From a virus, in IMG/VR virus record IMGVR_UViG_3300032092_000021, positions 1 through 64,000 of that record: a DNA stretch of 64,000 bases; one strand, given 5' to 3'. Under the pieces are notes generated by a model that searched no databases, was not told the origin of the DNA, and saw only the letters and a list, made by a program, of their open reading frames with translations. How positions within the stretch are numbered: position 1 is the first letter of the stretch; the number at the start of each line of letters is the position of its first letter. The translations under genes and the position numbers were made by a program. Shown in pieces: positions 1 to 64,000 of this stretch.

Positions 1-264
1 ACTAATGTCTGCATCAAACCCTTCGAACTCAGTTGAGTGCCAAAGTGGTATACCGTTTTCGCTCTCACGATAGTAATCCTTACCATCTGGGTTATCACGC
101 TTGAAGCGCTTATACATACTAATCTCTTCAGGTGTAGCATCTACAACCGCGTACAGGTACATCGGCTTAACATCGCGTACTACCTTACCATCTACAATAA
201 CTGGAACACCATTTACTATGCGAGAAACTCCCTTCTCGTAGTAGTCAACATACTTTAACTTCAT
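1..264 (-). CDS. Hypothetical early protein, truncated at window edge (MKLKYVDYYEKGVSRIVNGVPVIVDGKVVRDVKPMYLYAVVDATPEEISMYKRFKRDNPDGKDYYRESENGIPLWHSTEFEGFDADIS...)
   Basis: Manually translated: ATG at 264, 88 open codons to position 1, A-rich leader (aaacaattcaaacaaATG). Absent from the ORF track because its stop lies outside the window. Confidence 0.8.
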   Translation of the reverse strand, partial: MKLKYVDYYEKGVSRIVNGVPVIVDGKVVRDVKPMYLYAVVDATPEEISMYKRFKRDNPDGKDYYRESENGIPLWHSTEFEGFDADIS

Positions 265-330
265 TTGTTTGAATTGTTTGAACTGTTTATAAAAGATTGA
301 TTGTTTACTTAGCTAACTCACTGCTAACGT

Positions 331-440
331 GCTGTTTAAAGATATAATCCTGAATACCTTGAGTAACTTGACTAAACGTGAGTACGTGAGTACCTTGAGC
401 GGTAGTAAGTCCCAAAGTAACCGGTAGTAATCGGTAGTAA
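331..440. repeat. Intergenic repeat block A (GCTGTTTAAAnATATAATC followed by TGAGTA and CGGTAGTAA repeats)
   Basis: CGGTAGTAA at 400, 422 and 432; three TGAGTA copies; the block is paralleled at 977-1065. Confidence 0.7.
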
Positions 441-548
441 AAAACATAAAACCCAGTCGTAGCAAAGGTTTTAAGTTAACTAGTTGATTACCAGTACAGT
501 TGTCTAGTATTATCACCGCTGTAACACCAGTAAGACCGTTGAAAAGTA

Positions 549-582
549 GAAAAAGGGGGAGCTATTACACTCCCACCTTTTC
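549..582 (-). terminator. Intrinsic terminator downstream of 597..965
   Basis: Minus strand GGGAG-tgtaatag-CTCCC hairpin followed by CCTTTTT. Confidence 0.65.
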
Positions 583-596
583 ATAACCACACCATA

Positions 597-965
597 TCAA
601 TGCATAATCCTGTCTGTCTCATCACCATCCCATCTGTCTTCTGATGAACGTGGTCCACCATATGTATCATCTGTGATAGGTACTTGGTCGCTCTCATCAT
701 CGTCGCTGATATTGTCCAAGTTATCTACCACATCGGTTACATCGTGACACTGCGTATGTATCTTGTAGTTGGCTAACTTGATAACCGCTAACCGTAGTGC
801 TACATCAAAGTCTCCATTGAGAGCAGCTACTAGTACTTCATTCTCTCGTCCATTGTGTATAGTGTTATAGTCAATGAACATTGCTGCACATATGATACCG
901 TGTGCTTCGGTATTGGTGAACGGCACTAACTGTACGCGCTCTCCGTTGGTGTGTTGTGTAATCAT
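597..965 (-). CDS. Hypothetical early protein with acidic C-terminus
   Basis: 122-aa ORF, same orientation as its neighbours, followed by a terminator. Confidence 0.7.
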   Translation of the reverse strand: MITQHTNGERVQLVPFTNTEAHGIICAAMFIDYNTIHNGRENEVLVAALNGDFDVALRLAVIKLANYKIHTQCHDVTDVVDNLDNISDDDESDQVPITDDTYGGPRSSEDRWDGDETDRIMH

Positions 966-976
966 ACTAATACTAT

Positions 977-1065
977 GCTGTTTAAATATATAATCGTGTG
1001 TAATCTTGAGTAACCGTGAGTAGTCGGTAGTAATAACTTGAGTACCCGGTAGACTTTGGGGACTT
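977..1065. repeat. Intergenic repeat block B (second copy of block A motifs)
   Basis: GCTGTTTAAATATATAATC, CTTGAGTAAC, CGTGAGTA and CGGTAGTAA are shared with 331-440. Confidence 0.7.
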
Positions 1066-1136
1066 GCGTGTTCCCTGCGGAGCAGGGTGAACAGTATACG
1101 TCAGGATACTGTGATGTTTAAATATATAAAGCGCTG

Positions 1137-1165
1137 AAAAAAAAACAACACCCCGAAGGGTGTTG
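1137..1165 (-). terminator. Strong intrinsic terminator (UUCG tetraloop) after 1181..1819
   Basis: Minus strand CAACACCC-TTCG-GGGTGTTG followed by T9. Confidence 0.9.
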
Positions 1166-1180
1166 CTCTTTGCTGCATGA

Positions 1181-1819
1181 TTAGAAGGGTAGCTCCTCAT
1201 CCTGCGCAGGTGTCTCAGGTTCCGTGTTGAGACCATCGATGTTGTCATCATCGTTCTCATCGACAATCAAGTCGTGAGCAGGTGCAGCACCAACACCCTT
1301 GAGTAGACCTGTAGCTAAGTCCACCACAGCAGCGGTGAACTTGTCAGGAGCACCCAAGGTACCCATGATGTATGCGTCCTTGATGTCTGTGCTCAGAGCA
1401 TCGAAACGCATCCTGTCATGCTTGAACAGTTCGTCCAAACGTGCAACCAACTGCGACGGAGCAATCTTGTACCGCTCCACCGTTTGACCTGCACGCTCAC
1501 CCTTCTCGAGTTTGATGAACCCGTTAGGCACCAACTCACCGAAGGGAAAGTTCAGGTTGCTGTAGAACAGGATAGCACCAGGTCTATCGGACGGCACAAC
1601 CCTACCGTTCCTAGTGTACGTAGCAGGTACAATGACAAAGTCGCTAGACATCTTGTGTCTTTTGATTTTGTCAATGAGTACCATGAGGTCAGCGGTGTCG
1701 CCACCTACTGCATACTCGTAACGTACCTTAGCAGTTTCGCCTGCTGTTGTCAGCTTTACTGACGCGGTGTTCAACGAAGGTCTAACCTCCATTGAACGTA
1801 TATACTGAGCGTATAACAT
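1181..1819 (-). CDS. Putative single-stranded DNA-binding-like protein
   Basis: 212 aa ending in an acidic tail ...AQDEELPF, typical of the SSB C-terminal (D/E)-rich-PF motif; biased codon usage; own terminator. Confidence 0.55.
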   Translation of the reverse strand: MLYAQYIRSMEVRPSLNTASVKLTTAGETAKVRYEYAVGGDTADLMVLIDKIKRHKMSSDFVIVPATYTRNGRVVPSDRPGAILFYSNLNFPFGELVPNGFIKLEKGERAGQTVERYKIAPSQLVARLDELFKHDRMRFDALSTDIKDAYIMGTLGAPDKFTAAVVDLATGLLKGVGAAPAHDLIVDENDDDNIDGLNTEPETPAQDEELPF

Positions 1820-2167
1820 ACAATTGGAATGTGTTGTTTAATGCGTCTATATAGTACCCTACATAGTACACACCACACACATATATACTATGTTGTTTAG
1901 TATTGGTAGTAAGTTCTATCTACTACTTACGATACACCTGTCACCATAGCATAGCTCATGTGTTGTTTAGTTTCCACCACGCATGCACACACTTCTCCCT
2001 GGAGGAATTTTTTTCCATTCGGTACTATGTTTCATGGTAGCCTGTTGATTTCGAGGGGGGTGGGTACCACTTTGGCGACGGTGGGGGGATCGTTTTATAA
2101 CCATCCCCCACAACGCAATGCACGTATAAATTCTCCATACCGGGGGAATAACCTAGGGGATTATTTG

Positions 2168-2175
2168 TATATTTG
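2168..2175 (+). promoter_or_regulatory. Bacteroidota-type -7 promoter box TAnnTTTG at start of late region
   Basis: TATATTTG 24 nt upstream of the first plus-strand ORF. Confidence 0.55.
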
Positions 2176-2199
2176 TAGTATAATAAGTATATTTATAGT

Positions 2200-2526
2200 A
2201 TGCCTACAAGAACTGGTTATATAACTACTAATACGTTTGAGGGTACACTAGAAGCGGGAGTCACCGATGTGTTTATAGGATATCCCTCAGGAACTACCTT
2301 TGTTAATAGGATTACTCTTACCAATCCTACTGTGTCTGTTACCGTAAAGGTTAGTATTAACCGTACTGATGGCAATACAGTACAGGTGTATAGTTATACT
2401 CTTGCCGCGGGAGATGTTTTGGTGGATACTTTTGGGTATAGGCTAGCATATAATGATACTATATCAGTAGATAACTCTGATGATGGTACAGTGTGTGTCG
2501 TTAATGGGAATTTTAATAAATCATAA
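2200..2526 (+). CDS. Small beta-rich virion structural protein
   Basis: 108 aa, Thr/Val/Gly-rich, immediately upstream of the fibre gene. Confidence 0.65.
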   Translation: MPTRTGYITTNTFEGTLEAGVTDVFIGYPSGTTFVNRITLTNPTVSVTVKVSINRTDGNTVQVYSYTLAAGDVLVDTFGYRLAYNDTISVDNSDDGTVCVVNGNFNKS

Positions 2527-2528
2527 TA

Positions 2529-5500
2529 ATGGCAGAGTTCTCGATTAATAACCCCAATGGATATCTTGCGGGAGGACCTGGGAATTTTCGTGTCTATGGT
2601 CCCGACGGTAGATTAAAAGCTATTGGTGCTGGGGGTGGGGGTGGTGCTACCTGGGGAACTATCACCGGGGATATTCTGAACCAGACGGATCTTATTGACT
2701 ACATTGCTTCTCAAACGGGTGGTGGGTTTGTTCCTGAAAGTAGAACCCTGACTATTAACGGAGAGACCTATGATCTTAGTGCTGATAGAACCTGGACATT
2801 ACCTACCGGGGGTACCGTTACAGATGTAACAGGTACGGGGACTGTATCAGGACTTACCCTTACAGGGACAGGTACTACCTCGGTTACACTTACTCTGGGT
2901 GGGGCACTTGTACTAGTTGCTTCTGATATTACAACAGCTCTAGGGTATACACCGTATTCTGATACCAACCCAGCAGGGTTTATAACTCAGACTACTGCGG
3001 ATGGACTCTACTACCCGCTGACATCTAACCCTAGTAGTTTTGTTACATCTAGTACTTTAACTACGATACTAAGTAACTACCTTACTACCTCTGACGCATC
3101 AAGTACATATCTGACTATTACTAATGCTGCAATTACATACCAACCAATCTTTACTACACAGAATGGTTTGACATATGGTGCGGGGTTACTAAAACTAGGT
3201 GGGGGATTAACCGAAGATACAGCTATAGGGGGATCAAATGGTACTTATTACTTATATCTACAAAGACTCAAAGAGTTAAAGTTAGAAGCTTTTGATGGAA
3301 CAGATGGAACAGAGATAAATCTGACCCCAACTCAGATGCAGGTTAAGACTCCTTTGTATCTTAGCAAAGCAGTAGGAGATGTTCTTACTCTTAAGGATCC
3401 TTCTACTGGGGAGGTAGAATTTGAAACACCACCCACAGCAGGAACACTTGTAGCTTTACCTTTTACAACTGATCACTTAGCTGCAACAAACAATCCATAT
3501 GTAATAGGCGACGTAGTTTATTATCTTGGTAATGTTTATAGATGTATTGCTAATAATGATTCAATACTACCAACCGATACACTTTATTGGACAGATCTTG
3601 GTGCTGGTAATCCACTCGTTCAACAACCATCAGACTGGAACTCAACAACTGGCAACAATCAGATTTTAAATAAGCCAACTATACCAATCAATCTTGATGA
3701 CTTAGCTGACGTAAACGCACCCACACCTTCAAACGGGCAAGTGCTAACATACAACACCACAACAAGCGATTGGGAAGCTGCCGATCCTACTGGTGGGGGA
3801 AGTAGTGGAGGAGGTAGAAGCTACTATCTAAATGGAAGTGTTGTTCAAGGAGACTTTGCAGGTATAACTGACATGAGGGAGATGAGTCCAGTGCCTATAT
3901 CCGGGATTGGGACTAACTTTGTCATAAACGCAGATGGATACATTGCGAGCTTTATAACAGACGCGGGGGATCCAAACAAAGTGTTGATCCCTGCGGGTAA
4001 CTGGAACTTTGAACTGTGGTTTGGCGCTAATAGTGGTGGGGGAAGCCCTAATTTCTACGTAGAGCTTTCTAAGTACGACACGGTGGGTGAAACCTTTACC
4101 TCTATTGCATCAGGTGTGGGCGCTCCAGAGGGTATTACTGGTGGAGCGGTAGTAGACCTTTACTTTACAGCACTTAGTGTTCCTCAGACCACACTCGCTC
4201 TAACGGATAGACTTGCTGTAAGAGTGTGGGTAAACCATAGCGGCAGGACAATTACACTTTACACGGAAGACAATCGTTTCAGTCAAGTCATTACAAGTTT
4301 CCCATCCGGAATTGCCTCTCTCAATGGGCTAACAGCATTTGCACAAAGTTTTGCTACTCCTGGTACAACAGGTACTGCTCCTGCGTGGTCGTCTAGTACA
4401 TCGACTCATACCCTAAACATTCCATTTGCTAGTGCGGCTAGTGTTACTGCTGGATTGATAAGTAAAACAGAGTACGACACGTTTAATAACAAAGCACCTA
4501 TAGCATCTCCAGCATTTACTGGAACTCCAACTGCCCCTACAGCAGCATCAGGAACTAATACAACTCAGATAGCAACTACAGCTTTTGTACAAACAGCTGT
4601 GGAGCAGTCTTCATCTTTAGTTGGAGTATTTGGGGATGGAGGATCTGGTAATGCTACTATTACAGGATCCGTAGCTTTAACCACCGACGCATATTATAAT
4701 GACCTTACTATATCAGGAGCAGGAGTTCTATATCTAAACGGATTTAGATTATTTGTAAAAGGTACCCTGGACTTAAGTAATGCAGGAGCTTCAGCAATTC
4801 ATAATAATGGATATGTAGGAGATTCTGCTACAGGTGTTACAGCTGGAAACAATTCAGGTGGAGGTACATTAGGAAGGGGTGGATATGGTCAGACAACAAG
4901 TGGATGGTTTTCTGGAGCATCAGGATCAAACGTTAACTACAGAGGTGGTAACGGAGGTGGCGGCGCAGCTACAAATACTAATAATGCTGGTAACGGAGTG
5001 CAAAGTCCAATAAGCACACAAGCTGTTTCTGGTGGTTCTGGGGGAACAGGCGGAAAAGGTGGTAACTCAGTTATAGGTGCTGGAGGTAATGGAGGTGCTG
5101 GTCAAACTACAAGCGTATCACCTGCTGTTGTTTACACCAGAACATTTGTTCCTGATTTAGGTCGTATTCAAACTCTTAGACAATCTACCGCAGCTACAAC
5201 TGTTACAACCATATCAGCAGCTGGTGCATATCATGGAGGAGGAGGTGGAGGCGGTGGTTCTTCTACTGCAGGTAATGGTGGTGGCGGAGCTGCTGGAGGA
5301 GGTGGTGGAGGTAATGTGATTGTTTATGCAAGACAAATTACAGTTGGAGCAGGAACAAATGCATCTGCTATTGCAGCAAGAGGAGGAGATGGTGGAAGCA
5401 GCACCTATACTCCAACTACTAATATAGGTGGTGGAGGAGGAGGTGGAGCAGGTGGTGGTGGATACATTTACCTTGTATATGGAACAATAACAGGAGGTTC

Positions 5501-5741
5501 ATACACATTTGCTTCTGCAAATGGTGGAACAGGTGGTAATGCAGGTAATGGTAACGGAACAGGAGTCGGAGGACAAGGTGGGACCGGAGGTTCAGGAGGA
5601 AGAATTACTGCTATCTCTTTGGGTAGCAACACTATAACCGTAGTAGACGGAACGGGTAGTTTAGGAACTACGCCAGCAATACCCACTACAACGGCAGGAA
5701 GCGCAGGTGGCGCAGGTGGAACTTGTACATTCTCATCATAA
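2529..5741 (+). CDS. Tail fibre/adhesin with C-terminal glycine-rich domain
   Basis: Fibre motifs WGTITG, DITTALGYTP, LDDLADV..P.NGQVL.YN and APIASPAFTGTPTAPT..TQIATTAFV; CBM5/12-like YVIGDVVYY..YRC..W; poly-Gly C-terminus. Confidence 0.85.
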   Translation: MAEFSINNPNGYLAGGPGNFRVYGPDGRLKAIGAGGGGGATWGTITGDILNQTDLIDYIASQTGGGFVPESRTLTINGETYDLSADRTWTLPTGGTVTDVTGTGTVSGLTLTGTGTTSVTLTLGGALVLVASDITTALGYTPYSDTNPAGFITQTTADGLYYPLTSNPSSFVTSSTLTTILSNYLTTSDASSTYLTITNAAITYQPIFTTQNGLTYGAGLLKLGGGLTEDTAIGGSNGTYYLYLQRLKELKLEAFDGTDGTEINLTPTQMQVKTPLYLSKAVGDVLTLKDPSTGEVEFETPPTAGTLVALPFTTDHLAATNNPYVIGDVVYYLGNVYRCIANNDSILPTDTLYWTDLGAGNPLVQQPSDWNSTTGNNQILNKPTIPINLDDLADVNAPTPSNGQVLTYNTTTSDWEAADPTGGGSSGGGRSYYLNGSVVQGDFAGITDMREMSPVPISGIGTNFVINADGYIASFITDAGDPNKVLIPAGNWNFELWFGANSGGGSPNFYVELSKYDTVGETFTSIASGVGAPEGITGGAVVDLYFTALSVPQTTLALTDRLAVRVWVNHSGRTITLYTEDNRFSQVITSFPSGIASLNGLTAFAQSFATPGTTGTAPAWSSSTSTHTLNIPFASAASVTAGLISKTEYDTFNNKAPIASPAFTGTPTAPTAASGTNTTQIATTAFVQTAVEQSSSLVGVFGDGGSGNATITGSVALTTDAYYNDLTISGAGVLYLNGFRLFVKGTLDLSNAGASAIHNNGYVGDSATGVTAGNNSGGGTLGRGGYGQTTSGWFSGASGSNVNYRGGNGGGGAATNTNNAGNGVQSPISTQAVSGGSGGTGGKGGNSVIGAGGNGGAGQTTSVSPAVVYTRTFVPDLGRIQTLRQSTAATTVTTISAAGAYHGGGGGGGGSSTAGNGGGGAAGGGGGGNVIVYARQITVGAGTNASAIAARGGDGGSSTYTPTTNIGGGGGGGAGGGGYIYLVYGTITGGSYTFASANGGTGGNAGNGNGTGVGGQGGTGGSGGRITAISLGSNTITVVDGTGSLGTTPAIPTTTAGSAGGAGGTCTFSS

Positions 5742-5947
5742 TGGAAAGAATAATAATGACTTGTAGTGTATGCTCTACAGAGTTAGGGTATATAGATGTG
5801 GAGGTAGTGACTCCAAACTTATTTCAAACCTATATATGCGGGATTTGTAGTAACTTAGTCCCCGATCCTGATAGTGTGATTGAACCTATACCGGATCCCG
5901 AACCTATAATTCCAGACGAACCCATAACCCCAGAATATGAAAATTAA
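5741..5947 (+). CDS. Small Zn-ribbon protein (CxxC...CxxC) with Pro/acidic tail; possible fibre chaperone
   Basis: ATG at 5741 overlaps the fibre stop (TAATG); CSVC and CGIC motifs. Confidence 0.65.
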   Translation: MERIIMTCSVCSTELGYIDVEVVTPNLFQTYICGICSNLVPDPDSVIEPIPDPEPIIPDEPITPEYEN

Positions 5948-7988
5948 CTCGGTAAAATTCAAAGACAAAAAGTCTTTTGACAAAAACAAAAAGAAGTCTA
6001 ACGTACTTGAAATACATGAACCATTTGGTATCATTGTATTTAAAGATGCTGCTGAGGTTACTCCAGATACAACTAAAGTATCGCAGAGTAATCAAGTAGA
6101 TGCGTCATTAGATCAGATCTCTACAGGTCTTGCTATAGTGATTGCAAAAAATCATGGAGAAGCAACTAACTATTTCAAGCTTAATGGCATAGTAGTTAAA
6201 GAGTCTTATGAGTTAACTAAAACTTTCTTTGTTGAAGTTCCTGATTTTATGTCCTTTAACTCATTCTATGAAAGTATTATGTCTACTGGCATCTTTATTA
6301 GCGTAGAACCAGACTACATCGTACCAATGGTAATGGATGCTGAGACAGTATATACTGGTCACTGGCACCTTCCTAATATGAAAGCAGCAGAAGCGTGGTC
6401 TCTTCTACCAGCAGATGGTATGGGAGAAGTTGCGGTGCTAGATATTGCATGTGAAACTGGACACGAAGATTTGCAGGGTGCTCTTAGTCCATTGTCATGG
6501 AATTGTGTTACAGATACTGCGGATGTAAATCCCGTAACTGAAAACGAAAAACATGGTACATGCTGTACTGGAGTTATTGCAGCGGTTTGCAATAATAATG
6601 TTGGTGTAATGTCTTTGGGTGATAATAAAATCAAAGTACAATTCCTACACATTGGCTATGATAGTACAACAAGTGGAGGGTTTAGAACATCGGATACTAT
6701 TGTAACTAGAGCGGTTAATAAGGCAATTGCTAACCCAAAGTGTTATGCAATTTCTATGTCATGGGGTGGAACAGGTAACTATCCAGTATTTGTAAATGCT
6801 TTGAATACAGCTAAAACTGTAGCTAGAAATGGTAAGGGTATTCCAATCTTTGCATCAAGTGGTAACCAAAACAACCCTAATTTTACACAAAATCCTGCAG
6901 CATATCCATCTGTAATGGCAGTAGGTGCTTCTACATCTACTAATACTAAAGCATCATTTAGCAACTACGGACCAAAAACATTTGCTTCTGCGCCTGGTGT
7001 ATCTCTTTATACTGTAGATAGAACCGGTGCTTCTGGTTATGGTACAGAATCTTACAAAGGATTTAGTGGTACATCTGCATCTTGTCCTGCGATGGCTGCT
7101 GTAGCAGCTGCAGTTCTTGTAAAGAATCCGGAACTTACTGAAATGCAGGTAAGAGATATTCTTAAGAATTCATGTAGAAAGACAGGTGGTTATGTATACA
7201 ATGCCGATGGTTGGTCATCTGAACTAGGTTACGGTGTAATTGATATGTTTGCTGCTGTTACTCAAGCAGGAGGTACAGATCCTGGAGAACCAACTCCTGG
7301 TCCAACACATAATTATTATGGTACAGTTTCTACGCCAGCTACTATTCAACAGGGCTCTATTGTAAATGTAGTTTACTCTGTAATTGCAGATAAAGCTGTT
7401 ACTGCGGATACTGTAATTCCAGTATTGTTGTCGTTTAAAAATGCAAACAATGCAAGTCTAAACTTCTATACTGGTAGTGTAACTATTCTTGCAGGACAAA
7501 CTTCTGTATCTGCAACTATTCCTTACACAGTTCCTAATACATTTAGTGGTGTATGTCAGTTTATTCTTACTATAGATCCTAACAACTTTGTTCAAGAGAC
7601 TAATGAGAATGACAATGTAGCAATGACATCTATCAATGTTACACTTCCTCCTGCTCCGATTGAAGGTGTAGATCTTGGTGTAAAAATCAATAGCTACGAG
7701 TTTCTTGACGCTACAAGAGTAAGAATCAGATACACATTTACAAATGCAGGAAATGTCGATATTCTTAACCTAAAAGCTACCGCTGGATTTGATGGTAGAC
7801 CTGCAACTACTTGGACTAGAACTGAAACCTACAAACCAGGTACTAGCAAATCAATGGCTTCTGTGTTTCCATCAAACATGTGGGGTACATTACCTAACAC
7901 ATTCCGTATTAAAATTACTCAGGTAAACGGAGTATCTGATACCAATGTGGCTAATAATGAATCATCAATAATTGTAAAACCCCTATAA
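5937..7988 (+). CDS. Subtilisin-like S8 serine protease with C-terminal CARDB/Ig-like domains
   Basis: Triad motifs VAVLD, HGT and GTSASCP; oxyanion motif ASSGN; ASFSNYG; C-terminal IDPNN.VQETNENDN and D...NN motifs typical of CARDB. Confidence 0.9.
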   Translation: MKINSVKFKDKKSFDKNKKKSNVLEIHEPFGIIVFKDAAEVTPDTTKVSQSNQVDASLDQISTGLAIVIAKNHGEATNYFKLNGIVVKESYELTKTFFVEVPDFMSFNSFYESIMSTGIFISVEPDYIVPMVMDAETVYTGHWHLPNMKAAEAWSLLPADGMGEVAVLDIACETGHEDLQGALSPLSWNCVTDTADVNPVTENEKHGTCCTGVIAAVCNNNVGVMSLGDNKIKVQFLHIGYDSTTSGGFRTSDTIVTRAVNKAIANPKCYAISMSWGGTGNYPVFVNALNTAKTVARNGKGIPIFASSGNQNNPNFTQNPAAYPSVMAVGASTSTNTKASFSNYGPKTFASAPGVSLYTVDRTGASGYGTESYKGFSGTSASCPAMAAVAAAVLVKNPELTEMQVRDILKNSCRKTGGYVYNADGWSSELGYGVIDMFAAVTQAGGTDPGEPTPGPTHNYYGTVSTPATIQQGSIVNVVYSVIADKAVTADTVIPVLLSFKNANNASLNFYTGSVTILAGQTSVSATIPYTVPNTFSGVCQFILTIDPNNFVQETNENDNVAMTSINVTLPPAPIEGVDLGVKINSYEFLDATRVRIRYTFTNAGNVDILNLKATAGFDGRPATTWTRTETYKPGTSKSMASVFPSNMWGTLPNTFRIKITQVNGVSDTNVANNESSIIVKPL

Positions 7989-8398
7989 TGAAAAACGTAA
8001 TTAAAAAACTTACTTACAGCCTTCAACTTTATGATGGAGTTTGGAGCGTTCCTGTAGCTTTTCTAGCTTTTTTCTTAGCGGGGAAATATGGGTATGAATA
8101 TTTTGGAGATGCTCTGATTTCTACAGAGTACATTCAAGTAGTGTTTATGGCAGCATTGATTCTGATTTTTGCAAACTTTGTTGTATTTCTTGGAATCAAC
8201 TTTAACTTTAGAAGTCTGCAGAGATATTTCTACTCTACTGAAATTAAAGATCATATTAAATCTGAACTAAGCGTATGGCAAAGAATAAAGTTATATCTAT
8301 TTGTTTACTTTTTCTTTTTAGTGTTATTCCTCTTTATAGTGTGGTTGCTAATGACGGTTACTGTGTCAGAGTTACCGCCAACTCTTATGTCGGAGTAA
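7988..8398 (+). CDS. Putative holin (about 3 TM helices)
   Basis: Three hydrophobic segments; overlaps the endolysin gene. Confidence 0.6.
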   Translation: MKNVIKKLTYSLQLYDGVWSVPVAFLAFFLAGKYGYEYFGDALISTEYIQVVFMAALILIFANFVVFLGINFNFRSLQRYFYSTEIKDHIKSELSVWQRIKLYLFVYFFFLVLFLFIVWLLMTVTVSELPPTLMSE

Positions 8399-8853
8399 GA
8401 GAGAAAGGTGGAAATAATAGAGGATTTACTGATAGGGGACTAAAGAGAATGATGGCAGATGTCGGGTGGAAACCCGGTTATGCTTGGTGTGCTTTTTTTG
8501 TAAGAGCTATGCTTGATGAATGTGGGGTTAGCAGTACTGTAACAGGTTGGTCACCCACTGCATACAACAAAAAAGATGTCATTTTCACAGATGGTAGATT
8601 TTACCAGAGTTTCAAATCTAATGATGTTTTGGTAATGACACTTTCCTATAATAAGTTTAAGAATACAGGTAGATATAAAGCTATAGGTCATACAGGAATC
8701 GTAGATGCAATAGGTAAGTATTCTGTAAGAACTATAGAAGGAAATACTAATGATAGTGGTTCTAGAGACTCTAGATCAGGAGATGGCGTGTACGTAAAAA
8801 TCAGACCCTTAAATAAAAACTTACACATAACAAGATGGAAAAAAGCAAGATAG
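8275..8853 (+). CDS. CHAP-domain endolysin with N-terminal signal/anchor sequence
   Basis: AWCAFFV, GHTGIV and IEGNT CHAP motifs; hydrophobic N-terminus ending ...SVVA. Confidence 0.85.
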   Translation: MAKNKVISICLLFLFSVIPLYSVVANDGYCVRVTANSYVGVREKGGNNRGFTDRGLKRMMADVGWKPGYAWCAFFVRAMLDECGVSSTVTGWSPTAYNKKDVIFTDGRFYQSFKSNDVLVMTLSYNKFKNTGRYKAIGHTGIVDAIGKYSVRTIEGNTNDSGSRDSRSGDGVYVKIRPLNKNLHITRWKKAR

Positions 8854-9254
8854 GAAAAATTGTAATGATTCTGGGTATTGCTGCCTTACCGATAGGAGCA
8901 ATATTTGTTGTAAAAGGTTGTCAGAAAAAACCTACTGAAAATCCAGCAGTTACAAGACTAGAGACAATTAATGATAGCTTGCTTAAAGTAATAGATAAAA
9001 ATACAAAGGCAGCTACCGATTTGTATCTTAAGATAGACTCTTTAAACTTTCGTACAGATACTATTATAGAAAAACGGTTTACAGTAAACAAATACTACAA
9101 AGATGAGATATACAATATTCTTAATTCTGATGACCCTACTGCAAATAAACAGTTTAGGTCAACGCTCCAAAAATCAGACTCCCTCCTTAAATCCGGATTT
9201 TACTCCAAAACTTACGACCTACGACCTGCAGTTAATGAATCTAAACTTCGCTAG
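8835..9254 (+). CDS. Putative spanin component (N-terminal TM/lipobox-like VKGC, coiled coil)
   Basis: Basic N-terminus, hydrophobic stretch, Cys29, helical periplasmic region; lies in the lysis cassette. Confidence 0.55.
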   Translation: MEKSKIGKIVMILGIAALPIGAIFVVKGCQKKPTENPAVTRLETINDSLLKVIDKNTKAATDLYLKIDSLNFRTDTIIEKRFTVNKYYKDEIYNILNSDDPTANKQFRSTLQKSDSLLKSGFYSKTYDLRPAVNESKLR

Positions 9255-9543
9255 CATGATGTACTGGTACAACACATCTATGGAAATAGATAGTTTGTAT
9301 CAGCTAGAGAAGCTTAAGGTTCACTACTATTCAAAGATTACTGGTATTCAGGCTAACAGCTATGAAACTCTACAGCAAATCTATGATAATAAACAAGCTA
9401 TTGAGAAAGCAATAGCATTGGAAAAAGATAATGAGATTAAAGATCTTAAGAAAAGAAACAGAGGATTGGTGTTTCAGAATATAGGTCTAACTGTAGGGTT
9501 GGCAGGTTTGACATTTACCACAATTTATTTTGCTTTGCTATAA
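9103..9543 (+). CDS. Putative spanin component (signal peptide, coiled coil, C-terminal TM)
   Basis: MRYTIFLILMTLLQINSLG|Q signal; C-terminal hydrophobic helix; overlaps the previous gene by 152 nt. Confidence 0.55.
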   Translation: MRYTIFLILMTLLQINSLGQRSKNQTPSLNPDFTPKLTTYDLQLMNLNFASMMYWYNTSMEIDSLYQLEKLKVHYYSKITGIQANSYETLQQIYDNKQAIEKAIALEKDNEIKDLKKRNRGLVFQNIGLTVGLAGLTFTTIYFALL

Positions 9544-9580
9544 GTTTTTTTACTATATTAAAGATATATATTTGTTTGTT

Positions 9581-9946
9581 ATGGGAACTGGCGCAGTATT
9601 CTTTGAGACAAGGGATGTAATCACTATAGTAGTTGGGGTAGCATCACTGTCTGGTCTTTATTACACACTTAAACGGTCTGTAGACAGACTAAGTACTAAC
9701 TTTACCAATATGCAAGAAAATCACTCTCGCGACATGGTTAACCTAAACCAGTCTCTTAAAGAAACTAAAGATGATTTTAATAAAAAAGAGCAGAATATCC
9801 ACACTAGGATAGGTGAACTTAGAGAAGAACAAAAAGGCGCTAGTGAAAGACTAGATATTAAAATAGACGCTATATCATCTTCAGTAAATGCAATGAATGC
9901 AGCATTAGCTGAACTCACAGGATATTTAAAGGCAAAGAAAGATTGA
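9581..9946 (+). CDS. Single-TM coiled-coil membrane protein (holin/antiholin-like)
   Basis: Likely start is ATG 9581; TM VITIVVGVASLSGLYYTL followed by a heptad-rich region. Confidence 0.6.
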   Translation: MGTGAVFFETRDVITIVVGVASLSGLYYTLKRSVDRLSTNFTNMQENHSRDMVNLNQSLKETKDDFNKKEQNIHTRIGELREEQKGASERLDIKIDAISSSVNAMNAALAELTGYLKAKKD

Positions 9947-9998
9947 GTCGTTCTGCTCTGTTTTGTGTTTTGTTATTATTGTTTTGATGTTTTAAACT

Positions 9999-10031
9999 GA
10001 AGCCCTTAGAAACGTCTAAGGGTTTCTTTTT
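9999..10031 (+). terminator. Intrinsic terminator ending the lysis unit
   Basis: GAAGCCCTTAGA-aacg-TCTAAGGGTTTC followed by TTTTT. Confidence 0.85.
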
Positions 10032-10036
10032 AAATG

Positions 10037-10066
10037 TTGTAAGTTTAAACTTTTATTGTATATTTG
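10037..10066 (+). promoter_or_regulatory. Flavobacterium-type promoter TTG-N19-TAnnTTTG with palindrome AAGTTTAAACTT in the spacer
   Basis: TTG at 10037-39, TATATTTG at 10059-66, 19-nt spacer, directly after a terminator. Confidence 0.65.
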
Positions 10067-10087
10067 CGTATATATAAACTTAAAACA

Positions 10088-10387
10088 ATGGATCAAACAT
10101 TTATGACAGATGAGGATGTTGCTCAAGGTATTGAGCTTACTCCAGAAATTATTGCGGCTAGAAAAGAAGAAATGCTCAGTTTCTATAAGGAGCAGATCGA
10201 GTTTATGGATGTACAGTTGCAGTTTGAAAAACTTGGTGCTGATATCGAAGAGCATCGTTTAAGAAGACTTGTAGCTATGGTGCGTCAAGCTCAAATCCAA
10301 TCTCCACAGGAACCTCAAGAACCTGGTGAAGAACCAAAAGCTTCAGGACCTTCTGAAGAAAAAAAGAGATCACTGAAGAAGTCTTAA
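10088..10387 (+). CDS. Hypothetical coiled-coil protein
   Basis: Likely start is ATG 10088 after the taaaaca leader; charged and helical. Confidence 0.75.
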   Translation: MDQTFMTDEDVAQGIELTPEIIAARKEEMLSFYKEQIEFMDVQLQFEKLGADIEEHRLRRLVAMVRQAQIQSPQEPQEPGEEPKASGPSEEKKRSLKKS

Positions 10388-10405
10388 TTGCTAGCTTAAA
10401 CCAAC

Positions 10406-10777
10406 ATGGCAATCGTTAATCAAGTGCAGAAGAGAATACGCATGGAGATCTGGGACATTACTAAGTTCCAGATCGCTGTGCATTGTCAGTTAAAAGACAT
10501 ACCTGTTTCAACTCTTGATCTAAATTGCTTAACCCTGCTAGCGTTATCTGGTGAACGTGAACTTACAGATTTTTGTCAGACTGCTGCTCAGAAAGAAATT
10601 TTTGGCAGCAGTCAATCTGTAAGAAACGCACTTACCAAAGCTGAAAAGAGAAGTCTTATCATAAAACAAGGTAAGGGTAAAAAGAAGATTAGGATAAACC
10701 CGGAGTTGAAGATACAAACCGAAGGGAACATTTTACTAGATTATAAAATAGTTAGAGTTGAATCCCAAAAAGTTTAA
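10406..10777 (+). CDS. Hypothetical, possible winged-helix DNA-binding protein
   Basis: SSQSVRNALTKAEKRSLI followed by a beta-wing-like segment. Confidence 0.55.
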   Translation: MAIVNQVQKRIRMEIWDITKFQIAVHCQLKDIPVSTLDLNCLTLLALSGERELTDFCQTAAQKEIFGSSQSVRNALTKAEKRSLIIKQGKGKKKIRINPELKIQTEGNILLDYKIVRVESQKV

Positions 10778-11159
10778 AAATATACTAGAAGAGATTACTA
10801 AAGATATTGATTGCGATAAGCATTTAATATCTGATGTAATGGATTTTTATTGGACAAACGTCAGAAAAAGTATAGTTACCGTAGAGCATCCTAGAATAAA
10901 CATAGAAAGTTTGGGTGCATTTAGGGTAAAATCAACGATTCTGCAAAAGACTATAACCAAGTATAAAGTGACAATGCATGGTTTTAAGAACCCTGATTTT
11001 GCTAAATACCCTAGATATCAAAGTCTAAAAGATAGACTTGAGATACTAGAGAAAGCAGCAGTACAACTGAAAAGTGAAATAGATAGACATAAACAATTAA
11101 AAACCAGCAGATATGCCAACACTACTAGAAGTTTGGAAGAAGAGGGGCAAGATACTTGA
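10758..11159 (+). CDS. IHF/HU-like DNA-binding protein
   Basis: Helix-helix followed by RINIESLGAFRVK, matching the HU/IHF I.GFG.F.V pattern. Confidence 0.6.
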   Translation: MNPKKFKNILEEITKDIDCDKHLISDVMDFYWTNVRKSIVTVEHPRINIESLGAFRVKSTILQKTITKYKVTMHGFKNPDFAKYPRYQSLKDRLEILEKAAVQLKSEIDRHKQLKTSRYANTTRSLEEEGQDT

Positions 11160-11430
11160 GGGTATCAAAAACTCTATATTTAAAGATGAACATGTTGAAG
11201 AAATTGCAACAGAACGGGATAAAATATGTCAAGACTGTTCTGATATTGACAGAAGCGGTGACAAGTGTTTTGCTCCCGGAACTCAACCCTGTTGTGGCTT
11301 ATGCGGTTGTTCACTCCAGTTTTTACAGAGGTCTCTATCGTCGGAATGTTCGGCGGGTAAATGGAAGGCTATACTTACTGAAGAAGAGGAAGAAGCGCTT
11401 AATAAAAAACTTGAAAAAGATGCCAGTTAA
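11113..11430 (+). CDS. Cys-rich Zn-binding protein
   Basis: R..ICQDC...C...CCGLCGC.L...C..GKW pattern. Confidence 0.7.
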   Translation: MPTLLEVWKKRGKILEGIKNSIFKDEHVEEIATERDKICQDCSDIDRSGDKCFAPGTQPCCGLCGCSLQFLQRSLSSECSAGKWKAILTEEEEEALNKKLEKDAS

Positions 11431-12229
11431 ATTTTTACCGCAAGAGCATAAATACGTTAGTATTGATCCTTCCGAAAATGTAAAGTGGACTAGTGTTACA
11501 ACTGTGATATCTAACTACAAAGAGCATTTTGATGCAGATATTATTGCTACAAAGTCTTCAAAGAATAAAAAAAGCAAGTGGTATGGTATGTCTCCTAAAG
11601 AGATAAAAGATGCTTGGAAAAATGAGTCAGATAGAGCAATTAACCTAGGAACCTGGTACCATAATCAAAGGGAGTCTGATATATTAGGATGCTCAACTAT
11701 TAATAGAGACGGACTCGATCTTAAGATAGTAAAGTCTTTAGAGGTAGATGGTGTAAAAACAGCTCCTATTCAAAAGTTAGATAATGGTATTTATCCTGAG
11801 CATTTTGTATATCTAAAATCAGCAGGTATCTGCGGACAATCCGATAGAGTAGAAATTGTAAACGGAAGAGTTGATATATATGATTACAAAACAAACAAGG
11901 AGATCAAAAAAGAATCGTACAAAAACTGGGAAGGAATATCTAAAAAAATGCTTCATCCAGTATCTCATCTTGATGATTGTAACTATAATCATTATGCTCT
12001 TCAACTTAGTCTATACCTGTATATGATTCTGAAGCATAACCCAAAACTAAAACCGGGTAAGCTGCTATTAGATCATGTAATATTTGAAGATGAAGGTGTT
12101 GACGATAAAGGTAATAAAATTCATAAATTAGATATAGAGGGTCGTCCTATTATTAAAAACATTGATAGACACGAACTACCTTATTTGAAGACTGAGGTTA
12201 TTGCAATAATTAATCACATGAAAGAATGA
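11420..12229 (+). CDS. PD-(D/E)XK (RecB/Cas4-like) nuclease
   Basis: SVTT, GTWYH, E, GQSD, DYKTN and YALQLSLY motifs; likely start is ATG 11420 (MPVKF). Confidence 0.85.
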   Translation: MPVKFLPQEHKYVSIDPSENVKWTSVTTVISNYKEHFDADIIATKSSKNKKSKWYGMSPKEIKDAWKNESDRAINLGTWYHNQRESDILGCSTINRDGLDLKIVKSLEVDGVKTAPIQKLDNGIYPEHFVYLKSAGICGQSDRVEIVNGRVDIYDYKTNKEIKKESYKNWEGISKKMLHPVSHLDDCNYNHYALQLSLYLYMILKHNPKLKPGKLLLDHVIFEDEGVDDKGNKIHKLDIEGRPIIKNIDRHELPYLKTEVIAIINHMKE

Positions 12230-12420
12230 TTGTCCAATTAAATCCAATGATTCCTATAAAACGTGTAAAGGATGACATGGAAGGATATGCGTTTCTTGTC
12301 ATAGACTATAGTCAGGAGCACGATGTTTTATTTACATGTGCAATGGATGATGGGGAGATTTGGACACTGAGCAATAAAGAGATAAGATTTTGTAAGAATA
12401 TAAGCTTAGATAGAAAATGA
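12226..12420 (+). CDS. Small hypothetical protein
   Basis: 64 aa, ATGA-coupled to both neighbours. Confidence 0.7.
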   Translation: MIVQLNPMIPIKRVKDDMEGYAFLVIDYSQEHDVLFTCAMDDGEIWTLSNKEIRFCKNISLDRK

Positions 12421-12935
12421 TTGTAAAGTTATTTGACATACAGAACGGAATAGTTATACCAACAGAACACTGCTATACTCTTACGACCTTAAAGAAAATA
12501 ATGGATAATCACCCGGATGATTACCTTAAGATTTATCAGTATATATTTTATATGACATGTCCAAATCCAGATACAAATCCGTTCTTTAATTTATCTGAGG
12601 TAGACAAAGAAGAGATAATACTAACTGAAATAGATGCTGAGTTTTCTACCGATGATGCAGATATAATAGCAGCAATTAAGTTCTGCTGTGATATGTATGA
12701 GACCCCCACGTCTAGAGCATACAGAGGTATCAAACAAATGCTAGATAAACTAGCAACTTACATGGAAAAAACTGAAATAACACACGGTAGAGATGGCAAT
12801 ATCAATTCACTCGTTAGCGCAGCAGCAAAGTTCCAACAAATCCGCGAGAGCTACAAAGGTGCCTACAAAGACCTCCAAGACGAACAAAAAAGTCAAGTCA
12901 GAGGGGGACAAGGACTTGCATACGACCAATTATAA
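12417..12935 (+). CDS. Conserved helical protein upstream of terminase (candidate terminase small subunit)
   Basis: Position relative to TerL in crAss-like gene order; helical C-terminus ending RGGQGLAYDQL. Confidence 0.5.
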   Translation: MIVKLFDIQNGIVIPTEHCYTLTTLKKIMDNHPDDYLKIYQYIFYMTCPNPDTNPFFNLSEVDKEEIILTEIDAEFSTDDADIIAAIKFCCDMYETPTSRAYRGIKQMLDKLATYMEKTEITHGRDGNINSLVSAAAKFQQIRESYKGAYKDLQDEQKSQVRGGQGLAYDQL

Positions 12936-13332
12936 AGGTAAGTTCTTTGTAATTGATGTAGAACTGTATAACTGCCAGTTTCTAGTTAGTATAAATCAGG
13001 ATAACGAAGATCTTGTCATATCTCTTATTGAAGCCCGTGTTTTATATTCTGCAGAAGATCCTGAATTAGGTTATTACATGGAGCACTTTGTAGGGATGGA
13101 AAAAAACCATCTTGCCAGAACAGTAAAACATGATAATGGAGTAATTAGCATTAAGATAAATAAGTTTGATAAGAATGACCCTAACAATATGGCGACCTTG
13201 GTTCATGAGTTATCACATGCTGTAATGTTTACCTTTGATAGAATAGGTACGCCACATAATGCAGACACTGATGAACCCTATAGTTACCTGCTAGGATTTT
13301 TAATGAAGAAGTTTTTTGAGAACGTGGGATAA
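12916..13332 (+). CDS. Zincin-like metallopeptidase (HExxH)
   Basis: TLVHELSHAV ... DEPYSYL motif; start uncertain (TTG 12916 or ATG 12793). Confidence 0.7.
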   Translation: MHTTNYKGKFFVIDVELYNCQFLVSINQDNEDLVISLIEARVLYSAEDPELGYYMEHFVGMEKNHLARTVKHDNGVISIKINKFDKNDPNNMATLVHELSHAVMFTFDRIGTPHNADTDEPYSYLLGFLMKKFFENVG

Positions 13333-13348
13333 CCCCTATCTTTATAGT

Positions 13349-14011
13349 ATGGCCAAGACAAACATCGAAAAGACACCCCCAAAAGGAGAGATCAAGTTCT
13401 CAATTACTCTTTCAGAAGAGCAGAAAAAAGCTAAAGAACTGATTATCAGCACACCCTATAATTTTCTTATTGGATATGCTGGTAGTGGTAAGACTCTGGT
13501 TGCTGTACAGATAGCACTAGATCTTTACTTTAAGAGAAGAGTAAATAAAATTATTATAACCAGACCTACAGTTTCTACTGAAGATAACGGGTTTCTTCCT
13601 GGTTCTGAGAAGGAAAAAATGGAACCCTGGTTAGTTCCAATTAAGTCTAACATGAGAAAAGTCTATGACAAACCTGATATCCTAAACAGGATGGAAGAGG
13701 AAGGTCAAATAGAACTTGTATCTCTTAGTCACTTTAGAGGAAGAACCTTTGAGAACGCTGTATGTATAATAGATGAGTTCCAGAACCTAACTAAAGCACA
13801 ATTACAAATGTGTGTAGGTAGATTAGGCAAGGGTTCTATTATGATATTTACAGGTGATTTGCAGCAGATTGACCTTAAGATAAAAAGCGATTCTGCTATC
13901 CACGATATTCCTAAAATTGAAAAGTCAGGGTTTGTAAATAAGATAATTCTTACGGAGAACCATAGACATGAAGCTCTAAATGAGATACTTAAGTTGTTAA
14001 ATGAGTACTGA
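13349..14011 (+). CDS. phoH: PhoH-family ATPase
   Basis: GYAGSGKT, GFLPG..KEKM.PW, RGRTF, IIDEFQN, GDLQQIDL and NHRH motifs. Confidence 0.95.
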   Translation: MAKTNIEKTPPKGEIKFSITLSEEQKKAKELIISTPYNFLIGYAGSGKTLVAVQIALDLYFKRRVNKIIITRPTVSTEDNGFLPGSEKEKMEPWLVPIKSNMRKVYDKPDILNRMEEEGQIELVSLSHFRGRTFENAVCIIDEFQNLTKAQLQMCVGRLGKGSIMIFTGDLQQIDLKIKSDSAIHDIPKIEKSGFVNKIILTENHRHEALNEILKLLNEY

Positions 14012-16217
14012 AATCTACGAACATATACCTACTTACAGCGATGGAGAATGGACCTACACAGACTTTGAAAGTAGAAAAGATTTCTATGAGTTCTGCTTGT
14101 CAATCTTTAAAGAACCTGGGGAATATGAATTTGATGAAGTATCTCAATTGTTTAATGAACAAGCACGACTGTTTAATAAAAACGGAATTTATTGCACAGC
14201 ACCATCTGGAACTAAAGACTTTATAAAATACTGGGATACAGAAAAAGAAAAGTGTAGAAAGGGTGTGATATATAAGTCAGGTACCAAAGCTTGGTACATT
14301 ACCCGTGACTACTACATGTGGTTAAATTTTCTTCCCATCTTTAATAAGGAAACCCAGAAGTATGGATTTGCTGATGTAAGAGATGCACAGTATCACATGG
14401 CATTATATGAGATACTTGCAGAACTTGACTATAAACACTGTGCTATTCTTAAGAAACGTCAGATTGCCAGCTCATATTTTCACTGTGGTAAACTCATAAA
14501 TCAAATCTGGTTTGAGGAAGGGGTTACCCTAAAGATGGGAGCTAGCCTCAAGGATTATATCAATGAAAAGGGTAGCTGGAAGTTCTTGAATGAATACGAA
14601 TCATTTTTAAATAAACATACAGCGTGGTACAGACCTATGAACCCCAACAAAACAATGTTCTGGCAACAGAAGATTGAGATATCAAACTTTGTTGGTGGAC
14701 AGAAGAGAAAGACTGAGATAGGTCTAAAGGGTGTGATCCAAGCAATGTCTTTTGAGAAAAGTCCTACTACGGGTGTCGGTGGTCCTACTAAATACTTCTT
14801 TCACGAAGAAGCTGGTATTGCACCGAAGATGAATCAGACCTACGAATACCTACGACCTGCACTTAGATCCGGTATGATTACTACTGGTACTTTTATAGCA
14901 GCTGGTTCTGTCGGTGACTTGAGTCAATGTGATCCTCTTAAGAAACTGATTCTGCACCCTGAAGCAAATGACATATACGCTGTACCATCTACATTAATTG
15001 ATAATAAAGGCACTATTGGTACCACCGGACTATTTATCCCAGAACAATGGTCAATGCCACCATATGTAGATAAGTTTGGTAATTCTCAGGTAAAAGAATC
15101 ATTAGAAGCTCTTGATGAGTTATTTGCTAAATGGAAAAAAGAACTGGATCCTCAGGAATACCAACTTCGCATATCTCAGCACCCAAGAAATGTAAAAGAA
15201 GCATTTGACTTTAGAACTTTGTCTTTATTCCCTGCACATTTGGTCACAGGTCAAATGCATAGAATAGATGATAAAGAATATCCTTACGAGTTTCTGGATA
15301 TTTACAAAAACATACAGGGTGGGATTGAGGTGCAGACTACCAGCAAGTTACCTATTATGGAATTCCCGGTTACTAAAAACACCGAGGACAAAACAGGTAC
15401 ATTAGTAGTATGGGAAAGACCTGTAAAAGATCCAGAGTTTGGTATGTACTATGCTTCCATTGACCCTGTGTCAGAAGGTAAGACAACTACCTCGGAATCA
15501 CTATGTTCCATTTATATTTATAAAAATCCAGTAGAAGTAACTAAAAACAATGGCTCTGAGATACAGACATATATTGAAAGAGACAAAATTGTAGCTGCTT
15601 GGTGTGGTCGTTTTGATGATATTAAAAAGACTCACGAAAGACTTGAATTAATTATAGAGTGGTATAACGCATGGACAATAGTGGAAAATAATATTCCGCA
15701 GTTTATTACTTACATGATTGATAGGAAAAAGCAGCGTTATCTGGTACCCAGAAGTCAGATATTATTCTTAAAAGACATTGGTGCAAACGCTAGTGTTTAT
15801 CAAGAATACGGATGGAGAAATACAGGTACTCTATTTAAGAGTCACATGATTAGTTACGCTATTGATTTTTTAACTGAGGAACTAGATCAGGAAGTTACAT
15901 CAGAAGGTAAAATTGTAAAGACCACTTACGGTATAGAAAGGATACCAGATCCTATGCTTTTAAAAGAAATGATGGAGTATAGAGATGGTGTAAACGTCGA
16001 TAGATTAGTATCATTTGCTGCATTAATAGCTTTTGCTAAAGTCCAACAAGCAAACAGGGGATATAAAAAGAGATACGAAGAGACCGAGAATGTAAAAAAG
16101 TTGGATAATAATGATAAATTCAGTAAATTAATTAGGAGCCCGTTTCGTCATATTGGCGGATCTGGTAATACTTTTGGCATGAGGGTTCCTAAACAACCGT
16201 TCAGAAATTTAAGATAA
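14001..16217 (+). CDS. terL: Terminase large subunit
   Basis: Walker A LKKRQIASS, Walker B YFFHEEAG, RNase H-like ASIDP...DRL; lies upstream of portal. Confidence 0.93.
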   Translation: MSTEIYEHIPTYSDGEWTYTDFESRKDFYEFCLSIFKEPGEYEFDEVSQLFNEQARLFNKNGIYCTAPSGTKDFIKYWDTEKEKCRKGVIYKSGTKAWYITRDYYMWLNFLPIFNKETQKYGFADVRDAQYHMALYEILAELDYKHCAILKKRQIASSYFHCGKLINQIWFEEGVTLKMGASLKDYINEKGSWKFLNEYESFLNKHTAWYRPMNPNKTMFWQQKIEISNFVGGQKRKTEIGLKGVIQAMSFEKSPTTGVGGPTKYFFHEEAGIAPKMNQTYEYLRPALRSGMITTGTFIAAGSVGDLSQCDPLKKLILHPEANDIYAVPSTLIDNKGTIGTTGLFIPEQWSMPPYVDKFGNSQVKESLEALDELFAKWKKELDPQEYQLRISQHPRNVKEAFDFRTLSLFPAHLVTGQMHRIDDKEYPYEFLDIYKNIQGGIEVQTTSKLPIMEFPVTKNTEDKTGTLVVWERPVKDPEFGMYYASIDPVSEGKTTTSESLCSIYIYKNPVEVTKNNGSEIQTYIERDKIVAAWCGRFDDIKKTHERLELIIEWYNAWTIVENNIPQFITYMIDRKKQRYLVPRSQILFLKDIGANASVYQEYGWRNTGTLFKSHMISYAIDFLTEELDQEVTSEGKIVKTTYGIERIPDPMLLKEMMEYRDGVNVDRLVSFAALIAFAKVQQANRGYKKRYEETENVKKLDNNDKFSKLIRSPFRHIGGSGNTFGMRVPKQPFRNLR

Positions 16218-16218
16218 T

Positions 16219-18981
16219 ATGCAAGTATATAACGCCCTACAAACTAAAGCAGGTGCTAAGACAGAGTACAACAAAATGGGTACTCTTAATCAGCCTATAC
16301 AATTTTTACCTAGATCAAAAAAAGATGAAGATTGGGCAGCATGGTGTCTAGACTGGTTGGAGTGGCAAGGGTTGAAGATGGTGCGCAGAAATGCACGTCG
16401 TCTTATGAAGAACTACAAACTTGCAAAAGGACTTATTGATAGAACTGACTATGTAATTGAAGAGGATAATGAATACGCAGATTTAATTGATACCCTAACT
16501 AAAGAGGATACATCTGCACTAGAATTAAAATTCTACCCTATTATTCCTAATGTAATTAATACCCTTACTTCTGAGTTTTCTAAAAGAGTCACTAGAGTAA
16601 CTTATGGTGCTGTAGACGAATACTCCTACAATGAAATGTTGGAGCAAAAGAAAGCAGAGGTAGAACAGTTATTGGTTAGCGATGCTAGACGTAAGGTAAC
16701 TGAAAGAATGATTATGATGGGCGCAGACCCAGAGAGTCCTGAGTTTCAGGAACAAGTTTCTCCGGAAGCATTAAAAAGTCTACCTGAAATTGAATCTTTT
16801 TACCAGAAAGATTACCGTTCAATGATTGAACAGTGGGCAGAACATCAGCATAGGGTTGATACAGAAAGATTCTATATGGATGAATTAGAAGAACGTGGTT
16901 TTCGCGATCTTCTGATTGCTGATAGAGAATTCTGGCACTTTAAGATGATGGAGGATGACTATGAGGTAGAACTCTGGAATCCCGTACTTACATTCTATCA
17001 AAAAGCTCCTGAGACTAGATATATTTCCGATGGTAACTGGGTTGGTAAATATGATATGATGACTGTTGCTGATGTCATTGACAAGTATGGTTGGTTGATG
17101 ACAGATAAACAAATGGAAGCAATAGAACTTATCTACCCGGTAAGATCTGCTGGTTATCCTATTCAGGGTTATCAGAATGATGGTAGTTACTATGATGGTA
17201 CTAAATCACATGCATGGAATACTAACATGCCATCGCTTGGTTATAGACAGTTCACTTCTATGTGGGATAGTGCTCAATACGGAGGTGATATTGTAAACTG
17301 GATTATGATGGAGAATGAAGACTACCTAGACATGGGTATGTCTAACCTTCTTCGTGTTACTACAATATATTGGAAGTCACAAAGACGTGTAGGACATCTT
17401 ACTAAGATTACATTATCTGGCGATGTTGTTACGGAGATTGTTGATGAAGACTATGTAATTACTGATAAACCTGAGTACAACACATCACTTATAAAGAATA
17501 AGACTAAGCATACACTTGTATTTGGTGAGCATATTGACTGGATTTGGATTAACCAAGTATGGGGTGGTGTAAAGATTGGTCCAAACAGACCTACATTCTG
17601 GGGTACAAATAATCCTGGAGGTATTACTCCTATCTACTTAGGTGTAAATCAGAATCACATTGGACCACTTAAGTTCCAATTTAAAGGTGATAATTCACTC
17701 TATGGTTGTAAGCTTCCTGTAGAAGGTTCAGTATTCTCTGATAGAAATACTTACTCAAGGTCTCTTGTTGACCTTATGAAACCTTTTCAGATTGCTTACA
17801 ATATTGTAAATAACCAGATTGCTGACATCCTAGTAGACGAATTGGGTACAGTAATTATGCTTGACCAGAACTCTTTACCAAGACACTCACTAGGAGAAGA
17901 TTGGGGAAAGGGTAACTTTGCTAAAGCATATGTAGCAATGAAGAACTTCCAGATGTTACCTCTGGATACATCTATTACTAATACTGAGAATGCTCTAAAC
18001 TTTAACCATTTCCAGAAACTGGATATGTCACAGACTGAGCGTTTGATGTCCAGGATTCAATTAGCGCAGTACTTTAAACAGCAAGCATTTGAGGTAATTG
18101 GTATTACCCCACAGCGCTTAGGTCAAGAGATATCAAGACAAACTGCTACCGGTATAGAGCAATCTATCAACGCTAGTTACGCACAGACTGAATCTTATTT
18201 TATTCAGCACTGTGACTACTTGATGCCTAGAGTACACCAGATGCGTACAGACTTGTCTCAGCATTATCAGTCTACAAAACCATCAGCAAGACTTAATTAT
18301 ATAACCTCTCTTGATGAAAGAAAAAACTTTGAGATAAATGGTACTGATTTCTTGCTCCGCGATATTAATGTGTTTGCTACTACTAAAGCCAACCAGAGAG
18401 CTATTCTTGAGCAGCTTAAGCAGCTTTCTCTTAACAATAACACTGCTGGTGCTAGTATCTATGATTTGGGTAATATTCTTAAGTCTGATTCTATTTCTGA
18501 AGTTACGCACATCCTCAAACAAACGGAGAAGAAAGCAGACCAAATAAGACAACAGGATATGCAGCAACAGCAACAGATGCAGGAACAAATGATTCAAGCT
18601 AAGCAGCAAGAAGAGCAGCTTAAGAGAGAGTTTGAAGCATCTGAGAAAGATAAAGACAGACAGGCTGAAATTATAGTAGCTCAAATAAGATCTGCAGGAT
18701 ATGGAGCTATGATGGACATCAATGAGAATAAGCAGTCTGATTACATGGATGCAATGGATCAAATTCAGAAGTCTGAAAACTACCAGAGCACTATGGATCT
18801 TAATCGTGAGAAGGAAGCAAACAAGATGATGCAGTCTAGAGAGAAGTTGAACATTGAAAGAGAGAAAATAAATGCTCAGAGAGAAATAGCAAACACTCAG
18901 TTGCGGATAGCTCAAGAGAATAAGAACAGGTTTGATGCACCTAACAAAACTGAACAAAAGGACAAAAAGAAGAAGAAGTAG
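16219..18981 (+). CDS. Portal protein (crAss-like)
   Basis: 920 aa, follows TerL; motifs YPIIPNVIN, SLVDLMKPFQ..YN, GITPQRLG; Gln-rich coiled-coil C-terminus. Confidence 0.88.
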   Translation: MQVYNALQTKAGAKTEYNKMGTLNQPIQFLPRSKKDEDWAAWCLDWLEWQGLKMVRRNARRLMKNYKLAKGLIDRTDYVIEEDNEYADLIDTLTKEDTSALELKFYPIIPNVINTLTSEFSKRVTRVTYGAVDEYSYNEMLEQKKAEVEQLLVSDARRKVTERMIMMGADPESPEFQEQVSPEALKSLPEIESFYQKDYRSMIEQWAEHQHRVDTERFYMDELEERGFRDLLIADREFWHFKMMEDDYEVELWNPVLTFYQKAPETRYISDGNWVGKYDMMTVADVIDKYGWLMTDKQMEAIELIYPVRSAGYPIQGYQNDGSYYDGTKSHAWNTNMPSLGYRQFTSMWDSAQYGGDIVNWIMMENEDYLDMGMSNLLRVTTIYWKSQRRVGHLTKITLSGDVVTEIVDEDYVITDKPEYNTSLIKNKTKHTLVFGEHIDWIWINQVWGGVKIGPNRPTFWGTNNPGGITPIYLGVNQNHIGPLKFQFKGDNSLYGCKLPVEGSVFSDRNTYSRSLVDLMKPFQIAYNIVNNQIADILVDELGTVIMLDQNSLPRHSLGEDWGKGNFAKAYVAMKNFQMLPLDTSITNTENALNFNHFQKLDMSQTERLMSRIQLAQYFKQQAFEVIGITPQRLGQEISRQTATGIEQSINASYAQTESYFIQHCDYLMPRVHQMRTDLSQHYQSTKPSARLNYITSLDERKNFEINGTDFLLRDINVFATTKANQRAILEQLKQLSLNNNTAGASIYDLGNILKSDSISEVTHILKQTEKKADQIRQQDMQQQQQMQEQMIQAKQQEEQLKREFEASEKDKDRQAEIIVAQIRSAGYGAMMDINENKQSDYMDAMDQIQKSENYQSTMDLNREKEANKMMQSREKLNIEREKINAQREIANTQLRIAQENKNRFDAPNKTEQKDKKKKK

Positions 18982-19035
18982 CTATATTCTCCGTTTTATT
19001 TACATAAAGCAAAAAATTTTTAAAGTTTAGGTGTA

Positions 19036-19043
19036 TATATTTG
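19036..19043 (+). promoter_or_regulatory. TAnnTTTG box upstream of scaffold/MCP
   Basis: TATATTTG in the intergenic gap. Confidence 0.5.
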
Positions 19044-19085
19044 TTTATATTATTAGTGTAGATTTTAATTAAACCAACAAAAAAT

Positions 19086-20309
19086 ATGAGTAACACACAA
19101 GATAATACCGTTGTTGAGCAGGTTGATTTAGACCTGGACAACATCCTTGGTATGCCCGGAGCTGAAAGCATAATGCTTCCTGAAGAAAAGAAACCTAATG
19201 TATTTTCTGCAGGTAAACCCGATCTTTCTTTTATGGAAAAATCAGAAGACAAAGACGCTTCTGGTGAAAGTAAAGAAGAGGGTGCTGAAAAGTTTACAGA
19301 TGTACTCAAAGATTTAGATCCTGAAGATGCTTCTTTAGGAAAGCAATTTGACGAAGAGGATACTAAAAAAGCTCCTGGACGTGCTAAGATTGCTAAAGAT
19401 GGTACAGTAGAGTTAGTAAAGAAGTTAATTGACGCAGGTCAAATAATTCCTTTTGATGACGAAAAGTCTATCGAAGACTACTCTATAAATGATTTTGAAG
19501 AACTGCTTCAAGCAAATTTTGAAGAGAGAGAAAACAAAATTCGTCAAAGTACCCCAGCAGAGTTTTTTGAATCTCTTCCTGAAGAGCTCCAGGTAGCTGC
19601 TAAATATGTAGCTGATGGGGGTCAAGATTTAAAAGGATTGTTCAGAGTTCTTTCTCATGTAGAAGAAACATTTGAACTCAATCCTGCAGAACCTAACCAT
19701 CAGGAAAGAATTGTAAGAGAGTATCTTACAGCTACAAACTTCGGTACTTCTGAAGAAATTGAAGAAGAGATCGATAGTTGGAAAGATAGAGATGAACTAG
19801 AATCTAAAGCTAATAAGTTCAAACCAAAGTTGGACGCTATGCAAGCTAAAGTAGTTCAACAAAAGCTTGCACAACAAGAGCAAATGAAAAGACAACAAGC
19901 TGCACAAGCACAAGCTTATATGCAGAATGTATATAACACAATTGCTCCTGGTGAACTTAATGGTTTGAAACTAGATCGCAAAACACAAGAAATGTTGTAT
20001 GGCGGTTTGGTTCAACCATCCTATCCTAGTATTAGTGGTAGACCTACTAATTTGCTGGGACACCTTCTAGAAAAATACCAATACGTAGAACCAGATCATT
20101 CTCTTATTGCTGAAGCTCTTTGGTTACTAGCTGATCCTCAATCTTATAAGAGTAAGATTATGGATCAAGCTCAGAAAGTGCAGGTTGAAAAAACAGCACG
20201 TATGCTAAAGACAGAAGAAGCACGCAGAACTACAGGTTCACCTATTGTAGAAAAAGAAGAAGTAAAGCAGAGAACGATTAAACGTAACAATAACTTTTTT
20301 AAACGCTAA
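19086..20309 (+). CDS. Putative capsid scaffolding protein
   Basis: Highly acidic, helical, located between portal and MCP. Confidence 0.7.
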   Translation: MSNTQDNTVVEQVDLDLDNILGMPGAESIMLPEEKKPNVFSAGKPDLSFMEKSEDKDASGESKEEGAEKFTDVLKDLDPEDASLGKQFDEEDTKKAPGRAKIAKDGTVELVKKLIDAGQIIPFDDEKSIEDYSINDFEELLQANFEERENKIRQSTPAEFFESLPEELQVAAKYVADGGQDLKGLFRVLSHVEETFELNPAEPNHQERIVREYLTATNFGTSEEIEEEIDSWKDRDELESKANKFKPKLDAMQAKVVQQKLAQQEQMKRQQAAQAQAYMQNVYNTIAPGELNGLKLDRKTQEMLYGGLVQPSYPSISGRPTNLLGHLLEKYQYVEPDHSLIAEALWLLADPQSYKSKIMDQAQKVQVEKTARMLKTEEARRTTGSPIVEKEEVKQRTIKRNNNFFKR

Positions 20310-20338
20310 TTAATTAACCTTTTATAATTTAAGTTAAA

Positions 20339-21967
20339 ATGGCAACTCCAGTTTTAAATAATGGTATATTTCTACGAGATACCAACTACGCAGCTAGTTC
20401 ACACGTAGATTCATACCACTTAGTTAACATGTTGAAGAATGCAGAACCAATGGACATGGGTCCAGTGGATCTGTGGGCAATGGCACAAAAAGTCGAAATG
20501 CCTCTTTACCAAATGTCTAGCTTTGGTGGTAAGAATGTAATCATGGTTGATAATGCAAGAGGTGAGTACAAGTGGCAGACTCCAGTTGTACAAGATCTTC
20601 CTTATGTTATCGAAGACATTGAACCAAGCAATACTGTTAAAGGTATTGATGGCAGTACCTTTAAAATTAAACTTTCACGTCGTGAGTTCGGTCATGGTGA
20701 TATCATCACTTATGACAAGTACAACGGTGTGGAAATGTACATTGTTCCTGATCAGGATATTCTTCCAATGGGTGATGGTTTTATTTACACAGTACAACTT
20801 GTAAATAACGACAACACTAAGTTTTTGGATAACAAGTATCTTGCATCTGGTACTAAAGTATTCCGTAAGGGTTCTGCTCGCGGAGAGTACGGTGAGAGAT
20901 TCTCTGATATTCAGATCCAGTCTGGCTTCCGTGAATTCTACAACTTTGTAGGTGGAGCTGAAGCACACGTACACTATTCTGTTTCATCTCGCGCTGATCT
21001 TATGATCAAAGGTGGTATGAATGCAGATGGTACTGTACCTGTAACTGAAATCTGGAGAAACTTTGACCAGAACATGGATCCTTCTATCACTAACCTTGAG
21101 AACATGGTTAGTCGTATGGGTAAGGAGTATGTTAAAAAGGCAATGTCAAATGGTAACCTTTCTCGTACCTTCTTGACCACAATGGAAGCAGCTCACTTGA
21201 GCAAAGTTGCAAGTGACATTGAAACCTACTTGATGTGGGGACAAGGTGGTAGAGTTCGTCAGGATGGTCCAGATGATGTAAGATTGTCTGTGGGTCTTTG
21301 GAGACAGCTTGACAACTCATTCAAGCGTGTATACAACAAGTCAGGTTTCAACCTCGATTTGTTCCGTTCTGAAATCTACAACTTCTATGCTGGTAAGGTT
21401 GAGTTCAAGGGTCCAGATCCTAAGCGTCAACTTATTGTACAAACCGGTATGGGTGGTATGAGAATGGTTAACGAAGCTATCAAGAAAGAGGCAGTTAACT
21501 CAGGTTTGGTTATCCAAGCTGCTGACAATGCTGGTATCGGTGCTATCACTGGTAAGGGCATGGATCTCGGATTTGGTTTCGCATACACTTCTTACGTTAT
21601 CCCATTCTTGGCAAACGTGAAGTTTGTATTGAACCCTGCTTTCGATAACATCCACACTAACGACATTGAAAACCCAATCATCGATGGTTTCCCATTGTCT
21701 TCTTACAACTTCATCATCTTTGATATCACTGACAACACTAACGACAATATCTTCTTGTTGAAGTTGTCTTGGGATAACCAATTGAAGTGGTGGTACCAAA
21801 ACGGTACAATGGACTACATGGGTCGTACCCAAGGATTCCAGTCTTCTGGACAGTTCAATGGATACCGTGTATATATGACACAAACAATGCCTGCGATTTG
21901 GGTAAAAGACCCAACCAAGGTATTGAAGATCGTTATGAGAAACCCTGTAACCGGTGGATCATTCTAA
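20339..21967 (+). CDS. Major capsid protein (crAss-like HK97 fold)
   Basis: Gene order; strongly optimised codon usage (TTC/ATC/AAC); C-terminal IWVKDPTK motif; followed by a terminator. Confidence 0.88.
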   Translation: MATPVLNNGIFLRDTNYAASSHVDSYHLVNMLKNAEPMDMGPVDLWAMAQKVEMPLYQMSSFGGKNVIMVDNARGEYKWQTPVVQDLPYVIEDIEPSNTVKGIDGSTFKIKLSRREFGHGDIITYDKYNGVEMYIVPDQDILPMGDGFIYTVQLVNNDNTKFLDNKYLASGTKVFRKGSARGEYGERFSDIQIQSGFREFYNFVGGAEAHVHYSVSSRADLMIKGGMNADGTVPVTEIWRNFDQNMDPSITNLENMVSRMGKEYVKKAMSNGNLSRTFLTTMEAAHLSKVASDIETYLMWGQGGRVRQDGPDDVRLSVGLWRQLDNSFKRVYNKSGFNLDLFRSEIYNFYAGKVEFKGPDPKRQLIVQTGMGGMRMVNEAIKKEAVNSGLVIQAADNAGIGAITGKGMDLGFGFAYTSYVIPFLANVKFVLNPAFDNIHTNDIENPIIDGFPLSSYNFIIFDITDNTNDNIFLLKLSWDNQLKWWYQNGTMDYMGRTQGFQSSGQFNGYRVYMTQTMPAIWVKDPTKVLKIVMRNPVTGGSF

Positions 21968-21980
21968 TGATTTTAACTAT

Positions 21981-22010
21981 AAAAGGGGGAGGGAAACCTC
22001 CCCTCTTTTA
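21981..22010 (+). terminator. Intrinsic terminator after MCP
   Basis: GGGGAGG-GAAA-CCTCCCC followed by TCTTTT. Confidence 0.85.
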
Positions 22011-22040
22011 TATTTGTAAAACCTTTTAACTTTTAAAACA

Positions 22041-22256
22041 ATGAACGAGTATAAAAATCCAATTAAGAAAATGTGGCAGCAAGCTAACCAACCTATTCAG
22101 GATGGCAACAATGTACAGCTTCCACACACTTTAGGTACAGCAGCTCCTACTACAACTCCTGCTAAAATAGGTTTGCTGTTTATTAATACAGCTGGACCTG
22201 AAGTATATATTTCAACAGGAACCACATCAGATGCTGACTGGACATTACTAGTCTAA
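22041..22256 (+). CDS. Small head decoration/fibre-like protein
   Basis: APTTTP..IG.LFINT....YISTG....DW beta motif seen in fibre/spike proteins. Confidence 0.55.
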   Translation: MNEYKNPIKKMWQQANQPIQDGNNVQLPHTLGTAAPTTTPAKIGLLFINTAGPEVYISTGTTSDADWTLLV

Positions 22257-22283
22257 TTATAAATTTTATAAACCAACAACAAA

Positions 22284-23303
22284 ATGAGTGATACTTTTAC
22301 AATGGTGCAAACGCCCGGTACTAAATCCGGACCTATTGCAATCCGTCCATTCTTTAATCAAACCGTATCTAATATGGGACTTGAGAAGTATGGATTATCT
22401 TTATTTGAGGGAGTTTTTCATGAGGAACAACTTGCATGTATTGAGCAGAATGGTGTGAAGAGATACATTACAGGTCTGAATGAATTTGCTCCTGAGATTA
22501 AAATGATTAGAGATGAGGATCAGAAACAAGCTAGAATCCATGAGATTCGCTCTGCTGTATCTGAACTAGAAAAAGAAATGGCAGCAAATCCAATTGAGGT
22601 TTCTGACCCACATTTCTGGAGCAAAGTAAAATTATTACGCCCTGAGAATGATGATTTCTGGACCAAGATTACATTGAGGTGTGGAAACACCCCAATGTTT
22701 CTTGATCCGGTAAAAGATCCTTTTGATAGAATTAGGCTTTATGCTATTGAAGCAGGTGGGTTTAGCATTATAGCAAAGAGCTATGAGGATGCTAAAAATA
22801 GACCTACTCCGGTTAAATTCTATTTGGATAAATATGAAGAAACTGCTGGAAGCAAAACTGAAATCAAAAAACTTCGTAACAAAGCTCTTGCTGAACTTCA
22901 GAAGTTGTTTGATAAGAATCCAGTTAAGTTAATGTACGTAGCTAAGATTGTAGACATCAATAGTGTTCAGTACAAGAAGTCTACACCTAATGATGTTATC
23001 TATGATAACATGGATATCTATATCAATGGTGAAGGTTCTGAGAAGAGTCAGACAAGAGCTGCTCAAACTTTCTTAGATGCTGTAAATTTTGATATGGAGA
23101 CACTAAAACTTAAGGCGGTTATCAGAGATGCTAGCTACCTGAGATTTATTTCTACAAAACCTGATGGATTTATTTACCATACATCGTCATCTACTATGTT
23201 AGGTAGAAATCCTGCAGATGTTTTAGAGTATCTAAAGAATCCTTTGAATGAGGAGATACTCAAAGACCTTTTGAAAGCAACCGAAAAATACTGGAATCAA
23301 TAA
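22284..23303 (+). CDS. Conserved crAss-like head/portal-associated protein downstream of MCP
   Basis: 339 aa; position matches the conserved gene after MCP in crAss-like capsid modules. Confidence 0.6.
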   Translation: MSDTFTMVQTPGTKSGPIAIRPFFNQTVSNMGLEKYGLSLFEGVFHEEQLACIEQNGVKRYITGLNEFAPEIKMIRDEDQKQARIHEIRSAVSELEKEMAANPIEVSDPHFWSKVKLLRPENDDFWTKITLRCGNTPMFLDPVKDPFDRIRLYAIEAGGFSIIAKSYEDAKNRPTPVKFYLDKYEETAGSKTEIKKLRNKALAELQKLFDKNPVKLMYVAKIVDINSVQYKKSTPNDVIYDNMDIYINGEGSEKSQTRAAQTFLDAVNFDMETLKLKAVIRDASYLRFISTKPDGFIYHTSSSTMLGRNPADVLEYLKNPLNEEILKDLLKATEKYWNQ

Positions 23304-23467
23304 TGGGAAACATGTTATACCAAGCTTCTGACAATATGAGTACTGTCAAAGGTGATAAGACTGCTAAGTACAGCAATGCTGCTACAAATCTTTCTTTAAG
23401 AAATTCTCCAGACCTAACCAAATCTTTAGTAAATTATAGTAAAGGAAGTAATTATGGCAACAAGTAA
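23303..23467 (+). CDS. Small hypothetical protein (54 aa, MGNMLYQASDNM...)
   Basis: Manually translated; TAATG coupling; below the ORF-track cutoff. Confidence 0.6.
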   Translation: MGNMLYQASDNMSTVKGDKTAKYSNAATNLSLRNSPDLTKSLVNYSKGSNYGNK

Positions 23468-23612
23468 AAAACAAATGATTAAGCGCAAAGATGGATCCTA
23501 CAGTCAACGAGGACTGTGGGATAATATTCGCGCTAACAAAGGTTCTGGTAAGAAACCTACTGCTGAAATGCTGAAACAAGAAAAGAAAATTAAAGCTAAA
23601 ACTAAAAAGTAA
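23454..23612 (+). CDS. Small Lys-rich protein (52 aa, MATSKKQMIKRKDGSYSQRGLWDNIRANKG...)
   Basis: Manually translated; TAATG-coupled to the next gene. Confidence 0.75.
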   Translation: MATSKKQMIKRKDGSYSQRGLWDNIRANKGSGKKPTAEMLKQEKKIKAKTKK

Positions 23613-23818
23613 TGGCAAAGAAACTTAAAAAATTTCAACCTGGTGGACCAACTAAAGAAGTTTCGCTTACAGAAAAAGTAAAAATAGCAAAACAACTTTA
23701 TAAAGATAATCCCGGTAAAGTTTATTTAGATGCTGTAATAAGAGCTGAGAAAAATTTAGCTGATTCTTTAGCAACACCTAAAAAAGTTATTCCTGTTGTT
23801 CCTAAAAAGAAAAAATAA
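23612..23818 (+). CDS. Small Lys-rich protein
   Basis: 68 aa, KKFQPGG motif, TAATG coupling. Confidence 0.75.
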   Translation: MAKKLKKFQPGGPTKEVSLTEKVKIAKQLYKDNPGKVYLDAVIRAEKNLADSLATPKKVIPVVPKKKK

Positions 23819-24066
23819 TGGCAAAATCACCTGCATGGCAAAGAAAAGAAGGTAAGTCAGAAAGTGGTGGACTTAACGCTAAGGGTAGAGCTTCCTACAA
23901 TAAAGAAACAGGAGGTAACCTTAAAGCACCACAACCTGAAGGTGGTTCTAGAAAAAAGTCTTTTTGTGCAAGAATGTCGGGGATGAAGAAGAAACTTACT
24001 TCTAGCAAGACAGCTAATGATCCAGATAGCAGGATTAATAAAGCTTTGCGTAAATGGAAATGTTAA
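23818..24066 (+). CDS. Small basic phage protein (GGLNAKGR...RKKSFCARM...LRKWKC family, DUF6321-like)
   Basis: Recognisable motif set widespread in aquatic phage structural regions. Confidence 0.8.
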   Translation: MAKSPAWQRKEGKSESGGLNAKGRASYNKETGGNLKAPQPEGGSRKKSFCARMSGMKKKLTSSKTANDPDSRINKALRKWKC

Positions 24067-24083
24067 CGTAAATTAGTAATAGT

Positions 24084-24269
24084 ATGGCTAAGAAATCAAA
24101 GTCTTCTTTACCGAAGAAATTATTTGGAGGTGGTGATAAAAAATATAATCCCGCGGTACCAGGAATATTTAACATGGGTCAGAGAATGGAAGGTGCTGCA
24201 AATGTGTTAAGTAAAGGTGCTGTACCTGGAATGAAAAAAGGTGGTTCTACTAAATCTAAAAAAAAGTAA
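24084..24269 (+). CDS. Small Lys-rich protein
   Basis: 61 aa; LFGGG and MKKGG motifs. Confidence 0.7.
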   Translation: MAKKSKSSLPKKLFGGGDKKYNPAVPGIFNMGQRMEGAANVLSKGAVPGMKKGGSTKSKKK

Positions 24270-24273
24270 TATT

Positions 24274-24423
24274 ATGAAAAGTAAATGCATGTCTTGCGGA
24301 GGATCTATGAAAGGTTCTTCAAAAACTAAAATGGAAAAAGGTGGTAGTGCTGGGGGTACTGCACTTAAGAATGCTCTTATCAAAGCTGGTTACAAAAAAG
24401 GTGGTTCTGTAAAGAAGAAGTAA
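24274..24423 (+). CDS. Small Lys-rich protein
   Basis: Likely start is ATG 24274; MEKGG and YKKGG motifs. Confidence 0.7.
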   Translation: MKSKCMSCGGSMKGSSKTKMEKGGSAGGTALKNALIKAGYKKGGSVKKK

Positions 24424-24569
24424 TGGCTGAGAAAAAAGACAAGAAATGGATTCAGAAAGCTATCAATCCTGCACATAAAGGATACTGTACGCCTATGACT
24501 AAATCTACTTGTACTCCTAAGAGAAAAGCACTTGCTATTACTCTTAAGAAAATGGCTAAAAAGAGATAA
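24423..24569 (+). CDS. Small Lys-rich protein (48 aa, MAEKKDKKWIQKAINPAHKGYCTPMTKSTCTPKRKALAITLKKMAKKR)
   Basis: Manually translated; TAATG coupling; KWIQKA...LA.TLKK motif. Confidence 0.78.
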   Translation: MAEKKDKKWIQKAINPAHKGYCTPMTKSTCTPKRKALAITLKKMAKKR

Positions 24570-24587
24570 CTATTAAACTTATATAAA

Positions 24588-24782
24588 ATGAAAAAGTCAG
24601 GTGGTGTTTATGTAAAACTGAACGGTAATCAAGCTGTTCAGAAAGTAGCTGGTTCTAAAGGTGCTGGTACTACTAAAAGTGTTAAGATCAATGAAGCTCA
24701 AAAGAAGGCAGGTGGTCGTGTAGGTGGTGGTAACAAACCAGCTTCTGTTGAGCCTAAGAGCAAGAAGAAAAACGTTAAGTAA
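24588..24782 (+). CDS. Small Lys/Gly-rich protein
   Basis: 64 aa, TAATG coupling. Confidence 0.7.
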   Translation: MKKSGGVYVKLNGNQAVQKVAGSKGAGTTKSVKINEAQKKAGGRVGGGNKPASVEPKSKKKNVK

Positions 24783-25012
24783 TGAAGAAAAACATACCTA
24801 AAATGGATATGGGAGGTCTCTACACAGGAGCATCTATGTCTCGTGACGTAGAGAACCAACCAATATCTGGGTATGGTACTTCTGAACCTAGCAGGTGTCC
24901 ACCTGATTGTGGCAGTAAAACCGCTCCTAAATCTAAGAGCGGAGGCATTGACTACAAACAAAGGAGAAAACAACAGGACAAAATAAAGCCATCAAACTGT
25001 CGTAGAAAATAA
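24782..25012 (+). CDS. Small basic protein
   Basis: 76 aa, KMDMGG motif, TAATG coupling on both sides. Confidence 0.7.
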   Translation: MKKNIPKMDMGGLYTGASMSRDVENQPISGYGTSEPSRCPPDCGSKTAPKSKSGGIDYKQRRKQQDKIKPSNCRRK

Positions 25013-25716
25013 TGTTAAATAGTACCCTTAGATTAAAGATTCAACAGCGATTAAACAAACTCGCTAGTCAGGATTATGATAATATCGAGTGCTGGCAGAT
25101 TGTTGAAGCTTTTAACAAAGCTCAGATTGAGTGGGTACGTAGACAGATTATGGGTCGCAATGCTGCACAAGCAGGTGCGGAGCAAACAGTAAGAAAGATT
25201 GATGATTTACAAAATCTACTTACACCCTTACCGTTAACTTCTATAAGCTCGGGTGATTACTATTTAACTCAGCCTCTACCAGATAACTATCTAGAGTATC
25301 ATAAGATTGATATCACAGCTACAAAAGACTGTTGTACTGATCCTAAGAAACTTATAGTCTATTTGGTTGAGGAAGTTAATAGCAGTATACTTTTAAGAGA
25401 TGAACTCCGCAAACCTAATTTTGAGTGGGCGGAGACTTTTTGCACAGTCGTAAATAATGCAATTAGGGTTTATACAAACAGAGAATTTGATATTAGAGAT
25501 ATTACTCTGATGTACTATAGACAACCCAGACGTATTGCTATTACAAACTGTGGTGACCCATATACCGGGTTAATAACAAGTACAGATGTAGAGTGTGAAT
25601 TCAAAGATGATATTGCTGAGGTGATTGTAGATGCAGCAGCATCTATCTTAGCAGCTGATATAGAATCATTTAGTCAGTATACGCGCACATCTCAACAATC
25701 AGAAAATAACACATAA
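25012..25716 (+). CDS. Head-tail adaptor/ring protein (crAss-like)
   Basis: FNKAQ...LP.NY...YYRQP...EVIVDAA pattern typical of P22 gp4-like ring proteins. Confidence 0.7.
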   Translation: MLNSTLRLKIQQRLNKLASQDYDNIECWQIVEAFNKAQIEWVRRQIMGRNAAQAGAEQTVRKIDDLQNLLTPLPLTSISSGDYYLTQPLPDNYLEYHKIDITATKDCCTDPKKLIVYLVEEVNSSILLRDELRKPNFEWAETFCTVVNNAIRVYTNREFDIRDITLMYYRQPRRIAITNCGDPYTGLITSTDVECEFKDDIAEVIVDAAASILAADIESFSQYTRTSQQSENNT

Positions 25717-25718
25717 TT

Positions 25719-26168
25719 ATGGAAAATAATGTTTTAAGGAGATCCCTAAAGACTGGGTCACAACAATCACAGACCGCGTCTTCTAGCACCAAAGGTGCTG
25801 ACATGGGTAAACTTGTTTCAGAATTTTTGGAAGCAGTAACTTCTGTACACAAAGCTCATCTCAAAATTACAGGTCCTGGTTCATATGCTGCACATACAGC
25901 AATGGGTGCGTTTTATGATGAAATCGGAGATCTTGCTGACTCTATTGCTGAGTCATACCAGGGAGTAACCGAGACGTTGTTGGATATTCCAGCAACTCAG
26001 CAAGCTTCTTGCAGTAGTGCTGCAGAATGTGTAAATTTTTTGAATAGTCTTTACCAAAAGGTGGATGCTGCTCAAAAAGCATGTGCTTATTCTGAGATTA
26101 TTAATGACCTAGACAATGTCAAGTCACTGATTAATAGCACTAAGTATAAACTGATTTTCTTGAAATAA
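25719..26168 (+). CDS. Ferritin/Dps-like four-helix protein (DUF5856-like)
   Basis: H..H.....SYAAH.A...FYD....LAD..AESYQG ferroxidase-like motif. Confidence 0.8.
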   Translation: MENNVLRRSLKTGSQQSQTASSSTKGADMGKLVSEFLEAVTSVHKAHLKITGPGSYAAHTAMGAFYDEIGDLADSIAESYQGVTETLLDIPATQQASCSSAAECVNFLNSLYQKVDAAQKACAYSEIINDLDNVKSLINSTKYKLIFLK

Positions 26169-26240
26169 TTTGGAAGTGAGCTAATCATTTCCTATATTAA
26201 CTATATATTTTTGTTTGTAACCCTTTAATTTTTTAAAACA

Positions 26241-27599
26241 ATGGCTTATTTTAATCATGCTTTTCACAAAGTGTTTTTAGCAACAAATGCTACTGACCCT
26301 TATAACACAGGTGCTGGAATTTTAGCTCGTAATCTTTTACCTGCTCAAGTTGGTTTTTATGCTGCTCCAAATAAAGGAGTAACTAACAACGCAACTCCAG
26401 ATGCTTTGGTTGTTCCTGGTGCTAATGACTGTCCACTTGTTTTGGCGCAAGGTTCTATCTACGCTAGCGACAAAATTGGTCCTTTCCACGGAGGATACAG
26501 AGAAACTTCAAAATCAAAAATCATCAATCCTAAGTATGTAACAGGATTTTGGAGAGTTAATGCTTGTGGTATTCGTCAAGAGTCTATTTCTGTTGGAACA
26601 ACCTTTGACACTACTACTGCAACAACTATTTCTCCTTGCACTGAGGGTGCTGATTTTGAATTTCAATGTGGGGAGACCTACTACCTTCGTGTAGACCTTA
26701 AAGGTGCTCCTAACCTTCGTTACCTTTCTAGAAATAACTATCTTACAGCTAGTGCTTACACTGGTTGCTGCGATGCAAATAATACTCCAGCTAATCCTTT
26801 GCTTGTTTATATTAACTGGGCATATCAGTTGTTGAATTCTCCTTTGACGAATCCTTTTATCAGAATTAAAATTCAATACGGTGCTGCTGGTGCTAATACT
26901 TTGAATCCTGCAGGATTGGTAACAGCTAACTGGTTTACATCTGCTGCTGCTGACTTGCAAATTTTGAATAACTACATTACCGGAGCACTTGCTATTCCTG
27001 GCGCAACTATTGCTGGATTTATCATTCAGGGTGCTTATGTAGATACTCAGTTTGGTGATTGTACTTTCTACCCAAATGATGCTTTGCAAGCTTACTTGGA
27101 GCCTGTTAAGTTGTATGCATCTATGGTTGACTACAATGGTGATCCATGTGCATTTACAGGTATTTGCGTAAGAAATAGCTGTCTTGGTCGTCAAGGTATG
27201 GGTTATGGTGAAAGCATTGTTCGTCGCTTGATTTTGTCAGAAGGATATGCTCAGTCTCCTTTCTATACTGGACGTGATCTTCGTATTCGTGAGATTACTC
27301 AAGGTTACAATGTTACTGATGCAATTGACCGCGGACTTGCTACTACTGCTCAATACGACAGCGTATTTATTCAGCATAGCGTTCCACGTTTCAACAATCC
27401 TACTGGTACATTTGATAATGATCAGTATTTGTTGGAAATTGTATTCCCAACAGGTAGCGCCAGCGCTACTGAGTTTTGCACTAACGTAGGAACTTGGATA
27501 AGTGATAATGGAGGTGCTTGTATTCTTGAAGCAGGTAGTGCAGAGGTTTATGCTTGTGAAGCTAACTCTGCTATATGTGGCAATGCAGCTTTGTCTTAA
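26241..27599 (+). CDS. Abundant structural protein (auxiliary capsid protein-like)
   Basis: 452 aa; SKIINPK and YYLRVD motifs; crAss-like gene order; own terminator. Confidence 0.6.
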   Translation: MAYFNHAFHKVFLATNATDPYNTGAGILARNLLPAQVGFYAAPNKGVTNNATPDALVVPGANDCPLVLAQGSIYASDKIGPFHGGYRETSKSKIINPKYVTGFWRVNACGIRQESISVGTTFDTTTATTISPCTEGADFEFQCGETYYLRVDLKGAPNLRYLSRNNYLTASAYTGCCDANNTPANPLLVYINWAYQLLNSPLTNPFIRIKIQYGAAGANTLNPAGLVTANWFTSAAADLQILNNYITGALAIPGATIAGFIIQGAYVDTQFGDCTFYPNDALQAYLEPVKLYASMVDYNGDPCAFTGICVRNSCLGRQGMGYGESIVRRLILSEGYAQSPFYTGRDLRIREITQGYNVTDAIDRGLATTAQYDSVFIQHSVPRFNNPTGTFDNDQYLLEIVFPTGSASATEFCTNVGTWISDNGGACILEAGSAEVYACEANSAICGNAALS

Positions 27600-27614
27600 T
27601 ATTTGACTAATAAT

Positions 27615-27651
27615 AAAAAGGGAGAGGGAGTTATACTCTCCTCTCCTTTTT
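27615..27651 (+). terminator. Intrinsic terminator
   Basis: AAAAAGGGAGAGGGAG-ttata-CTCTCCTCTCCTTTTT. Confidence 0.75.
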
Positions 27652-27664
27652 AATTTATATACAC

Positions 27665-28225
27665 ATGGAGAAACATCAGTTAGCTTTAGATATTCCTGAT
27701 ACCTTATCAGGTTGCATATTCCGAGTAGTTGACGCTAGTATTTATAGCTCAGCTGGAGTAGTAGATTGTACCAGATTGGATATAACTCCTCCTGGTTTTA
27801 CATCTCCTTTTTATGCGTCTAACCTAGAGACAGGGTTTATTGCAAATCTTACCGCTTGCAATGTAGGACTTCAAACAGCTAACTGTGGGAATACCTATAA
27901 TGACTTTGTAGATGGTGTCTATAATGTAAAGTATAGCATCAATAACAGCACTGAGGTTTATGTTGAGTATAATCATTTGAGAATTACTTCTGCATTAAAC
28001 CAGATAAATGATCTACTTTGTTGTTTAAATTTGCAAGCATGTGACCCACAAGGTCCTGTAAGAGATAAACTAAGAGAAGTTCAATTGCTTGATACTTTTT
28101 TGAAAGCAGCTAAAGCAAAAGTAGAATACTGCAACAGTATAGACCAGGGTATGGATATGTACAGATATGTAGTAAAGAAATTAAACAAACTTGCTTGTGG
28201 CTGCGGTTGTTCATCATGTAACTAA
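27665..28225 (+). CDS. Conserved structural (tail hub/ring-associated) protein
   Basis: D.S.Y, ITPPG and DGVY..KY motifs; Cys-rich end. Confidence 0.6.
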   Translation: MEKHQLALDIPDTLSGCIFRVVDASIYSSAGVVDCTRLDITPPGFTSPFYASNLETGFIANLTACNVGLQTANCGNTYNDFVDGVYNVKYSINNSTEVYVEYNHLRITSALNQINDLLCCLNLQACDPQGPVRDKLREVQLLDTFLKAAKAKVEYCNSIDQGMDMYRYVVKKLNKLACGCGCSSCN

Positions 28226-28240
28226 TTAAACCAATATATT

Positions 28241-28393
28241 ATGTCACAGTGTCCAAATTGCGGAGCAGCTATGAGCTGCGGATGTCAAAAGAAAGTACTT
28301 CCTAATGGAAAAATAGGATGTGCTAAATGTTATAACCCAGCACCTGCTGCAACACAAACCACAACTGAAAAAATTGATAACACCAGCTCATAA
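28241..28393 (+). CDS. Small metallothionein-like Cys-rich protein (50 aa, MSQCPNCGAAMSCGCQKK...GCAKC)
   Basis: Manually translated; TAATG coupling to the next gene. Confidence 0.72.
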   Translation: MSQCPNCGAAMSCGCQKKVLPNGKIGCAKCYNPAPAATQTTTEKIDNTSS

Positions 28394-30333
28394 TGGCACT
28401 TATCTATAAATTAGAATCCTGTTATCCCGATTTAAATGATGACATGTACACGTCATCAAATTTGTCGGCTTACTTAAATAAGTATATAAATATTTGTGGT
28501 GGGTGCTATAAGGTTTTACCGGCATCGGGAAATCCCTTTTTGTACATCATTGAATATACAGGAGCTGATTATGATACTTGTCAAGAGTGTTATGGGAATT
28601 CTATAGATGCCGATTGTGATGAGTGTCCTCCTTCTTATACAAAGTTTGCATTAGAAAATGGAGATGCTGCTTGCAGAAATTCAGAATTTTGTGAGATAGG
28701 TTCTGAGGAACCACTACCAGGTCAAGCTGATTGTGGTAAAATTGACTTCTTTTTCTACCTAGATAACTCAGGAAGTATTTCAGATCCTAACTGGGTTGTA
28801 ATGCTGAATGGTGTAATTTCAGCAATTGATACATTTAATGCTCAAAATCAGTTTGCAAATGGCAGTCTGAGAATGGGGATTAGCTGGTTTAATAGCTGTA
28901 ATCGGATTGCTATTGCACAAGAACTAACAGGTGATTATCTTACGGTAAAGTCTACGGCGGAAAATCTTAGAGATAATAGACCTACTCAAGGAAGCACTTT
29001 TCCATATTACGGTTTTATTCTTACATACGATCATATTACAGACACCGCGTATGGAAGAGATGATGCCGATAAAATAGTATCTTTTGTTTCTGATGGTGGT
29101 TATGGTGAATGTCCTGGTACAACGCTGCAACCTCTAATAGATCAAATGAAAGCGGGGACATATTCTGGACCCGAAGCACCTTTTCCTATTTTTCCTTCAG
29201 GAACAGCAACGTGCTGTGCAAATACTACACCTTTTGAGATAAGATTTATTTCTGTAGGTATAGGTAGCGGTATTAGTCAGCCTCAGTTGCAAGCTATTGC
29301 TAGCTCACCTAATGGTTTAGGGCAAGGTAATTTTTATATAGCAGATACTTTTGAGGACTTTACTCCTATTGCGCAAGATATTGCTAATAGTCTTGTTTGT
29401 CTAAATCCATTACCTACAGTAGCTCCTGGATACAGTGTTGTTCCTGTCGGTGAATGTTGCTATAGACTAACAAATTGTGAAACGGGTATTCAGATATATT
29501 CCAATAGCGATTTAGCTCAATATGTTGGACAGACTGTAAATATTAGTGGGCAGGATGGATGTTTTACAGTAGTACTTACAGACCTTACGTGTGAGAATGC
29601 GCAGGAGGTAACTATAACTAATACTTACGGTAGCTGCGAAGTATGTTTACCATCATATAAGCTTTATAACTGTAAAGACCTAAGCGTAACTCTTCAAACA
29701 GCTAATGTACAATTTGAGACACTTTTAGGAAAAACTGTAAAGCTTGTTGAGTATCCTGTTGACTGTTGGCAAGTGGGACCTAATGAACAAAAAACATTAC
29801 CACTTCAATCACTTACTCCAAGCGGTCAACCTTTTGAAACATGTATACAATGTGATCCTGAAGAATTTGGTTTAAAAAACTGTGTCAACGGGGTATCTGT
29901 ATTAACTACAGTTGATCTTTCAGCCTATATAGGAAAGGTGATTAAAGTAGACAATTTCCCAGGACTTTGTTTTACAGTAGACGATAATCCATGTGATTGC
30001 TTAGAGATAAGACTTAACAATCAAGTTTATAGTATTAACAGAGAAGCTAATCTTTTTAACGGCAGACCTTACTTTCAGTTTTCGACTATAAATAATCTGC
30101 CTATTGTTATAGCATACGATAGTTCTCAAAACAGATGGGAAGCATATAATCCAGTTACTCAAGATATTTATTTTTATTCTAACTTAGATATAGAATGTCC
30201 TACGACAAGTTTGTGGATAAAGTTAGATCCAAGTTTTCCTGGAAATATTACTACACAAATCTGCCCATTGCCTATATTGAATATATCACCAACAGAAGAA
30301 TTTAATGACTGTGAGTGTTGTGTAAATTGTTAA
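28393..30333 (+). CDS. Cys-rich virion protein with von Willebrand A domain
   Basis: MIDAS motif LDNSGS, GST, VSDG; four Y.L.NC repeats. Confidence 0.8.
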   Translation: MALIYKLESCYPDLNDDMYTSSNLSAYLNKYINICGGCYKVLPASGNPFLYIIEYTGADYDTCQECYGNSIDADCDECPPSYTKFALENGDAACRNSEFCEIGSEEPLPGQADCGKIDFFFYLDNSGSISDPNWVVMLNGVISAIDTFNAQNQFANGSLRMGISWFNSCNRIAIAQELTGDYLTVKSTAENLRDNRPTQGSTFPYYGFILTYDHITDTAYGRDDADKIVSFVSDGGYGECPGTTLQPLIDQMKAGTYSGPEAPFPIFPSGTATCCANTTPFEIRFISVGIGSGISQPQLQAIASSPNGLGQGNFYIADTFEDFTPIAQDIANSLVCLNPLPTVAPGYSVVPVGECCYRLTNCETGIQIYSNSDLAQYVGQTVNISGQDGCFTVVLTDLTCENAQEVTITNTYGSCEVCLPSYKLYNCKDLSVTLQTANVQFETLLGKTVKLVEYPVDCWQVGPNEQKTLPLQSLTPSGQPFETCIQCDPEEFGLKNCVNGVSVLTTVDLSAYIGKVIKVDNFPGLCFTVDDNPCDCLEIRLNNQVYSINREANLFNGRPYFQFSTINNLPIVIAYDSSQNRWEAYNPVTQDIYFYSNLDIECPTTSLWIKLDPSFPGNITTQICPLPILNISPTEEFNDCECCVNC

Positions 30334-30343
30334 AATAAAAGAA

Positions 30344-31546
30344 ATGACTACTTCCTGTATATGCGTAACTCTAAATAGTTGTTTAACGGGATTACCTGTT
30401 TACTATTATACGTGTAAGCAGTCGTCTCAACAAACTGTTTTTATTACGGGATTAGCTCAGGGTCAGTTAATTGAAATTAATGATGCAGCTAACTTTCCTG
30501 AGACGTATTATACTTTCCAAAGTTTTTGCACAATACCCGGCGTAATATCTAATGCATGTAGAGCATGTACCGATTCACCTAATCAAATAGAAGATGACGC
30601 AGGACTCTCTATAAGCTTTTGGAGTAAGTCTAATGAAGCAACATGCCCAACCGATAACGCATTTAATGATGTGTATGTGCTTACTAATTGCTTAGCTAAT
30701 GTAATAGTTAATAACAGTAATGTAGATTCTATTCAAAACTCCCCGTTGCTAGCTTTAGTTACATCTAGTGATCTGTATCTGTATACAGATATGATTGTTA
30801 AGCTTGACGGGTATGATGATAATTGCTATAAGGTTTCTGGTCCATTTACACCTGGCGAGGGTGCCTCACTAAGACCTACTTATACAATAGTAAATGCGTA
30901 TAGTACTTGTGAGTGCTGTCTACCTTTTCCAGCAGAACCTAGTTGTTGTGAGATACCTAAGTATACACAGAAACCTGCAAAAGATTTCTTTAGAATAACA
31001 GTATCTGATGCTGAGATTAAGGCAAACACAAACTTTGCAAACAACTACTATAAGTTGTTTATGGGTATAAAGCACGGAGTTCACAGCTGTTGCACAGGTA
31101 TAGACTATGATCAACTCTGGATAAATAAAGAGATAAGTGATCTAGAAAGTATTAACTATAGTACTTGTGAGGTGATTCTTCCTACTCTATGTCTGTTTGT
31201 TACTGGAAATGATATCTGTGGATCTCAGGTTGCAACTTATAATGACTTTATCAATGGTAAATGGTCATTTAAGTTTACCCGTGAAACAGGTATAAATGGT
31301 ATCATTTATTGGGACATTCAAAACAGTTATTGGGTAATTGTTAATGAGGATACAGGTGTTATAGCAGCTAAGTTGTTGATAAACAGTGATTATCCTATTG
31401 GTACAAATGATCAATGGGTTGTTGTAAATAAGTCAGCGTGTTTGTCACCTGACTGCGGGTTATCTACATGGACAGTAGATTGTTCTTACTATGATGCAGA
31501 TCCATGCGATAATTGTAACGAACCTGAAAATGTAGTAGCAGAATAA
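30344..31546 (+). CDS. Cys-rich virion protein
   Basis: Shares the Y.L.NC repeat and the NG.....F...W domain with the upstream gene. Confidence 0.7.
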   Translation: MTTSCICVTLNSCLTGLPVYYYTCKQSSQQTVFITGLAQGQLIEINDAANFPETYYTFQSFCTIPGVISNACRACTDSPNQIEDDAGLSISFWSKSNEATCPTDNAFNDVYVLTNCLANVIVNNSNVDSIQNSPLLALVTSSDLYLYTDMIVKLDGYDDNCYKVSGPFTPGEGASLRPTYTIVNAYSTCECCLPFPAEPSCCEIPKYTQKPAKDFFRITVSDAEIKANTNFANNYYKLFMGIKHGVHSCCTGIDYDQLWINKEISDLESINYSTCEVILPTLCLFVTGNDICGSQVATYNDFINGKWSFKFTRETGINGIIYWDIQNSYWVIVNEDTGVIAAKLLINSDYPIGTNDQWVVVNKSACLSPDCGLSTWTVDCSYYDADPCDNCNEPENVVAE

Positions 31547-31570
31547 AAAAATAATTAGTATATTAAAGAT

Positions 31571-33205
31571 ATGGCAGTTCCTATTAAATCAAACAACACG
31601 CAGCAGGGATGTAATCCCATTTCATCTAACTGCGTTGTATGGCAAGGACCAGATATTCCATGCATTAACTTATGCACTGGGGATTCTGTTAGCGACGTTG
31701 TTGCTAAGATGGCAACAGAGTTATGCGAGATAGCGGATCAACTAGATATTAGTCTTTTAGATCTATCTTGTTTTAACCCGCTATGTCCAACTCCACAGAA
31801 CTTTAGGGATGTAATGCAAATCATTATTGATAAGATTTGCGCATTAGAAAACGGAACTACTACTGATGGTGTTAATACTTCAGGTTGTCCGTCTGATTGT
31901 GAGATAGCGGTAGCACCGTGTCTTCAGTACACTGACTTTCTTGGAAACACTGTTGTAAGTTTACCTATTAAGGATTATGTAATTCTGATTGGCAATAGAA
32001 TTTGTACAATACTTACTAGTATTGCTAATCTTCAGACACAGATTGATAGCCTTGATACAAGAGTTACAAATCTTGAAAATGGTTCTGGTGGTGGTAGTGG
32101 GTCTTCGTTTAATGTAACAAGTCAATGTGTTACTAATGGGTCCGTTACTCTAGCAGAGTATATACCACTTTTAGATGCAGCATTTTGTGAGTTACAAGGA
32201 AACTTTGGATCTCAGCAAGATTATCTTAATGCTTCTTCAGTAGCTGCTTGTGTTACTACAAACAGTGTTCAGATGACAAATCCTCCACAACTTGTTGGAG
32301 CTTTACAGGGATGGTTACCATCTCCACAAAGTGCTATGCAGCAAATTCAAAATTTGTGGGTTGCCATCTGTGATATTAGAACAGGACTTACTAATCTTCA
32401 AGATCAATTGACTGAGTGTTGTGCACCAGAAGCAGCTTGTCCCACAACTCTACCTAGACCTACTGTATATGTAAATAAAACCACTCCTGATGATTTCTTG
32501 TATTTCAGAGTTTCTGGAAATACAAATCCAGCAAATACTGGAATTGTTCTTGCTGATGGTAGCCAGTGGGCACTCGTAAGATTTGAAGGTACAGTTACAC
32601 CATCATTTAATGGAAGTAGTCAAAGCATAACGCAGAATATACCAAATCCATCACTTTCTAGCAATATTGTTGATTACACTGGTAGCGAGAATCTTGCTAA
32701 TAGATTCTTGAATGTTCCTGGAGCATCTATTTCTTTAGTTGTTTCAGTTGTTGGAACATTCTTCTATAGAAATCTTACTACAAATCAAGAATGTAGTGTG
32801 TCAGCAGCAAATAATGCAAACATACCTAACCAAAGTATTGCTACTTGTCCACTCTTACCTGGTCAAGCCAATCAACAATTTAATGTTACACCTGTAACTA
32901 TTACTTGTAATAATCCACAAGGTTCATCAATTACAGTATCATTAGGTGTGTTCCCGCCTGTAACAGCTCCAGGTGTAACAAATGCTAACACGCTTGTAAA
33001 TATTACTTATAATAGTACAGCTACAGGTACACAAGTTACAATACCTTACTCATTTAGCAACGGTGGCAGCATTGCTCTTAATAATATTGCATGTAACTCA
33101 AGTGTGACATTTAATGCGATTAGTACTACACAAAATGGTCAAACGGTTCAGTGTGCTAACTCTAGTTCAATACCTATTCCTCCGGACACAACACCATTGG
33201 GATAG
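31571..33205 (+). CDS. Cys-rich fibre protein with coiled-coil shaft
   Basis: N-terminal SSNCVVW.GPDI motif; heptads LQTQIDSLDTRVTNLE. Confidence 0.7.
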   Translation: MAVPIKSNNTQQGCNPISSNCVVWQGPDIPCINLCTGDSVSDVVAKMATELCEIADQLDISLLDLSCFNPLCPTPQNFRDVMQIIIDKICALENGTTTDGVNTSGCPSDCEIAVAPCLQYTDFLGNTVVSLPIKDYVILIGNRICTILTSIANLQTQIDSLDTRVTNLENGSGGGSGSSFNVTSQCVTNGSVTLAEYIPLLDAAFCELQGNFGSQQDYLNASSVAACVTTNSVQMTNPPQLVGALQGWLPSPQSAMQQIQNLWVAICDIRTGLTNLQDQLTECCAPEAACPTTLPRPTVYVNKTTPDDFLYFRVSGNTNPANTGIVLADGSQWALVRFEGTVTPSFNGSSQSITQNIPNPSLSSNIVDYTGSENLANRFLNVPGASISLVVSVVGTFFYRNLTTNQECSVSAANNANIPNQSIATCPLLPGQANQQFNVTPVTITCNNPQGSSITVSLGVFPPVTAPGVTNANTLVNITYNSTATGTQVTIPYSFSNGGSIALNNIACNSSVTFNAISTTQNGQTVQCANSSSIPIPPDTTPLG

Positions 33206-33258
33206 ATCCGTCACCATAAGCATTTAAACTTATAAAATAGTAATTAAAAAGATATACA

Positions 33259-33816
33259 ATGGCTTGCTCAAATAATACAAGTACTAGCACAAATGGTGGA
33301 TGCGGATGTGGATGTACTCCTGCTACTCAGGTAGCGCCTGCGTGTGCACCAAAATGCGCGTCATCGGTTGCAGGAAACTGCATGGAGTATGTCAATGCTG
33401 CATGTACTGTAATGAATGATAGCATACTAGAGTATAGCATTCAGAAAGGTGATACAATAGAATCGGTTCTTCAAAGACTTGTTCTTGCTATTACTAACCC
33501 GGGATGTGTTACAGCAAATGGTATATCATATTCTCCGATTCCTTTACAAAGTACAGCGACTACAAATTCTACTGTAAATATAACTTGGGGTGCATCTGAT
33601 GCTAATCCTAGTGGAGATCCTGCATATGAAGTTCAGTATAAAGTAAACGATCCTATTATAGGAACATGGACATCGCTTCCATTACAAAGTACTACTACAG
33701 CTACAATTACAGGATTACTTGCAATGACTTCTTATGAAATACGAGTAAGACCTGTATATCCAAATACACTTAATGGAAGTTGTTTTTCAGTAACTATAAT
33801 TGTAACTACCGCGTAA
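33259..33816 (+). CDS. Cys-rich virion protein with fibronectin type III domain
   Basis: T..SV.ITW...YEVQYK...W...ITGL...SYEIRVR FN3 signature. Confidence 0.8.
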   Translation: MACSNNTSTSTNGGCGCGCTPATQVAPACAPKCASSVAGNCMEYVNAACTVMNDSILEYSIQKGDTIESVLQRLVLAITNPGCVTANGISYSPIPLQSTATTNSTVNITWGASDANPSGDPAYEVQYKVNDPIIGTWTSLPLQSTTTATITGLLAMTSYEIRVRPVYPNTLNGSCFSVTIIVTTA

Positions 33817-33817
33817 T

Positions 33818-36800
33818 ATGGCGTTCACCGCACAACAAATTGCCGCATTAAATCCCACCAAGTATGCCGCTGGTGATTATGGTAGCGTAACTTTAAATGG
33901 TGTTGACTATCCTACTCTTGATATAGGAAATTTAACAGTAACATGCGGAAACTTTACTGTAACAACCCTTGCTGGTATTCTTCCTGGAATTACACATTGC
34001 ATTAATGGGACACAGTGGGCAAGTGCAGCTGCTTCTAATACTCCTGCGTGTGCTTTTGTTGATCCTGTTGCAGGCGGTAATGGAAGTATTGTTAGTGATA
34101 TGTCTTTATCCCAGTCAGGGACATATAGTACTAAAGTTGTTAGAGGTTTACTTTTTAATTACCATGCTATTGCGGTAATTAATGCTTATCTAGCTACTCA
34201 AGCTGGTAACTGGAGAGTACTTACAGAGTGTGACGCTAAGCATATGAAAAACGCTTGGTCATATCCTGCTGGAGGTGGTTATGGTGGTTGTTCGGGTACT
34301 ACTCGTTTTAATGCTATTGGTGTATCATCAGGTAATGTAGCAGGCAATACACCTGATAGATGTGCAAATACAGGTACAGTTACTGACTCAACTGGTTTAG
34401 GTGCAGCTTTATTTACTAAGCTTGCTATGCCTAATGTAAATGCACCTAACGCTGCTATTACTAATAATAGCGGCTATAGTTTAGTGACAACTGGATTTAT
34501 TAATGCAGGCGGTACTACATCTGGTGCGGATAATGGAAATTATTGGACTAGTACACTTGCAGATAAACAATTCAGTCCGTCACTTAATGCTGCTAATAAT
34601 GCTTGGAGAGGTTTTGCTGGATATGGTGCTGGCACCACCAGAGAAACTTACATGGACCACATTCCAAGTGATACTAATGCAGGAGGTATAGATAGGGGAT
34701 ATGCTATAAGACTTTGTAGAACAAAGGTAACCCCTTATGCTTTTTCGGCTAGTCAAAATGTTCCTGCTGATACTGGAACTTTAGTACAAGGTCAGGCTAT
34801 AGTAGTAAATGTAGCTCTTGATACTAGTACTGTTACTAGTACTATCGCCTACACAAACAGTATGGGTACTTGGAGAATTAACAAGTGCCAAGATGTTGTA
34901 AATGGAGTTACTGCTAGAGCAGGTACTGATATTGATCCTCCTGGTTGGGATAAGTTATTAAGTCCTGATCCGGGTAGTGGTGGTCCTCCATTATCTGGTA
35001 ATATTTTAGTTAGATTCTCAGGTACTCCGGCAGCTGCAGGAACATTTACTTGGAATCTTCCTATAGGTTGTCAAACAATTTCAATAACTAGAACTGTAGA
35101 GGCTCCTGAACCTGATATATCAACATTAAACTGTGCAGGTGCAAATGGTACTCTTACTCAAGATATTATAGAGGGTATTGCTGTTTCTCCAGGTACTACA
35201 TTTACTGTAACTTATACTGGTGGTAACGGTATAGCATATCCCTTACAAACTTTTAACTCTACAGGAGTTACAGGTTTAGTTGCAACTCTTGCTGCTGGAA
35301 CTTTAAGTAATGGAAACGGATCTCTTACGTTTACTGTTACTGGAACTGCTTCAGCAGCTGGTACTGCTGTATTTCCTATAACATTTGCAGGAGCATCATG
35401 TAATGCAAATATTACAGTTGACCCAGATAATGGTACTATCACAGGATTGACAGGTTGTACTAATGCAACTTTAATTAACGGACCTCTTGTTGCAAATACT
35501 GCAGTTGCTCCGGGAACAAGTTTTACAATAAACTATCAGGGTAATAACGGTCTTACTTTTAACCCACAGACAGTTACGTCAACAGGTGTTACTGGATTGA
35601 CTGCAACTTTTGCTGGCGGTACTTTTCCTAGCGGTAATGGTACGTTTAGTTTTACTATTACAGGTACTCCTGTTGGTAGTGGTACTGCATCATTTGCGGT
35701 AAGTTTTCCTAGTCCAACTGGTGGAACAGTTACTTGTACTGTTACTTTAAATGTTGATCCAGACGGACCTGCTATTACAAGTTTAATATGCTCACCAACA
35801 AATCTAGTAGGTGGTCCTATTTTAGAAGGAATTGCAATATCAGGTGCATCATTTACAATATCATATAACGGTGGAAATGGTTTATCTTATTCTAGTCAAA
35901 CCATTACATCCACAGGTGTTACAGGAATAACAGCAACTCTTAGTGCAGGTACTTTAGCAAACGGTTCCGGGCAGCTTACATACAATCTTTCAGGAACACC
36001 TGCCGATAATGGTACTGCTGCGTTTCTTATAAGTTTTCCTACACCAACAGGAGGAACTACAACTTGTACAGTAATTGTACCTGTTACTCCGGTTGTTTTA
36101 CTAAGCTACATAGGTTGTGATAATGCAACTTATTCTCCGTCATCTCCACCATATACTATAGATACGCCAATATCAACCAACGTATCTATACCATATACCT
36201 CAACACAAGGTGGTATTCTTGCAGCAGTTTCATATACCTCATCAGGTGTAACGGGATTAACTCTTACGTTAAATTCTACTACGGTACAAGATAACGCTAA
36301 CGGAGTATTTACAGGAACTCTATCTGGAACACCAACTCAAACAGGAAATGCAGTATTTACAATATGTGTTGGTGGATATTTAGGTCAGGGGCAAACATGC
36401 TGCACACTGACAATACCTATAGAGATTCCTCCACCAACTATTGGTACACTAGAATGTCAAAATGCTAGCTTTAATGGACAGATTCAGTATCCTCAAAGTT
36501 ATAGTGTTGGGAATAATGTTACAATTATAATTCCATATACCGATGGAAACGGTGGAGCATATCCATATACTTCTGCTACATCCACTGGTGTAACTGGACT
36601 TACGATATATACCGGTCCTGGAAACTTTGCAGGATCACCATCACTTCCTCAGAATGGTACATTTACATTTACAGTAATAGGCACACCATCTGGTCCAGGA
36701 GTAGCTAACTTTACCATCAACATAGGTGGTCAGACTTGTGAGATTTCTTTAACTGTTACAAATTTACCGGGGACAGTAAATTCTTTAAATTGTACAGGAG

Positions 36801-45600: not shown

Positions 45601-47923
45601 AGAAATTGTAAGAACTATATCTACCACCGCATCTTGTTTTTACTCAGGAATAAAAATTAGATTTAGAAATCAGTACGGACAACTAGATGCCATCAGACAG
45701 ATTCCATTACCTTGTCCTCAGATTGTAAATAATAATTTAGCAATACCCGCAACTGCTATTACATCAACTCAAACAGGAACAAATATTCCATTAGCAGTTA
45801 CACAATTTAATGTTTCTTATGAAACCGGTGTATTGTTTGGAGGAGATACCTATATAGGTAGATACACAGAAAAGAATACTTTCTTTTATTTTTATGACTG
45901 GTTGTATGGTCAGCCAGATGACACTCCTTTTAACTATAGATCTAAATACTTAGGTTTATATCCAAGATACTGGGCAGACTTTAGCAGATACGACATAGAT
46001 GGTATGATACCTTCTATGCTGCAAAGTTTGAGTAATCCTGGTTCATGGGAAACTCCAAATAATCAAGTAAATCTTGAACAAGAAGCACCTACAGGAAGTG
46101 GTTTAACAGGACTTGTAGGATTTGTTGCAGGAGCTGTTAGTTCTGTGTTCAGTGGTCTTTTAAGTTTATTTAATCTGGGTGACAATGAAAATCAAAATGC
46201 TGGAGGCAGTAAATTTAGTTTTAGTATTAGAAGAGGTTTCATGTATCTCTTTAACTCTGGTGTAAGAGATTTTTATGTAGAGTCAGATATTAATGTGGAT
46301 CAAAGAGACTGGGGTGAGCTAGATGAGCAAAAACACTTTGAGATTCTTTCTGACCTTAAAAGATTATTTGACACTCGAATTATTAAGTTCGGTAACTACT
46401 ATAAGATTGATCCATCTGTTTCATTGTCAAAGCTTTACTACAGTGTAGTATCCTGGGGTAACATGCAGGATAGAGATTACAATCCGATTGTAGCTGCGCT
46501 GTGCTATAAGTATTTACCAAACAGAGTCATCTACTCATTGCCCACAGTACTTGAAGGTAAGAAGGATGGTTGGAGATTATACTTACCAAACAACTATAGA
46601 GACTTTAAATCTAAGGTTACTGCTATTAGACCTATAGGTAAGAATGGAGCGCTGATGCTTTTTGATAGGGATAGTCCCGTTCAGATTCAGGGTACCGAAA
46701 CTCTTGAGTCCGATATGGGAACTAAGATTACAGTAGGTGACGGTGCATTGTTTAATAAACCATTACAGGCACTTATAAACACAGACCAGTCTTATGAGTA
46801 CGGATCTTGTCAAGATAAGTTTTCAATTCTAAATACCCCAGCTGGCATCTACTGGGTATCCCAATCCCTAGGAAAAGTATTTACAGTAGGAAGCGGACTA
46901 GAAGAGATATCAGCATCTGGTATGCGTTGGTGGTTTAGTAAGTTTTTACCTTACAGAATACTAGAGGATTTTCCAAATTTTGAAGCTATAGACAATCCTG
47001 TAATTGGTGTAGGTTGTCAAGCTGTTTATGATAATGACTCTTTGATGATATACTTTAGTAAGAAGGACTATGAACTTAAAAAAGATTTACCCGCAGGAAT
47101 TAGTCTTACTTATGTAGGTGGTATAGATTTTCTTTTAAACACAGGGGGTTCTTCCGGAAGACCTAATGCTGCTAAAATTAAATTGGGTGACCCTACCTAC
47201 TTTAATGATGTCTCATGGACAATATCGTATGACCCTAAAGCAAAAGCTTGGGTGTCTTTCCACGATTGGCACCCTACAATGATGATTCCTAGTAACCAGA
47301 ATTTTATAACTATCAATGATAATACTTTCTGGAGACATAATGATCGCACAGATAGTTTCTGTAACTACTACGGTAAAGATTACCCTTTTCAAGTAGAGTA
47401 TGTAGTAGACACAGGACAAGCAGTAAATACTTTAAAAAGTATAGAATATTTACTTGAATCGTATATTTACGATATAGATGGTATAGATAGATTCCAGATC
47501 TTAGACTTTAACTTTGACGAGCTTACTGTATATAACTCTGAGCAGGTATCCGGAAAACTTATTCTCAACATGGCACCTAAGGATAATCCTTTTGCCAGAT
47601 TGAACTATCCTGCTGTAACTGGTGCAGGGATAAATATCATGTACGAGAAAGTAGAACAGAAGTTTAGAGTAAATCAGTTCTGGGATGTTACTGCAGATAG
47701 AGGTGAATATAACGTAAACGTACAGAGACCGATATGGTTAACAGGATGGGATGGATACAGAAGAGAGCTTAATCCAGCTAACCTTAACTATGCTAAGTCT
47801 GTATTTGAAAGAAAGAAGTTTAGACATTACTACAACAACGTTTTGTTTACCAGAAAGGTTTCAGGTAATGCTAAAATGCTAATGAAGATATCTAATAATA
47901 AGAACTTACTCTCACCAAGATAA
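42656..47923 (+). CDS. Tail stabilisation/muzzle protein (P22 gp10-like beta-propeller)
   Basis: 1755 aa; FTKGL..D, YFADG.NP.R.IN, GYMRDEVYSF, GGDTYI.RY and WTISY....W.SFHD motifs. Confidence 0.8.
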   Translation: MAKKQGTTPESGISSNSGSFTKGLVRDFDENFDPESSWPYARNASNNSKEGDVGVLGNEPSNSACGVAPYTVIGRIFLFNAYWAIFSTNDSESEIGVYDESLCQYRTVVNQKCLNFRKLKLITGVAKENFDCQWAVYFADGRNPDRYINLGNPTLWPDTMYMGNNYYQNQVLWPGVQWVKDCKDVNDCTICDLVNQLDCNQIRINKLVKTPCVRLSATEGGGNLANGSYVAFVAYLENGQKYSDYTSPSNVQPIFDHDNLGGAITATISNLENESFTEFELVIAATVNGQTVARRIGIYACDDAPVTVYLDSINDSLTTVPLELLPIRTPLYETADSIFETGSYLLKIGPRTTFDFNYQPLANQIQAKWSIVRYPINYYKDGGTNTGYMRDEVYSFFIRWIYVTGEKSRSYHIPGRIADSKDLTESIGIYPTELEYGFEKENTASVTSTTSSTLSDGGVVIAEGQMGYWESSEKYPDRKPEIWNSSYDPKLSGTSQTTWDLCNKPIRHHKMPEDVINNNANYSRAITLDGSGNVVANPGYTGATHLQVVGVKFSNVKPPVYIDDDGNAQVVPGISGYEILRGSRTGNKSVIAKGIINNMRVYKDIDDTLGLYANYPYNPVKNAPQPFGLPTIDPTLSFKEVNGSGGNYEEVTEAHVKKNFFTFHSPDTSFYKPFLSVKELKIYTELGNSKNVKGTFDPVPGHPKQKLITNVASTAALLLGIAEAVFAMKGDEEWIAEGNRALNLGFYGAFGGALTANVGAWSAPFVGPQAGAAVLAPLQTAELAAQIGTSTAAQASLGGFSSLGGASLVTGNNARLYNLGAQVANVGYTAATGGFMGPGLTKVHKEGTLSGMPTPIAAFAALPTLYTLATAAAAKTLDLIYAFVKARSYVYRYASHGFLHKDNVPPSNRRHYINDSAYLNEGFNMFANFKINNINRFKTTLLNTNTDVPVPAITDNTGVSLSRNVSPSILDTSDGRTKYYSEEIVRTISTTASCFYSGIKIRFRNQYGQLDAIRQIPLPCPQIVNNNLAIPATAITSTQTGTNIPLAVTQFNVSYETGVLFGGDTYIGRYTEKNTFFYFYDWLYGQPDDTPFNYRSKYLGLYPRYWADFSRYDIDGMIPSMLQSLSNPGSWETPNNQVNLEQEAPTGSGLTGLVGFVAGAVSSVFSGLLSLFNLGDNENQNAGGSKFSFSIRRGFMYLFNSGVRDFYVESDINVDQRDWGELDEQKHFEILSDLKRLFDTRIIKFGNYYKIDPSVSLSKLYYSVVSWGNMQDRDYNPIVAALCYKYLPNRVIYSLPTVLEGKKDGWRLYLPNNYRDFKSKVTAIRPIGKNGALMLFDRDSPVQIQGTETLESDMGTKITVGDGALFNKPLQALINTDQSYEYGSCQDKFSILNTPAGIYWVSQSLGKVFTVGSGLEEISASGMRWWFSKFLPYRILEDFPNFEAIDNPVIGVGCQAVYDNDSLMIYFSKKDYELKKDLPAGISLTYVGGIDFLLNTGGSSGRPNAAKIKLGDPTYFNDVSWTISYDPKAKAWVSFHDWHPTMMIPSNQNFITINDNTFWRHNDRTDSFCNYYGKDYPFQVEYVVDTGQAVNTLKSIEYLLESYIYDIDGIDRFQILDFNFDELTVYNSEQVSGKLILNMAPKDNPFARLNYPAVTGAGINIMYEKVEQKFRVNQFWDVTADRGEYNVNVQRPIWLTGWDGYRRELNPANLNYAKSVFERKKFRHYYNNVLFTRKVSGNAKMLMKISNNKNLLSPR

Positions 47924-50900
47924 TGAATTGGCTAGATAAATTTATAGTATCCGAAAGAGGTCAGTGGGATTATCCCGGTTATCCTACAGTAATTCCAACT
48001 AAAAATGGTAGAATAACAATGGAAGGTGTTCCATATCCTGTAATAGGATTTGTTCCTGGACAACCTCCTGTTATGATGCAACCTGGTAAAAATTATAAAT
48101 TTCCAGGTAACATGGTGTATGAAATACCTGTAACGGAAAATAAGGTTTTTAAAACCAAGGAGGATTTTTATAGAGATCTATTACTACAAACAAGAAATAA
48201 ATACTGGCCAAAAAGAGAAAGTAAACCTTTTGATTTAGGTTTTGATAGTGCGTTACCTAGAGTTGGTCCAGGACCAATTAAAATGCCTACTATAAGATCT
48301 AGTTATACCGGCATTGCAATGAAGCAAGGTGGACATATACTTCCAGGTAGACTTAAAAACCCAGAAGGTAACTGGGTGTCAGTATATGCTAACGGAGGAG
48401 ACATATCTATCCCAGATTTGTCTAGACCTAATTGGTTAGATAAGTATCAATCTAAAACTACATCTGGTTCTGTTTCTAAATCTGGTCCAAGAATTGAAAA
48501 CTTACCGATTCAGAAAGTTGATAACAAACTAGAAATAGCATATGATGGAAGCACTGTATACGTGCGTAAGATAGGTGAAGAGAAATTTACCACGCTTAAC
48601 CCGGAGAAGTCTAAAGCTTTTATTCAAAAGTACCAAGGGTTTATACCACCAACTCTAACTCAGGTTGAGGAACAGAAAAAGAAACAAGCTGCTTATAATG
48701 CAAAGATTGCCAAAGAGAAGAAAGAGTTTGATGAACTTCGCAAGGTAGATACTACTCCTAACCCTAGGGAGAAGGAGATGATGATAGAGCTTGCTAGAAA
48801 AGAAAGAGCAGAGCTAGGTGAAAAAGGTTTTCTTGAACAAGCATGGGACGCCTTACCAAATGCATCTTCTATTACAGATCCTATTAAAAGAGCATATCAT
48901 GCTTTACCGGATGTTGGAGATGTATCTAAGGTTGCTAGTGGAATGATGGGTCTACCCGAAGAGCTAGCAAAACAAGGAGTAAGCTATCTTTGGAATAATT
49001 ATAAAGTACCTCAGACCGATATTCCAGTTTTAAGGAGTATTGGTGAGCTTACACCAAAAGAGATATACGAAAGTTTTCAAAACAGATATGTAGAAAAAAA
49101 CTTTGGTGAAGCAGGTTTGATAGGTGAATCAAATCTTGAAGAGTTTAATGTTCTTGATGAGACATCTGGCACATCTAACATGCAAGAACTACCTAAAAGT
49201 AGAGCTAAGTACGGACCTCAAAGTTTACCATTAAGAAAAGACAGTAGAGGTAACTTGCTTCCTGCATATCAACCTATTGGTGGAAATGACTCGTTAGCTA
49301 GATTTAGTTACACATTTAACAATGACATTGCTGGTGCTGATAGTTTACCGCCAACCCACTTTGTTACTCCTAAGATAAAAGAGCTTACAGGAAATCCAGA
49401 TCGCCCTAGACAATGGGACAATGCATTTGCTGTAGGTGATTTCTTGAGAGACGCAGATATAACTGAGAATCAGTTTTATCATCCCGATAAATACTACGTG
49501 GGTACCTCTAACAGTGCATTGCGTAATAGTGATCTAGGTATAAAAAGTAATAAACTTATAAGTGCAAGTAATCAGCTAATTAACGATCCTGAAAAATACT
49601 GGGCAGTATATAAGTGGGATCCAAAAAATTCTGAAGCTGCGTGGGTTAGATACATGAAGACTGATGAGATAAAATCTAAAAAAGATGAACTTGAAAAACA
49701 AGGGTGGAGTCTAGATATGCCTGTTTCTGGTCAACACAGATTTGATGACGTAGATTGGGAGGGTAAAGGTTCAGATACAGGATACAAGGCAGACTCTGAA
49801 TGGGTACCTCTTAAGAAAGGTGCAAAACAAATAAAGAGTCAGAAAGGTGTAAATCATACCTACATTCCTCAAGGTACAAGTAAGGGTCAAGATAAAGGTA
49901 CTTACAATTTATTCTCGGGAGGTTCTATAACATTTATATGGAAAGATCCAGAGACCAATGAAAGATTAGCTTCAACTTTAGCTGGATCTGTATCTGATAT
50001 GAAAGCATATGGTGAAAAGCTTAAGAAAGAATATGGTTTGAAGGAAGGTGATCTTGAGATTGTTTATCATGATACAGGATCATACTCTGCTAAACCTGCT
50101 GCTAAAGATGGTACCCTATACTACGATCAGTGGAAAAACTACAATGCGTACAACAAGGGTTACTCTGGTGCAGCACTGATAGTACCTACACAAGATTGGT
50201 TAGAGAACTGGACTCCTAATAAGAAAGAAGGAGGACAACTAGATAAGTATCAATCTAAAGATACAGGTGCTATAAAAAAAGGATGGCATCAAAAAGTTTA
50301 TAATGATCCTGATGCATTTGCAAAAGCTAATAAAGCTTTTAACGATAGTCTTAATCTTAGCAAAAGAAGTTACGAGCTTCTTAAGGATATAGCTCCTAAC
50401 AGCTCATATAAAAGTAATATTCCCTATGAAGATGTATATTTTACTGCTGATGGACCAGGTGGTTATTTTATAGATAATGTTGACTTTGGTAGGCAGTTTT
50501 TAGGTTTAAATTATTTAACGGATACTAATTTTAGAATACCTGGCACAAAAGAGCAACTTATTTTAGAAGAAGCTTTTTCAAAAAGAATAAAACCAATAGG
50601 TTTTAATACAACTGACTTTCCAGTACCTATTTATAAATGGCCAACCGAAGAGCCCGTGTATGAAGAACTTAAAAACTTACCTTATCTAGATGCGAAACTG
50701 GAGCGTCCTGATTTTAAGTTAGATATAGGTAAACCACCGGTAAAGTCTCAGGGTATTAGAATTAGACCTATGATGACTGCCGATCAAACTACCAGTACTG
50801 GTCAGTATCAATCCGGTAAGTATATGTGGGATCCAGAAACAAAATCCTGGAAAGTCAAAATGCTAAGTCCTGAAACTCAACAAGAAAACAGAAAAGAGGT

Positions 50901-53058
50901 TAGAATAGGGATTAAAAAATATGGAGGTTGGTTAGATAAATACCAAGATGGTAAAGAAGTAAAAACATATGCTAATGATCCTAGCTACTTTGACAATCGT
51001 GCTGTATTTGTAGATAATCCACAAGCTAATGATCTAGTTAGATCTAAGGTGTATGCCGGAACACATGGATGGGATCCTAACACCAATTCATTAGTTAAGC
51101 TTGATAAACCAGTTGCTGTACCTAAAGCTGTGCAAGAGATGTCTACAGCAGATTGGGGTAAGAAAAGGTCTAAGGAAAGATTTGAATCTAACACACCAGC
51201 TGGTAAAGCTACAAGAAAAGCAGTAGTTGCAAGAGATATGCAACAGATGGTACAAAACCCTGCGTTCTACGCTCCCGGTGCTATTGCAGCTGGAGCACTT
51301 GCAGCACCCGCACTTGCGGGAGTTGCGGGAACACTAACAGCACCTTTGACTATAGGATCAACTGTAGTTCCAGGAGCTACTATGGGTAATGCGTTAGCTG
51401 CAGGATTTGCTGCAGATGCACTCGTAAATAGATTGCCACAAATCCCAGGACAATTAAACAGAGGTGAATATAGTGATGCTGCTATTAATGCCGCAACAGG
51501 ATTACTAGATGTGGGGTCTGCTGGTATGCTTAACTCTTTATATAAGACTGCAACAAAAGCTATTAAGTCTACATACGCTCCTTCCGAACTAGATATTATT
51601 AGAGGTCTATTAAAAAAGGGAAACCAACGCCAAATAGAAATAGAGCGTAATGTAAAACCAGTTCAGGCTACAATATCACAAAATCCATATTCAGTAACAT
51701 TACCAACTCTTACAAAAGAAGAAGATCTTATAAGAGATAGTTATAATAGAAACAGATGGTCTAATGATCCCGGATTCTGGAGATGGTATAATAAAAAACA
51801 TCATGGTTTAGATTACGATAGACCTATTAAAAGATTTTTTGATCCATCAGATCCTGGACATTTGTCTGATACTGCTGATGATGCAAATAGAGTATCATTC
51901 TTTGACTCTTCCGAGATGTCAAATATAGACAGTCAAATTAAACAAGGTAATACTTGGTTACAAGATTGGTTTAAAAATCCTGCTACTGCTCAAAGAATAG
52001 CGAATACAGGGTTTGACGAGTCTTCGTTAGTTAGAAAAAACATTAACGATTTTGTAGATAATAAAAATGTTGTAAGATTTGAGCCCTCCTTAAGCTCAAA
52101 AATATGGACAGGAAATGAATTAGGAAGTTACTTTCCTAAGTCTAATAAAGCATATGTAGATGCGGAGCATTTTTCTTTTATGGATGGAACCAAATCAATA
52201 CCATCAACAGTAATACATGAGGGTACGCATTTAACAAGTGCTGGAGAACTTGCTTATAATCAGAAACTAACAGATCTTACAGCTGATATATTTAGGGGTA
52301 GTGATGCAAGTGAGTTTGCTAAAATGTTCCGTACAGAAAATGATATTAAAAAAGTTAATAAACTGACATCTCCTGCAGAAACACATGCTAGGATTATGCA
52401 AATAAGACAACAGTATAATATAAAACCAGAGCAAATAGTTGATGATACAGTTATCAATAAAATTATAGAGGACGGTCTTTCCGGTAAATTGCCCGTAAGC
52501 AAAAAATTCTTTGAGCTAATTCAAAACAAAGATGCTTTCAAAAAAGCAATGAATACTTTACCTGCAATAGGTGCGGGCGTTGCTATAGGTACTGGAGGAT
52601 TACAAGAAAAGAAAACCGGTGGATCAACAAGATGGTTAGATCGATATCAGGATGGTGGGTCTAGAGAGATGCCACTCGGACTACCCTTGAGAGAACAAAA
52701 CGTTTACTTACTTCCTGAGTATAATCAACCAATGGCTAATGGTTATATTCTTCCTGATCCTAACAGACCAGAGTTAATGAATACAGGAGCTACTGAGTAT
52801 AAGTATTCATATGGAATGGACGACAGAGATGTTCAAGTTCCAAGTGTAGTAGCAGGTCAGTATATTGGAGATAGAGCTTTTGATAGATATATGATATCCG
52901 GAGAAGAGTTTAAACCAATGGTTGACCCAAGTTCCTATAGCCAATACTACGATATGCTTAATAGATTAGGGTTAATGAAACAGAAAAAAGGAGGAGAAAT
53001 GTCCCCAAGTATGGGATATTTTAACTATATTGGTGGATATGGGGGTATGTTGCCTTAA
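47923..53058 (+). CDS. Modular ejected (cargo) protein with zincin metallopeptidase domain
   Basis: HEGTH...ETHAR zincin motif; Ala/Gly hydrophobic segment; repeated WLDKYQ linkers. Confidence 0.7.
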   Translation: MNWLDKFIVSERGQWDYPGYPTVIPTKNGRITMEGVPYPVIGFVPGQPPVMMQPGKNYKFPGNMVYEIPVTENKVFKTKEDFYRDLLLQTRNKYWPKRESKPFDLGFDSALPRVGPGPIKMPTIRSSYTGIAMKQGGHILPGRLKNPEGNWVSVYANGGDISIPDLSRPNWLDKYQSKTTSGSVSKSGPRIENLPIQKVDNKLEIAYDGSTVYVRKIGEEKFTTLNPEKSKAFIQKYQGFIPPTLTQVEEQKKKQAAYNAKIAKEKKEFDELRKVDTTPNPREKEMMIELARKERAELGEKGFLEQAWDALPNASSITDPIKRAYHALPDVGDVSKVASGMMGLPEELAKQGVSYLWNNYKVPQTDIPVLRSIGELTPKEIYESFQNRYVEKNFGEAGLIGESNLEEFNVLDETSGTSNMQELPKSRAKYGPQSLPLRKDSRGNLLPAYQPIGGNDSLARFSYTFNNDIAGADSLPPTHFVTPKIKELTGNPDRPRQWDNAFAVGDFLRDADITENQFYHPDKYYVGTSNSALRNSDLGIKSNKLISASNQLINDPEKYWAVYKWDPKNSEAAWVRYMKTDEIKSKKDELEKQGWSLDMPVSGQHRFDDVDWEGKGSDTGYKADSEWVPLKKGAKQIKSQKGVNHTYIPQGTSKGQDKGTYNLFSGGSITFIWKDPETNERLASTLAGSVSDMKAYGEKLKKEYGLKEGDLEIVYHDTGSYSAKPAAKDGTLYYDQWKNYNAYNKGYSGAALIVPTQDWLENWTPNKKEGGQLDKYQSKDTGAIKKGWHQKVYNDPDAFAKANKAFNDSLNLSKRSYELLKDIAPNSSYKSNIPYEDVYFTADGPGGYFIDNVDFGRQFLGLNYLTDTNFRIPGTKEQLILEEAFSKRIKPIGFNTTDFPVPIYKWPTEEPVYEELKNLPYLDAKLERPDFKLDIGKPPVKSQGIRIRPMMTADQTTSTGQYQSGKYMWDPETKSWKVKMLSPETQQENRKEVRIGIKKYGGWLDKYQDGKEVKTYANDPSYFDNRAVFVDNPQANDLVRSKVYAGTHGWDPNTNSLVKLDKPVAVPKAVQEMSTADWGKKRSKERFESNTPAGKATRKAVVARDMQQMVQNPAFYAPGAIAAGALAAPALAGVAGTLTAPLTIGSTVVPGATMGNALAAGFAADALVNRLPQIPGQLNRGEYSDAAINAATGLLDVGSAGMLNSLYKTATKAIKSTYAPSELDIIRGLLKKGNQRQIEIERNVKPVQATISQNPYSVTLPTLTKEEDLIRDSYNRNRWSNDPGFWRWYNKKHHGLDYDRPIKRFFDPSDPGHLSDTADDANRVSFFDSSEMSNIDSQIKQGNTWLQDWFKNPATAQRIANTGFDESSLVRKNINDFVDNKNVVRFEPSLSSKIWTGNELGSYFPKSNKAYVDAEHFSFMDGTKSIPSTVIHEGTHLTSAGELAYNQKLTDLTADIFRGSDASEFAKMFRTENDIKKVNKLTSPAETHARIMQIRQQYNIKPEQIVDDTVINKIIEDGLSGKLPVSKKFFELIQNKDAFKKAMNTLPAIGAGVAIGTGGLQEKKTGGSTRWLDRYQDGGSREMPLGLPLREQNVYLLPEYNQPMANGYILPDPNRPELMNTGATEYKYSYGMDDRDVQVPSVVAGQYIGDRAFDRYMISGEEFKPMVDPSSYSQYYDMLNRLGLMKQKKGGEMSPSMGYFNYIGGYGGMLP

Positions 53059-53062
53059 TGAG

Positions 53063-53070
53063 TATCTTTG
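53063..53070 (+). promoter_or_regulatory. TAnnTTTG box
   Basis: TATCTTTG in a short intergenic gap. Confidence 0.4.
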
Positions 53071-53089
53071 ACTTATAAATAATTCTAGT

Positions 53090-55345
53090 ATGAAAAAAGA
53101 ATTTATGCGAATAGGGGGAGCTAAAACTGAAAAAGAGTTTTACGAAATGTACCCAACAGAAGAAGCTTTCCTTATGAAACATGGTGGCGCTATAAATAAA
53201 CTTATGGCAAAAGGTGGTGAAGCATATCCACAAACAGCTACTATGGATAACTTTTTTAGTTACGGGGTACCAGTCCCACCTACTTACTATCGTCAGGGTG
53301 GTGCATTCCCTATGGCACAACCAGAGAATCAGTTCTTCTCCCCTTTCTATGGAAACGTTCCTAACCCATACAATAAAGCTATGGGTGGAAGCTCTGAAGC
53401 ATATCCCCAGTCAATGTCTTTTCCCTATGGAGACACTGGTAGAAGCACACACTTTATGATGGAAGAGGGTGGGTATATGCCTGAAGAACAAACTCTGCCA
53501 AAGATGGGAGTCAACGGTAAACTCCTAGAGTTTGTTGGTACTATTAAAAACACAGCTACTAATAAACTAAACAGTAATCTTGCTACATACGGTAAAGTAA
53601 AGAACCCTGAGCAGTATGAATTTGAGCAAGCTAAATACGGTGGTAATCTAAAAAAATATCAGGCTGATGCTACTTCCGGAAATACACCACCTCAAGACGC
53701 TGGTGCTGTTTCTGACAAACCTGCAGGAAGCAATGTTTACAATTATTACTACGGATATGATCCTCGTCAGAATCAAGGAGCTGGTCAACTTCCTCCAGAA
53801 TACTATAATGACATAGACTATTTACGTGGAAGAAGAAGACCACTCAGTGACTTTAATATTCGCGGTAGAGGTATGGCGGGTAATTATAGAGCAACTGGTT
53901 GGTTGAAAGATGAGTATGGATTGGATAGACTTAGAGAAATGGGTCTAACTAGAATGGATCAAAGTAATCCAAGATGGTGGCAGTTAATGAAGCGTCCTAC
54001 ACAAACTTACTATTTTGGAAATCAGGGACAAGGACCAATGGGATATGTACCAGGTCAAGTAGATCAACAAGGTATGCCTATTACAAACCAACAAGGACCT
54101 GCTGCAGGGGGTGCAGGTACTACTGGTACTACTGGCGGCACAGGTACTACCGGTACAGGTCAACCAGATTCTACATCAGATTTAGGTTTCTTTGCTAGAC
54201 TGTTTAATAGACAAGGTAATATAACTCCGCAGTCAGCAAATATTACTAGGAAACCTACAGATCTTCAAGCAGGATCTCCTGAAATGATTAGTGACGCTAA
54301 CCCCTATGCTTATAACATTGCAAAGTCTGATACTTGGAACCAGATTCAACAGAATAAGAGAAAGAGAATTTTTGGAAAGCTGGATGAACTAGAAGGTCGT
54401 AAACAGTGGCAAAAAGATACTCTTGGTTTAGCTTATGACAATATGAAAAATAAACCTGTTGATCCTGTAACGGGTAAACCGTTTGATAGAGAGGAATATA
54501 TGGCAGCAGGTGACCAGTTATACGGCAGGAAAAAAAGACAAGAAGATAGATTAAAGAGAAGAGAAACAAGATCAAACGATAGATTTGGCATTTACGATGA
54601 AGGTGGCAGCACACCCCCATGTCCTCCAGGATATACTTGGAAAGGAGGACAGTGTGTAAAACAATCTAGAAAAGAAAGAAGAGAAAACCCTCAGCAATAT
54701 CAATCTCATGTAGGGGAATCTTATAGAACTCCTGTTACTGCTGCTGAATATAAAAGACAAGAAGAAAGTAAAGCTAGAGAACAAGAGCTCATGAGACAGG
54801 AAGCTGAGCAAGAAAAGTATTTAAGAGATCTTCCTACTATGGATTCTTCTGAAGAGTACCTTAAAAATAATCCTAAGGATACACCTTTTGTAAAAAATAA
54901 AGATGTTACAGTAGGGACACCCATAACAGAAGATCCATATAGAGCTTTACCGGGAGCTAATCCAGTGCTTACTTTTCCTTTAACTAGTTATGAGCAGTTT
55001 TATCCTCAGAACATGATTAAAAGAGATGTTTATGCTCCACAGATGGAAGTACCATATGAGTTTCCTAATTACACAGATCGTGAGAGACTTTCGAATCTTT
55101 TAGATGCTGTTGATGCTGGACTTATTCCATCTAATTTTCGTACTACTGATCCAATGGAAATAGAAAGACAAAATAGAATTTCAGATGCTGTTGGTTCTGG
55201 AGTACCTTTTAATCTATCCGGTCCTAGAGAATACAGAAAAGGTGGATCTTCTAGAAATTACAATACGGGAGATGTAGTAGATATGACTCCGGAAGAACTA
55301 AAGAGATTCATTGAAATGGGTGGTCAAGTAGAATTCTTAGACTAA
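53090..55345 (+). CDS. Low-complexity internal virion/cargo protein
   Basis: Multiple xxGG motifs, largely disordered composition, located in the cargo cluster. Confidence 0.65.
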   Translation: MKKEFMRIGGAKTEKEFYEMYPTEEAFLMKHGGAINKLMAKGGEAYPQTATMDNFFSYGVPVPPTYYRQGGAFPMAQPENQFFSPFYGNVPNPYNKAMGGSSEAYPQSMSFPYGDTGRSTHFMMEEGGYMPEEQTLPKMGVNGKLLEFVGTIKNTATNKLNSNLATYGKVKNPEQYEFEQAKYGGNLKKYQADATSGNTPPQDAGAVSDKPAGSNVYNYYYGYDPRQNQGAGQLPPEYYNDIDYLRGRRRPLSDFNIRGRGMAGNYRATGWLKDEYGLDRLREMGLTRMDQSNPRWWQLMKRPTQTYYFGNQGQGPMGYVPGQVDQQGMPITNQQGPAAGGAGTTGTTGGTGTTGTGQPDSTSDLGFFARLFNRQGNITPQSANITRKPTDLQAGSPEMISDANPYAYNIAKSDTWNQIQQNKRKRIFGKLDELEGRKQWQKDTLGLAYDNMKNKPVDPVTGKPFDREEYMAAGDQLYGRKKRQEDRLKRRETRSNDRFGIYDEGGSTPPCPPGYTWKGGQCVKQSRKERRENPQQYQSHVGESYRTPVTAAEYKRQEESKAREQELMRQEAEQEKYLRDLPTMDSSEEYLKNNPKDTPFVKNKDVTVGTPITEDPYRALPGANPVLTFPLTSYEQFYPQNMIKRDVYAPQMEVPYEFPNYTDRERLSNLLDAVDAGLIPSNFRTTDPMEIERQNRISDAVGSGVPFNLSGPREYRKGGSSRNYNTGDVVDMTPEELKRFIEMGGQVEFLD

Positions 55346-55350
55346 TTACA

Positions 55351-58251
55351 ATGAAAGTTAGAATCACAAAAGCTCCTAAGGTTAAAAAGTATCAAGCTTT
55401 ATTTACCCCTGGTCAAGTAGAGGAGGATCCTTTTTATGTACCAAACAGTATGGATGGTCAAAGGAATTATGTAAATGCTCCTATTAATTTACAAACTAAT
55501 CAAAATGGTAGTCTTGCTGGTTCTGGTGTTTTACAACCCGGATTAGCTCTTGATAAAAACAACCAGACTGTAAATCTCAATAATGTAAACGACAACGTTA
55601 CAAATGAGCAACAAATTAGCAAAGGTTTGCAAGGTAGCATAACAGAAAAAGGTCAGTCAAAGTTTGGTCAGTTTATAAGAGGTTTAGGACCTAAAGGTGG
55701 AATGAAGGCTTATGAAAATCGTCAAGACTGGAAAGAGATTATTGCGGGGATTGCTAGCAGAAAGAGTAAAAAAGATATGGATGCGCAAGCCGTTAAAGGT
55801 TTTCATAATATGCAACCTATTGCTGCAGCAACCCAGGGTACGTTTGATCCTAATAGTATGAATAACTTTACTCCTGGTATGCTAAACACAGTACCTTCTA
55901 CAGGAGATTTTGCTGCATCACCATATATGAATATGGGTTATGGAAAAAATGGTGGTCAATACATGGCATATGGTGGTAGAGTGTTTAATCAGGTAGCACC
56001 TAATGCTTTACCCGATAAAACATCTGAACCTAGAATAGCTGTATCAAATACACTACAGCCAATACCTAGAGAGTTTGCAAATATTGAAGCAGAGAAAGAT
56101 GAGACTATATACTTCTTAAACAACGGTGGTCTTCCTGCACATTATAAGATTGGTGGTCAACCGCACAGCAAGGGAGGAACTCCTTTAAATGTTCCCGAAG
56201 ATAGCTTTGTATTTAGTAAAGCGTTGAAGATTAAGGATAAAAGATTGTTTCCTTTTTTTGATATAAATAAACCTACCAGCTTTTCAGATGTTGCTAAAAA
56301 ATACGATATAAATAAATTTAGAAAAGTATTAGCAGATCCTGATACGGACAAGTTGCAAAGAGAAACTGCCGAGAAGATGATTGGTAACTACAATCTTAAA
56401 CTCGGTATGTTAGCTTTAGCGCAAGAATCTACAAAAGGATTCCCGCAAGGTTTACCTATGATAGCTGCACCGTTTACTGCAGTTAATGCGCTAGATCCAG
56501 AAATGATTTTACCTACACCACCTCAGTCTGCTGAGATGCCGGAAGAACAATTTATGGAACAAGAGATGCCCGCTTATAAATTCGGAGGAGCTATGAGAGT
56601 TAGAATTAAATCTTTACCTAGATATCAGTCATACAATACTGGTGCTAGTGTTGCTGATGATATGATGTCAGATGCTGGTTTATCTGACCAAACTTACGTA
56701 CAAACCCCACCAGCAAATATACCCCCACCTCCACCTGTTGCTGTTGTTACACCTGCTGCACCAGCAGCACCTCCTGCAGCAACTGTAGCTACTCCTACAG
56801 CTACTCCTCCACCTACTATTGTGGTAAATGGAGTTACAATAGATACAGCAACTAATCAACCTGTAGCTAAGTCTTCTCCTGCTAGTGACAATAAAAAGAA
56901 AGCATCTAAATCAGAGTCTAAAAGTACCGCAGGTACATTTGATTTCAATGTAGATGTTATGGAGGGTAATCCTGACTTTTGGCAGGGTTACACTGATTTG
57001 GTTACATCTGGTGTTATCAAACAAGAATTAGCAACAGGGTTTGAAGATGCTGCTGTTCGTCAGCGCGAAAGTCAACAAGGTCTTAGACCAGGTACTGCAA
57101 ACGTATATGGTGATAGAGATATTCATAAGGGAGAACTCTTTGATGACTTTAAGAAAAGACAAGCGTGGTATTTTCAAAATAAGAAAAACTGGAATCCTGA
57201 AAATAAAGCTGACGTAGAAGACTTTCAAAGAGAGTATTGTAAAAAAGCTGCTGAGTACGGTATGAAGTCTTGTTACTTTAATACCAAGGATGTAAAAGAT
57301 TCTAAAGGTAGAACTATAAAGGGGACTACGTTTGATGGTCTTTATGGTGAGCACACTTTTAATGCTCCAGGATTTAATAAAGCTGATGCACAACCAGAAC
57401 CTCAACCACAACCTCAACCAGAACCAGAAAAAAAACCAGAACCTATTAAGACTAATCCTTTAGATGTATCTGAGGATTATACTCGTAGAAGCGGTTATTT
57501 CCCTCAGGATCTTATAAATCTTTCTGCAGCTTTAGCTCAAAGAATTACTGTACCTGATACATGGTATGCTCCTTTACAGTTTAAAGGTGTAGACCCTGCG
57601 TATCTGGTACCGGACTATAGTCCAATCATGGAAGCTGCTAATATTAGCACTCAGGGTGTTAATGCTTATGGTTCTCGTCAAAGTGCAGATGCTTCATTTG
57701 CTCTTATTCAGGGTAAATCAGCAAGACCTTCTGCGGAACATAATCTAGCAGTTGCTAATGCTAATGCAGGTATTTACAATAACGCTCAGCAGATTAACGC
57801 ACAGATAGCAAATCAAAATGCTATGTACAATAATCAGTTAGCTCAAGCAGACTTTGATGCTAATGCACTTTATGAGCAAGAAAGAATAAAAGCTCAGAAT
57901 AAAAAGAGAGCGGATCTTGCTAGACTTGTAAACACCGCGATTACCAATAGAGCTACTGCAGAAACTCTTAGCGATGCATACTCCGAGTATTTCAATATAG
58001 ATCCTACTCGTGGCGGACATGTTGAGTTCTACAAAGGAATTGATGAGCTTGTACCTAACGACAAAGCAGATATGGACGATCTTGCATCACTTGATAAACA
58101 GCTTACAAATCTTGGTTACACTAAAGAAGAAAAGAAAGATATTCTTAAATCTGCACTAGCCAGTAAGTATGCTACAAAGGGTACTAGGAATCCATATCTA
58201 CCTGATTACTCGCAGCTTATGTATCCATTTAACATGCAGCAGGGTTCTTAA
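55351..58251 (+). CDS. Ejected cargo protein (crAss cargo-1-like) with candidate peptidoglycan-binding motif
   Basis: NIEAEKDE...G..HSKGG...FVFS motif; Pro/Ala linker; V.DFQ...DGLYG..T motif; Asn/Gln/Ala coiled coil. Confidence 0.65.
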   Translation: MKVRITKAPKVKKYQALFTPGQVEEDPFYVPNSMDGQRNYVNAPINLQTNQNGSLAGSGVLQPGLALDKNNQTVNLNNVNDNVTNEQQISKGLQGSITEKGQSKFGQFIRGLGPKGGMKAYENRQDWKEIIAGIASRKSKKDMDAQAVKGFHNMQPIAAATQGTFDPNSMNNFTPGMLNTVPSTGDFAASPYMNMGYGKNGGQYMAYGGRVFNQVAPNALPDKTSEPRIAVSNTLQPIPREFANIEAEKDETIYFLNNGGLPAHYKIGGQPHSKGGTPLNVPEDSFVFSKALKIKDKRLFPFFDINKPTSFSDVAKKYDINKFRKVLADPDTDKLQRETAEKMIGNYNLKLGMLALAQESTKGFPQGLPMIAAPFTAVNALDPEMILPTPPQSAEMPEEQFMEQEMPAYKFGGAMRVRIKSLPRYQSYNTGASVADDMMSDAGLSDQTYVQTPPANIPPPPPVAVVTPAAPAAPPAATVATPTATPPPTIVVNGVTIDTATNQPVAKSSPASDNKKKASKSESKSTAGTFDFNVDVMEGNPDFWQGYTDLVTSGVIKQELATGFEDAAVRQRESQQGLRPGTANVYGDRDIHKGELFDDFKKRQAWYFQNKKNWNPENKADVEDFQREYCKKAAEYGMKSCYFNTKDVKDSKGRTIKGTTFDGLYGEHTFNAPGFNKADAQPEPQPQPQPEPEKKPEPIKTNPLDVSEDYTRRSGYFPQDLINLSAALAQRITVPDTWYAPLQFKGVDPAYLVPDYSPIMEAANISTQGVNAYGSRQSADASFALIQGKSARPSAEHNLAVANANAGIYNNAQQINAQIANQNAMYNNQLAQADFDANALYEQERIKAQNKKRADLARLVNTAITNRATAETLSDAYSEYFNIDPTRGGHVEFYKGIDELVPNDKADMDDLASLDKQLTNLGYTKEEKKDILKSALASKYATKGTRNPYLPDYSQLMYPFNMQQGS

Positions 58252-58280
58252 ACTTTAAAAGTTTTTTAAACTTACTAGAT

Positions 58281-58296
58281 TTTTATTGTATATTTA
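58281..58296 (+). promoter_or_regulatory. Late promoter-like element TTTTATTGTATATTT
   Basis: Identical 15-mer at 10051-10065. Confidence 0.55.
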
Positions 58297-58304
58297 TATT
58301 AATT

Positions 58305-61300
58305 ATGAGCCAGTATATACAAGGTGTTGTTGATTATATTCCGATGATTCAACCGTTTCAGCCGGACTTTAATCTTTTTCAGAATGTACTACAAACGAAA
58401 GATGCTCAATACAAAGCTGGTTACGATAAACTTAGTACTCTATATGGCACTTTGTTAAACTCTCCTATGTCCAGGGAGGATAATATTGAGCTAAGAAATA
58501 AGTTTTTTAATGATATCTCATCTCAGATTCAAAAGATATCATCGCTAGATCTTTCTAAATCACAGAATGTTGATGCGGCGTATAAAGTATTTCAACCCTT
58601 GATTGACAATGACTATATCCTAAAGGATATGAGTTATACCAAGACCGCTTATGATCAAATGCAGTATGGCGAATCTCTTAAAAACTGTACAGATCCTAAA
58701 AAATGTCCTGGTCAATACTGGGATGGTGGTATTGAACTGATACAGTATGATGTAAATAACTTTAAAACCGCTCCTAGAGAAAAGACTTTGAATATGCGAA
58801 ACCCACGTTTCGTACCCAAAGTAAACTTAACTAAGCAAGCTTTAGACTATGCCAAGGAGATGAACTTTAAAATTACACTCCCTGAACATAGTCCTGACGG
58901 TAGATATATAGTTCATACAACCAATGGTCCTAATATGATCCCTGGTTTGACTGAAACATTTATGTCAGTGTTTGGTAATGATCCTGCAGCTGCTGATTAT
59001 TATTCAGCACTAAGCGAGTTAAATAGAAATAAGTTCATTAATGATGAAGCAAATATTCAAGAGTACGGATCTAAGGACGCTGCGGAAATATACTATCTCG
59101 ATGATGCGCACAGGAAGATAGTTGAGATGACCGAATCTCAGTTAGCTGAAGCTAGAAGACAAGAGACACTAGCATCTGGTAGAAAAGCTGTTACAGATAA
59201 TATTATCATCAATAAGGGTGTAGATCCAAACGATCCTGAGGATCGAGAGGTAATTAAAGATAGATACCAAAGTATGGTTGACCAGATGATCTCTGGTTCA
59301 AATGCTGAGGTTCATGAGACTGATTTAAATAACATTACCGGTGACGGTTATGAAACACTTGATATAGACTCTAAGCGCTACAGAATAGATAACGTTGCCG
59401 CAAGAGGTTTGATGCAAAATGATTTGTATCAAGCTGCGTCTTCGTATGCTATGCAGACAATGGATGTTAAGACAGAAGTAGATCAATATGCTTTAAAACA
59501 ATTTGATCATGCTTTAGATGTAGCTCGTATGGGTTTGCAGCAGCAGTATGCCAAAGACTTAGACGACTATAAAACAGCAAATCAAAAAGAATTATACAAA
59601 TATCAAAAAGGTTTAGATCTTTTAAAGGAGACTTTTCCTAATAAGAAAAGAAACGGAGCTTTACCGGATGGTTCTAATCCTTTTAATCCGGGATATGAAT
59701 CTTTACCCGCTACACCAGGTGGTAGTGTTTTAGATCCTAATCTAAGAGGGTCAGATCAAAAACAAATTGTTTCAGCTACTGAAAAAGCAAAAGCAGCAGC
59801 GGAACAAGTTATTGTAAAAGGATACGAAGAGTTAACTGCTATTATAAATACACCCATTGGTAAAAAAACTCCAGGTGGTCTTGTAATGACTCAAGACGTT
59901 AAAAATTATTACATTGCAAAAAGAGATGAGATTTTTGGTAAATCTGTAACAACTACTGGGACTTATGATAAAAATAAGTTTCCATCTATGACAGATGCCG
60001 CAAGAGCAGTTGGAAAAGAACCTAGTCTTTTAGATAGAGGTTATACTTATGTAAGTGACTTGTGGAATGACTTTACTAGTTTATTCAGTGATGACGAAAC
60101 AGCGTATACAAAAACTTCTGGCGGTTATTTAAATAATAACAATCAACTAGAGCAAGGTTTTACGGGACGTGCTGAATATAGCGATCCTAAATCTCCAAAC
60201 TATTGGCAGAACACTGCGGATAGAGTAACCAACTTTTTTAGCAATGACGTAACAGGAAAATATGCTATTAACAGAAATGTAGAACGTGGTAAAGAAGCGG
60301 GAGTATTAGCAGCAGAAATTCAATATAATGTATCAAAACTTAACTATGATAATTTCATAAAAGCTCAAGCGAATAACAACGCTATTGTTCATAAGCTAGT
60401 TATGAGTACAGCTGCTAAAGACGCTGTGTTTGATGAAATGAGTTCTTACAATGCTCCTACATCAGGTTCTGATTCTGGTTTGTGGGCACGTTTTGCTGGT
60501 GTTGATGCACCAGCTGCAATTAAAGATCATACAAAAGAATCTCTTTCCAGGATGCATATAAATGGTCGTGTAATGACACTTCCTGAATTTAAACAAGTTT
60601 ATGCAAATAGTCCCGAAGCTAAAAGAGTAGCAGAAAGAGTTATGCAAGAATACTATCAAACTCAGCCTGGTGACCAAGGTGCCTTTGGTAGATACAGTTA
60701 TCAGTCTGGTGTTGAAAGATTGTTGGAGACAATGAATGACGACGCTGAAGATATTTATGAAGAATATATGGATCAGTTTAATATGATCTATAATCAATCA
60801 AATGCTGCTGTTAATAAAGAAGCTGATAAAGCAGGGTTCAAACCTCTTTCTCAATTTTATCAAGTAAACGATGCTGGTGCTGGTGTTCAATCAAATCCTG
60901 TTGTTGCTACTGTTGATCCTGCTTATCCCGGTGATATGCAAGCGATTGACTTTTTTGGTTTTAGTAATTTTATAAGATCTACTATGGGTAAAGAAACCGA
61001 TGGTATTGAAGTATATAAAGGGCTAGGTGCAGATCTTACTGAAACAAGATATTTTACCGATGACGCTGATCCAGTTGATAACAAAGAAGGAGCGCTTACC
61101 GCTATTCAAGCACTTAGAACGCAATTACTTGAGGGTAGGGACGTAGAAGATAAAACTAGAGGAATCTTTGATTTTTATTTTCATCCTGTTACTATGAATG
61201 ACCAAAATAAAATGGCTTTTTCTTTTTCCTTTAGTCCTGAGTTTACAGATGCTCATTTGGGTAGCGGAGAAGCTGCCAAGTTTATGGGAAAAACAGATAG

Positions 61301-61697
61301 AGAATTTACGATTGTTGTTGATGCTGATAAAGTTCCAGAGGTTAAAAACTTAGAAATGGTCAGAAGATTAGAGCAAGGACCTTACACAATAGCAATGAGA
61401 GCTGACAACGAAATAAATCTTAATGATTTTTCTAAAGGTGGTAGCCTTACTATAAGACCAACAGCGGACGGTTCATATGTAGCTAGTGGTTTTTTAAATT
61501 ATATAGATGAGGACACTTTTAAAGAAAGTCAATATCCTTATGTAGATTTTATGGGTCCTCAACAAAGTTTAGAAAACTTTGCTCAGCAGAAAAACAGCAT
61601 GCTAGCAAACATACATATGCAGATGGTGAATGCTCAAGAGCAACTTAAAGCTATGAACCAGAACTTAATTCGTAATCCAGATGCTCTTAATAACTAA
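58305..61697 (+). CDS. Large helical ejected cargo protein
   Basis: 1130 aa, helical; N-terminal QPFQPDF motif; lies between cargo genes. Confidence 0.65.
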   Translation: MSQYIQGVVDYIPMIQPFQPDFNLFQNVLQTKDAQYKAGYDKLSTLYGTLLNSPMSREDNIELRNKFFNDISSQIQKISSLDLSKSQNVDAAYKVFQPLIDNDYILKDMSYTKTAYDQMQYGESLKNCTDPKKCPGQYWDGGIELIQYDVNNFKTAPREKTLNMRNPRFVPKVNLTKQALDYAKEMNFKITLPEHSPDGRYIVHTTNGPNMIPGLTETFMSVFGNDPAAADYYSALSELNRNKFINDEANIQEYGSKDAAEIYYLDDAHRKIVEMTESQLAEARRQETLASGRKAVTDNIIINKGVDPNDPEDREVIKDRYQSMVDQMISGSNAEVHETDLNNITGDGYETLDIDSKRYRIDNVAARGLMQNDLYQAASSYAMQTMDVKTEVDQYALKQFDHALDVARMGLQQQYAKDLDDYKTANQKELYKYQKGLDLLKETFPNKKRNGALPDGSNPFNPGYESLPATPGGSVLDPNLRGSDQKQIVSATEKAKAAAEQVIVKGYEELTAIINTPIGKKTPGGLVMTQDVKNYYIAKRDEIFGKSVTTTGTYDKNKFPSMTDAARAVGKEPSLLDRGYTYVSDLWNDFTSLFSDDETAYTKTSGGYLNNNNQLEQGFTGRAEYSDPKSPNYWQNTADRVTNFFSNDVTGKYAINRNVERGKEAGVLAAEIQYNVSKLNYDNFIKAQANNNAIVHKLVMSTAAKDAVFDEMSSYNAPTSGSDSGLWARFAGVDAPAAIKDHTKESLSRMHINGRVMTLPEFKQVYANSPEAKRVAERVMQEYYQTQPGDQGAFGRYSYQSGVERLLETMNDDAEDIYEEYMDQFNMIYNQSNAAVNKEADKAGFKPLSQFYQVNDAGAGVQSNPVVATVDPAYPGDMQAIDFFGFSNFIRSTMGKETDGIEVYKGLGADLTETRYFTDDADPVDNKEGALTAIQALRTQLLEGRDVEDKTRGIFDFYFHPVTMNDQNKMAFSFSFSPEFTDAHLGSGEAAKFMGKTDREFTIVVDADKVPEVKNLEMVRRLEQGPYTIAMRADNEINLNDFSKGGSLTIRPTADGSYVASGFLNYIDEDTFKESQYPYVDFMGPQQSLENFAQQKNSMLANIHMQMVNAQEQLKAMNQNLIRNPDALNN

Positions 61698-61702
61698 AAG
61701 TT

Positions 61703-64000
61703 ATGGCGGAACCATTACCAAGACCTACAATACCGTTTACAAAAGAGTTTTCTCCATATGAGAATGCTAGTAAACCTGTAATATCTTCAGAAGATATACG
61801 TTCTAAGCTGCATCAGATTAATGATTACTTTGATAAAAACTTACCTTCTGTAATAGAGGGTATTAGTAAATATGAAGAAGACGTATTAAACAAAGCTATT
61901 CTTGCTAAGAAGCCTTCTAGTTTTGATCAATACGCTAAGTTGCCTCAAGTCCAGAATGAGTCATCTGGTAATATTCTTACCGGACCGATATCAGCAAAAG
62001 GTGTTTTAGACTTACCGACTTTTGATAAGGTTAATCAGATTGCTTCTCAAGCAAGATTTGAAGCTGAAGCTTCAAAGGATCCTTTTAAGTTTGCTAAACC
62101 TACATCCTTTAACGCTAGTATCTATGGTCACAACTATGACCGCTACTATAGTCATCCTAAATTTAAACAATTAGGTTTTGACTTTCGTAGAGATAATGAG
62201 TCTCTTTACAATGCGTCTTCTACATCGTTTGATGACTTTAGAAGAATGAGTTCTAAGCTTACCTCTAATATATTTTTAGCAGGTAACGACTCAGCTAAAA
62301 ACTGGGGTAACTGGTTCTCTCTTACGGGAGATCCTAATAGTGCTGCACTTATGGAGCACAATATGGCATCAGGTGCTAGTAGCAAAGAAGGTGCGGGTGC
62401 TTGGGTAACAAACTTTGTAGGTAATCTGGGATATACTATAGGTACTATAGGTGAGATTTGGTTAGAAAACGCAGTAGTAGCGGCAGCAGCGGGTCTTACA
62501 AGAAATCCTACATTGATGGCAGCTGCGGGAGCAAAAACTGGTTTAGGTTTAGGTAAGTTAGCTAAGTCAATGAAAGTAATGGCTAAAACCTTAAACGATG
62601 TAAATAAAGCTAGACAGTTTAGAACAGCTGCATGGGGTGGTGTTAAAGGTGCAGCTCAAACTCTAAATCCATTTAGAGAGCTTACAGACCTAGGTATTAA
62701 AGCGGCAAACCCTAATAGTGCTTTTAATAGACTTAATGGTATGGCAAAAGCATCAAAAAGTTTTGGTGCTTTCTATAGAGGTTTGCGTGAGATAAATGCA
62801 GTAACATCTGAGTCTAGATTAGAAGCTGCATTTGTTCAGAATAAAGTAGCTAACCAAGCTATAAATGCTTATTACAAAAAGAACGGTAAACTTCCCGAGG
62901 GTGCTGCAGCAAACGATATTACAGAAAGATCTAAACTAGCGGGTGAAAGAACTTTTATAGCTAACGTTCCTGTTATCTATGGTAGTAACCAATTAGTTTT
63001 AGGTACTTCTCTTAGAGGTTTTAGACCTGCATCTAAAATGATTTCAGCCAGTAATTTAAAAGGCACCTTCTTTAAAACAGTAAGGAACTTTGACTGGAAG
63101 AAAACAGGAAAGTCACCTATGGAAGTAGTAGCTAACACAGGTGCTGTTGCAAGTGCTTTTAAGTTTTTGGGTAACACCGTAAAGAAAGATTTCTGGAAAA
63201 CAGTACCGTCTAAGTTAAAAGGAACCTGGGCAGGTAAACCTTTTAGTCAAGCATTAGGTAGTGGTATTAGATTCTTTAGTCAGAATCTTGCAGAAGGCTT
63301 ACAAGAATCCTATCAAGAAGTTGTACAGTCTGCGGTAAGTGATTACTACTTAACTAATTACTTTGCAGATCTTTACAAAGATCCTATTCTATCAGCTCAA
63401 AATAGTTGGGCAGCGTCTATTCAAAAAGGAGTGGGTGAGCAAATGAATGCTCAAGGTTTAGACACCTTTCTTCAAGGATTTTTAACAGGTGGTGTTGTAG
63501 GTCCTGTACAGACTAACATAATGAAATGGTTCCAGTCTGTAGACTTAAGGATGAAAGATTATAGGAATCCTGGTGAAAGAGAAAAGTTTATAAACGACGA
63601 GAAAAAAAGACTTCAGCAATATGCTGATGCAGTAAACTCATATACTCAAGATCCAATTCTGTGGTCTAGATGGTTAAGTGAAAATGCTATACAACAAAGA
63701 GACTTATCTGAAAAAGTAAACTTAGCAGAAGAAACAGGCAACAGAGCGGACGCTGAAGATGCTAAAGATGATTCCTTGTTTATGCACGTTGATACATTGC
63801 TCAGAGCTGATAAGTTTAATGAGTTTATAGATCACATAGAAGGTCTTACTAGTCTTACTGACGATGAACTTAAGGACGCTTTTGAAAACTATAATCTAGA
63901 AAGCACTGATCAAAACGAAAAGTCTTATAGAGAAAGATTAAATATTGCTATCGATAAAGCAAAAGAGATAAAGGCTAGAATAGATGAAACAAATAAAATT
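61703..64000 (+). CDS. Giant ejected virion protein, N-terminal part (truncated at window end)
   Basis: Manually found ATG at 61703, frame open to the window end (766 codons); Ala/Gly membrane-like segments; ESRLEA and EGLQESYQE motifs typical of giant crAss-like internal proteins. Absent from the ORF track. Confidence 0.8.
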   Translation, partial: MAEPLPRPTIPFTKEFSPYENASKPVISSEDIRSKLHQINDYFDKNLPSVIEGISKYEEDVLNKAILAKKPSSFDQYAKLPQVQNESSGNILTGPISAKGVLDLPTFDKVNQIASQARFEAEASKDPFKFAKPTSFNASIYGHNYDRYYSHPKFKQLGFDFRRDNESLYNASSTSFDDFRRMSSKLTSNIFLAGNDSAKNWGNWFSLTGDPNSAALMEHNMASGASSKEGAGAWVTNFVGNLGYTIGTIGEIWLENAVVAAAAGLTRNPTLMAAAGAKTGLGLGKLAKSMKVMAKTLNDVNKARQFRTAAWGGVKGAAQTLNPFRELTDLGIKAANPNSAFNRLNGMAKASKSFGAFYRGLREINAVTSESRLEAAFVQNKVANQAINAYYKKNGKLPEGAAANDITERSKLAGERTFIANVPVIYGSNQLVLGTSLRGFRPASKMISASNLKGTFFKTVRNFDWKKTGKSPMEVVANTGAVASAFKFLGNTVKKDFWKTVPSKLKGTWAGKPFSQALGSGIRFFSQNLAEGLQESYQEVVQSAVSDYYLTNYFADLYKDPILSAQNSWAASIQKGVGEQMNAQGLDTFLQGFLTGGVVGPVQTNIMKWFQSVDLRMKDYRNPGEREKFINDEKKRLQQYADAVNSYTQDPILWSRWLSENAIQQRDLSEKVNLAEETGNRADAEDAKDDSLFMHVDTLLRADKFNEFIDHIEGLTSLTDDELKDAFENYNLESTDQNEKSYRERLNIAIDKAKEIKARIDETNKI

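What the first reader, a model, noticed from the sequence alone, without database searches (positions are those of the whole stretch)
23612..58251. A shared (K/M/Y/F)xxGG motif marks tiny basic proteins and cargo proteins: candidate capsid-targeting or cleavage code
Seen in small ORFs: FQPGG, LFGGG, MKKGG, MEKGG, YKKGG, KKSGG, KKAGG, MDMGG. In 47923..53058: MKQGG, YANGG, KKEGG, KKYGG, KKTGG, YQDGG, QKKGG. In 53090..55345: MKHGG, MAKGG, YRQGG, KAMGG, MEEGG, AKYGG, YDEGG, YRKGG. In 55351..58251: GKNGG, MAYGG, YKFGG. Many copies sit at domain boundaries or are followed by (K/R)YQ. Known: T4 internal proteins use a capsid-targeting sequence; adenovirus and ASFV proteases cut core proteins after GG. 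Inference: one short signal that loads diverse proteins into the head and/or directs their processing; I am not aware of it being described for crAss-like phages.
Basis: partly seen in the sequence, partly recalled or inferred. Interest (0 to 1): 0.8.

Follow-up and report, generated by a model that had tools for sequence, protein, structure and literature searches.

The report
Gly-Gly junction peptide in crAss-like cargo
An uncultured crAss-like phage marks the joints and ends of the proteins it probably carries inside its particle, and many tiny basic proteins of its head module, with one short conserved peptide; I found no published description of it, and whether it is cut, used as a docking handle or only a hinge is untested.

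Summary
All listed pentapeptides are present. [KMYF]xxGG is enriched in the three proteins after the muzzle gene (17 seen, 4.6 expected) and in the tiny basic proteins (10 vs 2.1), but not in other structural proteins. Distant relatives repeat this (53 vs 22-25; controls 9 vs 6-7).

The loose motif resolves into a composite peptide: aromatic/Met-[K/R/Q]-x-G-G, 0-3 residues, then [W/S/Q]-L-[D/K]-[K/R]-Y-Q-x-G. A profile trained only on cargo joints finds head-module array proteins and 72 further sites in 79 independent contigs, with no reversed-sequence decoys.

The peptide lies at module-swap seams. It also forms the extreme C-terminal tail (GGWLD..) of the first cargo protein in 14 distinct relatives.

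It is not a universal packaging tag, because the giant downstream proteins lack it. I found no GG-specific peptidase in three complete genomes and no HK97-type prohead protease; the T4-type model could not be validated. The zincin-like HExxH motif is missing where the joints are best. In crAss001 a similar FGGWL lies inside the modelled stretch 425-552.

My reading is an uncut docking handle plus seam (about 0.45). Cleavage (0.2) and a passive hinge (0.2) remain open.

This scan found the same motif in at least eight other genomes, with the same open question.

The parts
47923..53058 (+). First cargo protein after the muzzle gene (1711 aa), a string of modules
   Evidence: It lies directly after the muzzle gene (PF25731 hit on 42656-47923). 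BLAST against L081 shows an 82% block that begins and ends at joints, an unrelated module in between, and a shared 27-residue C-terminal tail.
47923..47943 (+). N-terminal copy of the core peptide (MNWLDKF)
48433..48462 (+). Junction peptide copy (WLDKYQSKTT)
   Evidence: Profile hit of 9.7 bits.
50218..50265 (+). Junction peptide copy (NKKEGGQLDKYQSKDT)
   Evidence: 19.5 bits. It shares a 20-nt identical stretch with the copy at 48433.
50911..50958 (+). Junction peptide copy (IKKYGGWLDKYQDGKE), the seam of a module swap against L081
   Evidence: 22.2 bits. The 82% homology block ends here.
52609..52662 (+). Junction peptide copy (KKTGGSTRWLDRYQDGGS)
   Evidence: 16.8 bits.
53090..55345 (+). 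Second cargo protein (751 aa). It has a conserved N-terminal helical part, a long low-confidence region with aromatic-x-x-GG-x-EAYPQ repeats, and a conserved C-terminal GGxVEFLD element.
   Evidence: Alignment A1. AlphaFold2 gives mean pLDDT 41.6, with residues 42-412 below 50.
53627..53674 (+). Junction peptide copy (QAKYGGNLKKYQADAT)
   Evidence: 18.8 bits.
55351..58251 (+). Third cargo protein (966 aa), the likely counterpart of crAss001 cargo protein C1 (gp45)
   Evidence: hhalign against gp45 residues 479-512 gives E 0.022 and probability only 2%. The core G-x-x-H..G..P-E-[GD]..V-F-S-[DK] is shared with gp45, phi4:1 gp040 and Fpv1 gp31. The link is weak.
56581..56631 (+). Long-spacer copy (FGGAMRVRIKSLPRYQS) that repeats the protein's own N-terminus (MKVRITKAPKVKKYQ)
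23303..25012 (+). Array of nine tiny (48-82 aa), mostly Lys-rich proteins between the gp33-like gene and the ring 3/4-like gene, with adjacent or overlapping starts and stops
   Evidence: In 20 relatives the array holds 1-11 genes of changing content.
23624..23647 (+). Half-motif LKKFQPGG near the N-terminus of a 68-aa protein
   Evidence: 5.9 bits, above the best decoy at 3.9.
24228..24248 (+). C-terminal half-motif GMKKGGS followed by TKSKKK
   Evidence: At 3.2 bits it is below the best decoy, so it rests on the clade-wide enrichment.
24388..24417 (+). C-terminal half-motif GYKKGGSVKK
   Evidence: 4.3 bits.
23818..24066 (+). DUF6321 mini-protein. It is a member of the array but does not carry the motif in the strict sense.
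   Evidence: PF19846 at 1e-22. It is 65-82% identical to proteins of T4-like cyanophages and is also found in pelagiphages.

Best explanation
The motif is a conserved short linear peptide of the phage's internal (ejected) proteins. It consists of a flexible Gly-Gly spacer preceded by aromatic/Met-Lys, followed by a short amphipathic core ([W/S/Q]-L-[D/K]-[K/N/R]-Y, often then Q-x-G-G).

I think it stays uncut and works as a docking handle. On this reading a partner inside the particle recognises it and uses it to place these proteins. Candidate partners are the scaffold, portal, tail-barrel rings or muzzle; none has been identified.

Every payload module carries the peptide at its end. Recombination between copies, and fusion or fission of genes at copies, can therefore swap or add modules without loss of placement. 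This would produce the 'string of cassettes' proteins.

The low-complexity tiny basic proteins of the head module carry the same peptide or its halves, mostly at their very ends. They would be loaded by the same route.

Shown here: the peptide, its conservation, its restriction to these protein classes, its position at seams and termini, and the lack of a recognisable GG-specific or HK97-type prohead protease. Inferred: binding, the partner, and packaging of the tiny proteins.
For: 1. Specific and conserved. A profile built from 21 cargo joints of 7 genomes gives 54 hits of at least 4 bits against 1237 ORFs and none among the reversed decoys. In 79 further contigs it gives 72 hits of at least 6 bits and none among decoys, spread over 46 contigs.

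2. Shared between the two protein classes. That cargo-only profile finds full composite copies in head-module array proteins of relatives, for example KKHGGSVKKYQAGG at 14.5 bits.

3. Terminal positions, where a hinge has no purpose.
- Fourteen distinct first-cargo proteins end in (GG)WLD plus 1-8 residues. WLD is invariant and GG nearly so at 23-91% identity.
- In 139 array proteins the GG half-motif occurs 78 times against 6.0+-2.6 expected. Twenty-one copies lie within 12 residues of the C-terminus (0.7 expected) and 14 within 12 of the N-terminus (1.2 expected).

4. Seams.
- The 82% block between the window and L081 begins and ends at joints, with an unrelated module swapped in.
- Across 163 cargo proteins, 18% of internal homology-block ends lie within 5 residues of a hydrophobic-x-x-GG site, against 5% at random.

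5. The constraint acts on the protein. Copies differ at synonymous sites, Gly codon pairs are unbiased, and there are no Shine-Dalgarno sequences.

6. Precedent. In crAss001, short segments of cargo protein gp45 dock on the portal wing, on rings R1/R2 and next to the muzzle's ring-joining domain. No cleavage is reported. Its stretch NAFGGWLNTQGG (residues 424-436) opens the part modelled as 425-552.

7. The region that carries the repeats shows no predicted repeat fold.
Against: - No binding partner is known and nothing here measures binding.
- The giant downstream proteins, which are probably packaged too, lack the peptide. The handle would therefore serve only a subset of internal proteins.
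- Three quarters of homology-block ends are not at the motif.
- In the window itself the tiny proteins carry only half-motifs, with scores close to the decoy ceiling.
- The crAss001 parallel is a weak look-alike that my profile does not score.
- The AlphaFold2 model rests on 7 sequences, so its low confidence is weak evidence of disorder.
Confidence: 0.45

Rival explanations
1. Polyprotein processing site. A phage or host protease cuts at the joint, after GG or after YQ. This releases the modules, trims short propeptides from both ends of the tiny proteins as T4 does with its capsid targeting sequences, and possibly chops the tiny proteins into basic peptides.
For: - The joints lie between unrelated modules.
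- The sequence after an internal GG repeats natural N-termini: MNWLDKF, and MKVRI..KKYQ against GGAMRVRIKSLPRYQ.
- The motif clusters within 12 residues of both termini of array proteins, like propeptides.
- S is favoured at +1.
- Four of six first-cargo proteins carry an HExxH motif. Zincin peptidase domains of polyvalent proteins are proposed to process such proteins themselves (PMC5512222).
Against: - No C48, C5 or C39 peptidase and no S78 prohead protease appears in the window's genome or in three complete relatives.
- No protease family was found in the head module.
- L081 has five textbook joints and no HExxH in its cargo proteins.
- The register differs from adenain, PLpro and double-glycine leaders, where the hydrophobic residue is two positions before the first G. 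Here it is three before.
- Natural gene ends fall after WLD.., not after GG.
- crAss001 gp45 is modelled through its FGGW, and the paper mentions no cleavage.
Confidence: 0.2
2. Passive seam. The peptide is only a flexible linker plus a recombination-friendly sequence kept by descent, with no partner that reads it.
For: - The surrounding regions have low AlphaFold2 confidence and no predicted fold.
- Two copies share 20 identical nucleotides.
- Modules are swapped at copies.
Against: - The consensus is conserved residue by residue at 23-40% overall identity, while synonymous sites vary.
- Copies sit at extreme C- and N-termini, where nothing is linked.
- The peptide occurs in 20 of 46 otherwise unrelated clusters of tiny proteins.
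Confidence: 0.2
3. Composition artefact. Lys-, Gly- and Tyr-rich disordered sequence gives such pentapeptides by chance.
Against: - Global and local-window shuffles are exceeded by about 6 standard deviations in independent genomes.
- Preferences are position-specific out to +6.
- No decoy hits occur.
Confidence: 0.03

Closest known systems
Cargo proteins C1 (gp45) and C2 (gp46) of Bacteroides phage crAss001 (Bayfield et al. 2023, PMC10172136)
   Same: - The genes lie directly after the muzzle gene.
- The proteins are largely extended or unresolved inside the particle.
- Short segments dock on the portal, tail-barrel rings and muzzle.
- The window's 966-aa protein shares the conserved core of the portal-bound gp45 domain.
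- gp45 has an excess of GG (21 vs 13.4), an FGGWL at the start of that domain and a KKAKGGKVRTKKKK tail.
   Different: - The composite peptide is not detectable in gp45 or gp46 with my profile.
- crAss001 has no multi-module first cargo protein and no array of tiny basic proteins.
- The homology to gp45 is weak (hhalign E 0.022, probability 2%).
Capsid targeting sequences and the hypervariable internal-protein locus of T4-like phages (Mullaney and Black 1996, as reviewed in PMC9026906)
   Same: A short shared terminal peptide on otherwise unrelated small basic internal proteins, encoded in a locus whose content changes between close relatives. It serves as an address for loading into the head.
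   Different: - The T4 peptide is strictly N-terminal, binds the scaffolding core and is removed by the gp21 protease after Glu.
- Here the peptide is internal, N-terminal or C-terminal.
- No gp21-type protease was found, although that search was not validated.
- Loading has not been shown.
Polyvalent proteins of phages and conjugative elements (Iyer et al. 2017, PMC5512222)
   Same: Large proteins delivered with the DNA, built of many unrelated domains that vary between relatives and often include a zincin-like metallopeptidase. The first cargo protein fits this description, and four of six relatives carry HExxH.
   Different: That work, as far as I read it, describes no conserved junction peptide. 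The domains here match no Pfam family.
GG-specific viral and bacterial proteases (adenain C5, Ulp1/ASFV pS273R-type C48-like, C39 double-glycine leader peptidases)
   Same: A Gly-Gly pair preceded by a hydrophobic residue.
   Different: The register is shifted by one residue. None of these enzyme families is encoded.

Membership tests
T4-type capsid targeting sequence system | Peptide confined to the first ~10 residues of the precursor | tested here: not met
   Copies are internal, N-terminal and C-terminal.
T4-type capsid targeting sequence system | Removal by a gp21-type (S77) prohead protease | tested here: inconclusive
   PF03420 gave no match in 5 records, but the control genomes gave none either. 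No cleavage data exist.
T4-type capsid targeting sequence system | Shared by diverse small basic proteins of a hypervariable head-module locus | tested here: met
   Arrays hold 1-11 genes. Of 46 clusters, 20 carry the motif.
Adenain / clan CE GG-X processing | The virus encodes a C5 or C48-type cysteine protease | tested here: not met
   PF00770 and PF02902 are absent from the window's genome and from three complete relatives.
Adenain / clan CE GG-X processing | Consensus (M/I/L)-X-G-G|X | tested here: not met
   The hydrophobic residue is enriched three positions before the first G, and K/R/Q two before.
Double-glycine leader / C39 peptidase | C39 peptidase domain present | tested here: not met
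   PF03412 is absent, while the controls were positive in 7 genomes.
Polyvalent proteins (Iyer et al. 2017) | Many unrelated domains in one polypeptide, varying between relatives | tested here: met
   Module swap and module-number difference, 1711 vs 2311 aa.
Polyvalent proteins (Iyer et al. 2017) | Zincin-like metallopeptidase domain | tested here: inconclusive
   An HExxH motif occurs in 4 of 6 first-cargo proteins. There is no family match and the fold was not tested.
Polyvalent proteins (Iyer et al. 2017) | Delivered into the host with the DNA | not testable with these tools
   Only position after the muzzle gene, and a mass-spectrometry-proven virion homologue in phi4:1 (gp040).
Crassvirus cargo protein C1 (gp45) | Sequence homology to the portal-bound domain | tested here: inconclusive
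   hhalign E 0.022 with 2% probability, plus a shared core motif. No PDB hit with the family profile.

The most novel reading that the evidence does not exclude
The WLD-type peptide with its Gly-Gly spacer is an address code for the interior of crAss-like particles. Any module or tiny DNA-binding protein that carries it, at either end or between modules, is docked uncut on a fixed virion component and ejected in order. This would let these phages exchange injected payloads freely. It would be a second, mechanistically different counterpart of the T4 capsid targeting sequence, and a ready tag for loading foreign proteins into crassvirus particles.
Probability: 0.3. Interest if true: 0.8.

Novelty: new variant of a known kind. 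Interest (0 to 1): 0.55.

Why it matters
Crassviruses carry megadaltons of protein in head and tail. How those proteins are chosen, placed and ejected in order is unknown.

A conserved peptide is present in hundreds of environmental crAss-like genomes. It marks exactly the first proteins after the muzzle gene and a variable set of tiny basic proteins. That gives a concrete, mutable handle on the question.

If it is an address, it explains how injected payloads can be swapped as cassettes, and it offers a tag for loading proteins into such particles. If it is a cutting site, it points to an unrecognised protease.

The tiny basic proteins are also shared with T4-like cyanophages and T7-like pelagiphages, always in head or packaging modules. 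This suggests a common, unstudied class of small proteins encoded in head or packaging modules of aquatic phages; whether they are head-associated is untested.

Tried and rejected
- Shine-Dalgarno-like DNA signal (AAGGAGG from K-G-G codons). Rejected: genes have no Shine-Dalgarno sequence upstream, and GG codon pairs follow general Gly usage.
- DNA-level repeat as the only cause. Rejected: copies differ at synonymous sites, apart from one identical 20-nt pair.
- Structural repeat fold in the GG-rich N-terminal half of the 751-aa protein. AlphaFold2 gives no such fold, but confidence is low.
- KGG stress-protein repeat (PF10685). It was not among the Pfam matches of the tiny proteins at E up to 1.
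- tblastn of two motif-bearing tiny proteins against cultured phages gave no match.
- Single-protein searches for relatives of the cargo proteins found only one contig. A family alignment was needed.
- Profile of the 966-aa family against PDB sequences gave no hit.
- One complex prediction tested the C-terminal GGWLD tail of a relative's first cargo protein against the conserved N-terminal part of the next cargo protein (alignments A4 and A3). The tool gave no verdict. This is not evidence either way.
- Pfam on the giant downstream proteins of G005 gave nothing, so I cannot name them RNA polymerase subunits. PHROGs and BLAST link one of them to phi4:1 gp038.
- Literature searches for the peptide strings, for crAss cargo processing and for DUF6321 found nothing relevant.
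Full report
**What the window is**

The window is part of a 75-kb virus record of a divergent crAss-like phage. The identified genes are:
- large terminase, 14001-16217;
- portal, 16219-18981, 31% identical to Leptolyngbya phage Lbo-JY46 and 22-28% to crassviruses;
- Crass_capsid major capsid protein, 20339-21967;
- a ring 3/4-like protein, 25012-25716;
- Ring 2, 41065-41739, and Ring 1, 41739-42653;
- the muzzle protein, 42656-47923 (PF25731).

Genes have A/T-rich leaders without Shine-Dalgarno sequences. By position, the proteins after the muzzle gene correspond to the cargo proteins of crAss001 (PMC10172136).

**Checking the observation**

All listed pentapeptides exist. Within-protein shuffles show [KMYF]xxGG enriched in two places only:
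- the three proteins after the muzzle gene (17 seen, 4.6 expected);
- six tiny ORFs (10 seen, 2.1 expected).

These were the cargo proteins of four distant relatives (the conserved neighbouring protein is 31-40% identical). They give 53 seen against 22 (global shuffle) or 25 (shuffle within 20-residue windows). Control proteins of the same loci give 9 against 6-7.

**The refined motif**

Residue preferences around 159 GG sites are:
- Y/M/F/H at -3, K/R/Q at -2, Y/H/E at -1;
- S at +1, Y at +5, Q at +6;
- P at -5, M/L at -6.

The underlying unit is a composite peptide: aromatic/Met-[K/R/Q]-x-G-G, 0-3 residues, then [W/S/Q/N]-L-[D/K]-[K/R]-Y-Q-x-G(G). Twenty-one instances come from seven genomes. 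The window's first cargo protein holds five copies, including its own N-terminus, MNWLDKF.

**Specificity and spread**

I built a profile from cargo joints only and searched 1237 ORFs of the window, a complete relative and 80 portal-centred contigs, together with reversed decoys. It gave 54 hits of at least 4.0 bits and no decoy above 3.9.

The new hits are mainly proteins of the head-module array in relatives. Examples are KKHGGSVKKYQAGG, MKKGGMVKKYQRGG and FKKGGSMKTLKKAQKG. The window's own 68-aa protein (LKKFQPGG) scores 5.9 bits.

A second independent set of 79 contigs was found with an alignment of the 966-aa family. It gave 72 hits of at least 6 bits and no decoys, in 46 contigs, all in the genes after the muzzle gene.

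In cultured, more distant phages the composite fades:
- Cellulophaga phage phi4:1 gp040, a virion protein by mass spectrometry, keeps four [YF]QxGG copies.
- Flavobacterium phage Fpv1 has none.
- crAss001 gp45 has only an excess of GG, one FGGWLNTQGG and a K-rich GG tail.

**The tiny basic proteins**

In 20 relatives the array between the gp33-like gene and the ring 3/4-like gene holds 1 to 11 genes. There are 139 proteins with a median of 82 aa, 19% Lys and 6% acidic residues.

The GG half-motif occurs 78 times against 6.0+-2.6 in shuffles. It is concentrated at the ends: 21 copies lie within 12 residues of the C-terminus (0.7 expected) and 14 within 12 of the N-terminus (1.2 expected). Typical forms are ..[MFY]KKGG[STA]xKKKK at the end and MKKYQxGG at the start.

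Clustering gives 46 groups, and 20 carry the motif in at least half of their members.

The conserved mini-domain families of the array lack the motif. One of them is the window's 82-aa DUF6321 protein:
- It is 65-82% identical to proteins of T4-like cyanophages and also occurs in pelagiphages and others (529 records).
- In pelagiphage HTVC131P it lies between the scaffold and capsid genes with two more tiny basic ORFs.
- In cyanophage S-SM1 it is the end of a 495-aa fusion of such mini-domains, between the two terminase genes.

The array is thus a variable depot of small basic proteins shared among unrelated aquatic phages, always in head or packaging modules. This favours a head-associated role but does not prove one.

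**Seams and tails**

The window's first cargo protein and its relative in L081 (2311 aa) share an 82% block that starts and stops at joints. After the joint at residue 1001-1013 the window has a module with HExxH, while L081 has an unrelated module. The last 27 residues are again shared.

Over 163 cargo proteins, internal ends of homology blocks (at least 50% identity and 80 aa) lie within 5 residues of a hydrophobic-x-x-GG site in 18% of cases, against 5% at random. The link is real, but most ends lie elsewhere.

The most telling result concerns protein ends. Fourteen distinct first-cargo proteins end in (GG)WLD followed by 1-8 residues, just before the gene of the 751-aa family (one has a small inserted gene in between). 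WLD is invariant and GG nearly so at 23-91% identity. A peptide kept at the extreme end of a protein is not a hinge.

**Is it cut?**

No result here indicates cutting.
- No C48, C5 or C39 peptidase and no HK97-type prohead protease is detectable in the window's genome or in three complete relatives. The T4-type search could not be validated.
- No protease family appears in the head module.
- The HExxH motif occurs in four of six first-cargo proteins. It is missing from L081, which has five perfect joints.
- The hydrophobic position is one residue further from GG than in the adenain, PLpro or double-glycine consensus.
- Natural gene ends fall after WLD.., not after GG.
- For crAss001 the paper reports no cleavage. 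It models gp45 from residue 425 through F426-G427-G428-W429.

Several facts would still fit processing. The motif clusters near both termini of tiny proteins. Sequences after internal GG resemble natural N-termini. Self-processing by zincin domains has been proposed for polyvalent proteins (PMC5512222). I keep cleavage at about 0.2.

**Is it a universal packaging tag?**

No. In the complete 110.5-kb relative G005, enrichment is confined to the three proteins after the muzzle gene and the small basic proteins. The giant proteins downstream (3239, 4181 and 1892 aa) are at or below expectation. One of them is 64% identical over 251 residues to phi4:1 gp038, a virion protein by mass spectrometry. 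gp038 itself has no copy.

**Other explanations tested**

- The constraint is on the protein, not the DNA. Copies differ at synonymous sites except for one 20-nt identical pair, and Gly codon pairs are unbiased.
- AlphaFold2 on the 751-aa protein (7-sequence alignment) gives mean pLDDT 41.6. The GG-rich region 42-412 is below 50 and has no repeat fold. This is compatible with disorder but weak.
These are the gp45-like core of the 966-aa protein and the C-terminal ..GGxVEFLD element of the 751-aa family.

**Conclusion**

The peptide is real, clade-wide and, as far as I could search, undescribed.

Earlier follow-ups in this scan reached the same description on at least eight other genomes. Notes on this genome pointed me to the WLDKYQ core.

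My best reading is an uncut docking handle with a Gly-Gly spacer that doubles as the seam for cassette exchange (0.45). Processing (0.2) and a passive linker (0.2) are the rivals. Virion mass spectrometry of a cultured carrier would decide between them.

Noticed in passing
window 23818-24066: The 82-aa DUF6321 protein is 65-82% identical to proteins of T4-like cyanomyoviruses and is also found in T7-like cyanopodoviruses, pelagiphages and Microcystis phages (529 records). That is unusual conservation across unrelated phage families. In those phages it also lies in head or packaging modules, sometimes fused with other mini-domains that are separate genes in this clade.
   Followed up: partly
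window 25719-26168: A Dps/ferritin-like protein (DUF5856, phrog_858 'starvation-inducible') is encoded inside the structural module, right after the ring 3/4-like gene.
   Followed up: no
window 55229-55342 and relatives (alignment A1): The 751-aa family ends in a conserved ~35-residue element, Y-x-x-GG-x-Y ... [ED]-E-[IL]-x-x-[FI]-[IL]-x-x-G-[GY]-x-[VI]-E-[FY]-L-D. It is the best-conserved part of an otherwise very variable protein and may be a second terminal handle.
   Followed up: partly
window 53090-53210 and alignment A3: The N-terminal ~35 residues of the 751-aa family (M-x-K-x-E-I-L ... E-F-Y-x-M-Y-P-T-x-E) are conserved across 14 relatives. They are the only part AlphaFold2 predicts with confidence (helices, pLDDT 70-85).
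   Followed up: partly
window 2529-5741: A 1070-aa protein has 18% Gly and 68 GG pairs (35 expected) in a stretch of higher G+C (0.42-0.45) than the rest of the window. It does not carry the K/aromatic context of the motif.
   Followed up: no
L122 about 6108-6725: In one relative a 204-aa gene whose start resembles a GIY-YIG homing endonuclease is inserted between the first cargo gene (which ends GGWLDNLLD) and the 751-family gene.
   Followed up: no
window 52216-52230 (residues 1432-1436 of 47923-53058): An HExxH motif (STVIHEGTH) lies in a module that BLAST links at 32% identity to the matching part of the first cargo protein in L084. A second, different HExxH context (YV.xHE.xH) occurs in L082 and L085. 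Neither matches a Pfam family.
   Followed up: partly
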